Part shown: positions 1-64,000 of the stretch, in pieces
How positions within the stretch are numbered: position 1 is the first letter of the stretch
Layout: every line of letters starts with the position of its first letter
DNA from: a virus
Lineage: Duplodnaviria > Caudoviricetes
Virus record (IMG/VR): IMGVR_UViG_3300028797_000093
Strand: one strand, 5' to 3'
DNA length: 64,000 bases
Notes under the pieces: model-generated
Database searches by the model: none
Told to the model about the DNA's origin: nothing
Seen by the model: the letters and a program-made list of their open reading frames with translations, nothing else
Made by a program: the position numbers and the translations under genes

Positions 1-1676
1 GAATCCAAGATAATCATATCAGATTCAATGGAAGACTTAGCAGTACCATCACACTTACCAGTTCTCAGATTGAAAGGTTTATCATTCTCTTTGAGCATCT
101 TCTCAGCCATATCTTTATCCCATCCATTCATACTCTTTTCATAGAGTCTGATAATGAGATTATGATATGCATTATAGATTACTTTAAGAACATCCTTATC
201 AATTGTATATCCTTCTGTATAAGTTTTCTCTTCATTATCTTTGATCATATTTAGGGATACATCATATGCTTCATAGTTAGCAGCTCTACCAACACCATTG
301 ATAGCTGCAGATCTGGTATTGAGAACACTATCTTCTACAAGATCTCTAGCAGCATCCCTATCAGCAGGAGTAATACCACCAACTAAATATTCTACCATAT
401 TACCCTTAAGAGAATTTAATCTCCTCTTAAGATTACCGGTAATACTAATACCATCGCCTTCAGATTTAGATTTCTTAATCTCAGACTCCAAGAAGGTGAT
501 TAATGACTTATATAGTTCGCTATAACTTCCATCTTCATTCTTCATCATATCAGGATTGATGAACTTAGTCTTATTATTATCAATAACTACCTGCTCTGCA
601 TGTCCACACCATTCAGCAATATTATCCAGAGTAGGAGCTCTTCCATTCTCTATATCATTCTTCTGAATATTAGGATCAATATACTTTCTAATAGTCTTAC
701 CACCACAAAGATTGGCAATATCATAGAAAGTTTCCATATCACTTACATCATTAACAATACACAGAGGAGGTCTCTGTGCTGCAGGAACTTTACTAAACTC
801 AGTTACTACTGTATTCATGAATGCACTGAGATCTTTAGAGATATGAGGTGCAACAATTATAGTATTAACAACAGGCAGAGGCTGTTTTTGCATACCAGTA
901 TTTTTATCTTTAATTACAACTTGGAGAGGATTGAAAATATTCATAAAAATAATCCTATCCAAGAAATTAGCCATCTCTGGAGTATCAATAGGATCTTCAA
1001 AGAAATAGATATGAGCATCTCTAATATCACAGATATTCTTCTCAGAATTATTGATATAGCAACTATCTGAAAAACCATTATTAAGAGTAAGACCATCATA
1101 AATCTTAAGCTTGTTCTCAGGTCCATCAGAAATAGATACATCAATAAATACATCATTACCAAACTGCTCATAAATATTCTTGATATTAGCAGAGATTTCT
1201 TCATTACCATCACTGGAGATCATAGCAATATCATAGAAGTCTTTAAGTTCAGCAGGTTTTGCGTTCTTTTTGATTCCTTCTTTAATTTCTTCTACTACTC
1301 TCTTCAGAGAAGCTAGTACAGCAGAAGGATGATAATTCTCAAATACACCCTTATTGAGTTCTTGGAAGATATAGTTAGAAAGAAGTACAGCAGAAGTTGT
1401 ACCGTCACCTACAGTGGTGACAATATAACGAGTAATCCCTTCAATATCGTCTTTGATAGACTGCTCAATAATACCATGGTAATAAATACTCTTTAGAATA
1501 TTATAACCATCCTTGGTATATACAGGAAGAGCATTCTCTTTTTTGATACATGTAGTAGAACCATTAGGCCCAAAAGAATTAGATAGAACATCTGCTAAGT
1601 TCTCCAGAACAGCAGACTGTACTTCTCTCAATTCTTTAGCCGGTACTACATTAGATGCATATGTTAAAGTGGACAT
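1..1676 (-). CDS. Phage GroEL-like chaperonin (3' end runs off window)
   Basis: Not in ORF track. Manual translation from ATG at 1676 (GGAGG at 1684-1688): MSTLTYASNVV...LSNSFGPNGS...YTKDGYNIL...TTVGDGTTSAVLL, the GP.G, TKDG and GDGTTS chaperonin motifs. Confidence 0.9.
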   Translation of the reverse strand, partial: MSTLTYASNVVPAKELREVQSAVLENLADVLSNSFGPNGSTTCIKKENALPVYTKDGYNILKSIYYHGIIEQSIKDDIEGITRYIVTTVGDGTTSAVLLSNYIFQELNKGVFENYHPSAVLASLKRVVEEIKEGIKKNAKPAELKDFYDIAMISSDGNEEISANIKNIYEQFGNDVFIDVSISDGPENKLKIYDGLTLNNGFSDSCYINNSEKNICDIRDAHIYFFEDPIDTPEMANFLDRIIFMNIFNPLQVVIKDKNTGMQKQPLPVVNTIIVAPHISKDLSAFMNTVVTEFSKVPAAQRPPLCIVNDVSDMETFYDIANLCGGKTIRKYIDPNIQKNDIENGRAPTLDNIAEWCGHAEQVVIDNNKTKFINPDMMKNEDGSYSELYKSLITFLESEIKKSKSEGDGISITGNLKRRLNSLKGNMVEYLVGGITPADRDAARDLVEDSVLNTRSAAINGVGRAANYEAYDVSLNMIKDNEEKTYTEGYTIDKDVLKVIYNAYHNLIIRLYEKSMNGWDKDMAEKMLKENDKPFNLRTGKCDGTAKSSIESDMIILD

Positions 1677-1693
1677 ATGTTTACCTCCTATGA

Positions 1694-2416
1694 TTATTCT
1701 TTTATATTCATATCTTTATAAGCATTACAAATTTGGCAATTATTAGTATCACCAATATTGATGATAACTTGAGGTTTTAGTAAGAGCATATCTTTATCTT
1801 TATTATAGAATAGATTTTCTCTATAATTAAGAATTAGAAAACTCTTAGTTACTGGATCGTTGAATTTAAGAGCTAGATCTATATCATCCAATACAAATCT
1901 AGCATAATCTTTAGGATTAATATTCTCTATAGTATCTACAAATATAGATACTTGAGAACTATCTATTCTTAATGCATTCTCTGCAAAGTTTTTCTCTGTT
2001 TCATTTCTACAAAGTATAGAGCAACGTATATCTTTTCCTATAGTAGTATATGCATGTATTAGAGTAGACATTAATGTAACTGGAGATATCTCCAATAGAG
2101 TTATATACTTAGTTGTATCATTTACTATTTCATTATAGATATTATAAGCAGATTCTTGAGTCTCTGAAGAGAAGCAAGCTTTTATAATATCTATATCTTC
2201 ATATACATGTATTTTCTTTAACTCATCTACAGACTTACCTGTAAAATCGGTATTAATATATGGAGATCCATAATAGAATCTATCCATAAACTTTACAAAT
2301 CCAATCTTAGTATCTACTAATGAAGTAAATAGAAACAATATTCTATTAAATCCACTGGCATTATGATGAAATTCAGATTGACCTATAGGTCTCCATTGTA
2401 TACTATTCTCATCCAT
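1694..2416 (-). CDS. Hypothetical protein (240 aa)
   Basis: ORF with GAGG RBS, co-oriented with chaperonin; no motif recognised. Confidence 0.7.
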   Translation of the reverse strand: MDENSIQWRPIGQSEFHHNASGFNRILFLFTSLVDTKIGFVKFMDRFYYGSPYINTDFTGKSVDELKKIHVYEDIDIIKACFSSETQESAYNIYNEIVNDTTKYITLLEISPVTLMSTLIHAYTTIGKDIRCSILCRNETEKNFAENALRIDSSQVSIFVDTIENINPKDYARFVLDDIDLALKFNDPVTKSFLILNYRENLFYNKDKDMLLLKPQVIINIGDTNNCQICNAYKDMNIKE

Positions 2417-2506
2417 AATGGATTACCTCTCTTAATAAAAAATAAAAGGAGTGTGCTAATAAATAGAACACTCCTTTTATTATATGGTAAAAGTCCCTTC
2501 TATAAG

Positions 2507-3361
2507 TTAATCTAGAAGACCATCATCAATGTCATCTAGACTACTTAACTGATTATACTTATTAGCTCCTTCAAGAGCAGAGGAAGTGTTTCCTCCATTA
2601 TTATTATATCCATTATTACTACTGCTATTTCTACCATTGTTGTCAAAGAAAGATCCTGTTGATCTCTGGGATCTACCAGTATATTCAACACCTAGTTTAT
2701 TCATAATAGCATCAATCTTATTATTCATAGTATTCTCTCTATACTCATTTGCTTTACCAGCAGCTGCTGCATATGCATATGTAGAAGCATTGATAAAATT
2801 CTCCAGCATACAAAGAAGCTGCTCAATTTCCAGATTTCTATAAGAATCGAAATCTTTATCAAATCCTCTGATTTCATTATCACTAGCATCAAGATTAGTG
2901 ATAGCATAATGATAATCTATCTTGAACTCATAAGCATAAGTCTTCTGTACAGTTCCATCAGTTTGATCAATCTGACGAATAATCAAACAGGGATTAGTAG
3001 TACCATGTTGAGCTCCATTATTAAGAGTAACAACACCCTTAGTAGTATTTACACCACTGTTATTATATTTAACAGGGTCTTTCAGGAAGTTCTTAATTAC
3101 ATTAGCAAAGATTCTAGCCTTATCTGGAGTCAGAAAGATAACAGCAGAATCCATATCATCGAATACAATCTCATTATTTCCAGTATCTTTTCTATTAGTA
3201 ATCTTAATCTTTATCGTACTATTCCAATACTCATAGCTAATTCTAGTTTTATCAACAGTACTATCAGGATTAATGTATTTAATTGGAGTATAGGTAGTAC
3301 GACCTTTGTTTTGCTGTTGATTGTTGTTTCCTACGTTAAAATTGCTTCCGTTATAGGCCAT
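2507..3361 (-). CDS. Putative single-stranded DNA-binding protein
   Basis: Beta-rich core, N/G/S-rich linker and acidic tail (LSSLDDIDDGLLD), an SSB-like architecture; AAGGAG RBS. Function is inferred. Confidence 0.5.
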   Translation of the reverse strand: MAYNGSNFNVGNNNQQQNKGRTTYTPIKYINPDSTVDKTRISYEYWNSTIKIKITNRKDTGNNEIVFDDMDSAVIFLTPDKARIFANVIKNFLKDPVKYNNSGVNTTKGVVTLNNGAQHGTTNPCLIIRQIDQTDGTVQKTYAYEFKIDYHYAITNLDASDNEIRGFDKDFDSYRNLEIEQLLCMLENFINASTYAYAAAAGKANEYRENTMNNKIDAIMNKLGVEYTGRSQRSTGSFFDNNGRNSSSNNGYNNNGGNTSSALEGANKYNQLSSLDDIDDGLLD

Positions 3362-3497
3362 GCGAATAATCTCCTTTTTATATACAAAATATTTTTCATT
3401 CGCTATTAATTAGTTATAGTATGTATAAAATGATATTATTCAACTATTATTTAATTTAATTACCTAAAAACACTAGAATAAAGGAAGGTGAAATATA

Positions 3498-4115
3498 ATG
3501 GATGAGAATTATTCCTATATATATCCCACTATAGCTATTTGTATAGAAGATATTGATAGACTTGCAGGTAAAGAATATAAGTTTACAATCCCTTCTATTA
3601 ATTTTAATAAAAGCTCTTCAAGTGAAGATAAATCAGAAGAGAAGAATCAAGGTATTACCAATATTGCCAATGAAGATAATGTAAGTATTGGTAAAGTAGA
3701 GATTAATAACTATTTTATGATATATGTTCCAAATGAACTTATAGCTACTACTTATACGACTGTTGGTATGGATGGTACCCTTATAGGTGAAGGTCATAAT
3801 TATAGTGATATAAATTTTAAATCTGTGCAAAGTGGTAGTGGTAATGTAAATACAAAAATAGTAATTCCACCACATCCTATTTCATCATATACTATTACCA
3901 GTTTTATTATGAGTTTATTTAAAATTGGTAGTGGTAATATGAAGGGTATTAAACAAAATTATGATAGTTATAAAATCCATGCTAAAACTCCATCTTCTAA
4001 TCATGATATGAGTGTAATGCCATATGATAGATATATACCTAAAGGATCTAAATGGATTGTAGTATTTATAGATGGAGATCCTACTAAACCTGCTATTGTA
4101 GCAAGATATAGATAA
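3498..4115 (+). CDS. Putative baseplate spike/hub protein (gp5/VgrG OB-fold-like motif)
   Basis: C-terminal IPKGSKWIVVFIDGDPTKPAIV resembles the P..G..V.V.F..GD...P motif; late-type promoter at 3469-3480. Confidence 0.5.
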   Translation: MDENYSYIYPTIAICIEDIDRLAGKEYKFTIPSINFNKSSSSEDKSEEKNQGITNIANEDNVSIGKVEINNYFMIYVPNELIATTYTTVGMDGTLIGEGHNYSDINFKSVQSGSGNVNTKIVIPPHPISSYTITSFIMSLFKIGSGNMKGIKQNYDSYKIHAKTPSSNHDMSVMPYDRYIPKGSKWIVVFIDGDPTKPAIVARYR

Positions 4116-4142
4116 ATAAAAAGGATAAGGCCAATTAAGGCC

Positions 4143-4391
4143 TTATCCATTATATTTAGTATTCATAATAAATCTAATATAATTATCTATAGTATTCATA
4201 TACTTATCTCTGGAATCTATCTTAATATGATCAAACTCATAAAATTCTGATTGAGTGTAGAGTTCTTTGTTCTCTTTTATGATATATAATGGATTATCCA
4301 TTACGTCTATAGCTTTTATTTTATCCATTTGATTGGTTCTAATCATTTTAAATATAATAGTATCATAAGTATATTGAGCAAAGCCAGTCAT
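4143..4391 (-). CDS. Hypothetical protein (82 aa)
   Basis: ORF with AGGGG RBS, ends in a hairpin shared with the convergent gene. Confidence 0.6.
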   Translation of the reverse strand: MTGFAQYTYDTIIFKMIRTNQMDKIKAIDVMDNPLYIIKENKELYTQSEFYEFDHIKIDSRDKYMNTIDNYIRFIMNTKYNG

Positions 4392-4435
4392 AAATATCCC
4401 CTTTTATTTATATTAAATTTTTATTATTAAAATGT

Positions 4436-4540
4436 AATAAAGTGAATAGGTTACTAAAACTAGTAACCTATTCCTGGCTGTTCAAAAGAGAGGAAGCAAA
4501 TCTGAGAGGTACAGCATGTCAACTACCAAATTCAAAACCT
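4436..4540 (-). ncRNA. Candidate late small RNA 1
   Basis: AACA-N6-TA at 4551-4540 (minus) points into about 100 nt with no RBS-led ORF, ending at perfect hairpin 4444-4473; contains CTTCCTCTCTTTT. Confidence 0.4.
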
Positions 4541-4611
4541 ACTAATATGTTATAGAGTTCAACATTATTATTAAAAAATAATTTTACACATTTATGGGAG
4601 GATTTTAATAT

Positions 4612-5574
4612 ATGTTTAATAGTGATCTAATTGATCCACTGGAGATTGTGGATGTAGAGTATGAGGAAATTCCTAATACTACTAAAGATATGTTTGGAAT
4701 GGACTTTAGCTTCTTCCAAACAGACAAAGCAAAAATTACTCCAGCTGATGATGGAGTAACTAGTGCTGATAAACCTAAGAGAAAATATACCAAAAAAGAA
4801 AAAGATGGAACTATTACAGTTGCTGAAGTTCTTGATGCAAATGCTCCTGTAAGGAGTCAGTATGATGCAGCATTTGAAGATACTAATGTAGAACTTAGAA
4901 AAGCTATTGCCCAAACTGATATTCTTATTAATGAAATTAAAGAAGATATTGATAAGATAAGAGCAAGTTCTACTATTAAGAATAAGTATACATATACTAC
5001 TAATCTTACCACTAGTCAGAGTAATCTGATTGCTACTAAGATTCAAGCTATCAGAGAGCTCAATAATAGTAAAACAACTGCTCTTAAGATGGATCTTGAT
5101 AGGCAGAAACTCTTTAAAGAAGATGCCAGTAAACAGGACGATAATATGCGTATCATGGATCTATATAACGCATTTGTTAATGCTCCTGTTGGTGCATATA
5201 ATCCAAATCCAATGCCCAGTATGATTGATCTAACAGCATCTGCTACAGGTGGTGCTGGTGGTGATATTAAGTTTATGGGTGTTGATATTGATACAGATGA
5301 TCCTAAGATGCTGTCTCAACAGCAAATCACTATGAGAGCATCTGAAGATAGAAATCTTAAAACTGTAGTAAGATATAATGCAGAAACAGGTGCTAGAGTT
5401 TTTGATGTAGTAAATGTTCAAACTGGTGAATCTGTAGCAGGTGTTGAAAGACCTGATAGTTTCCTATTACAGGATACTACTCTAGATATTCAAAATAGAA
5501 TAGCAAAGAATAGAAATATTGGAGCTAATTGGGAACTAATTATTGAAGGAAACACTGCTCTAGATGAATATTAA
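4612..5574 (+). CDS. Hypothetical coiled-coil protein (320 aa)
   Basis: GGGAGG RBS, long helical middle region, followed by terminator. Confidence 0.75.
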   Translation: MFNSDLIDPLEIVDVEYEEIPNTTKDMFGMDFSFFQTDKAKITPADDGVTSADKPKRKYTKKEKDGTITVAEVLDANAPVRSQYDAAFEDTNVELRKAIAQTDILINEIKEDIDKIRASSTIKNKYTYTTNLTTSQSNLIATKIQAIRELNNSKTTALKMDLDRQKLFKEDASKQDDNMRIMDLYNAFVNAPVGAYNPNPMPSMIDLTASATGGAGGDIKFMGVDIDTDDPKMLSQQQITMRASEDRNLKTVVRYNAETGARVFDVVNVQTGESVAGVERPDSFLLQDTTLDIQNRIAKNRNIGANWELIIEGNTALDEY

Positions 5575-5576
5575 TA

Positions 5577-5620
5577 ATAGCTGTGCTCTCATCTTGGGAG
5601 CACAGCCTATTTTTTCTTTT
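5577..5620 (+). terminator. Intrinsic terminator immediately before cassette array 1
   Basis: GCTGTGCTCTC-atctt-GGGAGCACAGC stem followed by T tract. Confidence 0.8.
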
Positions 5621-6580
5621 TATTGTGATTATTTTACTCAACGTAGTGGTACAAATTATAGTCTTCGTGGTGGTGGATCTAATGATGGTGCTATTTGTGG
5701 AATTTTCTATATTGTTATTTACTACAGCTCCAGTGCTGCTAGTTGGCGTTCTGGCGCCTCCCTATCATTTAAACTATATATATTATTTTTATCAAAGTAG
5801 TGGTGCTCATTATTCTTATCGTGGTGGTAGCTCTGGTTATGGCTTTGCTTGTGGTTTCGCTTGTGTTGTTCTCGTTGCTGCATTTTCTGCTAGCTCTTGG
5901 GGCATTGGCGCTGCCCTATCATTTAAATAAGATAGTTATTATTGTGATTATTTTGGTCAAAGTAGTGGTGCTCATTATGTTCGTCGTGGCGGTCGCTGTA
6001 CTAATGGTTTCAATTGTGGTTTCGCTTATATTAGCCTTGGTGACGGCTTCGGAACGGCCAACTGGTACACAGGCGCCTCCCTATCATTTAAACCATATGT
6101 TTTTCTTTTTATTGTGATTATTTTACTCAAAGTAATGGTACCAGGTATTCTCTTCGTGGCGGTGCCTGTAGTTTTGGTTTTTATTGTGGTATTTTCTATG
6201 TTTACCTCGGCAGTAGCTCTGGTGCCGGCTGGAGCATTGGCGCTACCATATCATTTAAACCGGTCTTTTTTATTGTGATTATTTTGTTCAAAGTAGTGGT
6301 GCTCATTATTCTTATCGTGGTGGTAACTGTGCCCATGGTCTTAATTGTGGCATTTTCTATGTTAATGAATCGGCTGCTGCTAGCAATACCAACTGGTATC
6401 GTGGTGCCGCCCTATCATTTAAACCAATAAGTGATTATTTTTATCAAAGTAGTGGTACTCACTATAGTCTTCGTGGTGGTGCCTCTAGTAATGGCTTCTA
6501 TTGTGGCGTTTTCTTTGTTATTCTCAGCGCCGGCTCTGGTTATGCCAGCTGGTACATTGGCGCCGCCCTATCATTTAAAC
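5616..6580 (+). repeat. Array 1: six tandem DGR variable-region-like cassettes
   Basis: Units at about 5621, 5781, 5931, 6107, 6268, 6431. Each reads (YCD)YFxQxSGxxYxxRGGxxxxGxxCGxxxVxLxxxxxxxxWxxGAxLSFK and ends GG(C/T)GC...TATCATTTAAA. Units lie in different frames and have no RBS/ATG. Confidence 0.95.
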
Positions 6581-6586
6581 AAAAAA

Positions 6587-6630
6587 AAATAAAGGATTGG
6601 AGATTAGTCCAATCCTTTATTTATATTTTT
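6587..6630. terminator. Bidirectional terminator closing array 1
   Basis: AAATAAAGGATTGG-agattagt-CCAATCCTTTATTT inverted repeat flanked by A and T tracts. Confidence 0.8.
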
Positions 6631-7091
6631 TAGATAAGAGCTCTATATCCTTTTATAGATTCAGTATCATCTGGATCTACAGCTCCAGAGCAGAAAGTAT
6701 ATAATTGTCCTTTCTTATTATGTACCATAAAATACCACATACCAAGAGGATTCTTATACATCTCTTTCCAGAATTCTTCCAATTCATCAATTGTATCAAA
6801 TGTATAGTAATCTTTTATTCTGCTACAATCTGTATAATTGTCTGTAAATGTAAAGAACCAATCTTCACATGAAGTATCTTTTGCTTCATCGCTATCATCA
6901 GCAAATGCTATTAAGTATTTAAAATTATTATTAGAAAGAGTATAATCTATATCAGATTCTAGTGGACAATTACGATAATATTTTGTCACTAGTTTCTTCA
7001 TTCCATATAAATCAGTTTCAATACTAGTTTCAGGAGTTAATACAACACCTTTACCATAACAACAGTTCTTACATTTATAACTTTTCAACAA
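6630..7091 (-). CDS. Hypothetical protein (153 aa)
   Basis: TTG start with GGGAGG RBS directly after the polymerase stop codon. Confidence 0.7.
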   Translation of the reverse strand: MLKSYKCKNCCYGKGVVLTPETSIETDLYGMKKLVTKYYRNCPLESDIDYTLSNNNFKYLIAFADDSDEAKDTSCEDWFFTFTDNYTDCSRIKDYYTFDTIDELEEFWKEMYKNPLGMWYFMVHNKKGQLYTFCSGAVDPDDTESIKGYRALI

Positions 7092-7100
7092 TATCCTCCC

Positions 7101-7803
7101 TTATACATGTATCATATTACTATAGTTATTATTTACATTACCTCTAAAGATACCAATAGACTCTAGAGGGAATAGTGATACACAATCATTTATAATACTC
7201 TTATAATCAACAAATGGTAAAATCCATTTAGGAACTTCTTCAGATTCTGGTAGAGCCATAGCATCTATAGACCCAGCATAATCTTTAGTCCCCATAAGAT
7301 TAACCATCTTCATATATACTTCAGGATAAGTATCCTTGATAGCATCTACATTCTTTAGAGTAATATTAGTCTTAATAATATCTATAGTATTTCTTTGTTC
7401 CAGATTGATAGTACTCATACTATCATCTTTAATACTATTATAAGCTAAAGAAGATTTAATCCCTTGTATCCTCATAGGATCATCATAAGCTGCTAAAGAC
7501 TTAATCCTAGCAGGCTTATAGAACTTCTTTTCTCCATTCTGAATACTATCAAATATACCTTTCTCTACAATAGCTATATCTTTCAATACCTTAACTTGAT
7601 CAATCTCATCAGAGTTAAGAATATCTTCTAGCAATATAGTTTTAAGTTGTTCTCTTGTAGTAGCATTAGTAGTCGTTTTAACAAAACAAGGAATACCTTT
7701 AATATCTAATGCTTTTTCTCCTGGTACTATATTACCTTCTTGAAGTAATTGATAAGATGCATAATTCTTTTTAGCATTCTCCAGCAATAGTAACTTCTTA
7801 AAC
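7101..7803 (-). CDS. Family B DNA polymerase, polymerase-domain subunit, exon 2
   Basis: Continues exon 1 in frame after splicing: ...KNEFL/FKKLLLLENAKKNYAS...ALDIKG (PolB KK.Y and KG motifs). Confidence 0.9.
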
Positions 7804-8198
7804 CGCTTGTTCCCTATATTTTCATATAAGGGCAGACTATATCTTCATCTTAGTATCTGTTACCAATATCTAAGATGCCTCCCATTTCGAGATAACTATT
7901 ATAAAGATATCTCTACTCTACTCGGTTCTCATATATAGTATTTCTCTATATATTACCCTTTCGATAGTCGTTGAACCTGCTGTGTTATTTACACAGATTG
8001 GCTGCTGATTGCCCATTGATAATAGGTTTTAGGATTTCTCCATAACCCATCTCTCTACTTGTTTCTGCTTTTCAGCTCCATATAGGCTAGAGAGCTTTAG
8101 GGTGTCCCAGCAATTAAGGAGGTTTACATTCTAATGTCACCATTAGAAGTCCCAATATTCAAATTCAATGTTCTAATCGCATTGAATTGAATGCTTCT
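7804..8198 (-). ncRNA. Group I self-splicing intron, ORF-less (395 nt)
   Basis: Minus strand has P (AATTGCTGGGA), Q (AATCAGCAG), R (GTTCAACGACTA) and S (AAGATATAGTC) in order. The 5' exon ends in U, the intron ends in G, and removal restores the reading frame. Confidence 0.93.
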
Positions 8199-9556
8199 AG
8201 GAACTCGTTTTTCATATACATGAAGCAACTATGATTTTCTGGATTATAGCTATTACTATTCATGCTATATCTGATCATAAAATCATTAGTTATTTCTGTA
8301 ATTACATAACAGATTATATTTATAATAGAATATTTAAGATTATCTTGTGGAACAATCTTATTAGGAGTTATAGCTCTATCAATCTCTATAACTTCATCAT
8401 GCTCGAAATCATAATCTTTAGTATATATTTTAGTAACTTCATCTGTATCCATATTGAGTTCCATCTCCATGATAGGATACTCAAGTCCAGAATTCAGTAC
8501 TTTATCTAGAATAAATCTATACCAACCATCAAGAGATAGAATACAAGAATCAGTATCATTAATAAGTGCTACACTTCTAATAAGAGACTCCATCTTCTCT
8601 GTTCTATCTATATGCTGATGATCATAATATACATATTCTCTTAATAGATTAGAGAATACTTTAAGCTCTTCTTTAATTTCATCTGGTACTTTATTAGGAT
8701 TTACAAAAGGAGCACTAAGTTTCTGTAAAATATAGAGAATAGATCTCAATACTTTACTATTTCTCTCTATAAAAGCAAATAGGTTATTCTTATAATAAAG
8801 TCTATTAAGATCTGTAGGAGATAGACCTGTAAGAATATTCCAAATGATCTGTAGATCTTTCTCATCAGGAAGATATCCAAATCCTATAGATTTTACTATA
8901 TGATAGAAAGTATCATCTATAGATACATCTCCATCAAGAATCTCATAATCAGAGAAGTATCTCTCTTCAGTAATTACATGATTAATGAAAGTGATCACTT
9001 CATTAAGAGAAGAGAATGGTACATTATTATTCAGGAAAGATTCAAACAATAGAGTTGCAGAAGATATAAGATTTCTACCTTCAGTAGTAATAGAAGTCGC
9101 TACGTGAAGATTATAATAGATACAAGAGAACTTACCCAATGCACCATAGAATGCATTAGCATCTATCTTATCCAGTAGCTGTAATAGATTATATCTCTCA
9201 AAATCTTCAGAACCTTTTTCATATTGGAACATTTGTTTCTTATGGATACTTCTATTATCCAAGAACTTCTTGACCATTTCTATAGTAGGATTTGGAACAG
9301 TACCATGCCTACTAAACATAACCCCATAATGAGTTATGATAGGTCTTCTATCATTGATATATTCTACAATATCTTTTAGAGTAGTACTGATAATTTGCTT
9401 CTTATAATTATTATTAATTCTAGCAGGATGATTGGTCTGTCTTTTATCAATAGACCAATTTATAGCTTCTTCAATTTCAGGAACTGTAAGCATCGGAAAA
9501 CTTAGTTTTAGCATTCGTCTAGATATATCTTTATAATCTCTATAAATATCTTCCAT
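8199..9556 (-). CDS. Family B DNA polymerase, polymerase-domain subunit, exon 1
   Basis: Motif B KIDANAFYG and motif C NDTDS; no exonuclease domain (split polymerase as in phiKZ-like phages); spliced product 686 aa. Confidence 0.9.
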
Positions 9557-9723
9557 AGTTTCCTCCCTAAGGAATATATTATTTCTTTCTCTTTTAATAT
9601 AAAGTTTTAAGATATATAAATAATCAAATATATACTATCTAGTCAAAAAGAATTTAATGACTTCATATAACAACATAAAAGTAAATATATCTAATACAAT
9701 CTATACAGGAGGATTAATATAAA

Positions 9724-10128
9724 ATGTCTATTTTTGGAAAGAAGGATGATACCATGAGTGGAAAGCTGAAGAATCCCAATGCTCTTCGTGAAGCTTATCT
9801 ATATGAATATCTAACTGCAAGAGGACAGGAGAAGAAGTTTGTAGACTCTCCAGAAGCATCTGTAATGAAGGAAGAAGGAATGATTACAGATGAACTAATT
9901 GAGAGACTTTCTGCTGCTAAAGCAAATAATAAGAATCTAGAAATGACTGTTCTTCATCTTGCTAAGGCAGAAGATGATCCTCTATTTGATCGTCTTGTAG
10001 CAGCTAGAGCTGAAGAGAGAAATATCATGAATGAACTGATTGCTAAATATCAGGAGTCTGCTGTAGAACTTACTGATAAGTATGTGGATAAGTTCCTGAA
10101 TCAGGAGCTTCCTAAAGAATTTAAATAA
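9724..10128 (+). CDS. Hypothetical protein (134 aa), late-type promoter
   Basis: AGGAGG RBS; AACA-N6-TA at 9672-9683; terminator hairpin at 10144-10169. Confidence 0.75.
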   Translation: MSIFGKKDDTMSGKLKNPNALREAYLYEYLTARGQEKKFVDSPEASVMKEEGMITDELIERLSAAKANNKNLEMTVLHLAKAEDDPLFDRLVAARAEERNIMNELIAKYQESAVELTDKYVDKFLNQELPKEFK

Positions 10129-10171
10129 AATAATAATAATATAGAGGTAGGTCTATAAAGATCTACCTCCT

Positions 10172-10981
10172 TCTTTTTATTGTGATTATTTTTATCAAAG
10201 TGGTGGTACACACTATTCCTATCGTGGTGGTCACTCGAGCAGTGGTTTTATTTGTGGTTTCACTTGTGTTGGTCTAGGTGGCAACTCCAGTGCGACAGGC
10301 TGGTACTATGGCGCCGCCCTATCATTTAAAACTATATGTGTATTATTTTTCTCAAAGTAGTGATACTCACTATTCTGTTCGTGGTGGTCACTCTGGTAAT
10401 GGTTTTTATTGTGGTTTTACTTTTGTTCACCTCATCCGAGGCTCTGGTTTTGCCAGCTGGGGAGTTGGTGCTGCCCTATCATTTAAACCTCTTCTTTTTT
10501 ATTGTGATTATTTTTATCAAAATAGTGGTACTCGTTATGCTTTTCGTGGTGGTTATTGTAATATTGGTTTTGATTGTGGTTTTGCTTTTGCTGGACTCAG
10601 TTATTCTACTGCTGTTGCCAACTGGAATCTTGGCGCCGCCCTATCATTTAAACCATCTTTTTTATTGTGATTATTTTTCTCAAAGTAGTAATACTCATTA
10701 TGCTTTTCGTGGTGGTAGCTCGGGCAATGGGCCCCGTTGTGGTTTTGTTTGTGTCTATCTATACTACAACTCTAGTTATGCCCTCTGGTATGTTGGCGCC
10801 GCCCTATCATTTAAACCAGTCTTTTTATTGTGATTATTTTTATCAAAGTGGTGGTACAAATTATACTTTTCGTGGTGGTGCCTCGAGCGGTGGCTTCTAT
10901 TGTGGGGTTTTCTATGTTGGCCTCCACCGCAGCTCTGGTTATGCCAGCTGGTCCATTGGCGCCGCCCTATCATTTAAACCA
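10172..10981 (+). repeat. Array 2: five tandem DGR variable-region-like cassettes
   Basis: Units at about 10175, 10341, 10497, 10663, 10823 with the same scaffold and 3' end as array 1; begins in the T tract of terminator 10144-10178. Confidence 0.95.
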
Positions 10982-10997
10982 TGGTATTATTTATAAT

Positions 10998-11020
10998 AAT
11001 TATATATTATAAATATGAAT
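10998..11020 (+). promoter_or_regulatory. Putative phage early promoter (ATTATATATTATAAATATGA family)
   Basis: Same motif recurs at about 15723, 17626, 17774, 19982, 39958, 40949, 58222, 58894, 59432 and 62347, mostly upstream of small accessory genes. Confidence 0.6.
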
Positions 11021-11148
11021 CTCAGCATCTGTATCCTCATATAGTTATATCTTATATCTACTGATATTGGATTTACTATTTTATTTTTTGTATGCCAAAC
11101 TTATTAATAAGAAAGAATATATTGCTCTATATAGATGGAGGTTTATAT

Positions 11149-14100
11149 ATGGATTATATCACTGAAGCTCAAGCAAATAAATATAAGAATGATATAAATT
11201 GGATTAATGGTGTATATAAGGGAACTTCTAATCTTAAAGATCAAGAGTCTTCTTATATAGATACATCTAATATATTCAATAATGCTAAGACATTAGATCA
11301 ATATACTAATGCTCTTATTAAAGCAGTAAATGAAGAAAAAGGAAAGTCTAATCAAGTTATCGTTATTCCTCTAGATCCATGGTTTGAACAGTATAATTAT
11401 AGTAGTGGATCTGCTACTGGAGATTCTATCTTTAAAGAGAAGAATATTGGTCCTATTAGTGCCATCTATAAGATGCTTAAAGAGAATCCCTCTAAGTTTA
11501 AGAGAGTATTTGCAGGTATTAAGTTCTATTTTATTATGGGAGAATCCTGTTTTATTTTAGACTCTAATACTGTAGGAAGTACTACTTATAGAACTTTTAG
11601 AGATCTTATTCTGGCTTCTTATGTACCAGCTATGCCTAATGGTGAAAATAAAACTCTTGTAAAGAAGACTAAGAATCTTGATACAGTTTTAAATGATGAA
11701 AAAGAAGAAGCTAAAGAGAATCCATTGAATCCTTTAAAGCTTCCTGAGAATGATAAGAGAACTATCTTGAATACAAAAGAGATAGAGCTTGAAATCATGG
11801 ATATAGTAAATAATATTGTTAATATGGCTTCTAGTGAAGAAGAAGCTAATAAGATGATGCAAGAGGATATGAGACTAAAAGAATTATTAGCTCAAGTACA
11901 AGCTAATAATATGTCTAATATCAATACATCTTCTGCTATGGTTAATATGAATAAGATGAGAAGCAGAAGAATGCAAGGACTCAATGCAGATTTTATGAAC
12001 TTACAAGTCAATGGTAAGACTGTAAGAGATATGATGAAAGATAAAGTAGAAGAAGATATACCTGAAACTTCTCTTAAGATTGATAGTATCAATGATGAGT
12101 GGAAGAAACTTAAGTATATTAACTTTGAAAAGAAATATGATCTAGACAGTGATATTGTAAAGTGTATTTATCATTTTACTAAAACATCTTATCCTATCTC
12201 TATTAGAAATATTAAAGTAGAAGATACGTCTACTACAGAGGACTATATTAATACTTATACTGTAGAATGTGAGGATTATACTGGTAAGAGATTCACTCTG
12301 AAGTTTGATGTACCTCTTTTTATCAATAATAGATTTATGAAACTTGGTGGTAATGAGAAGATCATCAATGGTCAGCTATTGTTACTTCCATGTATTAAGA
12401 CAGATAATGATACTGCTCAGCTAGTATCTAACTATAATAAAGTCTTTGTAAGAAGATATGGTATGGTAGGAAGATCTTATTCTTCTTCAGATAGACTTAT
12501 TAAAGCCCTTAAGAAAGCTAATGGTAAAGTAAAAGATCTTAAGATCACTACTGGTAATAATAGTAAGATCTGTATGAAGTATAGTCTATATGCAGATTAT
12601 ATAGATTTAGCTTCTAACTTCTCTGAGATTAAAACTAAAGATTTCGACTTTATTTTTAATCAGGATTTCTATAGACAGATTGATCCTACTCTTGATAATA
12701 AGAAACTTCCTATCTATATAAATCTTAATGGTAATGAAATGATTATATATGATGACAGTAAGAATAATGTACCAGTAAGTACTGTCATTGCTCAGCTTCT
12801 TTGTGATCAATCTCCTGAGTTTAAAAAGATCTATGAAGCTACAGCCAAAGCAAACAAGATGGTGTATTCTCAAGCTTCTATACTGAAGAATAGAATGCCT
12901 GTCATTGTTATTCTTGGATATCTTCTTGGATTGACTAATACTCTTAAGAAGGCTGGTATTAAGTACAAATTTATTGATAAGAAAATCAATAAGTCTACAT
13001 CTGATGCTGAACTTAAGATTATGTCTAATCCTGATCTATATGATAATATTAAATTTAATGATGGTTACTTATACTATGAACAGACCTATGAATCCAGTAT
13101 GTTAATGAATGGTCTGTTTGATTGTGATACTGAAAACTATTCATTCTCTGAAGTAGATAATAGAAAATTCTGGCTTGATCAGTTGGATCTATTTGGTGGT
13201 AGATTACTATCTGATGGTCTAGATAACTTCTATGATCTGTTCATGGATCCTATGACTGAAGAAGTATGTAATAAGTTTAAATTACCAACAGATTTCTGTG
13301 GACTATTGCTATATGCCAATGATCTACTAGTAGATACTGCATATAATAAGCACACAGATATTACCGGTAATAGATATAGAACTAATGAAATTGTAGCTGG
13401 TTATGTTTATAAAGAACTAGCATCAGCTTATGGTAAATATAGACTCTCTATCAAACATGGTAGAAAAGAGCCTATGAATATTAAACAGAATGCTATTTTA
13501 ATTGCTGTTATGACAGATTCTATGAGTAGCGATCTATCTACTATGACTCCTCTACTGGAAAAAGAATCTGCTAATACTGTATCTTTTAAAGGTCTTTCAG
13601 GTATGAACTCTGATAGATCTTATAGTCTAGATAAACGTACATTTGATGATTCTATGATCAATAAACTAGGACTTTCTACAGGTTTCTCTGGTAATGTAGG
13701 TATTACTAGACAAGCTACAATAGATATGGATATTGAGGGAGAACGTGGTTATGTAAAGAACAGTTCTCTTAATGATGTAAGTGATGCTAAAACTATGAGT
13801 GCAACAGAAGCTATGACACCATTTGGTACTACTAGAGATGATCCTTTTAGATCTGCTATGACATTTGTACAGACTTCTAAGCACTCTATGAGAACTAAAG
13901 GATCTGCTCCTCTACTTATTACTAATGGTGCTGATGATGCACTTCCGTATATGATAGGAAATACTTTCGTATTTAAAGCTAAAGAAAATGGTAAAGTAGT
14001 TGAACTAGTTGAAAATGAGTATATGATTCTAGAGTATGATAATGGAGATCATGACTATGTAGATCTGTCTGTTATCGTTAAGAAAAACTCAGATGCTGGT

Positions 14101-15051
14101 ATTTATGTAACTGTTCAACTAAAACCTGATAAGAAGCTAGGATCTAAATTTAAGAAGGGTGAAATTGTAGCACATGATCCTCTGTCTTTCTCTACAAAAT
14201 ATGGTGCTACTGATGAACTCTCTTATAATATTGGTACTCTAGCTAAAGTAGGTATTCTTGCCACAGATGAAGGATTTGAAGATTCTACTATAGTAAGTGA
14301 ATGGCTATCTGAAGCTATGACATCTGATGTTACTATGATGGATGATGTTATACTGGATGCTAATGCTAATATTTATTATCTTGCAAAACCTGGACAGAAA
14401 GTTCAGGAAGGTGATACACTTCTACTATTCCAGAATGCATTTACAGAGGAAGAACAAAATGCTCTACTAAGAAACATTACAGATCCTGATCTTGTTAATG
14501 ATCTTGGTAGAATTAAGAAGACTTCTCATTATACTGGAGTAGTACAAGATGTAAAGATCTATAGAACAAAACCTATAAGTTATTATTCTAAATCTATTCA
14601 AAAAGCTATTATAGACTATGAGAATAGATATAAGAAGAAGATTGAAGAATATAATAAATATGGTATTACTGGTATTAGAAAAGAAGTTAATAACTATGAG
14701 CTTCCTAATACTGGTAAGCTAAAGAATGTAGGAGATGGTATTCTCATTGAAATCTATATCATGTATGAGGATAAGTTCTCCATTGGTGATAAGAATGTAG
14801 CTCAGTCTGCTTGTAAGGGTGTATGTAAAGATATATTCCCTGCTGGAAAAGAACCTTGGTCTGAGTATAGACCTGAAGAGAAGATTCATGCTTTCTATGC
14901 AATTAATTCTTTCATGGGTCGTATGATTACAAGTGTTCTAGTAAGTGGAGCTATTAATAAAGGTCTTATAGAACTAGATAGACAAGTTAAAGAAATCATG
15001 GGCTATAAATGGAAAACCCTTGAGGAAATGCAGCTACCTACTAAAAAATAA
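11149..15051 (+). CDS. Multisubunit RNA polymerase beta-like subunit (probably virion RNAP)
   Basis: Motifs GFEDSTIVSE, IGDK....ACKGV and FMGRM; start moved to ATG 11149 behind GGAGG; lacks the extreme beta C-terminus (split subunit). Confidence 0.9.
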   Translation: MDYITEAQANKYKNDINWINGVYKGTSNLKDQESSYIDTSNIFNNAKTLDQYTNALIKAVNEEKGKSNQVIVIPLDPWFEQYNYSSGSATGDSIFKEKNIGPISAIYKMLKENPSKFKRVFAGIKFYFIMGESCFILDSNTVGSTTYRTFRDLILASYVPAMPNGENKTLVKKTKNLDTVLNDEKEEAKENPLNPLKLPENDKRTILNTKEIELEIMDIVNNIVNMASSEEEANKMMQEDMRLKELLAQVQANNMSNINTSSAMVNMNKMRSRRMQGLNADFMNLQVNGKTVRDMMKDKVEEDIPETSLKIDSINDEWKKLKYINFEKKYDLDSDIVKCIYHFTKTSYPISIRNIKVEDTSTTEDYINTYTVECEDYTGKRFTLKFDVPLFINNRFMKLGGNEKIINGQLLLLPCIKTDNDTAQLVSNYNKVFVRRYGMVGRSYSSSDRLIKALKKANGKVKDLKITTGNNSKICMKYSLYADYIDLASNFSEIKTKDFDFIFNQDFYRQIDPTLDNKKLPIYINLNGNEMIIYDDSKNNVPVSTVIAQLLCDQSPEFKKIYEATAKANKMVYSQASILKNRMPVIVILGYLLGLTNTLKKAGIKYKFIDKKINKSTSDAELKIMSNPDLYDNIKFNDGYLYYEQTYESSMLMNGLFDCDTENYSFSEVDNRKFWLDQLDLFGGRLLSDGLDNFYDLFMDPMTEEVCNKFKLPTDFCGLLLYANDLLVDTAYNKHTDITGNRYRTNEIVAGYVYKELASAYGKYRLSIKHGRKEPMNIKQNAILIAVMTDSMSSDLSTMTPLLEKESANTVSFKGLSGMNSDRSYSLDKRTFDDSMINKLGLSTGFSGNVGITRQATIDMDIEGERGYVKNSSLNDVSDAKTMSATEAMTPFGTTRDDPFRSAMTFVQTSKHSMRTKGSAPLLITNGADDALPYMIGNTFVFKAKENGKVVELVENEYMILEYDNGDHDYVDLSVIVKKNSDAGIYVTVQLKPDKKLGSKFKKGEIVAHDPLSFSTKYGATDELSYNIGTLAKVGILATDEGFEDSTIVSEWLSEAMTSDVTMMDDVILDANANIYYLAKPGQKVQEGDTLLLFQNAFTEEEQNALLRNITDPDLVNDLGRIKKTSHYTGVVQDVKIYRTKPISYYSKSIQKAIIDYENRYKKKIEEYNKYGITGIRKEVNNYELPNTGKLKNVGDGILIEIYIMYEDKFSIGDKNVAQSACKGVCKDIFPAGKEPWSEYRPEEKIHAFYAINSFMGRMITSVLVSGAINKGLIELDRQVKEIMGYKWKTLEEMQLPTKK

Positions 15052-15138
15052 TAAAATAAGAGAGAAGGATATTATTCCTTCTCTCTTTATGTTTTTATAT
15101 ACTCTTATACTTATTAGTAATAGGAGGTATAAAATATT

Positions 15139-15528
15139 ATGACTTATAGAGAATTTTGTAATCTCAAAGGTAATGATCCTATGGAGAATATATTTCCTAA
15201 AGGAACAGATCCAGATGAAGCTCTAACTATTTTAGAGCAAACATTTACTGGTCATATAACTTGTGCACCATATTCTGTTATTATAGAATCTATTATAAAT
15301 GCATGTAAGAAACATCATAAAATAGATTATAATACTATACGTGGAATTAATGATCCAAAAGAAGCTATTGATGTTATAAAGAAAGAATTGCTTGGAGAAG
15401 ATTGGTATATAGGTTATCCTTGTGGGTTTTCTCAATATGCTACTGAAGTTGTTGGGAGTATTTTATATAGATATGGTCCTAAAGAAAAAGTACCATTTCT
15501 TACACGTATACGTAACTTCTTTAAATAA
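15139..15528 (+). CDS. Hypothetical protein (129 aa)
   Basis: AGGAGG RBS; internal DP.EA repeat; terminator after stop. Confidence 0.75.
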   Translation: MTYREFCNLKGNDPMENIFPKGTDPDEALTILEQTFTGHITCAPYSVIIESIINACKKHHKIDYNTIRGINDPKEAIDVIKKELLGEDWYIGYPCGFSQYATEVVGSILYRYGPKEKVPFLTRIRNFFK

Positions 15529-15657
15529 AAAAATAGAGTAGGAGAAATCCTACTCTATATTATTTTTTGTTTTTCATAGATGTACTGATAGCCACCCTAC
15601 TACCAGTACATCTATACGACACCATCATGGGAAAAACGGAAGCCACCAATGCGCGAC
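15527..15657 (-). ncRNA. Candidate late small RNA 2
   Basis: AACA-N6-TG at 15668-15657 (minus); GC-richer tract, long hairpin 15576-15615, terminator about 15533-15560; contains CTTCCGTTTTTCCC. Confidence 0.4.
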
Positions 15658-15722
15658 AATAGTATGTTAAGTTAACAGTATTCATTATTGTTATTTTATT
15701 CATTATAATTATGAATATTTTT

Positions 15723-15809
15723 AATTGTATATCATAAATATGAATATAGGGTAGTAGCTCTGAACTACTACCCTATACTTTTATTCCACCCGAAAGGAGG
15801 TGAAATAAG
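15723..15809 (+). promoter_or_regulatory. Repeated promoter-hairpin-RBS leader, copy 1
   Basis: TATCATAAATATGAA-TATAGGGTAGTAG-loop-CTACTACCCTATA-...AAAGGAGGTGAAA; near-identical copies at about 19962, 58202 and 58874. Confidence 0.85.
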
Positions 15810-16001
15810 ATGACGAAGCTTATAGCTTCACCTAGGATCTCTAAGGCAATCCACGATCTTAGAGATCTTCCAGAACTCCACCATATGGATGTTCTGAGTC
15901 CTTTAGAAAAATATTGTGCTGATAAGATGATAGAATATATCATGAAAAATCCACATGTAGATTTCTATCTGAAAAGTCTAATGCACAATATTAACGGCTG
16001 A
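15810..16001 (+). CDS. Microprotein family A (63 aa)
   Basis: Strong RBS; paralogous to 20068-20265 (L.ASP.ISK....RD.PE..H..VLSP.EK.C.D.M). Confidence 0.85.
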   Translation: MTKLIASPRISKAIHDLRDLPELHHMDVLSPLEKYCADKMIEYIMKNPHVDFYLKSLMHNING

Positions 16002-16067
16002 TGCCATATCCTCATAATATAAAAAGATATGGAGCTAGGGAATTGGTTTCTCTAGCTCCACTTAATT

Positions 16068-16877
16068 TTATTTTTTATTTACACAATAATCTCTGATCTC
16101 ATCCTGGATGTAGTTCTCCAGATTGACAACAAAGATAGCACCATCTTTAGTAACTAGTTGTACATCTCTATTTCTATTAACTAGTTTCATGGACTCATAT
16201 AGAGTATCAAACTGAGATAGAATAGACTTGATGTTAGCGGACTCCTGCTTGATATAACTAATGACCTGTTCATTAGTGATAGGAATAATCTTACCCTTAT
16301 CATTAACAGAATCAAATGTAGCTTTACTAATAGCGGCTTCTGTAATGATCTGCTCAGTGTAAGCTTTCTTATGAGAAGGATAAATAACAGAGTCATAGGT
16401 AATGAACTTTAGATTCTTTACCATATTATGACCACCAATATTCTCTAGAGTACCAAGAGCTCTTAGAGAGAATGCTGGTTTCTTACCATCACGGAGATCC
16501 TGATCAAAGTATTCTCCATAGTTATTATTAGTACCCTGGAACTGTGCTTTGATTAAGTTTCCTTCAGTCCAAAACTTCCTGAACTCTACACAGACATTCT
16601 TAGGATCAATAGTCTGCTGACGGATAACAGAGTCATCCAGAGGATGACCATACTCTCCATTCATCTGACGATGTTCTAGAAGTTCTCTGGTTCTATCACA
16701 ATTGATTTCTCTAACTAGTTCAGATAGAGAATAGCATCTGCCATTACGGTTATCAGCTTCAGCTTCCTGAACAGTGCCTGCAGCTAAAACTCTACGCTTA
16801 TTATCAGAAACTAGTTCCATATCACTAGTTTCAACAGAAGACTCCAGAATAGCATAACCAATTCTTGTATCTTTCAT
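16068..16877 (-). CDS. Prohead core protease (T4 gp21/phiKZ gp175-like)
   Basis: NRNGRCYS, GEYGHP, FSLRALG and ITYDSV motifs; start set at MKDT behind GAGGTG. Confidence 0.9.
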   Translation of the reverse strand: MKDTRIGYAILESSVETSDMELVSDNKRRVLAAGTVQEAEADNRNGRCYSLSELVREINCDRTRELLEHRQMNGEYGHPLDDSVIRQQTIDPKNVCVEFRKFWTEGNLIKAQFQGTNNNYGEYFDQDLRDGKKPAFSLRALGTLENIGGHNMVKNLKFITYDSVIYPSHKKAYTEQIITEAAISKATFDSVNDKGKIIPITNEQVISYIKQESANIKSILSQFDTLYESMKLVNRNRDVQLVTKDGAIFVVNLENYIQDEIRDYCVNKK

Positions 16878-17006
16878 TATATATAAACACCTCACAAAGA
16901 ATTAACTTTATATGATTTATTATTATGTAGATATGATTTTATTATATTCTCATTCAATTATATACAATAGAATAAATAAGCAATATACTAATAGGAGGTT
17001 TACTCA

Positions 17007-17609
17007 ATGGAACTTACTAAGATTATTAAAAAGAATGGTGGTAAGTTTTTACACCTTTATGATCTAGTCTATAAGACTAAGAATGGTAATGATAAAGTAT
17101 ATGAAATGATCAGTAGAAATGATGATCTAAAAACAGCTAATGATGTGACTAATGATAAAGTAAGAGGAGCAGTTATCTTAGCTGTTACTGATGATGAAAA
17201 GATTCTTATCAATAAAGAATTTAGAATGGCTTGTAATTCTTATATCTATAATCTCCCCGCAGGTCTTATTGAAGAAGGAGAAACTCCTGAAGAAGCTGCT
17301 AAGAGAGAACTATTTGAAGAGACAGGTATGGAAATGACTGATATCATTGCTGTATCTAGACCTTATTTCACAGCAGATGGTTATACTAATGAAAGATCTG
17401 TAATGGTATTTTGTAGAGTAAAAGGTGAGCCTACAAATAAGAATGAATCTGAGGATGAAGAGATTACTCCTATGCTTATTGATGCAAATCAAGCAAGAAA
17501 GATACTCTATATTGATGAAAATTTATGCGGTACTCGTACTCAATTAATCTTAACCTTCTGGACTCTTCTTGATAGGATAGGAGATATTATTGAGAATAGA
17601 GATGATTGA
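17007..17609 (+). CDS. Nudix hydrolase (ADP-ribose pyrophosphatase-like)
   Basis: Nudix box GLIEEGETPEEAAKRELFEETG preceded by LPAG. Confidence 0.92.
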   Translation: MELTKIIKKNGGKFLHLYDLVYKTKNGNDKVYEMISRNDDLKTANDVTNDKVRGAVILAVTDDEKILINKEFRMACNSYIYNLPAGLIEEGETPEEAAKRELFEETGMEMTDIIAVSRPYFTADGYTNERSVMVFCRVKGEPTNKNESEDEEITPMLIDANQARKILYIDENLCGTRTQLILTFWTLLDRIGDIIENRDD

Positions 17610-17670
17610 AAATCTAGAATATTTCGATTATATATTATAAATATGAGTAATAGGAAAGGAGGATCTCATA

Positions 17671-17733
17671 ATGTGGGATGAGCCCCTGGTTATTGGTATT
17701 CCTATTGAAGAATCTGATGAAGATGATGAGTAA
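17671..17733 (+). CDS. 20-aa acidic micropeptide MWDEPLVIGIPIEESDEDDE
   Basis: Early-type promoter at 17626 and AAAGGAGG RBS; below the ORF-track cutoff. Confidence 0.6.
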   Translation: MWDEPLVIGIPIEESDEDDE

Positions 17734-17935
17734 TAATAATATTTAAATCAATAAATATTTTAAAATATATTTCAATTATATATAATAATATTGATATCTG
17801 AACCTTTCATAATGAAGTCCATTCCCAGCGAAAAAGAATAGGTGGTTTGTCCTTTCCCACCTATTCTTTTTTATATTTTAGTAGCTTCACATAGTATTAA
17901 TAAATAAGATTATTGATGCTTGAGGTGTTGTATAT

Positions 17936-19759
17936 ATGAATACATTACAGAATGGATATGATGTAATTCTTAGAGAAGCTGAAGAGTATGCCTTTAAAGA
18001 GACAGACTTTAAGATGGAGCTTCTTGATATCAATAAATTTGTAAAAGTAAATGATGTACAAGAAATTTCTAACCCTGTATTTTTTATTAGAAGAGATGTT
18101 CCTACTAGTGATGGACTACTCTCTAATGAGATCTTTGGTATTACTAAACAAGAGAGATCTAATATATATGGATATGTAAATCTTGGAGAGAAGTTTATAC
18201 ATCCTTTCTATTATAAGGTATGGTGTAGTCTAGATTCTAAGATTAAAGAGGTTGTTCATGGTACAGATACTTTTATTGTAGATTCTGAAGGACAACTTCA
18301 AAGAGATCCTAATGGTAAGAATGGAATAAAATTCTTATATGATAACTTCAGTAAGATTAAGATTAAAGCATCTTCTTCTCTTAGAAGAGATCTTAAGCTA
18401 CAGTTTTTCGAAGCTTATAGAAATAAGAAGGATGTTATATTTATTGATAAATATATAGTACTACCAGCTTACTACAGAGACGTTAATACTGAAGGTGGTA
18501 AGATTGGTGTAGGTGAAATCAATAGTCTATATAGAAACCTTATTATAGCTGTAAAGTCTCTAAGAGGTTCTATGGACTTTGGTCTAACTCTATCTTCTGC
18601 TACTAGAGGAAGAATTGAAGAGATTCTTCTACAGATATATAACTGGTTTGGTATGGGTACTACTATTAGTGGTAAACCTACTACTAATGTAATTCCTGGT
18701 AAAACTGGTGTCTTAAGAAATGCAGTATTAAATAAAACTACAGACTATTCTTCTAGATTGGTAATCTCTGCTCCTCAGTTAAAGGTTAATAAGATTACTG
18801 ATCTACAAGCAGATATGGATCATGTAGTTCTCCCACTAGCATCTGCTCTTGTAAACTTCTTACCTTATAATATATTCTTTATAAGAAGATACTTTGAGAA
18901 TCTGTTTAGTGGTGAAGCTCTTATTCCTGTTTTAGTATATGATGCAAATCCTGCAACCAGTGTAATAGATGCAGCTAGGAATATTAATGATGTAACTGTT
19001 AATAAAGCTACCAGTTATAGAGAAGTAAAACTACATGTAAAGGACTATCAAACTCAATTCTCTGATGCTGCTATTCAGAAACAGATTGATAGATTCTTAA
19101 AGGGATATTCTAATAGATTTATTCCTATCACTGTGGAGATGGAGAATCCTACAGATAAGAATAGACCTATTCTTTATACTCTTGCATTTAAAGGACACAA
19201 TGTAACTAAAGAACAGTATGAGAAAGGTAATATAGGGAAACCTAATGTAATCAGAGCATTTACATGGTGTGATCTATTTTATATGGCTGCTGTAGAAGCA
19301 ACTAGAGATAAACATGTACTGATTACTAGATATCCTCTTGATACTTGTTATAATATATTCCCATCTAAAGCTAGAGTATCCTGTACTAAAGATAGTGAAC
19401 CTATGGTATTTAATCTCTTTGGTAAAGATAATTTCTATCCTAATTATCCAAAGATTAGACCTAAGGATATTCTATCTAATACAAGTAATAAGTTTGTAGA
19501 TACTCTTAATATTTGTAATCTATACCTAGCTCCTATTGGAGGAGACTATGATGGTGACCAAGTAACTGTTAAAGGTATCTTTGGTGAACAAGCTAATGAT
19601 GAACTTGAGAAGTTTATGAATAGTAAAGCTCATCTAGTAGGACAAGGTGGTAAAGGACTATTGGAAAACAGTAAGGAAGCTCTTATGTGTGCTTATAGTC
19701 TTACTATGTCACTGTCTGCTGATAAGAATAAGTTTACAAATCCTGTATTTAAAGAATAG
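17936..19759 (+). CDS. RNA polymerase beta'-like N-terminal/catalytic subunit
   Basis: SDGLLSNEIFG, K..DYSSRLVI, ITRYP and catalytic GGDYDGDQ (NADFDGD variant). Confidence 0.93.
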   Translation: MNTLQNGYDVILREAEEYAFKETDFKMELLDINKFVKVNDVQEISNPVFFIRRDVPTSDGLLSNEIFGITKQERSNIYGYVNLGEKFIHPFYYKVWCSLDSKIKEVVHGTDTFIVDSEGQLQRDPNGKNGIKFLYDNFSKIKIKASSSLRRDLKLQFFEAYRNKKDVIFIDKYIVLPAYYRDVNTEGGKIGVGEINSLYRNLIIAVKSLRGSMDFGLTLSSATRGRIEEILLQIYNWFGMGTTISGKPTTNVIPGKTGVLRNAVLNKTTDYSSRLVISAPQLKVNKITDLQADMDHVVLPLASALVNFLPYNIFFIRRYFENLFSGEALIPVLVYDANPATSVIDAARNINDVTVNKATSYREVKLHVKDYQTQFSDAAIQKQIDRFLKGYSNRFIPITVEMENPTDKNRPILYTLAFKGHNVTKEQYEKGNIGKPNVIRAFTWCDLFYMAAVEATRDKHVLITRYPLDTCYNIFPSKARVSCTKDSEPMVFNLFGKDNFYPNYPKIRPKDILSNTSNKFVDTLNICNLYLAPIGGDYDGDQVTVKGIFGEQANDELEKFMNSKAHLVGQGGKGLLENSKEALMCAYSLTMSLSADKNKFTNPVFKE

Positions 19760-19770
19760 GAGATGTAACT

Positions 19771-19923
19771 ATGATCATTACAAAGAGTTATCTAAAGAAG
19801 GTATATGATAGTATACCTGAAGAAGATAAAAAGAAATATGAAGAACAATTGGATAAAGATTCTGAAGATAAGAAAGCTACTTTAGTTATTGCTTCAGATA
19901 ATCCTATTAAGATTATTAAATAA
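19771..19923 (+). CDS. Small hypothetical protein (50 aa)
   Basis: AGGAG RBS overlapping the beta' stop; MIITKSYLKKVYDSIPEEDKKK...; terminator follows. Confidence 0.6.
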   Translation: MIITKSYLKKVYDSIPEEDKKKYEEQLDKDSEDKKATLVIASDNPIKIIK

Positions 19924-19961
19924 ATAAAATTAGAGGTAGAGTTACTTTACTCTACCTCTAT

Positions 19962-20067
19962 TTGTAATAGTTTATATTTATGATTATATAATATAGATAT
20001 GAATATAGGGTAGTAGTTACAGCTACTACCCTATACTTTTATTCCACCCGAAAGGAGGTGAAATAAA
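19962..20067 (+). promoter_or_regulatory. Repeated promoter-hairpin-RBS leader, copy 2
   Basis: TATAGGGTAGTAG/CTACTACCCTATA hairpin at 20004-20035 plus CTTTTATTCCACCCGAAAGGAGGTGAAATAA identical to copy 1. Confidence 0.85.
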
Positions 20068-20265
20068 ATGACAAGTCTTACAGCTTCCCCTAGTATCTCT
20101 AAGATTGTTAAACAAATTAGAGACTTCCCCGAAGACCGTCATTCACATGTTCTGTCACCTATAGAAAAAGAATGTGTTGATAGGATGGTAGATAACTTTA
20201 TGAAAAGTCCAGTTATAAACTTATATTTAAAATTTAAAGTAAGTGAAAAACTGGCACTCCTCTAA
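20068..20265 (+). CDS. Microprotein family A (65 aa)
   Basis: Paralog of 15810-16001; followed by the same terminator sequence. Confidence 0.85.
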   Translation: MTSLTASPSISKIVKQIRDFPEDRHSHVLSPIEKECVDRMVDNFMKSPVINLYLKFKVSEKLALL

Positions 20266-20323
20266 TATAAGAAGATATGGAGCTAGGGAATTGGTTTCTC
20301 TAGCTCCACTTAATTTTATTTTT

Positions 20324-20596
20324 TTAAGCATTAAAATACTGCAATAGCTTGGATGATCTATCGAATAGTTCTCTTGATTTATTCATCATCTTATCTACAT
20401 CAAAACTATCTTCTATTTCTTCCTTAGAAGGCTTTTTATCTTTCTTTTCCACTAATTTCTTTATAGGTTTTAAGACTTTCTTTTCCTCTTCTTTTTCTTT
20501 TTTCTCTGGCTTCTTTACTTTAGCCAGAAGATCTTTCATACCTTCATTTATGATAATAGGATTTTGTGATGCTCTTACAATATCCATTATAGTCAA
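20324..20596 (-). CDS. Hypothetical lysine-rich protein (90 aa)
   Basis: GAGGAG RBS; CACA-N6-TA upstream. Confidence 0.6.
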   Translation of the reverse strand: MTIMDIVRASQNPIIINEGMKDLLAKVKKPEKKEKEEEKKVLKPIKKLVEKKDKKPSKEEIEDSFDVDKMMNKSRELFDRSSKLLQYFNA

Positions 20597-20719
20597 ACTC
20601 CTCTAGATTTTATTACTACTATGTGGTATATATTCTATCATAATTCTACCTAGATAGATAGTGAGAGAACATTAAAGTAAATAAAATAGACCATTTTAAA
20701 GGCGGTGATTTATTAGGTC

Positions 20720-23700
20720 ATGGCTTCTAAAGTTAAAGATATAGAAAGATCTCCAAAGGTAGCCGCTTTCATGAGAAAAGTAGGTAAATCTTTTAAGATC
20801 ATAGCTGCTGATGTTATTGAAAAGGAAAATCTAATTCCTAATACTAGAAAGCAGTTCAAGGTATATAATGATTATTTTAATGAAATGAAAATCAAAAGGA
20901 ATGAGAAGAGAGATCTCATTCAATCTGCTAGACAACTAAATAGAACCAGAGTATATGACTCTTCTAATAAATTCATGGAAAAGGCTTGGAGTGAATTAAG
21001 ATCCAATCCTATCTATGAACAAGAAAGAGAAGAATACTTTGAAGATGAAGAAGAAAAAGAGATCACCACAAGTGATCTAAATGAATCAATTCAGAATAGT
21101 GGAAAAGCCACATCAACGATGATTGGGCATGTTGGTGAGTACATTATCAGCAACATGCGAATTTCTGACAATTTACAGAAAAATAGTAGTCTGAAACTAT
21201 TGAATTCTGTCACTTCAGGATTCAAGATTACAACAAATTTCCTTGATAAGATTGAGAGTAATACATCTCAACTAAATGCTCATATGAGTAATAGTATGAC
21301 TTTCTATCAGAATATGCTGAATCTTCAGAAGCAATCTGTAGAAACTCTTATGAGCATGTATGAAAATCAGAATATTCTCAATACAAAGAATGATTATCAG
21401 CCTAATACAGATTTTGATAAAGTTTATGGTAAAGGATACTTCGACTTCGGAGAATACTTCAAAATAGTCGGAGCTAATATGTCCACTATGTTGTCTTCTA
21501 ATAATATGACTAGTGGACTTAAGTATAAGTTTATTGATCCTATTATGTCTACTGATCTTGCTAAATTGAAGACTAATCCTATAGAGACTATTCTTTCTCT
21601 TACAACAAGATTAGCTGTTCGTAATTTAGGAGCTGTAGAATCTCTCAGTACAAGAATTTCTGAGGGTATTGATAATTTCTTCCCTAATCTACTCAGTAGG
21701 ATTGCTAATCTTTCATCTTCTGATAATCCTATTATTAAGAAGATTATGAGTAATCCTATGGCTAGCAAGATTCTTGCTATCCTTGGTCTAAAAGTTGAAG
21801 AAAAGAAAACAATTGATACTGGTAAATATGATAAAGGACCTGTACCTTTTGACGGTGCAACTAGAAGAAGTATAGTAAAAGTAATTCCAGAATATCTGGC
21901 TAGCATAGAAGCTGCTCTTACAGGTAAAGAAGAGCGCTATATGGACGTAGAGTCTGGTAAATGGATTACTAAGACTAAACTAAAAGAGCGTAATAAAGAA
22001 CTCCTTGATACTGGTTTTAGAACTTCTACTAAAAATATCAGAGAGCAAATGGAAGCTTCTCTTCCAGAAGAAGCTCTTGAAGATAAAAGATATAAAGAAA
22101 CTATAGATACATTCCTCAGACAGAAATATAATATGGGTAGATTATCCATAAAAGATATTGCTGCTGGTGGTGTTGATAGAAAAGCTCTATATGATTTAGC
22201 AAGAAGTAATGGTATGACAGCTTCTGAAGCTATGAAGTTAGTGAAAACTCTAGATTCAGAAGGGGTCAAGGATGAAGCCATATCTTTTGCTTTTAAAACA
22301 AATAGAGCTAGAAATGAACAGAATAAAAGACTAGCCAATATTGAATCTATTGGTTATGATAATATAACACAAGAATTTGATGATAGTAATGAATTAGCTA
22401 GAGGTGGTAGAGTTAGAGGTCGTAGAGGTGAACCAACTCTGGCTATTATGACTGCTGGTGAAAAAGTAGTAAATACTTTTGGTCCTAGAGAAACAGCAGA
22501 AAATATTGCTAAAGAATCTGCATATGCCAGACAGTTGGGATTAACAGATGTACCTCAATTTGCTGAAGGTACTGGTGCTAATCCTATTAGATCTGCTAAA
22601 AACTTTGTCTCTAAAGCTTTTAATACTGGAAGAGAAAAGGTTAATGGGTTCATTGAGACTCTTAGATCAGACGATATGGCTGATTTAGTCCTAGAACTTG
22701 CTCCTAATGCAGATAAACAGAAAGTACAGACAATTCTAAATAAAACTGCTACAGCTATTCCTAGAGGATTAAAGGGTGCTGGTATTGGTGGACTTATTGG
22801 TTTCTTTACTGGTATGCCTCTTATTGGTATGGCTGTAGGTTCAGGTATAGGTATTGCTTCTGTAAGTGATACAGTTAAAAATCTTCTATTTGGTAAGGAT
22901 GAAAGTATCAATCCAGAGACTGGAGAACTAACTCCTGGTAAGAAGGGAATTATTCCTAAGTCTTGGGTTAATTTTGCTAAGAAAGCACTTCCTAATGCTA
23001 AAGCTGGAGGTATTATAGGTGGTGTCGCTGGTCTTCTGACTGGTGGAATTGGTATACTTCCTGCTGCTATTATAGGTGCTGGTGTTGGTACTGTTCTATC
23101 TTCTAATACAGTAAAAGAATTTTTATTTGGTAAGACCAATGCTGATGGTACTTTTGAAGATACTGGTCTTATTAAGAAGAAAGTACAAGACTATGTAAAA
23201 CAGAAAGCTCCAGGTATGGCTTTAGGTGCAGTCAGTGGAATGGTTTCCACTCTACTGGGTGTTGGACCTTTTGGCCTGCTTGGTAATGCTGTTCTTGGTG
23301 CTGGTACAAGTCTATTAGTTACTAGTGATAAATTTAAAGATTTCATGCTCGGTAAAGAGGATGAAAATGGTAAGAGATCTGGTGGTCTTCTTGGTGATCT
23401 TAAACTAAGAGTACTAGATCCTCTAGAAAAAGCAGGTAAAGAGCTTCTTGATGAAGCTAAGAAGTTCTTTAAAGTAAATGTATTTGATAATATTAAGAAG
23501 TTTCTTGGAACAGCTGGAGGTCTTATTACTAATACTATAGCCGATTTCAGATATATGATGGCTAATATGATGAGTAATGGATCTGTTCCTATAGATGAAA
23601 CTTTAGGCAGTTATACCAGAGGAGCTATTAATTTTGGAAAGAAAGTACTCACAGCACCAGTAAGACTAGCTGCTGGGATTGCTACTCTCCCCTTTAGAGC

Positions 23701-26700
23701 TCTAGGTGGAATTTCTAATAAAATTACTGATAGAATGATCTCCAGAGGCAATGCATCTAATATGACTGCTCAGGAGAGACTTAACTATCGTAGAACTAGA
23801 AAAGGTAGATTGGCAAGATATAGTGATAGATATGCAGAAGCTGATAAGACTCTAGCTAATGCATCTCTTGAAGATCTAAGAAAACTATATGTAGTATCAG
23901 ATCTAGGTGGTCCTAATATTGAAGGATTCACATCTACAGCAGCTGATATTATTCATAGATTTACAGATTTTCTTCTTAAGAATAATGAGCAGCTTCCTAT
24001 TAAAGAGAAGAATATTAGAATTCTACAGAAAGATCTTGCTCATGGAGACTCTGATGGGTTCTCTAAACATCTAAATTCTCTTAAGGAGCTTAACTCTACT
24101 CAGAAAGCTAGAATATATGATTATATTGATAATGATCTTGTAGTTCTACAAGAACTTAAAGACAAACAAGGAGATCTAAGAGCTTCTCAATCTAGAAGTA
24201 TAGATTATATCAAAAAGACCTTTGGTATCAAGGGTAAGTTTGATAGACTCCAGCTTAATAGATTTAATAGAAGCCTCAATAAGGAAATTAGTGCTAGAGA
24301 AGCTGCTGAAAAAGCAGAAGAAGATAAGACTAATATTATAGATCCTGAAGGAAATCAATATGAGAATGCTTTCAGGAATGTAGTATCTGAGAAACTAGAT
24401 AAACTGATTAGTCTTCTTAGTGATGAAGTAGAAAATACTGATCAAATTAAGAAAGACGCTCAGAAAACTGTAGAAGAAGAACAAACTGTAGCAGGTAGAG
24501 CTGGTTTAACGAGAGATGAGAATGGAAATCTCTCTGTTAGAGAAAATGCTAATGCTACAGCATCTCGTAATAGATTTAATTTTAGAAATAAAATTACAAA
24601 GTTTAGAGAAGATCTTAGAGACAGAAGAAGAACTATGAAGAACCATATTAAACTAGGATTTAGTTATGGTTGGGGTGCTTCTAGATATCTAATGCAAAAC
24701 GGGATTAATCTGGGAAATCTAGATCCTGCTCTTATTAAAACTTTAAAGAAACTTAATCTAAAGATCAATAGTAAAGATACTGCTACTCTTGAGTATATTA
24801 TTAAGTCTGAGAATAGAGATAAGCTGCTAGAGCTTATTGATATCATCAAGACTAAAGGACTATTTGATCTTAATTCTAATGATATAATAACTTTAGACGA
24901 ATATATTGAAAATAATAGAGAAAATTATAATAATATAGTAGAATTCTTTAATCTTGTATTTAAAAAAGGTAGATATAGATTAAGATCTAGTGGAGATTTA
25001 TATCTAATTCTAAATAAAGCTGATATTTCAAATAATGGATTAGGAAATTTAGATAGAAATCTTAAGTATTTTAAATTTACTGGAGAATATGATAACGCAG
25101 AATCTGTAATAAAATTTACAAATAATGATATTAAAGATCTTGATCCTAGTGAAGGAAACAGACTTGGTGCTACTATTAGATATGCTCCTAAGAAAATAGG
25201 AAAACTAATTAAATCTACTGGTAAAAAGCTAGCTATGACCAAAGCAGGCCAAGCCGTAATGAAGTTTGGTCAGCAAGCTCTATACGGTAGAGAAGAAAAG
25301 AAAGATGAAGTCACTGGTATTTTTGATTTTGTAAAAAATTATGGTATCGTTGGTGGCTTCAGAGCTCTATTTACCGGAGATGAAAACAGCAAGAATAAGT
25401 TCCTAAAGAATGGTGGTCTCTTTGGAGCTGTCAAGAGTGGAGCTAAGAATGTTGTAGGATTCTTCTTTGGTAAAGATAAAGATGGTGCAACTATATTCCA
25501 GAGACATGGTTTACTAGGATATATTCCTGCTGCTATCTTTGGAGATGAAAGATCTCCAGGTTTGCTTGGGAATACTCTTCTAGGTAAAGGTGTTAAAATA
25601 TTTGGTAAGATTCTTAAGGGTCTACTAATAGCTGCAGTTGCTGCTCCTATTGTAGGTCAAGCTGTACATTTCTTAAAAACAACTCTGAAACCTGTATGGG
25701 CTACTATTTTGCAGCCTTGGTGGAATGAGCATATTACTCAACCTCTCAAAGAGAAGTGGGAAGTTTTAAAGAAAACTCTCTTTGGAGAAAAGAAAGTTAA
25801 AGATGAAGATGGTAATACATACTATGAAGGTGGATTACTAAGTGGTCCTTTAAATGCACTTCATGGTCCTATTACTAAGATTAAAAATTTCTTTGATGGT
25901 GTTAAAACCAAATGGAATGAAGCAGAAGAAAAATCTGGTTCTAAAACCATTGGTGGTGTATTAAAGTATTTCTTTACCGGAGATGGAAAACTAGTAACCA
26001 GAGGATCAGATGGTCTTTGGTCTAGTAATAATTCCTTAATAGGAAATGCTCTTAAATTTATTCTAAATGGATATAAATACGTTGCTCAAGATATAGTAAC
26101 TCCAATTACTGGATTCTTTAAAAATAGTGTTCTTCCATGGATAGAAAATACTGCTGCTCCATGGTTATCCGGACTTCTTCAGACACTATTTCATAATATA
26201 AATCCATTAAATAATGATCATTGGGATGATTTTTCTAGTAGCACATTGATTACTCGTGGTGGAGGAGAAATAAATACACAACCTCCAACAGGAGATAAAA
26301 CAGATAATAATATTTCAATATATGATCCATCAAATTACTATTACGACACAGAACGTGGTGGAGTAATTGATAGTAGATCTGGAAGTTTTGTTAATAAAGA
26401 AGACAATCCAGAGATATATGAAGAATTTAATTATAACGGTTATAAAGTAGTAACTCCTGGATATGAAGGAACAATTATTAAGAAATATGCAAAGATAACT
26501 ATTACACCAGTCAATAATTATATTGATGCAAATTGTGATAATATTTATCATATTAAAGGCACTTATGGTAAGAAGAATACTGATAAGATAGATGCTTACT
26601 ATAAGAAAAATACTAAAAAGAAACTATATGTTCCAGCAGTAGCTGTATCGTTAATTGGTATTACAGCAGCTGAGCTAATAAATCCATTTAACGGTGTAGT

Positions 26701-29164
26701 AAATGCTGATAGATTAAATAATTTTGCTAAACTAATTACCGGAAAGAATTATCAAGGAAAACAAATATACTATTGCGTAAATAATGAAACCTATTATGTA
26801 AAGAATGATAAAGGTACAGAACTAGTAATTATTTCATCTTCTTTGGTAGAAGAAAACGGTGATCTAAACACCAGAAATACTGGTGGTAGATCAAGAAATC
26901 ATATCTACCAGAATGATCCTAAGATTAGAAATACTAGATTTGGTAAATCTACTATTGGAGATGCTGGATGTGGTCCTGTAGCTGCAGCCAATCTTATGGG
27001 TGGTGCTCTAGGATACGCTACAGATTATGCTCAAAAAGGTGGATTTGTCAATAATGATGGTTCTACATCTATAAATTATTTCACCTCAATGTTTAATGGT
27101 AAGAATACTACCAGTAAAGAAGAGGTTAAGAATAGACTAAAGAGTAATAAACCTGTTGTACTCCTTGGTAAGGATGAAAGTGATGGTGTCTATGGTTCCA
27201 ATAATCACTTTGTAACTGCTAAGGGTTACGATAAGAGTGGTAATATTGTAGTAGAAGATCCTGATCTTCCTCAATCTTCTATGAGATATCCTGCTAATAA
27301 AGTTCTTAAAGGAATGAAAGCAGCATCTCTTATTGGTGGTAAGAGAAGACAGGATGAACATAAGTTTGTTAATATTGAAGGAGATGAAGCAACTCCTACA
27401 GGAAATATAGGAAGTAAAAGTAATCTCCCATCTACACAAACTTCTTCTTACGATATTGGTTATACTGGTAGTGATACCAGTACAGGATCTAGTGATACTA
27501 CTAATACTATATCTAGCATTTTTACAAAGCTTGGCAATCTTGCTAGTTTAATATTTAAGAAAACATTTGGTATCACCTGGAATGATATTACTGGATCTAC
27601 TGATACTGGTGGTAGTACTACTGTAGGTTCAGGATCTACTCTTTTGGGTGATAATCTTACTAGAGAAGCTGTTGCTAAAGGTAGCCAGAGAGATAGGATT
27701 ACACAAATAGCTCTATCTCAAGTAGGTTATAAAGAAGGCAGTAATAATAATACTAAATATGGTAAATGGTATGGTTATAATAATAATCCATGGTGTTTGA
27801 TGTTTATTTGTTGGTGTGCTAATCAAGCTAATATCCCTCAAGATATTATTCCAAAGATAGCATCTACAACATCTATGGTAGATTGGTATACTAGTAGAAA
27901 CAGATTTTTCAACAGAGAAATGTATGTTCCTCAAGCTGGAGATCTAGTATTCTTTACAGATAACGGTATGAAATCAGGACTCTATCATACTGGTCTTGTT
28001 GTTGGACTTGCTGGAGCTACTCTATATACAGTTGAGGGAAACTATTCTAATTCTGTTGTAAAAAGAGAATATACTAATTATCTGACTAATAGTAAAATAT
28101 ATGGATTTGCATCTCCTAATTATAAGGATGATAATAAACAAGTTTCTTTCACTGTAGATGATGGTTCTTCTGGTTCTGGTAATGAAGGATCTGTAAGTGT
28201 ATCTCCTGATAAAGAAACTATATGGAAATTCCTGAGAAACAAAGCAGGTCTCTCTCCTGTTGGAGCTTCTGGACTGTTTGGTGCTTGGGAAGCAGAAAGT
28301 GGTTTAAAACCTAAGAGAGTAGAATATGATTATTCAAAGAAATTCCCTGGTTATGATGCTATGAATAATCATGATACTATGAATAATTTCACAAAGAATG
28401 TACTGTTTAAGCAATATGATTCTCAAGGACTTAGATATAATGCTAATGCATATTATGGATCTGATGGAAATCTATATCCTGGTCTTGGACTAGCTCAATG
28501 GACAGGTCCTAGAGGACAGTCTCTATATGAGTATACTAAGAAAAATGGATATAATTCTATCTTTGATACTGATGCTCAGCTAAATTATGCTAAGTCTGAG
28601 TTTGATAAGAGTTATCCTAACCTTATAGGAAAACTTAATAATGCTGCTACACCTGAAGATGCTGCTAAGGTTGCTCTAGATGGTTATGAGATGTATAGTG
28701 GATTTGCTGATAAGCGTCCTGATATACTTGCTCCCAGAGCTAAGAATGCTAGAGCATACTATGAACAGTATAAGGGTCTTGGTAGAGATGATAGAGAAGA
28801 GATATATAATAATCCTATAGCATATGGTCCTGAGAAAGTAGTAACTGCTCAGGCCAGAGATGAAGGTTCTTATGTATCTTATGATGAGTATTTGGAGACT
28901 ATTGTTAAGATTCTTCTTACAATCTCCGATAACACTAATGCTGTTAATACTATTCTTGATATTATGAATAAAGAAGGAGCTAATCTTAGTGCTAAAGCTA
29001 GAGAAGATATCTCTAATGCAGTAAAATCTAGCTCCAGTATCCAGAATCTTAAAGATTCATTGAAAAATAGTATGTCTGGTAGGAGTACTGGTATATCTTC
29101 TATGATTGGTAACTCCAGAACAGACTTAATTATTAAAACAATGAAAGAAATAGCTTCACAGTAA
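20720..29164 (+). CDS. Giant tail protein (tape-measure-like) with C39-like peptidase, CHAP and tail-lysozyme domains
   Basis: Gly-rich hydrophobic repeats; GCGPVAAA...NHFV; PWCLMFICWC...HTGLV...TVEGN; WEAESGL...GLAQWT..R. Confidence 0.85.
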   Translation: MASKVKDIERSPKVAAFMRKVGKSFKIIAADVIEKENLIPNTRKQFKVYNDYFNEMKIKRNEKRDLIQSARQLNRTRVYDSSNKFMEKAWSELRSNPIYEQEREEYFEDEEEKEITTSDLNESIQNSGKATSTMIGHVGEYIISNMRISDNLQKNSSLKLLNSVTSGFKITTNFLDKIESNTSQLNAHMSNSMTFYQNMLNLQKQSVETLMSMYENQNILNTKNDYQPNTDFDKVYGKGYFDFGEYFKIVGANMSTMLSSNNMTSGLKYKFIDPIMSTDLAKLKTNPIETILSLTTRLAVRNLGAVESLSTRISEGIDNFFPNLLSRIANLSSSDNPIIKKIMSNPMASKILAILGLKVEEKKTIDTGKYDKGPVPFDGATRRSIVKVIPEYLASIEAALTGKEERYMDVESGKWITKTKLKERNKELLDTGFRTSTKNIREQMEASLPEEALEDKRYKETIDTFLRQKYNMGRLSIKDIAAGGVDRKALYDLARSNGMTASEAMKLVKTLDSEGVKDEAISFAFKTNRARNEQNKRLANIESIGYDNITQEFDDSNELARGGRVRGRRGEPTLAIMTAGEKVVNTFGPRETAENIAKESAYARQLGLTDVPQFAEGTGANPIRSAKNFVSKAFNTGREKVNGFIETLRSDDMADLVLELAPNADKQKVQTILNKTATAIPRGLKGAGIGGLIGFFTGMPLIGMAVGSGIGIASVSDTVKNLLFGKDESINPETGELTPGKKGIIPKSWVNFAKKALPNAKAGGIIGGVAGLLTGGIGILPAAIIGAGVGTVLSSNTVKEFLFGKTNADGTFEDTGLIKKKVQDYVKQKAPGMALGAVSGMVSTLLGVGPFGLLGNAVLGAGTSLLVTSDKFKDFMLGKEDENGKRSGGLLGDLKLRVLDPLEKAGKELLDEAKKFFKVNVFDNIKKFLGTAGGLITNTIADFRYMMANMMSNGSVPIDETLGSYTRGAINFGKKVLTAPVRLAAGIATLPFRALGGISNKITDRMISRGNASNMTAQERLNYRRTRKGRLARYSDRYAEADKTLANASLEDLRKLYVVSDLGGPNIEGFTSTAADIIHRFTDFLLKNNEQLPIKEKNIRILQKDLAHGDSDGFSKHLNSLKELNSTQKARIYDYIDNDLVVLQELKDKQGDLRASQSRSIDYIKKTFGIKGKFDRLQLNRFNRSLNKEISAREAAEKAEEDKTNIIDPEGNQYENAFRNVVSEKLDKLISLLSDEVENTDQIKKDAQKTVEEEQTVAGRAGLTRDENGNLSVRENANATASRNRFNFRNKITKFREDLRDRRRTMKNHIKLGFSYGWGASRYLMQNGINLGNLDPALIKTLKKLNLKINSKDTATLEYIIKSENRDKLLELIDIIKTKGLFDLNSNDIITLDEYIENNRENYNNIVEFFNLVFKKGRYRLRSSGDLYLILNKADISNNGLGNLDRNLKYFKFTGEYDNAESVIKFTNNDIKDLDPSEGNRLGATIRYAPKKIGKLIKSTGKKLAMTKAGQAVMKFGQQALYGREEKKDEVTGIFDFVKNYGIVGGFRALFTGDENSKNKFLKNGGLFGAVKSGAKNVVGFFFGKDKDGATIFQRHGLLGYIPAAIFGDERSPGLLGNTLLGKGVKIFGKILKGLLIAAVAAPIVGQAVHFLKTTLKPVWATILQPWWNEHITQPLKEKWEVLKKTLFGEKKVKDEDGNTYYEGGLLSGPLNALHGPITKIKNFFDGVKTKWNEAEEKSGSKTIGGVLKYFFTGDGKLVTRGSDGLWSSNNSLIGNALKFILNGYKYVAQDIVTPITGFFKNSVLPWIENTAAPWLSGLLQTLFHNINPLNNDHWDDFSSSTLITRGGGEINTQPPTGDKTDNNISIYDPSNYYYDTERGGVIDSRSGSFVNKEDNPEIYEEFNYNGYKVVTPGYEGTIIKKYAKITITPVNNYIDANCDNIYHIKGTYGKKNTDKIDAYYKKNTKKKLYVPAVAVSLIGITAAELINPFNGVVNADRLNNFAKLITGKNYQGKQIYYCVNNETYYVKNDKGTELVIISSSLVEENGDLNTRNTGGRSRNHIYQNDPKIRNTRFGKSTIGDAGCGPVAAANLMGGALGYATDYAQKGGFVNNDGSTSINYFTSMFNGKNTTSKEEVKNRLKSNKPVVLLGKDESDGVYGSNNHFVTAKGYDKSGNIVVEDPDLPQSSMRYPANKVLKGMKAASLIGGKRRQDEHKFVNIEGDEATPTGNIGSKSNLPSTQTSSYDIGYTGSDTSTGSSDTTNTISSIFTKLGNLASLIFKKTFGITWNDITGSTDTGGSTTVGSGSTLLGDNLTREAVAKGSQRDRITQIALSQVGYKEGSNNNTKYGKWYGYNNNPWCLMFICWCANQANIPQDIIPKIASTTSMVDWYTSRNRFFNREMYVPQAGDLVFFTDNGMKSGLYHTGLVVGLAGATLYTVEGNYSNSVVKREYTNYLTNSKIYGFASPNYKDDNKQVSFTVDDGSSGSGNEGSVSVSPDKETIWKFLRNKAGLSPVGASGLFGAWEAESGLKPKRVEYDYSKKFPGYDAMNNHDTMNNFTKNVLFKQYDSQGLRYNANAYYGSDGNLYPGLGLAQWTGPRGQSLYEYTKKNGYNSIFDTDAQLNYAKSEFDKSYPNLIGKLNNAATPEDAAKVALDGYEMYSGFADKRPDILAPRAKNARAYYEQYKGLGRDDREEIYNNPIAYGPEKVVTAQARDEGSYVSYDEYLETIVKILLTISDNTNAVNTILDIMNKEGANLSAKAREDISNAVKSSSSIQNLKDSLKNSMSGRSTGISSMIGNSRTDLIIKTMKEIASQ

Positions 29165-29265
29165 TAATTAACGTAATAAAGTTGAGTAGGTTCATTTTTG
29201 AGCCTACTCAACTATATATTAAATAAATACAAGTCTTTCTAAGATAATAGAGAGGTGATTATATA

Positions 29266-31152
29266 ATGGCATATAAGTCTAAGCAATTGATTAGTAATGA
29301 GATTCCTGTTACTTCTGATGGGACTTCTATGGGTCCAGCTCATCAATTATATAAAAATGCAGTTGTATATGTAAATGCTGATATGAGTGGTAGTAAGCTT
29401 ATCAATGGTATCACTCATTATTTTGTATATACATATGGTAGAACATCAGATGGTTATATAGATTCACGAAATCTAAAAGAACCAGAAGATATCAATACCA
29501 ATATGTATCCAAGTACATCTACAAATCTTCCAAGTGGATATCAAACTGCAACTGAAAGAGCAAATCAAGCTCAATCTATTAATAGCTATAGTGATGATCT
29601 TGGTGAAATAGATCAATGGGCAGCTTCTGAATATGCTTATCTTAGTAATGGTATAGAAATAGAATACGATGTAAGTAATATCAGAGCTGCTATGGCTATA
29701 TTTGGACTACCTTATCAGTTTCTACCACATGTAGATATGAGAATGTCTGCTGTAAATGCTACAAGTGGTATGGGAAATGTATATGGTGATGCTCTAAGAA
29801 TTAATAATGGTTTAAGACCATCTTCTGATCTAGTATCTGAAGCAGATGAGTTAGGTCTTGGATATAGATGGATGTATAATATCTATGATAAGATGCCTCT
29901 TCTACTTATGACTCCTGGTAAAGCAAATTTCCTCAATAAATATACTCATGAGGAAAGAGAAAGTGTTGTAACCATGCTAGCTTCTGCTTTCCAGAGTGGA
30001 GCTGATAATGCTGGTGCTCTTTCTGATGTATTTGAAAAAGAAGGAAGATATTATGAATTCAATGCAGATCTTGCTACTTATTATCACTACGTAAATCCTA
30101 TGTGCAGAGCTGCTGCTATGTTTTTAGGTATTGGAGATAAGACTATAGATGACACTATGACAGGTGCTGGAACTCCTCTAAAGAAGGCATCATGGGATAG
30201 CTTTACATCTACTAGACTAAAATCATTCCAAGATCTAGGATCTACTGGTTTTATTGGATTTTATATTGACACTCCTAGTGAGATTAGAGAGTCTTTTGGA
30301 AACCAGACCAGTGAGAGTAGTCTAAAAGGAATGGCAGACTCTATATCTGAACAAGGTAAAGAATTAAATTTCCTATTTGGATATGGCGCATCTGCTCTTG
30401 ATATCAATGATACTGAGATATCTAATTCTATTGCTGAATTGGCTAATGATATTTCAAGATTGACTTCTAAGAATAATATACTTAATAGTATTACTAAACA
30501 TCTACAAACTGTTGCTTCAGGTGGTAGATTGGTATTTCCAGAGATTTGGTCTAACTCTAGCTTTGATAAGTCATATAATATAGATATTAAGCTAGTATCT
30601 CCTGATGCTGATAAACTTAGTATATATCTAAATATCATTGTTCCTCTTATGCATCTTATTGGTCTTGTTGCACCTCGTACTAAAGGAAAGAATACAGGTG
30701 GTATGAATCAGAATGCTTACTTCCAACCTTTCCTGGTTAGAGCTGTTTATAAGAGCATGTTCTCTGTAGATACAGGTATTATTACTTCTATGGATATCAG
30801 TAAAGGTGATGAAGGAAGATGGACTCCTGATGGTCTTCCTACTTCTGTTACTGTATCTTTTACTATTAAAGATCTCTATCAGGTAATGTCTATTTCACCT
30901 ACAGAGTATCTAGAAGGTGGTATGCTTACAGGTGTTGGTAGTGACACTTATTGCAATACTACTCTCATGGATTATATAGGAACTCTCTGTGGTGTAAATA
31001 TCTTTGAGCCTGATGTTAAGAGAGCTGTAGATATGTGGTATATGATGAATCTTGGTAATTCTGTTAATGATATCATCAAAACAGATGTCTTCACTGGAAT
31101 ACAAAACAGCATACAGAATGTTGTTCAATCCTGGTGGAGAGGTGGATATTAA
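29266..31152 (+). CDS. Putative virion/baseplate structural protein
   Basis: Follows the tail protein; C-terminal FPEIW...YNIDIKL...GIITSMDI...LPTSVTVSFTIKDL is tube/baseplate-like. Confidence 0.6.
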   Translation: MAYKSKQLISNEIPVTSDGTSMGPAHQLYKNAVVYVNADMSGSKLINGITHYFVYTYGRTSDGYIDSRNLKEPEDINTNMYPSTSTNLPSGYQTATERANQAQSINSYSDDLGEIDQWAASEYAYLSNGIEIEYDVSNIRAAMAIFGLPYQFLPHVDMRMSAVNATSGMGNVYGDALRINNGLRPSSDLVSEADELGLGYRWMYNIYDKMPLLLMTPGKANFLNKYTHEERESVVTMLASAFQSGADNAGALSDVFEKEGRYYEFNADLATYYHYVNPMCRAAAMFLGIGDKTIDDTMTGAGTPLKKASWDSFTSTRLKSFQDLGSTGFIGFYIDTPSEIRESFGNQTSESSLKGMADSISEQGKELNFLFGYGASALDINDTEISNSIAELANDISRLTSKNNILNSITKHLQTVASGGRLVFPEIWSNSSFDKSYNIDIKLVSPDADKLSIYLNIIVPLMHLIGLVAPRTKGKNTGGMNQNAYFQPFLVRAVYKSMFSVDTGIITSMDISKGDEGRWTPDGLPTSVTVSFTIKDLYQVMSISPTEYLEGGMLTGVGSDTYCNTTLMDYIGTLCGVNIFEPDVKRAVDMWYMMNLGNSVNDIIKTDVFTGIQNSIQNVVQSWWRGGY

Positions 31153-31238
31153 TTATTTAATTAATCCTAAACAGTTTAATAAAGGATACAGGAATTATCC
31201 TGTGTCCTTTATTTTTAGTATACAATGGAGTTTAATAT

Positions 31239-31967
31239 ATGAGTAGATACAAACGGAGAACAAGAAAAACAAAACAAAATGAGTATGAAAGAAAATACTC
31301 TGGTATTCCTCTAGATTATAATGAGAGACTATCCTGGTTATATGATGAGCTTAATATAACTCCTAAAGATGAACAGGATATTCTCATAAAGAGGAATTAT
31401 CTTATATCAAATCTATTCTATTATGATTTTAATGTTATTCTAAATGAAATACCTGAGGGAACTCCTAGACCTAGATTTAGAATAACGAGAGGAAACTATG
31501 GAAGCATGGCTGCAAGTTTCCCTGGATTTGTAAGAGTATACTCTCTTACAGGTAAGGAAGATCAAGTATTTATGCAGAGACTCATAGGAGATGATTTAGT
31601 TCAACTTGATAAACTCATATCTACTGCATGTAATATAGACATCTGTACCTTCACAGAAACTCCTAAAGGATTTAATAAAGCAGATAAGATACTATCAGAG
31701 ATAGGTCTTATACGTCCTTTACAAAAACCAGACTGGGATAATATAGAAAAGAAATATTCAGATATGTTTAACTCTAATATATGGCTTGATGATACTCTTG
31801 TAATAGATGGATCTATACATAAGTATTATTCTGTACTTCCTAGAGTTGAAATTAGAATTAAGTATCTGAATATGGTATATAATAAATACCAATATGACAA
31901 AATACTCCCAAGAATAATAAAAGAAACTGGAGATGAAAACTCTACTCTCCAGATGCCTCTGTATTAA
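31239..31967 (+). CDS. rusA: RusA-like Holliday junction resolvase
   Basis: PRPR, KPDWDNIEK and WLDDTLVID motifs. Confidence 0.8.
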   Translation: MSRYKRRTRKTKQNEYERKYSGIPLDYNERLSWLYDELNITPKDEQDILIKRNYLISNLFYYDFNVILNEIPEGTPRPRFRITRGNYGSMAASFPGFVRVYSLTGKEDQVFMQRLIGDDLVQLDKLISTACNIDICTFTETPKGFNKADKILSEIGLIRPLQKPDWDNIEKKYSDMFNSNIWLDDTLVIDGSIHKYYSVLPRVEIRIKYLNMVYNKYQYDKILPRIIKETGDENSTLQMPLY

Positions 31968-31991
31968 TAAGACTATAAGGAGTGATAATCA

Positions 31992-32468
31992 ATGTATTTT
32001 ACATTACCATCACCTGTTAATATAAATAAAACTGTATATAATGAACAAAACTTGAAATCTGATAATGATATGTATACTTTTGGAAATATTAGAGTGTTGT
32101 TCCATAATACTATCTATAATGATAGTTTATGTATTACTACTCTAACTTCTTATATTCAAAAATATATAGATTGTATATCAATAGAATATAATAATGAGAG
32201 AAAAGCTTATTATATTAAGATTAAAAAAACTACTATGAAGAAACTCTCTAAGTTTGAAAACTCTTCAAATTATTATTATGGAACTATAGATAAAGTATTT
32301 AGAGAGTTTATCACAGAGAATCCTAATATTATTATAAATGCTTTCTCTAATTATGGAGAACCTAATCCTTCTAATTTGTATGCTTATCTATATAATAATA
32401 TGGATAAGATCATTCTATTATGTAATATAGTTTGCACAGGTAGTAATTATCTGACTATATATCTATAA
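31992..32468 (+). CDS. Hypothetical protein (158 aa)
   Basis: AAGGAG RBS; terminator after stop. Confidence 0.7.
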   Translation: MYFTLPSPVNINKTVYNEQNLKSDNDMYTFGNIRVLFHNTIYNDSLCITTLTSYIQKYIDCISIEYNNERKAYYIKIKKTTMKKLSKFENSSNYYYGTIDKVFREFITENPNIIINAFSNYGEPNPSNLYAYLYNNMDKIILLCNIVCTGSNYLTIYL

Positions 32469-32516
32469 ATAAAAATCCCATGTAGTCATAATAGACTACA
32501 TGGGATATTCTTTTAA

Positions 32517-33518
32517 TTATACGATTAGAGCATTAAGGAAACCGTTGATATATTCCTCATCAACCTTTTCTAGCTTAATGGTATTAACCATCTCCAGGAA
32601 GGTATAGAACATAACACACTTACCCATGATCTTATCCATATCTACATGGCCTTCAATGGTATACTTCTCTTTGAGCTGATCATCCTTGAGTACAGACTCA
32701 CCAACATTGATGACCATAGATTCTAGTACAGAACGAGGACGATTGCGAATCTTAGCAAGCTGAGACTTAGCAACAATGGTATAAGATTCTTCTAGTTCCT
32801 TCATCTCATCTTCAGAAAGATCCTTGTTATCAATCTTCTCTCTCTCAGCATCAATCTTATCAGATGCAGCCTGAGAAAGCTCCTTGATCTTTTCATGATC
32901 CTTCTGGTTCTGCTTTACAAACTCCTCGATAGCATCAGCAACTTTCTTGCTAATGACGTTTACGATCTCATCCCTGTCCTTGGTATCGTCAGCAAACTTC
33001 TCAATGACAGTAGTTGAGATCTCATATTCCTTATCCTCAGCAGGATTGAATTTATTCTCTTCCTTAATCTTCTCTGCAGCTTCAATGATAGCATTATAGA
33101 GATTAGACAGATAGGGAGACTTATACTTCATCTTGTTGAGGACATCATATACACCATTCTCATTGATGAAGTCATACACCATAGATCTCATGAAACCTTC
33201 AGAGCTCTTATCCTTCTTATACTCAGCGGGAACAGACTCGCTGAATACAGTGTAAAAAGACTCAGCCATGAACATCTTGTAGGTGTCATCAATGAAGTTA
33301 GTATATCTATTATAATTATTATTAAACCTACTCTTGGTATCGAGAACAGACTCAGTATAAACCTTCCTCTGATTCTCAACTGCTTCACTCTTCTTAATAG
33401 TTGAAGCTTCCTTTAGTTCTTTCTCTGTATTTTTTCTATCTTCAATCATATATTTAACAAAGTCACTGTTCTTCATAATCTTGCGAACAGTATAGTTAGA
33501 ATCATTCATTATAATCAA
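32517..33518 (-). CDS. Putative head/internal virion protein
   Basis: AGGAGG RBS, late promoter 33563-33552, C-ending codon bias, many xxE-S/A sites. Confidence 0.6.
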   Translation of the reverse strand: MIIMNDSNYTVRKIMKNSDFVKYMIEDRKNTEKELKEASTIKKSEAVENQRKVYTESVLDTKSRFNNNYNRYTNFIDDTYKMFMAESFYTVFSESVPAEYKKDKSSEGFMRSMVYDFINENGVYDVLNKMKYKSPYLSNLYNAIIEAAEKIKEENKFNPAEDKEYEISTTVIEKFADDTKDRDEIVNVISKKVADAIEEFVKQNQKDHEKIKELSQAASDKIDAEREKIDNKDLSEDEMKELEESYTIVAKSQLAKIRNRPRSVLESMVINVGESVLKDDQLKEKYTIEGHVDMDKIMGKCVMFYTFLEMVNTIKLEKVDEEYINGFLNALIV

Positions 33519-33568
33519 AATCCTCCTAAACAGTTTAGTCTAGATAAATATTATTATTATGTTTTATA

Positions 33569-36500
33569 TTAAACCACATTGATCACAATGTCAGGTTCAA
33601 TACTACTGGAATTTCCAGAAATAATTGTGCTATTATTTACATTTACAAATTCTGGAGTATGCTCTGAGACATAGTACGAAGAGTCATCTTCTTGTGTATT
33701 ATAGATGTGTTTCCAAGTAGTATGTCCATTAACAGAAACAAACTCAAAGTATTCAATACTATCAGGATATTTATTAGAGATATAATTGGTGATATTAACC
33801 ATATGGATATCCTGGATCTTAGTAATATCCTCAATATAATCTTTAATATCCTTAGTGATCATAGAAAGAATATTGTTATCATAGTTACTGGTAAGAGATA
33901 GATTGAATTCAAGAGTGAGATTAACCTTATTGATCTTACCAGTACCATTAGAATTAATACTATATAGATAACTAGGTCCATAAGTATTGAAGAATTTAAA
34001 GTCTACACTAAAGTTATCTTCAATAACAGATGTACAATATTCTAGATAGTTCTTTTCACTAATGATCTTATTTAGAAATTCTAGAGCTATATCCTCGTTT
34101 GTAATATACCCATGTCTGATACATGGAATCTCATCAAGAATATAATAGAATCTCTCTTGTGTCATCATATCAGCTTTATTTACATAATAAATTGAATTAG
34201 TAGGAGATGTAGTCTTTACCATACATACATCATTTACATCATCATAAATAACTGCATATCCATTAGGTAACTCTTCAGAACTATAGTCACGAGTAAGAGT
34301 ACCAATAGAATATGTAAGATCTAAGAAATTACTATTAATACTAAGATCTGCATACTTCACATATCCAGTTGTACCACTATCATCAATAGTGTATACTAGA
34401 GTAGAAGCATCAATAGTATCAGTATCAAAAGATGCTATTACAGGAGTAGTAGCTGCAGTAGTTCCAGCAGATATTGTGCAAGCCTTATCACTATAATAAG
34501 TTTTACCACTTACAATTTGGTACATAGTTCTTATAGTAACATCAGCAGGTTTAATATAATATTTTGTCGGAACATCACCAACCACTAAAGTTATATAGTA
34601 CTTATCATCACTATCAATAAATACCTGAGTAGTCTCAGTTAGAGTATCAATACTAGTTGTATAAGAAGAATCTGCATAATATGTAGTACCAGATTCAGCA
34701 AAGAAATATGGGGCACCATAATACCTAGTTCCAATAGGAACCTTATAAATATTAGGCTTACTGGTATCTCTTTCAGCAATAGCTTTAGAGTTAATCAATG
34801 GTGAGAAATTGAAAAATAGATCTAATCCATCATTGATAAAATAAGTATTTGCCATAATATATTTACTTAGTGTAGGAACTACCTCAATTAGATCTTGAGT
34901 AGTTTCTTCGGTACCAACAGCACTGGATGCAAAAGCGAATACTATCTCTGCTTTGATATTATTATCAAAGTATTGTCCATACTTACGTCCATCTGTTGCT
35001 ACATAGAGTTCTTTATCTGTAATATTTAATCTATTCTCTTCATTTACCTGATTATCAGTTTCTAGTTTAAACTCATAAGTGAATATAAAATCATTTTCAT
35101 TGTAGTTTACTAGATTACCAAATGTATATCTACTTGGATTTGTATCTTCATAATTATCATACATCCAGAGAATACACTTAATCTTAGAATCTACAATCTT
35201 ATCACCATACATACTAATCAATTCAGTATCTTCTTCTACATTAAGTTTAGCCTTAACTGTAATAGTATATATATTCTTATTTACAGTATAGGATCTATTA
35301 ATAATTACAGAAGAAGCAATGAACTGATAGACTGCATTTTCATTAATATAATTAAAGTTAAGAGACTTCTCTATATTGAATGAAGAAAGTTTATAATAAG
35401 CAATCAGAGGATTCTTATTAATAGTGATATCATAAGGACACTCATAATAAAATAGACTTGTATCTTTTTCTATATTCATAGAACTTAGATGAAGTCTAGT
35501 AGTTAGAGTATCAGCAGGAGATGGAGAAGCTGATACTAAAGTGATACCAAAATCATCCAAATTACAAAATTGATTAATACCATTCAATGTTGCACGCCAG
35601 AGAGTAAAAGCAATTTCAATAGTATCTCCTTCTTTAAGCTGCCTATTGACACCAACTTCTACATCTTCTTGAGCAACATAATATCTATTTTCATTATAAT
35701 CAAAATAATAAGAACTGCCGTCTCTTACTAGTTTAAAATCATCAATGGTCTTACCATTTTCATCACATACATTAGCAATAGCATTACTAACAGGAGTTGT
35801 ACAAGATATATTCGAATACAACTGTTTGCCAGTAGAAACTTGATAATCATCTATATTAATAGATAAACCTATCTCAGTTAGAAGAGTACTATTAGGATCT
35901 CCTGTTGCATAGGTATATTCTTCACCAGATTGTAGATCTACCCATGTAGAAGAACCTATATTAACACCATCTATATCAGATACTTCAGTACATCTATACT
36001 TATAAGTACCTTCATTGAATTGAATGACTACAGGGTTATTGGTACTGTCTATTACATAAATAGATTTAAAAAATGTTCTACGGCTAATGGACACATCATC
36101 TGCAATGATACCACCACCGTTTAGATTATTTTCTGTATATTTTAATAGATAATAATTTTCATTATCAATATGATTGATAAAATCATTATTATTAGGAGAA
36201 TAATCTGGATCTGAAGATAAGTATGTAAATACTATATCATCGGTATAATCATTAACAGCTTCTCTATACTTATTGGTATTAATGATAATATCATCAATAA
36301 AGAATGCTGTAGTGCTTCTATCTATATAAGCATAGTTAGTATTATAAGAGAATGTTGTAAATAATCTATTACCAATTACATAGGCACCACCACTTAGAGT
36401 AATACCATAATTAGTAAGATTTACTCCAACATAATCAAGACACCATCCAGTAGATACAACTGCTTCTACTGTAATTGTATTATCATTATGGGGAGTACCA

Positions 36501-38470
36501 ACAAAAGATACACCATAATCAGCTAAATCTACCATAGATGTAGAATTTAATAGCCAATTATTTATAGAAGTATCATATTTGAATACAAATGTTTGAGTAG
36601 GATTACCATCATTAAGATCAAGTCTACGTCCTAGAATAGACTCGTTAACACTTACACTGATTATATCGCTAGCATTCTTAGTTACAGTAGTAGAAGTTAC
36701 AAATTTAGTATATAGGAAATTATAAGTTCCTTCAATACTATCTACTGCTTCCTTAAAGGTTTTATTATTAACCTTATAGGTTACACCAGTAGGAAGATAT
36801 GCATTAATAGCAGCATTATATGCATAATTATAGTGTACTACAAGAGTTTCAGATATACCTGTATAAAAAATACCAATATCTTCTAGAGAAGATATATCAG
36901 ATAGAGCAGATGTATAAGTAGAATCTGTTCCATAAAATTTCCATGTACTGCTTACTTTCTTGATATAGTATACACCAGATTTATAATCTGGAATAGTATG
37001 ATTACTTAAAGTATCAATACTGCTACCAAATAGATCTGGATCTACATAATCATCAATAATTTCACCATTAGTAACAGGATGTTCTGGATCTGTGTCATCA
37101 AATTCATATTCTATAATATTATTTTTATTAACAGTAACTGTCTTACCATCAGGAGCTACGTTGGTTCCACTTTCATGCACATTAAATCCAATAGTATTTG
37201 TAGGGATAATATTAGATAGACTATTTTTCATAAGAAGATATGTATAATACAGTCTTTCAAACTGATTATCTCTCTTCTTATAAGTATAAATCTGAGCCTC
37301 ATCATTGTTAATCTGATTGAAGAAATTCTTCAAGTCAGTTAGTGATGTAATACTATTTCTTGCCAATTCTTCTTTAGCAATAATAGTACGAAGTTCTTTA
37401 ATAGACTTTTTATCAAGACCACCACTAGCTTCAGTTGTTACTGGAATAACTTGACAACTAATAGCACTATATCCATCAAATGTACCATCAGACTTCATTA
37501 GACCATAGCTAGTAGAGTCAAATACAAATCTAGGATAACTGGAGTCATTCCAATAGAAGTTACCAGAGTATCCTTGAGAAGTTTGTAGATTGATATAGAT
37601 TTGATCGTTGATATTAGGCTGATAGATACTATCAACAAACTTACAACGAATAAAGTTAGTATTCATAAACTGATAGTACAGATAATACTTCTCATCTGTA
37701 GCTATACCATCATATACAGGAACTAGTCTAAGGTTAGTTCCATCTGCTTTAACTATATCAACAGTAAACCCAGCAAGCTGAGAGCTGTAGTCGAATGAGA
37801 ATACCTTAGACTCAATGATATTATTTGTAACGATTTTCTTATTAATAATATATCTCTCTACCTGTCTAATGGGAACCTGAATATAGAGAATCTTCAGCTC
37901 ACTACTTCTGATAATAGAAGGAGGAGAGAGATAGATATTTGTATCTGCTACATTGGAGATAGGATTCTTTTTCTTATTATCATTAGAATCAGATTCAATA
38001 TAATACTGAGCAGAATAAGCATATCTAGGCTGTCCTGTAGCAGTAATACTATTGAGCTTAGTCTTAGTAATAAGAATATTATAATCTGGATGAAATTCGA
38101 AATCTCCAAAAAAGATTTTATTATTAGAATCAAATACAAACTTCTGGCTATTCTCTGAAGTTTCAGGGAATAGTTCTGCTTCATTGAAAGCCATCAACAC
38201 AGACATAGTTGATGGGATTGCATAGACATTCTTAATACCTGCAGTAAAGGCATGAGCAATAATATTCTTTTCATATTTTGCTTTAATACCAATACCTTCA
38301 TTAGAAGTCTCTGCAGACATAACAATATTATTCTGAGTGGTTTTTGTAAATACATCACTCAAATATCCAAAAATACCAAGAATAAGAGTAGACTCATCTT
38401 CTGGTATATAATCTTTTTTAATCTGATTTATATAATCAGCAATATCATAAGTATCAGAACTCAGTGGCAT
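33569..38470 (-). CDS. Baseplate wedge-like protein (1633 aa) with large beta-rich insertion
   Basis: N- and C-terminal parts resemble T4 gp6-type wedge proteins (ITSLTDLKNFF; IKDYIE..); Thr/Tyr/Ser-rich middle. Confidence 0.65.
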   Translation of the reverse strand: MPLSSDTYDIADYINQIKKDYIPEDESTLILGIFGYLSDVFTKTTQNNIVMSAETSNEGIGIKAKYEKNIIAHAFTAGIKNVYAIPSTMSVLMAFNEAELFPETSENSQKFVFDSNNKIFFGDFEFHPDYNILITKTKLNSITATGQPRYAYSAQYYIESDSNDNKKKNPISNVADTNIYLSPPSIIRSSELKILYIQVPIRQVERYIINKKIVTNNIIESKVFSFDYSSQLAGFTVDIVKADGTNLRLVPVYDGIATDEKYYLYYQFMNTNFIRCKFVDSIYQPNINDQIYINLQTSQGYSGNFYWNDSSYPRFVFDSTSYGLMKSDGTFDGYSAISCQVIPVTTEASGGLDKKSIKELRTIIAKEELARNSITSLTDLKNFFNQINNDEAQIYTYKKRDNQFERLYYTYLLMKNSLSNIIPTNTIGFNVHESGTNVAPDGKTVTVNKNNIIEYEFDDTDPEHPVTNGEIIDDYVDPDLFGSSIDTLSNHTIPDYKSGVYYIKKVSSTWKFYGTDSTYTSALSDISSLEDIGIFYTGISETLVVHYNYAYNAAINAYLPTGVTYKVNNKTFKEAVDSIEGTYNFLYTKFVTSTTVTKNASDIISVSVNESILGRRLDLNDGNPTQTFVFKYDTSINNWLLNSTSMVDLADYGVSFVGTPHNDNTITVEAVVSTGWCLDYVGVNLTNYGITLSGGAYVIGNRLFTTFSYNTNYAYIDRSTTAFFIDDIIINTNKYREAVNDYTDDIVFTYLSSDPDYSPNNNDFINHIDNENYYLLKYTENNLNGGGIIADDVSISRRTFFKSIYVIDSTNNPVVIQFNEGTYKYRCTEVSDIDGVNIGSSTWVDLQSGEEYTYATGDPNSTLLTEIGLSINIDDYQVSTGKQLYSNISCTTPVSNAIANVCDENGKTIDDFKLVRDGSSYYFDYNENRYYVAQEDVEVGVNRQLKEGDTIEIAFTLWRATLNGINQFCNLDDFGITLVSASPSPADTLTTRLHLSSMNIEKDTSLFYYECPYDITINKNPLIAYYKLSSFNIEKSLNFNYINENAVYQFIASSVIINRSYTVNKNIYTITVKAKLNVEEDTELISMYGDKIVDSKIKCILWMYDNYEDTNPSRYTFGNLVNYNENDFIFTYEFKLETDNQVNEENRLNITDKELYVATDGRKYGQYFDNNIKAEIVFAFASSAVGTEETTQDLIEVVPTLSKYIMANTYFINDGLDLFFNFSPLINSKAIAERDTSKPNIYKVPIGTRYYGAPYFFAESGTTYYADSSYTTSIDTLTETTQVFIDSDDKYYITLVVGDVPTKYYIKPADVTIRTMYQIVSGKTYYSDKACTISAGTTAATTPVIASFDTDTIDASTLVYTIDDSGTTGYVKYADLSINSNFLDLTYSIGTLTRDYSSEELPNGYAVIYDDVNDVCMVKTTSPTNSIYYVNKADMMTQERFYYILDEIPCIRHGYITNEDIALEFLNKIISEKNYLEYCTSVIEDNFSVDFKFFNTYGPSYLYSINSNGTGKINKVNLTLEFNLSLTSNYDNNILSMITKDIKDYIEDITKIQDIHMVNITNYISNKYPDSIEYFEFVSVNGHTTWKHIYNTQEDDSSYYVSEHTPEFVNVNNSTIISGNSSSIEPDIVINVV

Positions 38471-38499
38471 GTGTTTATCTCACAACCTTTCTGCTATTA

Positions 38500-39861
38500 T
38501 TATCTACCACCATTACCATAAGAAGAACTACTACCAGATCCAGAATCATATTTCCATCTAAGAAAATACTTTCTAGGACCACTATTGTTTGTATTGATAT
38601 ATTGAGATCCCTCTGTAATTCTATCCCAATATACATAAGGATATTTAGGCCAATCACCATTAGCATGACCAGCACTACTATCGTATAGCTCACATTCTTT
38701 TAATTTCATTAAATTATTGATACCATTTAGAGGGGAAGCACTTACAGCGTTGAATTCTCTAAGAATATACGGATTCATATCCTCAACTTCAAAGCAACTA
38801 AATTCAACACTCAATCTTCCCTTGGGTTCAGTACTATTCATATCAGAAAACATACTACTAGGTACTGATGTTGGGAATACACCTGTGTATTTTACAAATT
38901 GAGTAATGGTAGTACCATCTTCATCTACAACAATTTTATATATAGAGAATTGATCATGAAGAATCTTTCTCCATACTTGTCTCTGTTTAGGAGATACGAT
39001 ACCTAGATTCTTTAGATTAATATATTCATCATAAATTCTAAAGAACATATAAACTTCATAGAATCTAGTATCTTGGAATTCTAGACTGAATGTAAAGTTT
39101 TTACTACCAGAAGAGCTATCTCTATATCTAATTTTAGTACCATATACGTTACCATTAGTCTCTACATACTCTGCATTTTTGTCAGGTAATGGTAAAGTAC
39201 TGACTAGAGTATTAGATAGAAGTGGAATGAAGTTATTTTTTGTATTATAAGGAAGACTACCCTGGTTTCTATTATTTGCAAGAGATATAGGGTCTCCTTT
39301 TCTTACAGAATGACTCCAACATAGATCTTCTAATACGGCTCTATATCTACTATAAGCATCTGTAAAGAAAGGATAGTTTAACAGACTCTTATTAAGATCT
39401 TGATATGCTCCACTAGTATCACCTTCTGTTGAAGTGAGTATATTAAGATCAGGTTTTGTAAAGAATACATACTCTCTTGTAACTGTTGGAATATTATATG
39501 GGTCAATAATACTATAACCAAATCTATTAAAGTTATTGTATAGACCCTTTTCTATATAGTTTCTAGAATAAATACCTCTGGATCTCAATAGAGATTCCAT
39601 TTCAGTATTTTTACTACCAGTATTAGCATTAACTATATCTTTTACTTCAGGTGAATTTTTAATAGGAGCTACTGTATCAAATAGCTCACTGTCACTTCTA
39701 TATCTAGAATTTACATTTTTCTTTTTTATAGCAGAAGTAGAATCCTGTTCTCTATTTCTTCTTAATATTTCTTGTTTAACTCTCTGAATAGGATCAGTCT
39801 GCTGTTTAATAAGAGCAGCACTAATTTTCTTACCTATATTATCATAAGGATTATTTGCCAT
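38500..39861 (-). CDS. Tail tube/baseplate-like structural protein
   Basis: YVFFTKPDLN, FSLEFQD, YTGVFPTSVP and LSVEFS motifs; start set at MANN behind GGGAGG; late promoter 39915-39904. Confidence 0.6.
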   Translation of the reverse strand: MANNPYDNIGKKISAALIKQQTDPIQRVKQEILRRNREQDSTSAIKKKNVNSRYRSDSELFDTVAPIKNSPEVKDIVNANTGSKNTEMESLLRSRGIYSRNYIEKGLYNNFNRFGYSIIDPYNIPTVTREYVFFTKPDLNILTSTEGDTSGAYQDLNKSLLNYPFFTDAYSRYRAVLEDLCWSHSVRKGDPISLANNRNQGSLPYNTKNNFIPLLSNTLVSTLPLPDKNAEYVETNGNVYGTKIRYRDSSSGSKNFTFSLEFQDTRFYEVYMFFRIYDEYINLKNLGIVSPKQRQVWRKILHDQFSIYKIVVDEDGTTITQFVKYTGVFPTSVPSSMFSDMNSTEPKGRLSVEFSCFEVEDMNPYILREFNAVSASPLNGINNLMKLKECELYDSSAGHANGDWPKYPYVYWDRITEGSQYINTNNSGPRKYFLRWKYDSGSGSSSSYGNGGR

Positions 39862-40051
39862 ATTATATATTACAAACCTCCCATCTGTATGAGGATATTG
39901 TTTTACTTCTATGTTCAAGAGGATACTTTTTACTTGGAAATGATTTAAAATATTATTGATTGTATATAATATAATTGAATCCTGTTATTATTCTTCCATC
40001 CACTAATTTGTTTTTACAACAAAAATTTAATGTAATGAAAGGAATAATAAG

Positions 40052-40229
40052 TATGGATTTTAAACTAGCAATAAAAATATTCTTTGCAGCGGTTCCTATT
40101 ATAAAAGATATAACAGCGTTTATAAGAAACAAATCAGAGGAGAGAGTTATGGAGAAATCCATAGCTCTTAAAGTTCTTCAAAATCAAAAAGAAGAATTGA
40201 TAGATCCTCTGTATATAGTAGAAGAGTAA
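40052..40229 (+). CDS. Small hypothetical protein
   Basis: AAAGGA RBS before MDFKL; early-type promoter at about 39958; start uncertain. Confidence 0.5.
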
Positions 40230-40253
40230 ATTAAAGAAAGGAGTTTATATAAA

Positions 40254-40514
40254 ATGCCTGCAGCAAGAGAAGAGAAAAATGCGCATTACAGAGTTGTTGA
40301 ACAGAGAATTATGATGGCTAGAGCCCTTGAGCATTTCATCGGTTCTAAAGAATTTGAAGATTTTGTATCAGACACCGTATCAGACACCTATCAGAAAGAT
40401 CCTTTTTATTATGCTATGGGAATTACATCTGATGATCTTCTTCAGGAAATTAAGACTGGAGTTACGATCTGTATCGAACAGCTCAAAGATCAGGTAAAAG
40501 GATATTTGGTATAA
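40254..40514 (+). CDS. Hypothetical protein (86 aa)
   Basis: AAAGGAG RBS; ending EQLKDQVKGYL resembles KLLEEQVKDYL of the next gene. Confidence 0.75.
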   Translation: MPAAREEKNAHYRVVEQRIMMARALEHFIGSKEFEDFVSDTVSDTYQKDPFYYAMGITSDDLLQEIKTGVTICIEQLKDQVKGYLV

Positions 40515-40551
40515 ATATATAGGAGAAGATTAATTGGAAGGATAATAGTGA

Positions 40552-40881
40552 ATGGCTTCTATTAGCGAACAAAGAGACAATAATTACACTCATATTGAAG
40601 ATACTATTAAAACTATTATAGCACTTAAGAGAATGTATAATAGTGATAATGTAAAAGACTTTGTAGTTAATTTCTGTTCTACACATCATCTACTTGATAG
40701 TATAGGTGTAGAATCTTATAATTTAACTGATGAAGTTAATATAGCTATATATAATAGGATAAAACTTCTTGAGGAACAAGTTAAAGATTATCTCAAAGTA
40801 GATAATCTCAAAGAATCTAAAGATAGTCAAGTAGGTTATTCTGATTATTATCCTAACTCTTATACTGATCTTAAGTTTTAA
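40552..40881 (+). CDS. Hypothetical protein (109 aa)
   Basis: RBS present; terminator at 40886-40925. Confidence 0.7.
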   Translation: MASISEQRDNNYTHIEDTIKTIIALKRMYNSDNVKDFVVNFCSTHHLLDSIGVESYNLTDEVNIAIYNRIKLLEEQVKDYLKVDNLKESKDSQVGYSDYYPNSYTDLKF

Positions 40882-41020
40882 TAATATAGGAGAAGTCGTA
40901 ACTGACTTCTCCTATTATTTTTTCTCGTTTGTAAAAGTTAATATTTTAGATTATATATTATAGATATGAATAGGTAGTATAATCTATCCTATATCTCACT
41001 ATAGAAAGTGAGGTGAAATA

Positions 41021-41209
41021 ATGCCTCAGCGTATGTCTCTATCCCATAGTTGGGATCAGTACATGAAACGTACTGATCCATACTGGGAAAACAAAGAGAA
41101 CTACAGAGTTCAGCAAGAATATATTAAAATGCTTCTTACTGAACCCGTAGTTCACCCATCATCAGTCGTCAAAGGTATAGAACCTGACGACGGGTCTATG
41201 GATGTGTAA
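41021..41209 (+). CDS. Microprotein family B (62 aa, ends SMDV)
   Basis: GAGGTGAAA RBS, degenerate leader copy at 40929-41020; shares TDPYWENKENYRVQ with 58310-58492. Confidence 0.85.
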   Translation: MPQRMSLSHSWDQYMKRTDPYWENKENYRVQQEYIKMLLTEPVVHPSSVVKGIEPDDGSMDV

Positions 41210-41323
41210 GATCCAAGACCACCAAAGGATGACAGACCCGCACCTGTCATTCTTATTATAATGTATTCAAAAATTAAAAATAAAAAGAGAAGGATACTCT
41301 TAAAACCAGAAAGGACAAAACAC

Positions 41324-41599
41324 ATGAAGAACATTATGGAGTACGTAAATGATCTCTGCCGCTTCTATAAGAAGTGGTGGAAGCTGATCCTGAAGATGAT
41401 GGTTGTCTGTGCAGCCATCGAAGCCGGGATCATCGCCATCTATATGTATGGCGACAAGATCCATCAATTCCTGGTTAGGTCCCAGGAAAAGCTCGGCGAC
41501 CTGATCTTCGGCAAGCCTGAGATCATGGAGGATGCTGGTGGTCTGGCCCCTGAGATTGAAGAAGGTGATGATGACAATTCTGTCATAGCTTCCTTCTGA
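41324..41599 (+). CDS. Small membrane-anchored protein, GC-rich codons
   Basis: AAAGGA RBS before MKNIMEY; one hydrophobic helix; acidic tail. Confidence 0.7.
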   Translation: MKNIMEYVNDLCRFYKKWWKLILKMMVVCAAIEAGIIAIYMYGDKIHQFLVRSQEKLGDLIFGKPEIMEDAGGLAPEIEEGDDDNSVIASF

Positions 41600-41757
41600 T
41601 GGAAAATGAGGAGATGGGTGGTAAAACATCCATCTCCCTTCCCTTCAGTTCAGTGTTTATTTTTACTCATTGCAATCTTAATGTGTTTATTTTTTGCCAA
41701 CATAATGATAATTAATCGCATTTAAATAAATCCACTTAAGGAGGATGTTTACATATC

Positions 41758-43542
41758 ATGGTTGATCCTAGAGCTATACATAAAACAGTGTTACGTGAAG
41801 TAACAGAAACTATTGCAGCTGCTGTTGCACTAGCTGGTGCAGGTGCTGCTGCATATAAAGATATTAAAAATTCTAAAGGTTCAGAGATTGCAACTGGTAC
41901 TCTTAAGCAGGTACAGAATGCTAGCCGTAGAGGTTATGGTTCTCTAGTAAGAGCTGCTAATAATCTTACTCTAGTATTCCCTGTAATTGCCAGTAAAACT
42001 ATTTCTATTAATACGGATATTCTTATCGCTAAGGCTATTGAGAGAAAAGCTGTAACTATGCTACAGATGGTTTTCTCTGCTATCCAGATTGCTGATAAGA
42101 ATGTAGAAGATGTATATGGATACATTGCAAAGTTCCATAAGAATCTTCCTAACTCTGATTTCTCTGTTGATGATATTATGCAGATCAGTGATACTATCAA
42201 TGCTATGGCAGAGAGTGGAGAGATTCCTGAATCTATTAAGGATAAGACTCTTCGTCAGCTCAATGAAGCTGCTGCTCTGAAAGCTATTGCTGAGGATCTC
42301 AAGAAAAATACTAATTTCTACATGGAGAGCTCTATCAATGAAGCATCTATTGGTTCTTATAGACTCTCCAATAGTAATCTAGGAACTACTGTTATCACTG
42401 AAGCCATTAATAGAAAAGGTGATTATGTCTTTGGTATTGGTCCTGATGGAAAGCCTATTATTCCTCAGGAAATCCTAGATGATATTTATGATAATTTTAA
42501 TTCTCAAGATATCAATCCTGCGGAAAGAGAAAAACTTCGTGCACAGCTAAAGCAGTATCAGAATGAGAAGAACTTTGATTATGCATTCTGGAGAGCTATT
42601 GGTAGAGATTTTGAAGCTGAGAAGCTAGATCTAACCAACCAGAAGAAGCTTGAGTATGAAAAAGAGCTTCAGAAAATGAAAGCTGCTTATGATAAAGCTT
42701 CTGCTAAAGAAAAAGAAGAATTGGATAAAAGAATGTATCAATTCAAAGATAGAATTGAAAAAGCAATGGTCGATTATAAGGCCAATAAAGATAAAGAACT
42801 AGAAGACTATAAAGCAGAGAAGAATTGGCAGAAAGATCAGCTTACCATGGCTAAGGCTAGAGCAGATATGCTCAAGAACCAGGTATTGGATTCTGATATC
42901 AAGAAAGCCAATGAACTCCAGCCTTCTATGATGATTGTAAATTTTTATGTTAATAATGATAAAGAGAAGCTAGAGATGATCAATAATGCAGTTATTGGCG
43001 TAAAAGCCAAGCTGTATCCTATGGATTCTAATGAGATCATTGATAGAATTGATAAGAAGTCCGAAGAACAGGGTCTTCTGGTTATGTTTAAGAGAGTTAC
43101 TACCAGAGAAATCTCCTTCTTTAAGGACTTCCTGTTTGCTCTTGATAAAGCAAAGATTGATGTTGTAGAAAGAAATAATAAGGGTTCTAAAGCTAAGCTG
43201 TGGCAGACTCTTGAGAGTAGGGCAAAGGCTTATAAAGCTGGTAAGTTTGCTGGTTCTGCAAGTGCTGCTCCTATTACAACTCTAGTTGTTTCTCAGGAAG
43301 AAGTAGAGTATCTTAAGAAATTCAAAGGGATTGATTTGGAGTCTTATAAGGCTGCTAGAAAAATCTTTGATGGATATAACTTTATGTGCATCTGTATCGT
43401 AGACGAGAACCTTGAAGTTGCAAAGTTCCTGTTTGATACAGGTGAGAATAACTGGGAAGTTTATTCATTTACGTCTCTTGATAGAGAGAGCTCAGATTCT
43501 ACTTATAAGAAAGTAGTTAATCTGATGACTAAGATTCGTTAA
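41758..43542 (+). CDS. Putative virion structural protein (594 aa)
   Basis: AAGGAGG RBS, late promoter 41699-41710, coiled coil, xxE-A/S sites. Confidence 0.65.
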   Translation: MVDPRAIHKTVLREVTETIAAAVALAGAGAAAYKDIKNSKGSEIATGTLKQVQNASRRGYGSLVRAANNLTLVFPVIASKTISINTDILIAKAIERKAVTMLQMVFSAIQIADKNVEDVYGYIAKFHKNLPNSDFSVDDIMQISDTINAMAESGEIPESIKDKTLRQLNEAAALKAIAEDLKKNTNFYMESSINEASIGSYRLSNSNLGTTVITEAINRKGDYVFGIGPDGKPIIPQEILDDIYDNFNSQDINPAEREKLRAQLKQYQNEKNFDYAFWRAIGRDFEAEKLDLTNQKKLEYEKELQKMKAAYDKASAKEKEELDKRMYQFKDRIEKAMVDYKANKDKELEDYKAEKNWQKDQLTMAKARADMLKNQVLDSDIKKANELQPSMMIVNFYVNNDKEKLEMINNAVIGVKAKLYPMDSNEIIDRIDKKSEEQGLLVMFKRVTTREISFFKDFLFALDKAKIDVVERNNKGSKAKLWQTLESRAKAYKAGKFAGSASAAPITTLVVSQEEVEYLKKFKGIDLESYKAARKIFDGYNFMCICIVDENLEVAKFLFDTGENNWEVYSFTSLDRESSDSTYKKVVNLMTKIR

Positions 43543-43565
43543 AGAAGGAGGAAGAATAGTATATT

Positions 43566-45308
43566 ATGAAAATAGATAATATTGCTATGACTGTAGACGC
43601 AGATGTTGATTCTTCTAAAGTAGTCGACGCTGCTGTTGATAATGATGTAGATCGTATTATTGAACTAGATCCTGATATGACTTATATCAGATCTTATGTA
43701 GATAATATGGATATCGTAGATGAGTCTTATATTCTTTTAAAAGAGAGTGTAAAGATTCCTGATGATTTTGTTAAGTTTGCTCAGTCTGTAAGTACTCTAC
43801 TTGCAGATAAGTATGATGAAGCTGCTTATAAGCTCAATACTGAGGTTAAGGATAAAGTAAAAACTCAGTATAAGATTATCATTAATAAAGCTGATGAAGA
43901 TGTAAGTAAGATTAAAGATGCTATTGCTAAGAAGTTTAATCTTACTAAGCTTTTTGAAAAAGATGGAGAGATCATCTATGGTAAGCTATCCGATACTAAA
44001 GAGCATCTGTATGCTATCAGTGGCTCTCTACTTAATAAAAAGGATAAGAAGGAAGAAAATGACAAAGTAATGATCACTGTTACTTGTCATAAACTAGATA
44101 AGAGTATTCTCAAGAAACTCTCTGATGAAGGAAAGAAGCTTATAGAGAAAGCTAAGACTCCTTTTGAGAAGTATCTTGAAGGTTCTCTTGGTAAGACTCC
44201 TTTCATTGATTATGCTAATATGAATGAGCAGGAAACTAAGGAGAGAACTCATGATGAAGACTATCTAAAGGTAGTCTATGAGAATTGTGATCTCTCTGAT
44301 CCTGACTTTAAGAAGAAACTTATCTATGTAAATGAAGCTGAACAGAATAAGGTTCTTATAAGTTTAACTGCTAAGCTTTATTCAAATATTGTAGATAAAG
44401 CTAATGAGCTTGATTATGGTGACATCCCTGAGACCAAGGGTGATATCACCAAGCTAAATAATTATAATATGATGGTGGATACAGTTGCTACTCTTATAGA
44501 TATCGTAAAAGAGTTCAAGCAAGATCCTAGATCTATCAATGTAATCTCTGAAGCTATTGCTAATATTGAGACACGTAAGGATGAGTTTACCAAAGCCTTT
44601 AGACTGGGCTATGAGATTCCTAAGCTTATCTATTGTACTACAGTATTGGCTATCAATGATTCTATTGCTTATATGATTGCTACTTGTATTGAGTTCATCA
44701 AGACTCCTAAGACTGACTCTTTTGAGATGGTTCTTGATGTGATGAGATATAAGAAAGCTAAAGATTATCTTATCTTTTCCAATCTTGAAAAGCTCAATAG
44801 AGAATTTAAGAATGGTAATATTGATAGGATTATGAAAGCAGTCTCTAAGGGTGCTGTTGATAAGGCTCTTACTGAAGCTAATAGTATTAATCTTGCTACT
44901 CCTAAAGTAGGAAAGAAATTCTCTATTATTGGTATTGCTGCAATTGCTGTTCTTGGAGCTTTTGCTATCTATGGACTGCTTAATATCATTCATATTATTC
45001 AGAGCATTGTCTTCTGTGTTTATAATACCATGAATAAGTACTCTCAGTATATTGAGATGCAGGCTATGGTTATGGAAGCCAATGCTAATAATCTAGATAT
45101 TAATCATCCTGAATGGGATGATGCTAAAAAGAAAGATGTCTATGAACGTCAGATGAAACTCGTAGAGAAATGGCGTAATAGAGCTGAGAAATGGAGAGTA
45201 ACTGCTAAGAAAGCAGAAGTAGATACTGAAAGAGAACTAAAGAACATCAAGAAGCTTGATTCTGAGAGTTTTGAAGATGCTTCCAAGTATGACTCTAGTC
45301 TCTTTTAA
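43566..45308 (+). CDS. Putative virion/internal head protein (580 aa)
   Basis: Same operon; helical with one hydrophobic segment near the C-terminus. Confidence 0.6.
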   Translation: MKIDNIAMTVDADVDSSKVVDAAVDNDVDRIIELDPDMTYIRSYVDNMDIVDESYILLKESVKIPDDFVKFAQSVSTLLADKYDEAAYKLNTEVKDKVKTQYKIIINKADEDVSKIKDAIAKKFNLTKLFEKDGEIIYGKLSDTKEHLYAISGSLLNKKDKKEENDKVMITVTCHKLDKSILKKLSDEGKKLIEKAKTPFEKYLEGSLGKTPFIDYANMNEQETKERTHDEDYLKVVYENCDLSDPDFKKKLIYVNEAEQNKVLISLTAKLYSNIVDKANELDYGDIPETKGDITKLNNYNMMVDTVATLIDIVKEFKQDPRSINVISEAIANIETRKDEFTKAFRLGYEIPKLIYCTTVLAINDSIAYMIATCIEFIKTPKTDSFEMVLDVMRYKKAKDYLIFSNLEKLNREFKNGNIDRIMKAVSKGAVDKALTEANSINLATPKVGKKFSIIGIAAIAVLGAFAIYGLLNIIHIIQSIVFCVYNTMNKYSQYIEMQAMVMEANANNLDINHPEWDDAKKKDVYERQMKLVEKWRNRAEKWRVTAKKAEVDTERELKNIKKLDSESFEDASKYDSSLF

Positions 45309-45422
45309 TTAAATATATATTGAAGATGGTATAGTATTTGCTATACCATCTTCTTTAAATATAATAATTCAAACTTATTAATAAAAGTAAACTATCTCTT
45401 TTATATAGAAGGAGTTTGTAAT

Positions 45423-47648
45423 ATGGATATAAATAAATTCTATGAAAAATATATAGACTCACTTAAAGAAGTTGCTCTTACAGAAGCTGATAAGGGTTTA
45501 ATGAAAGAACTTAAGAAGATTAATGGAGATCCCAATAAGCTATATGATGTTATTGCTACAAATGTAATAGATACTGCTCTTAAACTTATTGATGATCTTA
45601 CTAAAGTTCTCAATAATAAAGAGGAAGAGATGAAGCTTAAAGTAAAAATAGCTTCAGGAATTGACTTTGAAGTAGATAGAAAAAAGAAAGTAATAGACTC
45701 TCTTATAGGAGATATCAATAAAGAATATAAAGACTCTATGGATCTACGATATATACAGAGTCTTATTAATTATAATAGGGTTACAATCTGTGAACCCGTA
45801 CAGGTCATTGCTTCAATCTATCCAACATCTCTAGCAGAGAATCCTTTCTTTATTGATATGAAGTCTAATCTAGATCAAGCTACTAAGTATATTGCTGCTA
45901 AAAAGTATAGTACTAATGGTCTAGATAAACTAGTAGATGATCTTGTTAATATTAAGTCTAAATATGAAGCTTATGTGAGTAAAACATATGGATCTTCTGT
46001 AGAGGATATTCAGAATGGTAAGCTTTTTATAGACTTTAATAAAACTAAGAAAACTTATACAGGAAGTAATGAGATTAAATCTATTTCTACTAAACCAGAA
46101 TTGAAATATATGTATGCTATTCTTGATCAAGAGAATAGTAGTTATGAAGCATCTAAAGCAACCGTTATTCAGTACACTAAACTATCTGATGTTTTAGAGA
46201 ACCTTCAGGTTACCAAAAAAGACCAAAAGAGTCTAGAGAAACTAAGTGCTTATATTACTTCTCTTAAAGATCTTTATAAGACAATAGTATTTACTAGATC
46301 TTCTATTCTAGATATTATTAAGAAAGCTCTATTAAAGAGTATGAAACTAAAGCTCAGCGCAGTCAATGATTATACTAGCTTTTTAAGTTATATTAGAGAT
46401 AATAAAAATGATAATAGAAAACTCTCTGTCTCTAATAAAGATTACTCTATTGGATTCTCTTCTGGGATTATAAAAGAAGCTTCTATTATAGATCAAGAAG
46501 ACTTCATTAAACTACATGGGGTTCCTATTGATCTAGATAGTATTTATGATATCTATTACGATATGTATGATAAAGATGAAGATAGAGAAGAAGTATTTGC
46601 TAAAATTAGAAATTATGCTAAAAAGAAAGCAGAAGAAGTAGAAGCTGATAAGGCTGTAGTTGATGTCATTAAAGATAAGATTATTGAAGGAACTTTCTTT
46701 GATAAAGACTATGATACTCTTCTACAAGAAGCTATTATAGATAAAGCTGCTGATGATAAAGCTAAAGAAACTCTTAAAGAGTTTAATGATAAGATGAAAG
46801 ATCTCTCTAAGAAACTATCTGAGTCTATGTCTGTTCTGTTTGGTAAGGCTAAGAGTGTTACTAATAGGAATATGATTACAAGATTCTTCGTTAAGAAGAA
46901 TATAGATAATAATAAGATGATAAAAGATGGTCCTAATACCATTACATGGATTGATAGGATGACAGCTCCTGCTCCTTTTAATCTAAATAATGGTGAGAGT
47001 ATTATTAAAACTATTAATGATGGTAATGCTATTATAGTAGAAAGACTAGCCAATAATCTAAATAACTTTGATATCAATAGATTGGACAATAAAGAGAGTT
47101 ATAATGATCTCTTTAAGACTTGGTTTATGACTTGTAGTGTTGATAAACTAAAAGCTATGAATCAATATAGAGAAAATGTTAGATATGCAGATATGACTAA
47201 TGAGACTAAAGTAGCTATGTATAACTATCTCATTAGTACATCTACATCTATCTATAGATCTATCCAAAGAGATATGAACTACGCTATGAATATAGCAAAT
47301 ATAAACATGTTTAGAAAAGTAGTAGATAAGATTGATCAAGATAGAGCAAATGATCATTCCATAACTGCTGATATGGCCAATAATCCTGAGGGAGAAAAAG
47401 CTTATAAACAGCAAGCTTATAATATCAATACATACGCTACTAAGTATAGTAATCTTATCTATAGCTACTTTAAGATCAAGATTAGTGCTTACTATAAACT
47501 ATCTAAGTCTATTCTTGATATGATAAATACTTACGTAAAGTATAGTTCTCCAAGCTTTGATATTATGTCACAAGCTGATATTTCTGATAGGGTTATGGGA
47601 GAAGAGAATAATACAACTACAACTGAGATTAATACTGAAGTAACATAA
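45423..47648 (+). CDS. Hypothetical helical protein (741 aa), probably virion-associated
   Basis: AAGGAG RBS; AACT-N6-TA at about 45372. Confidence 0.6.
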   Translation: MDINKFYEKYIDSLKEVALTEADKGLMKELKKINGDPNKLYDVIATNVIDTALKLIDDLTKVLNNKEEEMKLKVKIASGIDFEVDRKKKVIDSLIGDINKEYKDSMDLRYIQSLINYNRVTICEPVQVIASIYPTSLAENPFFIDMKSNLDQATKYIAAKKYSTNGLDKLVDDLVNIKSKYEAYVSKTYGSSVEDIQNGKLFIDFNKTKKTYTGSNEIKSISTKPELKYMYAILDQENSSYEASKATVIQYTKLSDVLENLQVTKKDQKSLEKLSAYITSLKDLYKTIVFTRSSILDIIKKALLKSMKLKLSAVNDYTSFLSYIRDNKNDNRKLSVSNKDYSIGFSSGIIKEASIIDQEDFIKLHGVPIDLDSIYDIYYDMYDKDEDREEVFAKIRNYAKKKAEEVEADKAVVDVIKDKIIEGTFFDKDYDTLLQEAIIDKAADDKAKETLKEFNDKMKDLSKKLSESMSVLFGKAKSVTNRNMITRFFVKKNIDNNKMIKDGPNTITWIDRMTAPAPFNLNNGESIIKTINDGNAIIVERLANNLNNFDINRLDNKESYNDLFKTWFMTCSVDKLKAMNQYRENVRYADMTNETKVAMYNYLISTSTSIYRSIQRDMNYAMNIANINMFRKVVDKIDQDRANDHSITADMANNPEGEKAYKQQAYNINTYATKYSNLIYSYFKIKISAYYKLSKSILDMINTYVKYSSPSFDIMSQADISDRVMGEENNTTTTEINTEVT

Positions 47649-47724
47649 TAGTGGTATAGTTATCCGATAAGTCATGACAAATCGAAAATATAGTACTACC
47701 TCATTTGGGGTAGTACTATATTTT

Positions 47725-48936
47725 TTATTTATTAAGTTTAAAGAAAGTCATAGTGACATCTGCTACGAAGTCTTTACCTTCTCTTATAAATATTTCAGTT
47801 TTAGTACCAAGAAGATACTGTCCATTCATCTCAACACCATATACATCACTTGCATCTATAAAGTATTTTCTATTTATAGTAAATATAGAACTATCTATAT
47901 CTGTTTTAGATATAGTTATTGGATTCTTGGACATATCTATAGTACTTTTAATATTCTTTAATAGAGTAGTATTACCATTATTGATCTTAATGTTTCTATA
48001 TTTCTCTATAGTCATATTCTCATCTGTAGTATCTAGTTTCTCACTACCAGCCTCACCATCAGCATCTATACCTCTGATATTGGTATAAGTTCTATCTGTA
48101 ATATTGTTGAACAAAGGACTGGCATATTGTTCTGATATATTCAGAGTATAGTTAAAGTTCTCTGCATCTATTACCATACCTTCATAAACACTACTGTTTA
48201 CTTGATATGGTGTTATATTAATATATATAGTGTCAAACTTATCATTCTTTCTTTGTACATTATTACCATCACTACTCATAAAGTAAGTTACATCAAAATC
48301 ATTAAAGTATCTAAACTTAGTATCATAGAAACATGACATATCATTCAGATAATTTAGTAGTTTCTTCTTACTATTAAGTGAAGGTACCAGCATATTCTTT
48401 ATTTGAGTATTATACTGAAGAGGCTCAATAAGAATATCTCTACCACTATTAATAATAGTATATACTATACTCATCATATCTCCAGTAATAGTTCCATTGA
48501 AATCCTTTTTTGTATTATTAACCAATTCTTTATCCATAAGACCAATTACTATAGAAGATAGATTGGTTCCTTCTTCATCTAATTCTTCACTTACATTGGA
48601 TTTGGTATAATCATCCATTAAGAAATATATACACTCTCTCTTAATATAGTCTTGCATAACAAGAGGAGCTTTATCTTCTTCATATACATATTTCTGTACA
48701 GTGAGAACTATAGTAGCTATATTTTGCTTCTCAGATAGTTTATAGATTATACTATCTTTGAGGGTAATATTCATATATATCATAGGCATTGTATATTCAT
48801 CATAAGAATAATCTATGATAAATTCACCTATACTTTCAGCTGCTATATCTTCAACATCTTCTTTATCAAATATAATCTGAGCAGTAGCAGAATATTTATA
48901 TTTATAGACAACCTCATTAGAAGTTTCGTCTGCCAA
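47725..48936 (-). CDS. Putative baseplate hub/tail protein (403 aa)
   Basis: GGAGTG RBS with TTG start; late promoter 48981-48970; C-terminal NGQYLL..K...F resembles hub proteins. Confidence 0.5.
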   Translation of the reverse strand: MADETSNEVVYKYKYSATAQIIFDKEDVEDIAAESIGEFIIDYSYDEYTMPMIYMNITLKDSIIYKLSEKQNIATIVLTVQKYVYEEDKAPLVMQDYIKRECIYFLMDDYTKSNVSEELDEEGTNLSSIVIGLMDKELVNNTKKDFNGTITGDMMSIVYTIINSGRDILIEPLQYNTQIKNMLVPSLNSKKKLLNYLNDMSCFYDTKFRYFNDFDVTYFMSSDGNNVQRKNDKFDTIYINITPYQVNSSVYEGMVIDAENFNYTLNISEQYASPLFNNITDRTYTNIRGIDADGEAGSEKLDTTDENMTIEKYRNIKINNGNTTLLKNIKSTIDMSKNPITISKTDIDSSIFTINRKYFIDASDVYGVEMNGQYLLGTKTEIFIREGKDFVADVTMTFFKLNK

Positions 48937-49032
48937 GTATTATCACTCCCTACAATAGACTATTTCTATTACAATTATGTTGACCTAATATAAAAAATAA
49001 AGATATACCCCATAGAGAGGTATATCTTTATT

Positions 49033-50181
49033 CTAATAATATAATTTATTTATATCTATAGGATTCATAGAGAAAAACTGTTCATTGATCTCTCTTATAC
49101 TCATAGGACTTATAAGATCTATAATAGAAGACTTAGCATTCATAGCATTTGGAGTTATCTTATATAGACCATGATTCTTTACTAAATCTATAGCATTAAA
49201 TCTGTTAATTATATTAGTTTTATTTTCTGCTATCTTTGGTGATAGTTCACTCAATGCTTCTATACAATACTCAGGATCAGAATTATACTCATTTAGAATA
49301 CTGTTATTAGTAATTGCTGTAGTAAGAATCTCTACAGTCTTATTATATGTATGAATACTCTTTATGTTTCTACTCTTTAGACCTGCTATAGAGAAGAATA
49401 CAGATAGAAGCCCTGTATTGATTATACCATAATTATCTGGTACATTGCTTACATTTGCTCCTAACTCTTTCTTTATAGCTTTCAATAGATTAGTCTTAGA
49501 TACACACCAAGACTTATCTTCTCCATCAACTTTTCTAGGTCTCAATATAAATGTATAGCTATCTATTGCTACAAGTTGATAATCATATAGATCTTTAGTA
49601 ATAATTATATTTGGATAAAGACTAAAGTTATCTGATCTTTGATGTAGAGCATTATGTTTAAATCTAGCTTGATCTGCTATTATCTCTTTAATAATAACAG
49701 CAGTCTCTTGATTTTCATCTTGTATAAAATAAATTCCATCCAAATATTTACATAATAGATCTAAGAGTTCACGATTGTGATTAATTAGAGCTACCAATTC
49801 ACCATTATTGATATATGTAAGATAATTCCTGTGATTATACTCAGGAATTATCTCTCTTGGAGCTGATGGAAAGTTATTAGAATATACTATAAACACTCTA
49901 GCTTCTATATTAAATCTATCTTTAAAGAACTCCTTATAATGGATAGCCATATTAATCAGAGCTGATGTGATTCCATTATAATCAAATATCTTATAGTTCC
50001 TGATAAAGATCTGACTCATTACAGAATTCATATCAATGTATATGTCTACCCATCTACATTTATCAAGATAGTATATTAAATGTTTTATTAAACCAAATAA
50101 TCTATCATAGTTTATAAAACAAGACCATATAGACCATTCAGTAGATCTATATGGTTGTAATGGATTAGTGAATCTACTCAT
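49033..50181 (-). CDS. Putative 5'-3' exonuclease/RNase H (PIN/FEN-like)
   Basis: IYIDMNS, ETAVII and IIITKDLYDYQLV resemble the acidic motifs of FEN-family nucleases. Confidence 0.55.
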   Translation of the reverse strand: MSRFTNPLQPYRSTEWSIWSCFINYDRLFGLIKHLIYYLDKCRWVDIYIDMNSVMSQIFIRNYKIFDYNGITSALINMAIHYKEFFKDRFNIEARVFIVYSNNFPSAPREIIPEYNHRNYLTYINNGELVALINHNRELLDLLCKYLDGIYFIQDENQETAVIIKEIIADQARFKHNALHQRSDNFSLYPNIIITKDLYDYQLVAIDSYTFILRPRKVDGEDKSWCVSKTNLLKAIKKELGANVSNVPDNYGIINTGLLSVFFSIAGLKSRNIKSIHTYNKTVEILTTAITNNSILNEYNSDPEYCIEALSELSPKIAENKTNIINRFNAIDLVKNHGLYKITPNAMNAKSSIIDLISPMSIREINEQFFSMNPIDINKLYY

Positions 50182-50647
50182 CTATTGAAGTACTAATATT
50201 ATCCATAAGATTCTTAGCACTAAACTTAGTAGACTTTTCTCTCTTAGCAATAATCTCTTTTACTTCATCCAGTTTAGTTCTAGCATGACTGGAGTTAGCC
50301 GTAGTCTTCATTTTTTCTTCAAGAGATGGAATTTCTTCAGGCTGTTTGTTTTTTCTTTCTTCCATAATAGCTTCTATAGTCTCATCATCGCCATATCCCA
50401 ACTTTAATAGAAGATGAGTGAGCTGATGGGGGCCTTCTTCTGTATAAAAAGTGATACCTTTGGATGGTGTCTCATTATCTTCTCCATCCATATACCATCT
50501 ACGAATTTCAAGTTTAGGCTGCTGTCTATTCCAAGACACTTTTCTTATAGCAAGATAAGAATTATCTCTATTATCAAATACATTTTCTAGTGGATCTTCA
50601 TCCATAATATCAAAGGTTATTTTTTTCTCTTTGTATAGAATTCCCAT
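50174..50647 (-). CDS. PC4/YdbC-like ssDNA-binding protein
   Basis: KVSWN...KLEIRRWY....PSKGITF signature; start set at MGIL behind GGAGG. Confidence 0.75.
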   Translation of the reverse strand: MGILYKEKKITFDIMDEDPLENVFDNRDNSYLAIRKVSWNRQQPKLEIRRWYMDGEDNETPSKGITFYTEEGPHQLTHLLLKLGYGDDETIEAIMEERKNKQPEEIPSLEEKMKTTANSSHARTKLDEVKEIIAKREKSTKFSAKNLMDNISTSIDE

Positions 50648-50757
50648 TATATAACCTCCATATATCAATCAATTACTATTGAGTTAAAGCTTATATAAAA
50701 ATAAAAAGTTGGAGGAGATTTCTCTCCTCCAACTCTTATTATCTGTTCTTTCTCTTC

Positions 50758-51573
50758 TTACCGAGCAGGAATGTAGCTGCTGCTCATGATGGAACCATTG
50801 TACATCCCATCGACAAAGTTACGGAACGTGTTGCGATCGAGCTGATCAATCTTGACGATCAGATCCTGGCCAGCCCTGCCGAAGGTGGGAGGCACATAGA
50901 ACATCGTCTGATACTCAACAGGATCACCGTTGTCGTCAACAAACACACCATCAACCAGCTTGGCATAGATGTGATTGATGACCTTGTTGATGTCGATGCC
51001 GCTGACACCGACATGAATGCTGGGCTTGCTCATGCTGAAGTAGCCATTGTTCTGCTGGAACTCGAAGACATGACGACCCCAGAATTCCTTGGGCAGCTTC
51101 GGCTGATAAGGATTGGAGAAGACGAAATCTTCGAGCAGCTCCTTGGCTTCAGCAGTCAGAGCATACTGATGAGGATTGCTCCTGGTCTCAGTGAAGCTGT
51201 CGAAAGCCGCAGACAGATTGTTGCTGGTAGCCTTCGGAGCATTCCCATGAAGACGATTCAGAGCATTGTACTGACCGGAGTCAGGATCCGCAGTGACTCC
51301 GAGGTCCTGGAAGAACAGATTCAGATAGTAGGCATTCTGCGGGACATCACTGACCAGACCATTGACACTGGCAAACTGAACAATGCCGGCGTTGCTTGCC
51401 TGAGTGTTGATGTTGATCCCACAGCCGACATAGTCGACGAACACACTCTTGAAGAGATTGTTCGCCAGCTTGCAAAGATCCTGTGGACTCATGAACTTGG
51501 ACTTGGTCACAGCATCAAAGGGCATGGGCTGCTCAAGACTGATCCTGAGCTTTTCGGTTTTGGTTTCTGCCAT
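50758..51573 (-). CDS. Hypothetical protein (271 aa), strongly GC-biased codons
   Basis: GGAGG RBS, own terminator at 50705-50735; visibly more GC-rich than its flanks. Confidence 0.8.
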   Translation of the reverse strand: MAETKTEKLRISLEQPMPFDAVTKSKFMSPQDLCKLANNLFKSVFVDYVGCGININTQASNAGIVQFASVNGLVSDVPQNAYYLNLFFQDLGVTADPDSGQYNALNRLHGNAPKATSNNLSAAFDSFTETRSNPHQYALTAEAKELLEDFVFSNPYQPKLPKEFWGRHVFEFQQNNGYFSMSKPSIHVGVSGIDINKVINHIYAKLVDGVFVDDNGDPVEYQTMFYVPPTFGRAGQDLIVKIDQLDRNTFRNFVDGMYNGSIMSSSYIPAR

Positions 51574-51666
51574 GGTTTTCTTACCTCCGGAAGTTAGAAT
51601 ATTTTTGGATCCAATTCTATATTATATAATTGACAAATCATTTATTAGTTATTTATTCGGTATTTT

Positions 51667-52611
51667 TTAATCTAGTTGTAGATCATATCCTATGACAAAA
51701 ATATCATCATTATCCTTAGATTGAGCTAGTATATAGTTTCTATTAAACTCATCCAGATCAATCTCTTTACTATAAGGAATAATATAAGTCATAGTAATTT
51801 TATTGTTAGTTAATTGTTTCTTTAATATATCCAATTGTTCCTTATATAAGAACATTTGATAACCTGTAGAAGAACTTAGATCTTTATCTATATTGAAATC
51901 CAAGATAAGAGTATCAAAAGCTGTTCTAAAGTCATTAATAAATCTATTCTCTTTCAATAGATCATATACAGTATCAGCGAATCCTCTTGTAGTAGGAAGA
52001 TTGATCTTAGACCACTCTTTAGTCCTAACAAGAACATTATCAAATTTCTTTATATTAATTCCAGGAAAGATATACTTAGCAATACTATCTAAACTATCAT
52101 CTAGATATACTGCTGTGATAACCATCCATCTTAATCTTTCATATACTAAAGTAGCACCAAAGTCAGAACCTGCAGGAATAGTATCCTTGGATACAGAACA
52201 TCCTACAGTTGTGAGATTAGTATTCTTCAGTATAGTTTGTTCAATAAAGATATCTTGCATACACTGTCTACATACAGCATAAGGTAACTGATCTACAGTC
52301 TCATTACGCTTATGAAGACATACCATGACATCTTTAACTTTATTTGTTTTATTCATATCTACAATAGAGAATGTAAGGAACCCATCAGGGTTTAATACTA
52401 CAAATTTCTTTGGATCATAAATTTCTTCTTCTGTGAAAGTTTCGATTTTATCTGTGTTTAAATTGTATACTCTATAGGTCTTTTGAGATTCTTTATAATG
52501 AAGAATTCTATAAACTATAATCTCATCAGCTTCTTCATCATATCTATATAATTTAAGACCTACAATTCTTTTAGTTGATCCTTTATGATAAGTTTGAATG
52601 TCTGGAGGCAT
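51667..52611 (-). CDS. Hypothetical protein (314 aa)
   Basis: AAGGAGG RBS; no motif recognised. Confidence 0.75.
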   Translation of the reverse strand: MPPDIQTYHKGSTKRIVGLKLYRYDEEADEIIVYRILHYKESQKTYRVYNLNTDKIETFTEEEIYDPKKFVVLNPDGFLTFSIVDMNKTNKVKDVMVCLHKRNETVDQLPYAVCRQCMQDIFIEQTILKNTNLTTVGCSVSKDTIPAGSDFGATLVYERLRWMVITAVYLDDSLDSIAKYIFPGINIKKFDNVLVRTKEWSKINLPTTRGFADTVYDLLKENRFINDFRTAFDTLILDFNIDKDLSSSTGYQMFLYKEQLDILKKQLTNNKITMTYIIPYSKEIDLDEFNRNYILAQSKDNDDIFVIGYDLQLD

Positions 52612-52631
52612 CGGCTATTATTTCAACCTCC

Positions 52632-52865
52632 TTATTTATCTGGATTAACCCACTCTGGGCAATTAATAGATATAGTATTATTACTGATAATGAACTTAAA
52701 AGTTTTTGGACACATCCATCCCTGGTATGTCCTCTCTTTAAACAATTTACAACTATAACAAGTTCTTAGAAATGGATTGAAAATACATTTAGATTCATGT
52801 TCTCTTACTGCATTAATAGATCCTGTGAATTCACAGTATTCACATGTATAAGCTTGTCTAGGCAT
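52632..52865 (-). CDS. Small Cys/His-rich zinc-binding protein
   Basis: CEYC...HE..C and CYSC...C...C patterns. Confidence 0.65.
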   Translation of the reverse strand: MPRQAYTCEYCEFTGSINAVREHESKCIFNPFLRTCYSCKLFKERTYQGWMCPKTFKFIISNNTISINCPEWVNPDK

Positions 52866-52916
52866 GATAAAATCCTTTCTTGATAATAATATTTCTGCCT
52901 ATCACTTATATAATAT

Positions 52917-53900
52917 TTATTTCAAATAAAATTTAGAAGTCTGAGCTTCTGTCTGATGCTGATAACGTCCATTATACTGAATGGAAGTATCTCCAGCAGG
53001 TACAAAGAAAGAGATTTGACAAATAGGAATATTGGGATAGATAATAATGGGCTGAGCTACAGTAATCTCTAGAGTCCACTTACCATCAAAACCAATATCT
53101 CCAAAACCAGCAGTCTGATGAATAGAAATACCAAGGCGGCCAACAGATGAACGTCCATCAATATTGGGCTGGAATTTATTCGTGAAAGTTCTTTCTTTAG
53201 TAGTAGCAATATAAACCTTACCAGGCATTAGGGGATATCCATCTTCAGGAATAATGAACTCTTCAAATGGATTTTCTTTTAGCATATCTAGATACATAGT
53301 ATGATCATTTTTATTTTTGCTCTGATAAATTGGTCTATATGTCTTAAAGATATTATCAAGAAGCAAATCATATGAATTTGGGCCAATTCTATTCATATCA
53401 AAATCTTCAATCTCAATATTACCCATAATTATTTGACGAACAATCTCACTACCTGTAAGTTTACCACCCACAAGCTGAATACTTTCGTCGTATTTATATT
53501 CAGGAAGTTCTATACCTGCTTCCTTAGCCATCTCTCTATACTTCTTTTCTGCTTCAGCATACTTATTAGTACTAGATTTAGTAGACTTCTTAGGAGCAGG
53601 CTTTTCTTCCTTAACCTCAACAGGAGCCTCTTCATTCTTCTCTTCTGCAGATTTAGAGATAAAACCTCCTAGAGGAATACCTGTGTCTTTTACAGCTATT
53701 TCTTCTAGAGTATTCATTAGATTATCATTATTTGTTTCTTCTGCAACAACAGTAGTTTCAACCTTTACATCTTCAACAGGAGCAGCTTCTGCTACAACAG
53801 CAGGTTCTACTGCTTCTTCAACCTTTGTTTCCTCTACAGCTTCTTTAACTGCTGTAGTTGTCTTCTTTCTAGTGCTAGATGATGTTTTCTTAGTCGCCAT
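52917..53900 (-). CDS. dcd: dCTP deaminase with long low-complexity N-terminal extension
   Basis: GPNSYDL, GRSSVGRLGI..HQTAGFGDIGFDGKWTLEI, ICQI.F and YNGRYQ.Q motifs. Confidence 0.9.
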   Translation of the reverse strand: MATKKTSSSTRKKTTTAVKEAVEETKVEEAVEPAVVAEAAPVEDVKVETTVVAEETNNDNLMNTLEEIAVKDTGIPLGGFISKSAEEKNEEAPVEVKEEKPAPKKSTKSSTNKYAEAEKKYREMAKEAGIELPEYKYDESIQLVGGKLTGSEIVRQIIMGNIEIEDFDMNRIGPNSYDLLLDNIFKTYRPIYQSKNKNDHTMYLDMLKENPFEEFIIPEDGYPLMPGKVYIATTKERTFTNKFQPNIDGRSSVGRLGISIHQTAGFGDIGFDGKWTLEITVAQPIIIYPNIPICQISFFVPAGDTSIQYNGRYQHQTEAQTSKFYLK

Positions 53901-54021
53901 TCTTATTATCTCCTTTATGTAAAGAATTAATTAATAGACACTTTTATTGTAAAAGTTAAGTCTGTAATATTATATAAATTAAATGGGATAGACAAATAAT
54001 TATCTATCCCATATTATATTA

Positions 54022-56643
54022 TCAATACTTACTATACTCCATTAGCTGTTTAAAAGCTGTTGGATGCTTAGTGGTTTTTACTTCTGCAGGATCTGGATCT
54101 AGAATGACAGACTTATAAAAAGAACCAGAAGAGAAAGACTCTTTAATAAGCTTCACATTATCTATATTAGAAGCTATGAAGAGTTCTGTACTGGTTGTAT
54201 TATAATTCTTCAATCTATCAAAATAGATCTTATAAATCTTCCCATAGATATCTAGCTTTCTTTTAATAAGCTCATCAAAATTCTTATATGTAGGTTTCTG
54301 AATATCATCCATCTTTTTAGCATCTACACAGTCAGATAGTCTAATGATTTTATCAATCATCTCGATACACATCTTATCTGGTGTATTGGTTCCAAAGTTG
54401 ATATTCATAAGCTTATATAAGATATTAAGCTGAGAGTAAGTATATTTATAGAAAGGAGCTGTAGCAGCTTCTATAAATTCCAGTACTTTTCTATATCTAT
54501 CTTCTGTTACAAAACATACATAAAGTCCTACAACAGATTCTTGAGAGAAATCCGATGCTGATGTTTTCAGTAACTGGCTACCATTTACATTCTTATTGAA
54601 ATAATATAGTTCACTAAGATCTGGAACTATAGAGAGATATATATTATCATAACAGTATAGGAAGAATAGAGGGAACTTCCTCTTCTTCTTAAATGTAAAC
54701 TTAAGATCTGCAGCTTCATCAATAGAGAAGAAATCTGTATCTATATCTTCTATTAGTAGAAGATCTTTACCCAATCCACTCTCAGAGAAATATTCTGCAT
54801 TCTTTGAGATAGCATTTACAAGATCATTTACTTTTTTACCATTATACTCATCAGCTCTACCACTATAAAGCATATAAATCTTATTATTAATAGACAGATC
54901 TGTCTTTAGCTTCTGTGGTGATACTAATTTCTTATATTCGTTATTATTCCTCAGATTTACATTTGCTACCTGTAACATTCTATCTGTAAAAGATGAGCAT
55001 ACGAATCTATTAGTTTGATTTACATTTATTCCAAAGAGATATTTCAAGAAAGAGATATGGTCAAAACCAAAATCTTCTTTATTCTTCTTAAAATACTCTA
55101 TAGTATACTTAAGATTCTCATAGTACTTCTTCTTAATAAAAGTACAATATACTTCAATATAATGATCTCCATAAATCTCTACAGGTTCAGGACCAAAACC
55201 TCCAAGAGGCTGTTCTGCCTTTAGATCTATAGTACCATCAAAACTCCATGTATCTTTAAGCTCTGCATCAAATGCTATAGCTGCATGAGATACATCACTA
55301 TTGGTAAAGTATTTAATAAGATTAGAAATTACTTTCTTTCTGGATACCAGAATAATAAAGATAGGATATAGCTTCTCTCCTTTACTATTCTCCAAATATC
55401 CAGGAATATCCTCATCTGTAATTCCTCTCAGATCAATAAACTTAGTCTTTTTATCTAAGAAGTCTTTAACTTTTTTATCATTTATAGCTCTATTTTCTGG
55501 ACTAAATGCAACCTCGGGATCCCAGCCCAATTCTAGAATAGATTGCTTTCTAGCATTGAGCTTATCAATATCTCCAGATTCTTCTAGTTCTTGTAGATCA
55601 CTATATAGTCTCTCTAAAGTATGAACTCTGGCAAGATTATGTTCTTTCAGATAATTGATCTGATTATTCTTATATGCTTCAAACCAATCTTTTACTGTTG
55701 TTCCATCTTCAAGAACAGTATTATCAGCTATATTATCAAAACAATTAGTAGTACCAGAGAAAACTCCTAAATCAACCATTCTATCTGCTGTAAAGTATGG
55801 AAGATCATTATAGATAATATCCATATCTACAATATCATTATCCATTACTTCTCTATCAGCAATATCTTTAGTAATAGAATCTTCAAAGAGTTTTCTATCT
55901 AGTTCTGTTTCAAGAAGATTATAGAGATTAAAAGCAGTTTCCATAACCACTTTAGGCTCCTCATATACCATAACCTTCTTCATATACTTTTTAGCAAATG
56001 ATAGAGCATTACTCTTTACTTTATCTGGAGTTACAGATTCTGTAAGAGTATACTCATTATGCTTAAGCTTATAGTAAAGCTCTTCATTATCCATTTTAAA
56101 ATGCTTCTTACAGATAGCATCAGATATAGATCTATCTTTATCTGTCATAGCATAATATTCACCAATGAGATTATCAAGAGCATCAATATTATCACATGGA
56201 TATACTATTGCTACTTCATTTTCTCTTGCTTCTGCTATAGCTTCTTTAATAGATAGATCAAGTTCAGACATCACAGACTCATTGAGTATTGTAGATTTAT
56301 GAATATTATCATACATCATACGGACATGATTATATACTCTATCTTCTTTAGCTTTAATATCCATAGAAGATTCTTCTATATATAGATTATTTGATGTCTG
56401 TGATGTATACATATCTTTTAGAGCCTTATAATGATCAAAGTTATCCATACCAAATATTCTATAAGATTCTACATCAGATTTCTTTCTTACAGACTTTGGC
56501 TGATTCTTAAACTTTTCCCATAGATCATTAAGACTCTCAAGAGTTTCTGTAGGATATATAATGTATATATTACTGCTATAAGTATATTCTATAGCTCTAT
56601 CTATAGAATTCAGATAATCATTCAAAGATAGATCATTCTGCAT
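54022..56643 (-). CDS. Large putative internal virion protein with permuted papain/NlpC-P60-like domain
   Basis: SHAAIAFD ... FVCSSFT (His before Cys); repeated xxES sites; start uncertain. Confidence 0.55.
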   Translation of the reverse strand: MQNDLSLNDYLNSIDRAIEYTYSSNIYIIYPTETLESLNDLWEKFKNQPKSVRKKSDVESYRIFGMDNFDHYKALKDMYTSQTSNNLYIEESSMDIKAKEDRVYNHVRMMYDNIHKSTILNESVMSELDLSIKEAIAEARENEVAIVYPCDNIDALDNLIGEYYAMTDKDRSISDAICKKHFKMDNEELYYKLKHNEYTLTESVTPDKVKSNALSFAKKYMKKVMVYEEPKVVMETAFNLYNLLETELDRKLFEDSITKDIADREVMDNDIVDMDIIYNDLPYFTADRMVDLGVFSGTTNCFDNIADNTVLEDGTTVKDWFEAYKNNQINYLKEHNLARVHTLERLYSDLQELEESGDIDKLNARKQSILELGWDPEVAFSPENRAINDKKVKDFLDKKTKFIDLRGITDEDIPGYLENSKGEKLYPIFIILVSRKKVISNLIKYFTNSDVSHAAIAFDAELKDTWSFDGTIDLKAEQPLGGFGPEPVEIYGDHYIEVYCTFIKKKYYENLKYTIEYFKKNKEDFGFDHISFLKYLFGINVNQTNRFVCSSFTDRMLQVANVNLRNNNEYKKLVSPQKLKTDLSINNKIYMLYSGRADEYNGKKVNDLVNAISKNAEYFSESGLGKDLLLIEDIDTDFFSIDEAADLKFTFKKKRKFPLFFLYCYDNIYLSIVPDLSELYYFNKNVNGSQLLKTSASDFSQESVVGLYVCFVTEDRYRKVLEFIEAATAPFYKYTYSQLNILYKLMNINFGTNTPDKMCIEMIDKIIRLSDCVDAKKMDDIQKPTYKNFDELIKRKLDIYGKIYKIYFDRLKNYNTTSTELFIASNIDNVKLIKESFSSGSFYKSVILDPDPAEVKTTKHPTAFKQLMEYSKY

Positions 56644-58123
56644 TCTCTTGCTCACCACCTAGCTGCTTTTTAGTGAACCTGATCTGTTTCTCTACTACTT
56701 TAATCTTTGGAATAATATAATTCTTAATAGTATCATCAGATGGTCTCACTTCATAGTAAGAACTACAGATAGTAATTCCATCATCATCTTTAATCTTCTC
56801 ATGTACAAAATATCCATCAGGATTATGAGAAACTCCATAGCTATCATCTATATCTTCAGTATCAATAAATACTGGTTTGCCACTTAGATCATCATTAGAT
56901 AGCTTTATAGTATTCTTTACATAGTCATCTGTATATATAGGATCTATTCTCTTAAACTTATCAGAGAATATAATCTCATCAGGATCTAATACCTTTCTAT
57001 TTAGAAGAGTGGATAGTATAAAGTTACTATCTACCTCTTTTCCACTTTTTAGTGCATCTATAATGACATTTTTAAAATTAGTTGGATCATCACTTCCTGA
57101 GAACTCATAAATCAATTGATCTGGGAGTGGTAAATCATCAACTTTGATCATTTTTAGGGTATTACAGTGTTCTAGTACTGCTATATCGTCAAAAAGGGCA
57201 TAAATGCCTATATTTTCACTATTTTCATCATCTTCACCACTAAAAGCATTATTCATCATAGTGGGAATTACATATACACTACTAGGTCCTGCAGGAGGTA
57301 CTCCTCCCATAGCTCCAGTACCGACAGGAGTGTTCTCATTGATAGATATCTTGACTCCTCTGTCAGGTTCTACTATATCATATTTAATATCAGCAAGGAT
57401 TTCAAATAGTTGTAAGAAGTTATTATTAGTCAGTCTAAGGTAATTAAAAGTACCTTTATCTGTAATCATCTCTTCTTTAGCTACTTGTTTCTCTCTGTAA
57501 GATTTCATAGGTCTATTATTAGGATTATCTCCACCATCTTTTACTTCTATCACAAGATTAGCAGGGATATAATAAAGGTCTGTAATCCAAAAATGCTTCT
57601 TTCCACCATAATCATATTCAAATACTGGACCTGGGGATTGAATATCCTTACCATCTACATTTAGAGCTTTATCAAAGAACTCCAGTAGCTTCTTCTCATA
57701 TTGTCCAGTATAAGGAACCACTGTTCCATCAGTAGAGAATTTATAAGTACCAGAAATTTTCCTTCTGGCAAGCATCTTCTCCTGCTGTTCAGGTTCATCA
57801 AGAAGATGAGGTTTATTATAAACTCTCATCATATTATTTACAGAAGTCTGTCTAACTGCTTCTCTACAGCTAGGTTTATTACAAAGATTTTTATATTTAG
57901 ATAACTTCTCATCCCAATCATAAACCTTATCTTTACAAATCATACAAGTTCCATAATTCTTTTTATTTACTACTTCATATATAACTCTAGCAGCTGTGTA
58001 TCCCTCTGGGATCATTTCAGGATGCTTTGTTTCTACATGCTCTATCAAATCAGTTCGTAAGAACTTAGTATCACAATATGGACACATATATCTTTTATTT
58101 GTCTTATATTGCTTGGTAGCCAT
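56633..58123 (-). CDS. Zinc-finger plus PD-(D/E)XK-type nuclease protein
   Basis: CPYC..H...H, CMIC...C....C and TDLYYIPANLVIEVK; late promoter 58171-58160. Confidence 0.65.
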   Translation of the reverse strand: MATKQYKTNKRYMCPYCDTKFLRTDLIEHVETKHPEMIPEGYTAARVIYEVVNKKNYGTCMICKDKVYDWDEKLSKYKNLCNKPSCREAVRQTSVNNMMRVYNKPHLLDEPEQQEKMLARRKISGTYKFSTDGTVVPYTGQYEKKLLEFFDKALNVDGKDIQSPGPVFEYDYGGKKHFWITDLYYIPANLVIEVKDGGDNPNNRPMKSYREKQVAKEEMITDKGTFNYLRLTNNNFLQLFEILADIKYDIVEPDRGVKISINENTPVGTGAMGGVPPAGPSSVYVIPTMMNNAFSGEDDENSENIGIYALFDDIAVLEHCNTLKMIKVDDLPLPDQLIYEFSGSDDPTNFKNVIIDALKSGKEVDSNFILSTLLNRKVLDPDEIIFSDKFKRIDPIYTDDYVKNTIKLSNDDLSGKPVFIDTEDIDDSYGVSHNPDGYFVHEKIKDDDGITICSSYYEVRPSDDTIKNYIIPKIKVVEKQIRFTKKQLGGEQENAE

Positions 58124-58201
58124 ATTCTACCTCCATTAACTTATATAGAATTGTTTAATTATCATTATGTTGATGCAATGATTGTATTCATTTAAATTGA
58201 A

Positions 58202-58309
58202 TTGTAATAGTTTATATTTTAAATTATATATCATAGATATGAATATAGGGTAGTAGCTATAGACTACTACCCTATATTTTATCCCACCTCAGAGAGGAGG
58301 TGAAAAACA
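58202..58309 (+). promoter_or_regulatory. Repeated promoter-hairpin-RBS leader, copy 3
   Basis: TTGTAATAGTTTATATTTTAAATTATATATCATAGATATGAATATAGGGTAGTAGCT is identical to the copy at 58874. Confidence 0.85.
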
Positions 58310-58492
58310 ATGCTCAAACAATATAGTTTATCTCAGCAATATGATCAGTTTATGAAAAAGACTGATCCATACTGGGAAAACAAAGAAAATTACCGGGTCC
58401 AGGAAGAGTATAAGAAAATACTCAAACTAGACCCAGTAACCCCAATGTGGCTCAGGAGCCCAATTCCTGAGAACATGTCTATGGATGTATAA
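58310..58492 (+). CDS. Microprotein family B (60 aa, ends SMDV)
   Basis: Paralog of 41021-41209. Confidence 0.85.
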   Translation: MLKQYSLSQQYDQFMKKTDPYWENKENYRVQEEYKKILKLDPVTPMWLRSPIPENMSMDV

Positions 58493-58622
58493 TTCATGAC
58501 ATGTTTGAGAGTGAGTCTAGTGACAATAGGCTCACTCTCTTTCAATATAATGTGGTTTATTTTTTATATTTAATTATGATTAGTATATTATAGTAATAGA
58601 ATAAAAGAGGAGGATTGTTCAA

Positions 58623-58832
58623 ATGGTTAACCCTATTAGTATTGATATCGCTAAAGCAAATAGTGAGATCATGGAAGTTAATATGAAACTTCTTGATAAA
58701 CTATTTGACAGAAAGATTATCACTCCTGAAGAGTATGATACAGAATTGAGAAAGATGGCTGATACTGCAGGTATTTCTTACTATAAACCACCAGAACCTC
58801 CTAAGCCTAAAAAGAGTATTTTCTATAAGTAA
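58623..58832 (+). CDS. Small hypothetical protein (SHOCT-like LFDRKIITPEEY)
   Basis: GAGGAGG RBS; terminator follows. Confidence 0.7.
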   Translation: MVNPISIDIAKANSEIMEVNMKLLDKLFDRKIITPEEYDTELRKMADTAGISYYKPPEPPKPKKSIFYK

Positions 58833-58873
58833 AGAATATAAGAGAGAAGTTTATATACTTCTCTCTTATTTTT

Positions 58874-58982
58874 TTGTAATAGTTTATATTTTAAATTATA
58901 TATCATAGATATGAATATAGGGTAGTAGCTCTGAACTACTACCCTATACTTCTATTCCACCTTGGAGAGGAGGTGAAATAAG
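58874..58982 (+). promoter_or_regulatory. Repeated promoter-hairpin-RBS leader, copy 4
   Basis: Hairpin 58916-58948 is identical to copy 1, including the loop CTCTGAA. Confidence 0.85.
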
Positions 58983-59165
58983 ATGGTGTCTCTATCAGAT
59001 CAATTTGATCTTGTCGTAAGAACAACTGGATCTGATAACAGAGACTGGGACAACGATAGGATCCGAGATGAACTCATGAAAATGAACATTGAGGAATCTA
59101 GAGTTCCCACTTGGGTAGCTATGGAGATAGCACAATACCCAAACAATTGGTCAATGGATATATAA
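58983..59165 (+). CDS. Microprotein family B, divergent (60 aa, ends SMDI)
   Basis: SLS.Q.D start and SMDI end shared with family B. Confidence 0.8.
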   Translation: MVSLSDQFDLVVRTTGSDNRDWDNDRIRDELMKMNIEESRVPTWVAMEIAQYPNNWSMDI

Positions 59166-59312
59166 CCATTTGATCAATCTTCCTCATATTAAGGTCGGTG
59201 GATGAAAAGTCCATGTCGGATCATTTATAAGAGGGTGAGTTGGCACAAACAGCTCATCCTCTTATTATATAGTAAGTGTTAGTATTTGTTTATATAAAGG
59301 AAGGAGAAAACA

Positions 59313-59384
59313 ATGAAGAAGATTATCAATAAACTGAACAGAATTATCTTTGAAAAACTGTTCAAGCAGGTTAATATCTGCTAA
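59313..59384 (+). CDS. 23-aa cationic micropeptide MKKIINKLNRIIFEKLFKQVNIC
   Basis: AAGGAG RBS and terminator hairpin right after the stop. Confidence 0.6.
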   Translation: MKKIINKLNRIIFEKLFKQVNIC

Positions 59385-59502
59385 AGAAAATATAGGGGAG
59401 GCTTTAAAACCTCTCCTATATTTTTTATAATAATTATATATAATATAATAGAGTAAGTTATTTGAAAGGGGATTATTAGCTTGTATTTTAGAGGATTTAT
59501 GT

Positions 59503-59943
59503 ATGTATTACACTAGTAAGAAACATAAAAGCGGAGGAAGGATATACAACTCAGAGTTGTATATGACTAAAGAAGGAAAATTATCTATATATAATATGGA
59601 ACGTGGTGTGAAAATGAGAGAATTCACATCAGCTTCTCAAATATACAGAATGGAAATATATCTATCTTCTGGTATTAGAAGTAAAGCTGTTACTACAAAA
59701 GAAGAGACTAAGAGAATAGCTGAGAAATATAGATTGGAGAAACATCCTTGTGAAGGAAATCCTAAATATAAAGGTGATACTCAATTTATTTATGATGAAT
59801 TAAGAAGAACCTTTACTAATGTAGATTGGGATTCTAGATTCCCTAATCACGATGGTAAAGGATATAAAAGACTAGTATATGCTCTATTATATGGAGAAAA
59901 TAGATGCACAGTAATTAAAAAGGAGGAGCAGAATGAGATATAA
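59503..59943 (+). CDS. Hypothetical protein
   Basis: ORF downstream of early-type promoter at about 59432; start uncertain. Confidence 0.65.
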   Translation: MYYTSKKHKSGGRIYNSELYMTKEGKLSIYNMERGVKMREFTSASQIYRMEIYLSSGIRSKAVTTKEETKRIAEKYRLEKHPCEGNPKYKGDTQFIYDELRRTFTNVDWDSRFPNHDGKGYKRLVYALLYGENRCTVIKKEEQNEI

Positions 59944-61108
59944 ATTACGTAATGAAATTGCTAAATCTTTTGATATATATGATCTTCCTGAAAAGAATGT
60001 AGATGAAGAAATTAAAGCACTCTTTAATAAGCTTGATCTAGTTGATCTATTTAGAACTTCATTGAATAATGTTTCTATCTCAGCAGAAGGACATATAGAA
60101 GGTTTTTATGCTCAAATTAAGTATTGTCTTACTACAGATAAAACATCCATTGAGGATAAGAATAATATACTGGTCACTATGTATAATTCTATCTTCGTAT
60201 TGTTCGCTTGTATAACTGGATTAGATACTCGTTTCGCTACATTGGTTAATAATGATAAGAGGGTGAATCCTGTTAATTTTATTGAAGTTTTTCTCACTAA
60301 ATGTCTTTATGATTGGATGTATACTAGTGAGAATAAATATCTCCAGTGTGCTGCTACATTTATTCTAGTAAGAGCAACTGCATATTCTTTTAAAGATTTC
60401 TTAAATCTGAGAGATAAGATCTTTATTGATTTTAATACAAACAATCTTTATAATATGACTCATGTAGAGTTTATTGCAAGAACTACTATAGACATTCAGA
60501 ATCAAGATCATTATAAAATCCTCATGTATTATATCTTGAACTATATCTTTGGAGAACTTGGTATTAATTATTATACCAATAACAAAGATGAAGATATTAA
60601 GATTAAGAATAAAGTAATTAATGATGTATATGAACTACTCTACTACAATCAGGATTCTAATAATATATATGATGTAATGATCAGATGTGCAGCATATAGA
60701 GTTATTAGACTCAGAAAACCTGATTTGATTGATATGGTAGAATATGAAGATGTAGAAGATGATGATAATGAGATTGATCATACATACTATATGTATATAG
60801 GAGAAGATGAATTTTATAAATGCACTATTAATGAACTCACAGCATTTAAGAAACTGGAAGATGGAAGTTATCTAGTATCTGAATATTCTATTGATGCTGT
60901 ATGTTTTGATAAAGAATGGTTCATCCATCATCCCAATGAAGAATATATTATAGTAGATGAAGCTCCTGAATTCTTTGAAGTTATTCATAATGAGTTTTTC
61001 GATATGGCTTTCAATAGTGATCCAGATCTATTTGATAGACCTTTCATACTCTACTATGACAGAGAGTCTGCAAAGAGAGCTTTCATGGAAAGAAAGAAAA
61101 TAAAATAA
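59933..61108 (+). CDS. Hypothetical protein (391 aa)
   Basis: AGGAGG RBS; terminator at 61113-61148. Confidence 0.75.
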   Translation: MRYKLRNEIAKSFDIYDLPEKNVDEEIKALFNKLDLVDLFRTSLNNVSISAEGHIEGFYAQIKYCLTTDKTSIEDKNNILVTMYNSIFVLFACITGLDTRFATLVNNDKRVNPVNFIEVFLTKCLYDWMYTSENKYLQCAATFILVRATAYSFKDFLNLRDKIFIDFNTNNLYNMTHVEFIARTTIDIQNQDHYKILMYYILNYIFGELGINYYTNNKDEDIKIKNKVINDVYELLYYNQDSNNIYDVMIRCAAYRVIRLRKPDLIDMVEYEDVEDDDNEIDHTYYMYIGEDEFYKCTINELTAFKKLEDGSYLVSEYSIDAVCFDKEWFIHHPNEEYIIVDEAPEFFEVIHNEFFDMAFNSDPDLFDRPFILYYDRESAKRAFMERKKIK

Positions 61109-61152
61109 TATAAAATAAAGGATAGGAGTTTCCTATCCTTTATTTTTTATAA

Positions 61153-62233
61153 TAAAAGCTACGAGTACTACATATGCTTATCGTGGTGGTGCCTCTAGTT
61201 CTGGCTTTTATTGTGGCATTTTCTATGTTAATCTGAACACTGCTGCTTCTGGGCATGTATGGTCTCTTGGCGCCACACTATCATTTAAACCATCTTTTCT
61301 TTTTATTGTGATTATTTTGCTCAAAGTAGTGGTACTCATTATGCTCTTCGTGGTGGTCGCTCTGGTAATGGCTTTCTTTGTGGCGTTTTCTATGTTCTTC
61401 TGAACTCTACTGCTTCTGGGTATGTCTGGAATTTTGGCGCCACACTATCATTTAAACTTAATATATAAAGCTACGAGTACTACATATCCTAGATGTGGTG
61501 GTGCCTCGAACGATGGTTCTCGGTGTGGGGTTTTCTTTGTTACTCTGGGCAACAGCTCTGGTGCTACCAACTGGTACGCTGGCGCCGCCATATCATTTAA
61601 CTTATGGTATTATTTTTCTCAAAGTAGTGGTGCTCATTATGTTCGTCGTGGCGGTCGCTGTACTAATGGTTTCAATTGTGGTTTCGCTTATATTTCTCTG
61701 TACGATTCGTTTTCTACTGCAGGCTGGTATTCTGGCGCTGCCCTATCATTTAAACCATATATAAAGCTACGAGTACTACATATGCATATCGTGGTGGTCT
61801 CTCTAGGGATGACTTTTATTGTGGTTGCGCTTGTGTTAACCTCAACTACAACTATAATAATGCCAGCTGGCGTATTGGCGCTGCCCTATCATTTAAATAA
61901 GGGCAGCTATTATTGTGATTATTTTTCTCAAAGTAGTGGTACCAGGTATTCTATTCGTGGTGGTAACTGTAGTGCTGGCTCTAATTGTGGTTTCGTCTAT
62001 GTTCATCTTAGTGTTTCGTTTTCTAACTACTCTTGGAATCGTGGCGCCGCCATATCATTTAAACCATCTCTTCTTTTTATTGTGATTATTTTTATCAAAG
62101 TAGTGGTGCTCACTATTCTTATCGTGGTGGTGTTTCTACAAGTGGGCTCGGTTGTGGCGTTTTCTATGTTAATCTGGACGGTACTGCTTCTAGGGCTGGT
62201 TGGTATCTTGGCGCCGCCCTATCATTTAAATAA
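61153..62233 (+). repeat. Array 3: seven tandem DGR variable-region-like cassettes
   Basis: Units at about 61155, 61301, 61464, 61608, 61760, 61902, 62075; three begin with the alternative leader AAAGCTACGAGTACTACATAT; flanked by terminator hairpins. Confidence 0.95.
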
Positions 62234-62234
62234 A

Positions 62235-62317
62235 CAAAAATAATAGTAGAAGACCTCACCTGTCTTCTACTATTATTACTGAAAAGGAGCGTACCGAATG
62301 AGCATGATCGCGTGCCT
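62235..62317 (-). ncRNA. Candidate late small RNA 3
   Basis: AACA-N6-TA at 62328-62317 (minus); about 80 nt to hairpin 62241-62276 plus T tract; contains GCTCCTTTT. Confidence 0.45.
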
Positions 62318-62394
62318 ATTAATATGTTAATTAGATAATTATAATGGATTGTATATTATAGTAAAGGAATTATAATACCATCGGAGGATAAATA

Positions 62395-62934
62395 ATGAAA
62401 AGAAAACAAGATTTTTATCCTGGGCAATTATGCTTGTTTGATAGATATAATTATACTGCTATGAAAGGCGCTAATTCTATTACTATGGTTTCTATAGTAA
62501 GACCTTATAAAAAGAGCCTTTTCAATATTCATAATGAATGGATGGTCTTTATACCTGCTACACAAGAAGTTATTGTAGTACCAGAGAGTTTTCTCTGTCC
62601 TGCTCCTACAGTAGAACAACTACGAAATCTAGAATCTGTTATAATGATAAGAAATCCTGTAAACTTACCTGAGTTTACAGTTTCTGATGTTTCTAATGTA
62701 AGAAAAGCTATAGCTATTCTAGAAGAGCATAAATCTGTATATAATAAAGATGCTACTCAATCTATTGATAGTGTAAATGAAACTATTAAAGGATTAAATA
62801 AGCTTCTACTAAAGTTTAAGTTTTATTCTAGAATGAATGTGAAAGAGAGAGTGCTTAATCTAGGAAGAATAAGCTCTACTTCTTATGAAGATAATGGAAT
62901 TAAAAAAGAAGAATATGATGAGGATGATGTGTAA
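62395..62934 (+). CDS. Hypothetical protein (179 aa)
   Basis: GGAGG RBS; early-type promoter at about 62347. Confidence 0.75.
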   Translation: MKRKQDFYPGQLCLFDRYNYTAMKGANSITMVSIVRPYKKSLFNIHNEWMVFIPATQEVIVVPESFLCPAPTVEQLRNLESVIMIRNPVNLPEFTVSDVSNVRKAIAILEEHKSVYNKDATQSIDSVNETIKGLNKLLLKFKFYSRMNVKERVLNLGRISSTSYEDNGIKKEEYDEDDV

Positions 62935-63191
62935 TGGATGACTATACGAATCCTTTAATTGATGTATCTGAAACTGAAGCATTCATAGCTTCTAATATTG
63001 CTAAGATGAGAATATCAGAAATTAGAAGTAGTCAGCATCTGACAAAGAAAGCTTTAGCTGAATTAAGTGGATTATCTGAGAAGTCTATAGCTTTTATAGA
63101 GAATCCTAAGGGTAATCCTACATTTAACTCTATGCAGAGATATCTTAATGCTTTAGGATGGGAAATGGTATTTAAAAGAAAAGAGGATTAA
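62934..63191 (+). CDS. XRE-family helix-turn-helix protein
   Basis: IRSSQHLTKKALAELSGLSEKSIAFIEN..GNPT...YLNALG. Confidence 0.88.
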   Translation: MDDYTNPLIDVSETEAFIASNIAKMRISEIRSSQHLTKKALAELSGLSEKSIAFIENPKGNPTFNSMQRYLNALGWEMVFKRKED

Positions 63192-63196
63192 GATAT

Positions 63197-63457
63197 ATGA
63201 GAGGTTCATTATATAAGACTGATAAGTATCTAGAACCTTGTCCTATATGTGGAAGACTTCCTAAATTATATGTAGAAAGATTGGGTGGTGGATGGGGATC
63301 TTGGTGTACTATAGTATGCAAGAAACCTCTTAGAAAACCACATCTAAAAATAGAAGAAGGAAAAGCTCAATATAGAAGAGCTATTGAGTATGCTATAGAA
63401 GACTGGAATAAGACTTGTTATGAATATAGAAAGAGGAATAAAAATAATGAAAAATAG
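63197..63457 (+). CDS. Lar-like (restriction alleviation family) zinc-binding protein
   Basis: LEPCPICG ... AIEDWN pattern. Confidence 0.6.
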   Translation: MRGSLYKTDKYLEPCPICGRLPKLYVERLGGGWGSWCTIVCKKPLRKPHLKIEEGKAQYRRAIEYAIEDWNKTCYEYRKRNKNNEK

Positions 63458-63653
63458 AATAATGTGCATTAGAATCTATAATGATCCAGAAATAGTTAAT
63501 ATTACCAGAGTTGATATTAAATTTACTGATCATACAGAATCTAATTTTATTAATTGGAGTCAGAAAGAACAAAGAGAGAAAATTCTCAAACAAATAGAAG
63601 AGTTTACTATTATTTATGATGAAAGAATCAAGAAACCGTTTAACGATGTTTAA
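63447..63653 (+). CDS. Small hypothetical protein
   Basis: GAGG RBS before MKNRIM, overlapping the previous stop. Confidence 0.6.
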   Translation: MKNRIMCIRIYNDPEIVNITRVDIKFTDHTESNFINWSQKEQREKILKQIEEFTIIYDERIKKPFNDV

Positions 63654-63669
63654 ATAATGGAGGATATGT

Positions 63670-64000
63670 ATGAGCGAAGATATTACTTCAATAATGAAAG
63701 GTATCATAAATAAGTCTATATCTAATATTATACTTGATCCTTCAATAATATCTAGTATTATATGGAATTATTTTAAAGACAATAATAATATCTATATTGG
63801 AAAGTTCCTCCATAAAAATAGAGAAAGCAAAGAAGTATCAGCATTCTATAGTGGTGAATTCATCATTATAGATAAGTATACATTTGTTAATGAGAATATA
63901 TACTACGATGTGTATATAAGATACTTTGTTGATGAGCATGATAATCTAGTTATTAGAGATAAGGTTATACTTATCATTGATACAATGACTGTTACTATTC
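63670..64000 (+). CDS. Hypothetical protein (partial, runs off window)
   Basis: GGAGG RBS then MSEDITSIMKG..., open to the window end. Confidence 0.65.
   Translation, partial: MSEDITSIMKGIINKSISNIILDPSIISSIIWNYFKDNNNIYIGKFLHKNRESKEVSAFYSGEFIIIDKYTFVNENIYYDVYIRYFVDEHDNLVIRDKVILIIDTMTVTI

Follow-up and report, generated by a model that had tools for sequence, protein, structure and literature searches.

The window, a 64,000-nt stretch of DNA, derives from the 244-kb genome of a PBS1/AR9-like rumen jumbo phage (G000) and contains three tandem arrays of putatively silent variable-region (VR) cassettes on the plus strand. Array 1 (5616..6580, six cassettes with 3' ends at about 5773, 5927, 6092, 6259, 6423, and 6579) begins inside the T tract of an intrinsic-terminator-like hairpin (5580..5606, plus strand) that ends the gene at 4612-5574, and is closed by a bidirectional terminator-like hairpin (6587..6622, strand not assigned). 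Array 2 (10172..10981, five cassettes) likewise begins inside the T tract of a terminator-like hairpin (10144..10169, plus strand), which ends the gene at 9724-10128. Array 3 (61144..62233, seven cassettes) follows the terminator-like hairpin (61115..61143, plus strand) ending the gene at 59933-61108, and the hairpin closing it was read from the sequence at 62239..62277 (strand not assigned). A repeat search of the window recovered one family of 18 copies of approximately 147 nt each, with 61-86% identity to the reference copy. These are the 6 + 5 + 7 units located by the sequence-only reading, whose example peptide is the translation of 6433-6579. Its count of 18 units holds for the window but not for the whole library, as at least 54 orphan VR cassettes in 13 arrays are spread genome-wide.

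The arrays in the window are no assembly artefact and recur in independent assemblies, which removes a doubt raised earlier: the JGI contigs L033 and L035 carry identical units and match array 3 and array 2 unit by unit (99.98% and 99.4% identity, respectively), and the gene spacing over arrays 1 and 2 in an ENA 203-kb contig agrees with the window. Neither a DNA pattern nor a flanking gene brought up a close relative in IMG/VR or GTDB. The units had been described as free of internal stops and often out of frame with each other, and both observations stand. Genome-wide, the VR frame is open in all 52 ungapped cassettes, while the other two sense frames contain stops in 42 and 10 of the 52; in the window, the frame is kept across 4 of 15 unit junctions, which matches the chance expectation. 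There is therefore no selected fusion ORF, and a fused multi-VR protein was rejected. Gene callers predict spurious ORFs over the arrays, such as 61422-62243, which follows the VR frame in some units only. The units are partial copies with constant arms and a variable core, the cassette layout of vls/pilS-type systems.

Eleven of the 13 arrays begin 37-55 nt past a sense terminator, against a background of about 3%, and the T-rich 5' ends of the cassettes merge with the terminator T tracts. The arrays are dispersed and occur in both orientations; in relatives, one long array is located immediately upstream of the unit formed by the template repeat (TR) and the reverse transcriptase (RT), on the same strand. 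The hairpins found after the targets are absent from the cassettes. As most cassettes are located behind terminators and lack a gene body, they are presumably silent. A link between the cassettes and a neighbouring TIGR-like array was rejected, with 35 10-mers in common compared to 38.9 in shuffles.

A complete avd-less DGR comprising the TR, the RT, and two adjacent tail-protein targets lies outside the window, about 55 kb beyond it (G000:C1:93-5317). The genome thus holds the AAY-rich TR, the DGR RT, and the full-length genes with the same C-terminal peptide that had been predicted, but not the predicted Avd gene: PF22296 had no match above the cut-off in the genome, the one weak hit being inside an unrelated 858-aa frame. 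DGRs without avd are known, as in Lineage 3 (Wu et al., 2018; PMC5758913). The RT matches PF00078 (E 6.7e-22) and phrog_1423 (E 6.8e-103) and lies approximately 240 nt after the TR. Changes relative to the TR affect 11 of 27 A sites in target 1 and 14 of 27 in target 2, and none of the 68 other sites in either. The TR and VR differ in their 3' ends, and a hairpin follows the VR (hairpins z -4.8). The model of the target protein (pLDDT 91) has TaqVP as its best PDB match (5vf4, E 3e-7, TM 0.34/0.45, modest scores), followed by Mtd, TvpA, and FGE with weak E-values; no PDB match for this protein was obtained at the sequence level. The VR lies at the C-terminus of this protein, for which a C-type-lectin fold is predicted. 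An HNH gene beside the DGR was rejected as a required part, being absent from L050-L056, where conversion is clearest.

The 5' arm and the 3' end of the cassettes match the target genes, and both are missing from the TR; the cassettes are therefore not raw cDNA, and they evidently descend from target 3' ends. The suggestion that they were simply laid down as DGR cDNA fails on these flanks and on the many non-A differences, since units in the window depart from the current TR at 8-25 of the 78 non-A sites. The cassettes were also rejected as DGR remote targets, because they have no gene body and, even against the best-fitting of seven TRs, show 2-22 non-A mismatches. They mismatch the TR at 69% of A sites versus 22% of other sites (permutation p<1e-5), an excess that supports a DGR ancestry. 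A few cassettes are nearly TR-compatible, such as G000 79164 with two non-A mismatches, and slot 1 of L056 has the look of a recent overwrite, which shows that slots are written. Polar growth of the CRISPR kind was rejected, as TR-likeness is independent of array position and unit order differs between strains. Pairs of orthologous cassettes differ by 21 synonymous and 40 non-synonymous codon changes, which would be weak evidence of constraint at best.

The comparison of related phages that had been proposed for array presence and unit turnover revealed both. Among close strains, arrays turn over, with cassettes overwritten, shuffled, gained, and lost, and L038 has wholly different cores at the site of array 3. 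Arrays persist in three lineages with targets 66-100% identical; none accompany the canonical relatives that belong to this target family at 33-48% identity. Neither an RT nor a VR was detected in eight jumbo phages at a greater distance (helicase identity 36-56%; completeness at least 90% for three of them), the VR search being one without a positive control.

In three relatives, the target-1 VR is identical to a cassette of the phage's own array, over 126/126 nt in L054, 122/122 nt in L055, and 111 nt in L052, and in each of these assemblies the donor is kept in place. Non-A differences between each of these VRs and the TR of its genome number 25 (L054), 21 (L055), and 22 (L052), and, as judged from the sequences, the VRs cannot derive from that TR. 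Orthologues of the donor cassettes occur in arrays of sister strains (105/106, 114/121, 115/119, and 110/120 nt), where the targets carry other VRs, and the target VR matches its own strain's version of the cassette, not the sister-strain orthologue. The persistence of diverged orthologues in sister strains identifies the cassette as the donor, and since shared cassettes predate the strain splits and target alleles are strain-specific, at least three transfers ran from cassette to target. One further contig (L060) has a copy of the DGR locus at each end. The two copies agree over 4.48 kb apart from the target-1 VR; one allele equals cassette 7, and both alleles are thus present in one sample.

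In the lineage of G000 itself, G000 cassette -91776 and the third target of L040 agree at 144/147 nt, and the VR peptides of targets P0001, P0126, and P0171 are identical to cassettes. P0160 joins the distinctive 5' arm of G000 cassette -91636 to a TR-compatible core, and target 2 of G000 has a 5' arm in common with cassette 79164, pointing to exchange. Both G000 targets have no non-A mismatch to the TR, so whole-core recall is seen in relatives only. Among the 14 targets for which DNA was at hand, nine could not have been produced from the available TR, and TR-incompatibility is also seen in many target peptides, which indicates that a non-TR route is common; for five of these nine, namely targets 1 and 2 of L050, target 2 of L055, target 1 of L056, and L058, no donor is known, the distant arrays of their genomes lying outside the comparison. 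The predicted sharing of tracts between the VR of an expressed gene and the cassettes thus appears in relatives as long identical tracts in full-length targets, and the cassette copies of 111-126 nt in three genomes lend support to the proposed union of a DGR with vls/pilS-style gene conversion.

Assemblies do cross at shared cassette sequence. L047 joins two arrays, the target body runs on into an array in L034 and L045 and in the proteins P0159, P0164, P0165, and P0172 (all left out as possible chimeras), and L060 starts exactly at the shared 126-nt tract, which would fit matches between target and cassette produced by assembler jumps between repeats. However, in the cases counted, only 12-20 nt of shared sequence lead into the core and out of it, and the target's own tail follows; as these arms are shorter than the usual assembler k-mers, reads must hold the junctions. 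The cases also come from different studies and involve different cassettes, and chimeras are a very improbable explanation. No more probable is a DGR with multiple templates, in which cassettes are transcribed, reverse-transcribed, and retrohomed into the target, as the long array just upstream of the TR and RT on the same strand in relatives might suggest. For the tracts observed, the adenines refute this: 0 of 26, 24, and 22 are changed in L054, L055, and L052, compared to 9-17 of 23-27 in TR-derived targets, and the chance of such intactness under RT copying is about 1e-5 or less per tract. The cassettes are, besides, VR-like, share their 3' end with the target and not with the TR, and lie mostly behind terminators far from the RT. 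Least credible of all is a one-way archive or a set of remote targets, in which sequence would flow into the cassettes, from targets or TR cDNA, but never out of them. Slots do get written, as G000 79164 and slot 1 of L056 indicate, but the transfers from older cassettes into strain-specific target alleles ran the opposite way, and the cassettes lack the hairpins that follow targets.

The strongest rival, itself unlikely, is that the cassettes are inert by-products, i.e., old target ends dumped at T-rich terminator tails by short-homology recombination, with copy-back as unselected leakiness. Fusion of T-rich cassette 5' ends with terminator T tracts could explain the placement mechanically, no dedicated recombinase was found in G000, and the synonymous excess between orthologous cassettes is small. 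Against it stand the common non-TR route, the persistence of arrays in three lineages, and the lack of a stop in any of the 52 cassettes, compared to about 48% per cassette under neutral decay of equal depth, a test that cannot tell selection apart from an origin in functional alleles.

We therefore favour, as the probable reading, that the arrays form a library of silent donors for the binding tip at the C-terminus, combining DGR hypermutation with vls/pilS-like gene conversion. The library would serve the two or three tail proteins that are targets of the phage's DGR and whose tip may be changed by two routes. In one, the RT of the avd-less DGR would copy the TR with adenine errors into the target VR, an activity suggested by the signature seen in the targets. 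In the other, non-reciprocal DNA recombination would copy a cassette core of approximately 110-125 nt faithfully into the target, bounded by short shared arms of 12-20 nt and leaving the cassette in place, the outcome seen in relatives. The cassettes may store tips beyond the reach of today's TR, including ones made from earlier TR alleles and ones altered by non-A changes or indels. Mosaic targets suggest that, after recall, a tip can be rewritten from the TR once more while the cassette-derived 5' arm is retained. The RecA, RecT, ERF, and Rad52 families had no match in G000 and AAA_24 a weak one only; host or divergent phage enzymes may carry out the recombination, and a PD-(D/E)XK exonuclease encoded near the DGR is one candidate phage gene. 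A two-way cycle, in which the phage would actively deposit DGR-made VR alleles in slots shielded by terminators and later recall them into the tail gene, with selection maintaining the store, is a tentative extension with somewhat less than even chances. If true, it would give the phage a heritable memory of past receptor specificities.

Borrelia vls/vlsE, Neisseria pilS/pilE, and Anaplasma msp2 consist of promoterless partial copies of the variable region of a surface protein, with constant arms, which are copied non-reciprocally into a full-length locus while the donor is retained. The phage arrays resemble them in the partial donor copies, the constant arms, and the donor kept after copying, but they serve a phage tail protein, their donors bear the adenine signature of a DGR still acting on the same target, the donors are distributed over 13 sites behind terminators, whole cores are replaced, and no recombinase was identified. 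Invertible tail-fibre cassettes (Mu Gin, P1 Cin, p15B Min) and shufflons also store alternative 3' ends for a host-binding protein, using site-specific inversion beside the gene among few fixed alternatives. The donors here are dispersed, in both orientations, stay put while the target holds a copy, and turn over, and such an inversion system was rejected.

The DGR itself resembles that of Bordetella phage BPP-1 (mtd-avd-TR-brt) and the avd-less Lineage 3 in its RT, AAY-rich TR, VRs differing at adenines only, distinct TR and VR 3' ends, hairpins after the VR, TaqVP/Mtd-like fold, and two adjacent targets. Unlike a canonical DGR, it is accompanied by the orphan VR copies without gene bodies, and its targets are also rewritten by faithful cassette copying, with 13-28 non-A differences from the TR, whereas the maximum among 372 DGRs was 11 (Wu et al., 2018; PMC5758913). 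DGRs with remote or multiple targets, such as that of Treponema denticola, likewise pair one TR with several VRs, some of them distant from the RT; those targets, however, are full genes defined by A-only differences from the TR (Wu et al., 2018, PMC5758913; Roux et al., 2021, PMC8144416), while the units here are not genes, lack hairpins, and have many non-A differences. In the searchable literature, which leaves subscription journals mostly uncovered, no description of a donor library for a DGR or a phage receptor-binding protein was found.

DGR targets are thought to be limited to the adenine changes of one TR, and the phage would go far beyond this in one step, by exchanging its tip for a stored version free of stops, much as surface antigens are changed in Borrelia and Neisseria. 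Cassette copying is also a concrete candidate source of the non-A differences between TR and VR reported in 23% of DGRs (Wu et al., 2018; PMC5758913), and DGR scanners demanding A-only differences would miss targets rewritten in this way. The approximately 140 distinct cassette cores collected across the genomes compared also make up a natural library of binding surfaces on the predicted C-type-lectin fold, and they document how the TR has evolved.

The three arrays proposed by the sequence-only reading, at 5616-6580 (6 units), 10172-10981 (5 units) and 61153-62233 (7 units), are present and form a single family of 18 copies, each of about 147 nt. The parent virus record (G000) is 244,302 bp long, and its closest RNA polymerase beta subunits (30–34% identity) are those of PBS1/AR9-type jumbo phages that infect Staphylococcus, Listeria, and Bacillus. 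The names of several related contigs give rumen metagenomes as their origin; a Firmicute host is suggested by the names of MAGs that encode target homologues, and by a GH25 lysin close to the DGR. Arrays matching unit for unit occur in two independently assembled loci, L033 and L035, and are thus not the artefact of one assembly. With the constant 3' end as a genome-wide query, 56 units were detected: 54 are orphans, grouped into 13 arrays that occur on both strands, and two lie within full-length genes. One more, partial unit stands at the contig end. Cassettes beyond the window are designated by continuing its coordinate scale in both directions, with negative values for those before its start. 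The 54 cassettes are a minimum, since the ends of G000 are incomplete. A 253,886-bp contig carries the same target proteins, so about 9.6 kb is absent from G000 and probably holds a third target and further arrays.

A complete diversity-generating retroelement (DGR) is located about 55 kb beyond the window, with all parts on the minus strand of contig G000:C1 (locus L002). It comprises an AAY-rich template repeat (TR, about 5210-5317), an RT-18-like RNA scoring under the Rfam cut-off (5051-5124), a reverse transcriptase (RT) of 419 aa (3708-4967), and, in tandem, target 1 (521 aa, 1940-3505), which matches the tail-protein family phrog_5302, and target 2 (529 aa, 93-1682). A third target is present in the close strain L040, at a position that falls past the end of the G000 contig. 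The confident model of target 1 is nearest in structure to TaqVP, a DGR variable protein, and next to Mtd; the variable tip may act in host recognition. Compared with the TR, the two targets are changed only at adenines (11/27 and 14/27 A sites, 0/68 other sites), and two strong hairpins lie 3' of the targets. No avd was found in the G000 search, as in DGR Lineage 3. Conserved sequence blocks occupy the usual place of avd upstream of the TR (about 5330-5620), and the same site in the related loci L050 and L052, and are a candidate for a structured portion of the DGR RNA; a small 89-aa ORF there had no family match. An optional HNH endonuclease gene lies between the cassette array and the TR (G000:C1:5872-6579 and L058:6986-7705) and is not present in L050-L056.

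The orphan cassettes derive from the targets. Their mismatches to the TR affect 69% of A sites and 22% of the remaining sites; the tryptophan and the terminal glycine-alanine never vary, and no in-frame stop occurs in any of 52 cassettes, indicating descent from DGR-diversified working alleles. The earlier suggestion that they were laid down as plain DGR cDNA does not hold, as each contains a target-gene 5' arm and the target 3' end, both missing from the TR. They are also not products of the present TR: even the best-fitting of seven TRs leaves 2-22 non-A mismatches. The TR varies among strains, which accounts for part of these mismatches. The cassettes lack the gene body and the hairpins found 3' of targets, and are presumably silent. 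Eleven of the 13 arrays start 37-55 nt past a same-strand terminator (background about 3%), and the T-rich 5' arm of the cassettes runs into the terminator T tract, so the position of the arrays may have a mechanical cause, may reflect selection for silence, or may combine the two. A long TIGR-like array, whose units measure about 36-37 nt and contain short conserved boxes, lies some 28,400-30,900 bases ahead of the window on the minus strand of its numbering and ends at a terminator directly followed by a 3-cassette array; it showed no excess of matches to the cassettes.

Unit turnover, which the sequence-only reading had proposed looking for in related phages, was observed: strains 95-99% identical in the flanks hold differing units at the same sites. 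L038 has 9 units against 7 in G000, with the 5' arm-type order mostly preserved and all cores replaced; L041 preserves two array-1 units in a changed order; L036 has 1 unit against 3; and L039 has 5 units where G000 has another, short sequence. Within G000, a 76-nt tract is common to two cassettes and a 51-nt tract to two others. Arrays also occur in relatives whose targets are about 79% (L050-L056) and 66% (the cluster of L058) identical. Canonical DGR phages that share the target family at 33-48% identity lack them, and no DGR was seen in the distant jumbo phages examined; the library thus seems to characterise this clade, and may be kept by selection. L047 fuses two arrays that lie 60 kb from each other in G000. 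The junction is at a 61/63-nt stretch common to both, and the fusion is either an assembly chimera or true recombination between arrays.

In relatives, cassettes are copied into targets faithfully and non-reciprocally. Tracts shared by cassettes and target variable regions (VRs), predicted from the sequence alone, were found in full-length genes: the VR of target 1 matches one cassette from the same genome exactly over 126 nt in L054, 122 nt in L055, and 111 nt in L052, while differing from its own TR at 25, 21, and 22 non-A positions, respectively. None of the 26, 24, and 22 adenines in these tracts is changed, whereas about half are altered in TR-derived targets, so the copy bypassed the mutagenic RT. 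For each donor cassette, a diverged orthologue sits in arrays of sister strains with other VRs in their targets, and the target fits the version found in its own strain. This makes the cassette the older sequence and the donor, retained in place. In ERZ12302819 NODE_26, the DGR locus stands at both contig ends, identical over 4.48 kb apart from the target-1 VR. One of the two alleles equals cassette 7, and the other is the allele seen in a second sample that has the same array.

In the lineage of G000 itself, the third target of L040 agrees with cassette -91776 of G000 in 144/147 nt, and the VR peptides of target proteins P0001, P0126, and P0171 are identical to cassettes. P0160 joins the distinctive 5' arm seen in cassette -91636 to a TR-compatible core, read as a putative conversion followed by retrohoming. 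Among 14 targets with DNA, 5 are TR-compatible and 9 are not, with a matching cassette known for 4 of the 9; TR-incompatibility by itself is no proof of cassette origin, as some strains may have another TR. On the P0126 contig (ENA ERZ27256849), only 1,056 bp separate the HAD gene from target 1, no RT gene was called, and the VR peptide equals cassettes of L034/L039; this strain is possibly RT-less yet bears a cassette-type tip. In the TR of L058 (L058:8202-8312), a stop codon replaces the invariant tryptophan, and a target that received a direct copy of this 3' end would in many cases be truncated. This TR may be in decay, whereas the strain still has a 5-unit array and a TR-incompatible target.

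The copying evidence comes from assembled contigs, with the repeat-crossing contigs L047, L034, and L045 left out. The counted cases enter and exit through only 12-20 shared nucleotides and then return to the target's tail, a path seen in assemblies but normally impossible for an assembler without supporting reads. Such short-arm recombination may be carried out by the host or by an unrecognised phage enzyme; searches of G000 for the RecA, RecT, ERF, and Rad52 recombinase families found no match. Whole-core recall was not seen in the two targets of G000, the clean cases being in relatives, and the three cleanest donors are all in the array adjoining the DGR; donation by dispersed arrays like those of the window is suggested by the L040 and peptide matches. 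VR alleles may in turn be archived into cassette slots. Cassette 79164, with a target-2 arm and a near-TR core, and slot 1 of L056 show recent slot writing, and would fit copying from a target or direct cDNA integration equally.

The core element is a DGR, and the cassette layer works like vls/pilS gene conversion. The cassettes do not fit the definitions of DGR remote targets, extra templates, or invertible cassettes. The system is classed as a coupling of two known kinds, a DGR and vls/pilS-like gene conversion, and our literature search found no description of this combination. In a survey of 372 DGRs, the maximum was 11 non-A differences per target, and the available portion of that survey reports no donor arrays (PMC5758913).

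Elsewhere in the window, DNA polymerase B is split into ORFs at 8165-9556 and 7101-7787, and the approximately 380 bp between them (7788-8164), without a long ORF, are possibly an intron remnant. An AT-rich promoter-like element (repeat families D5-D8) occurs in five copies, at 15703-15845, 19962-20103, 40929-40989, 58202-58289, and 58874-58961, with a hairpin after four of the five and a ribosome-binding site in some.
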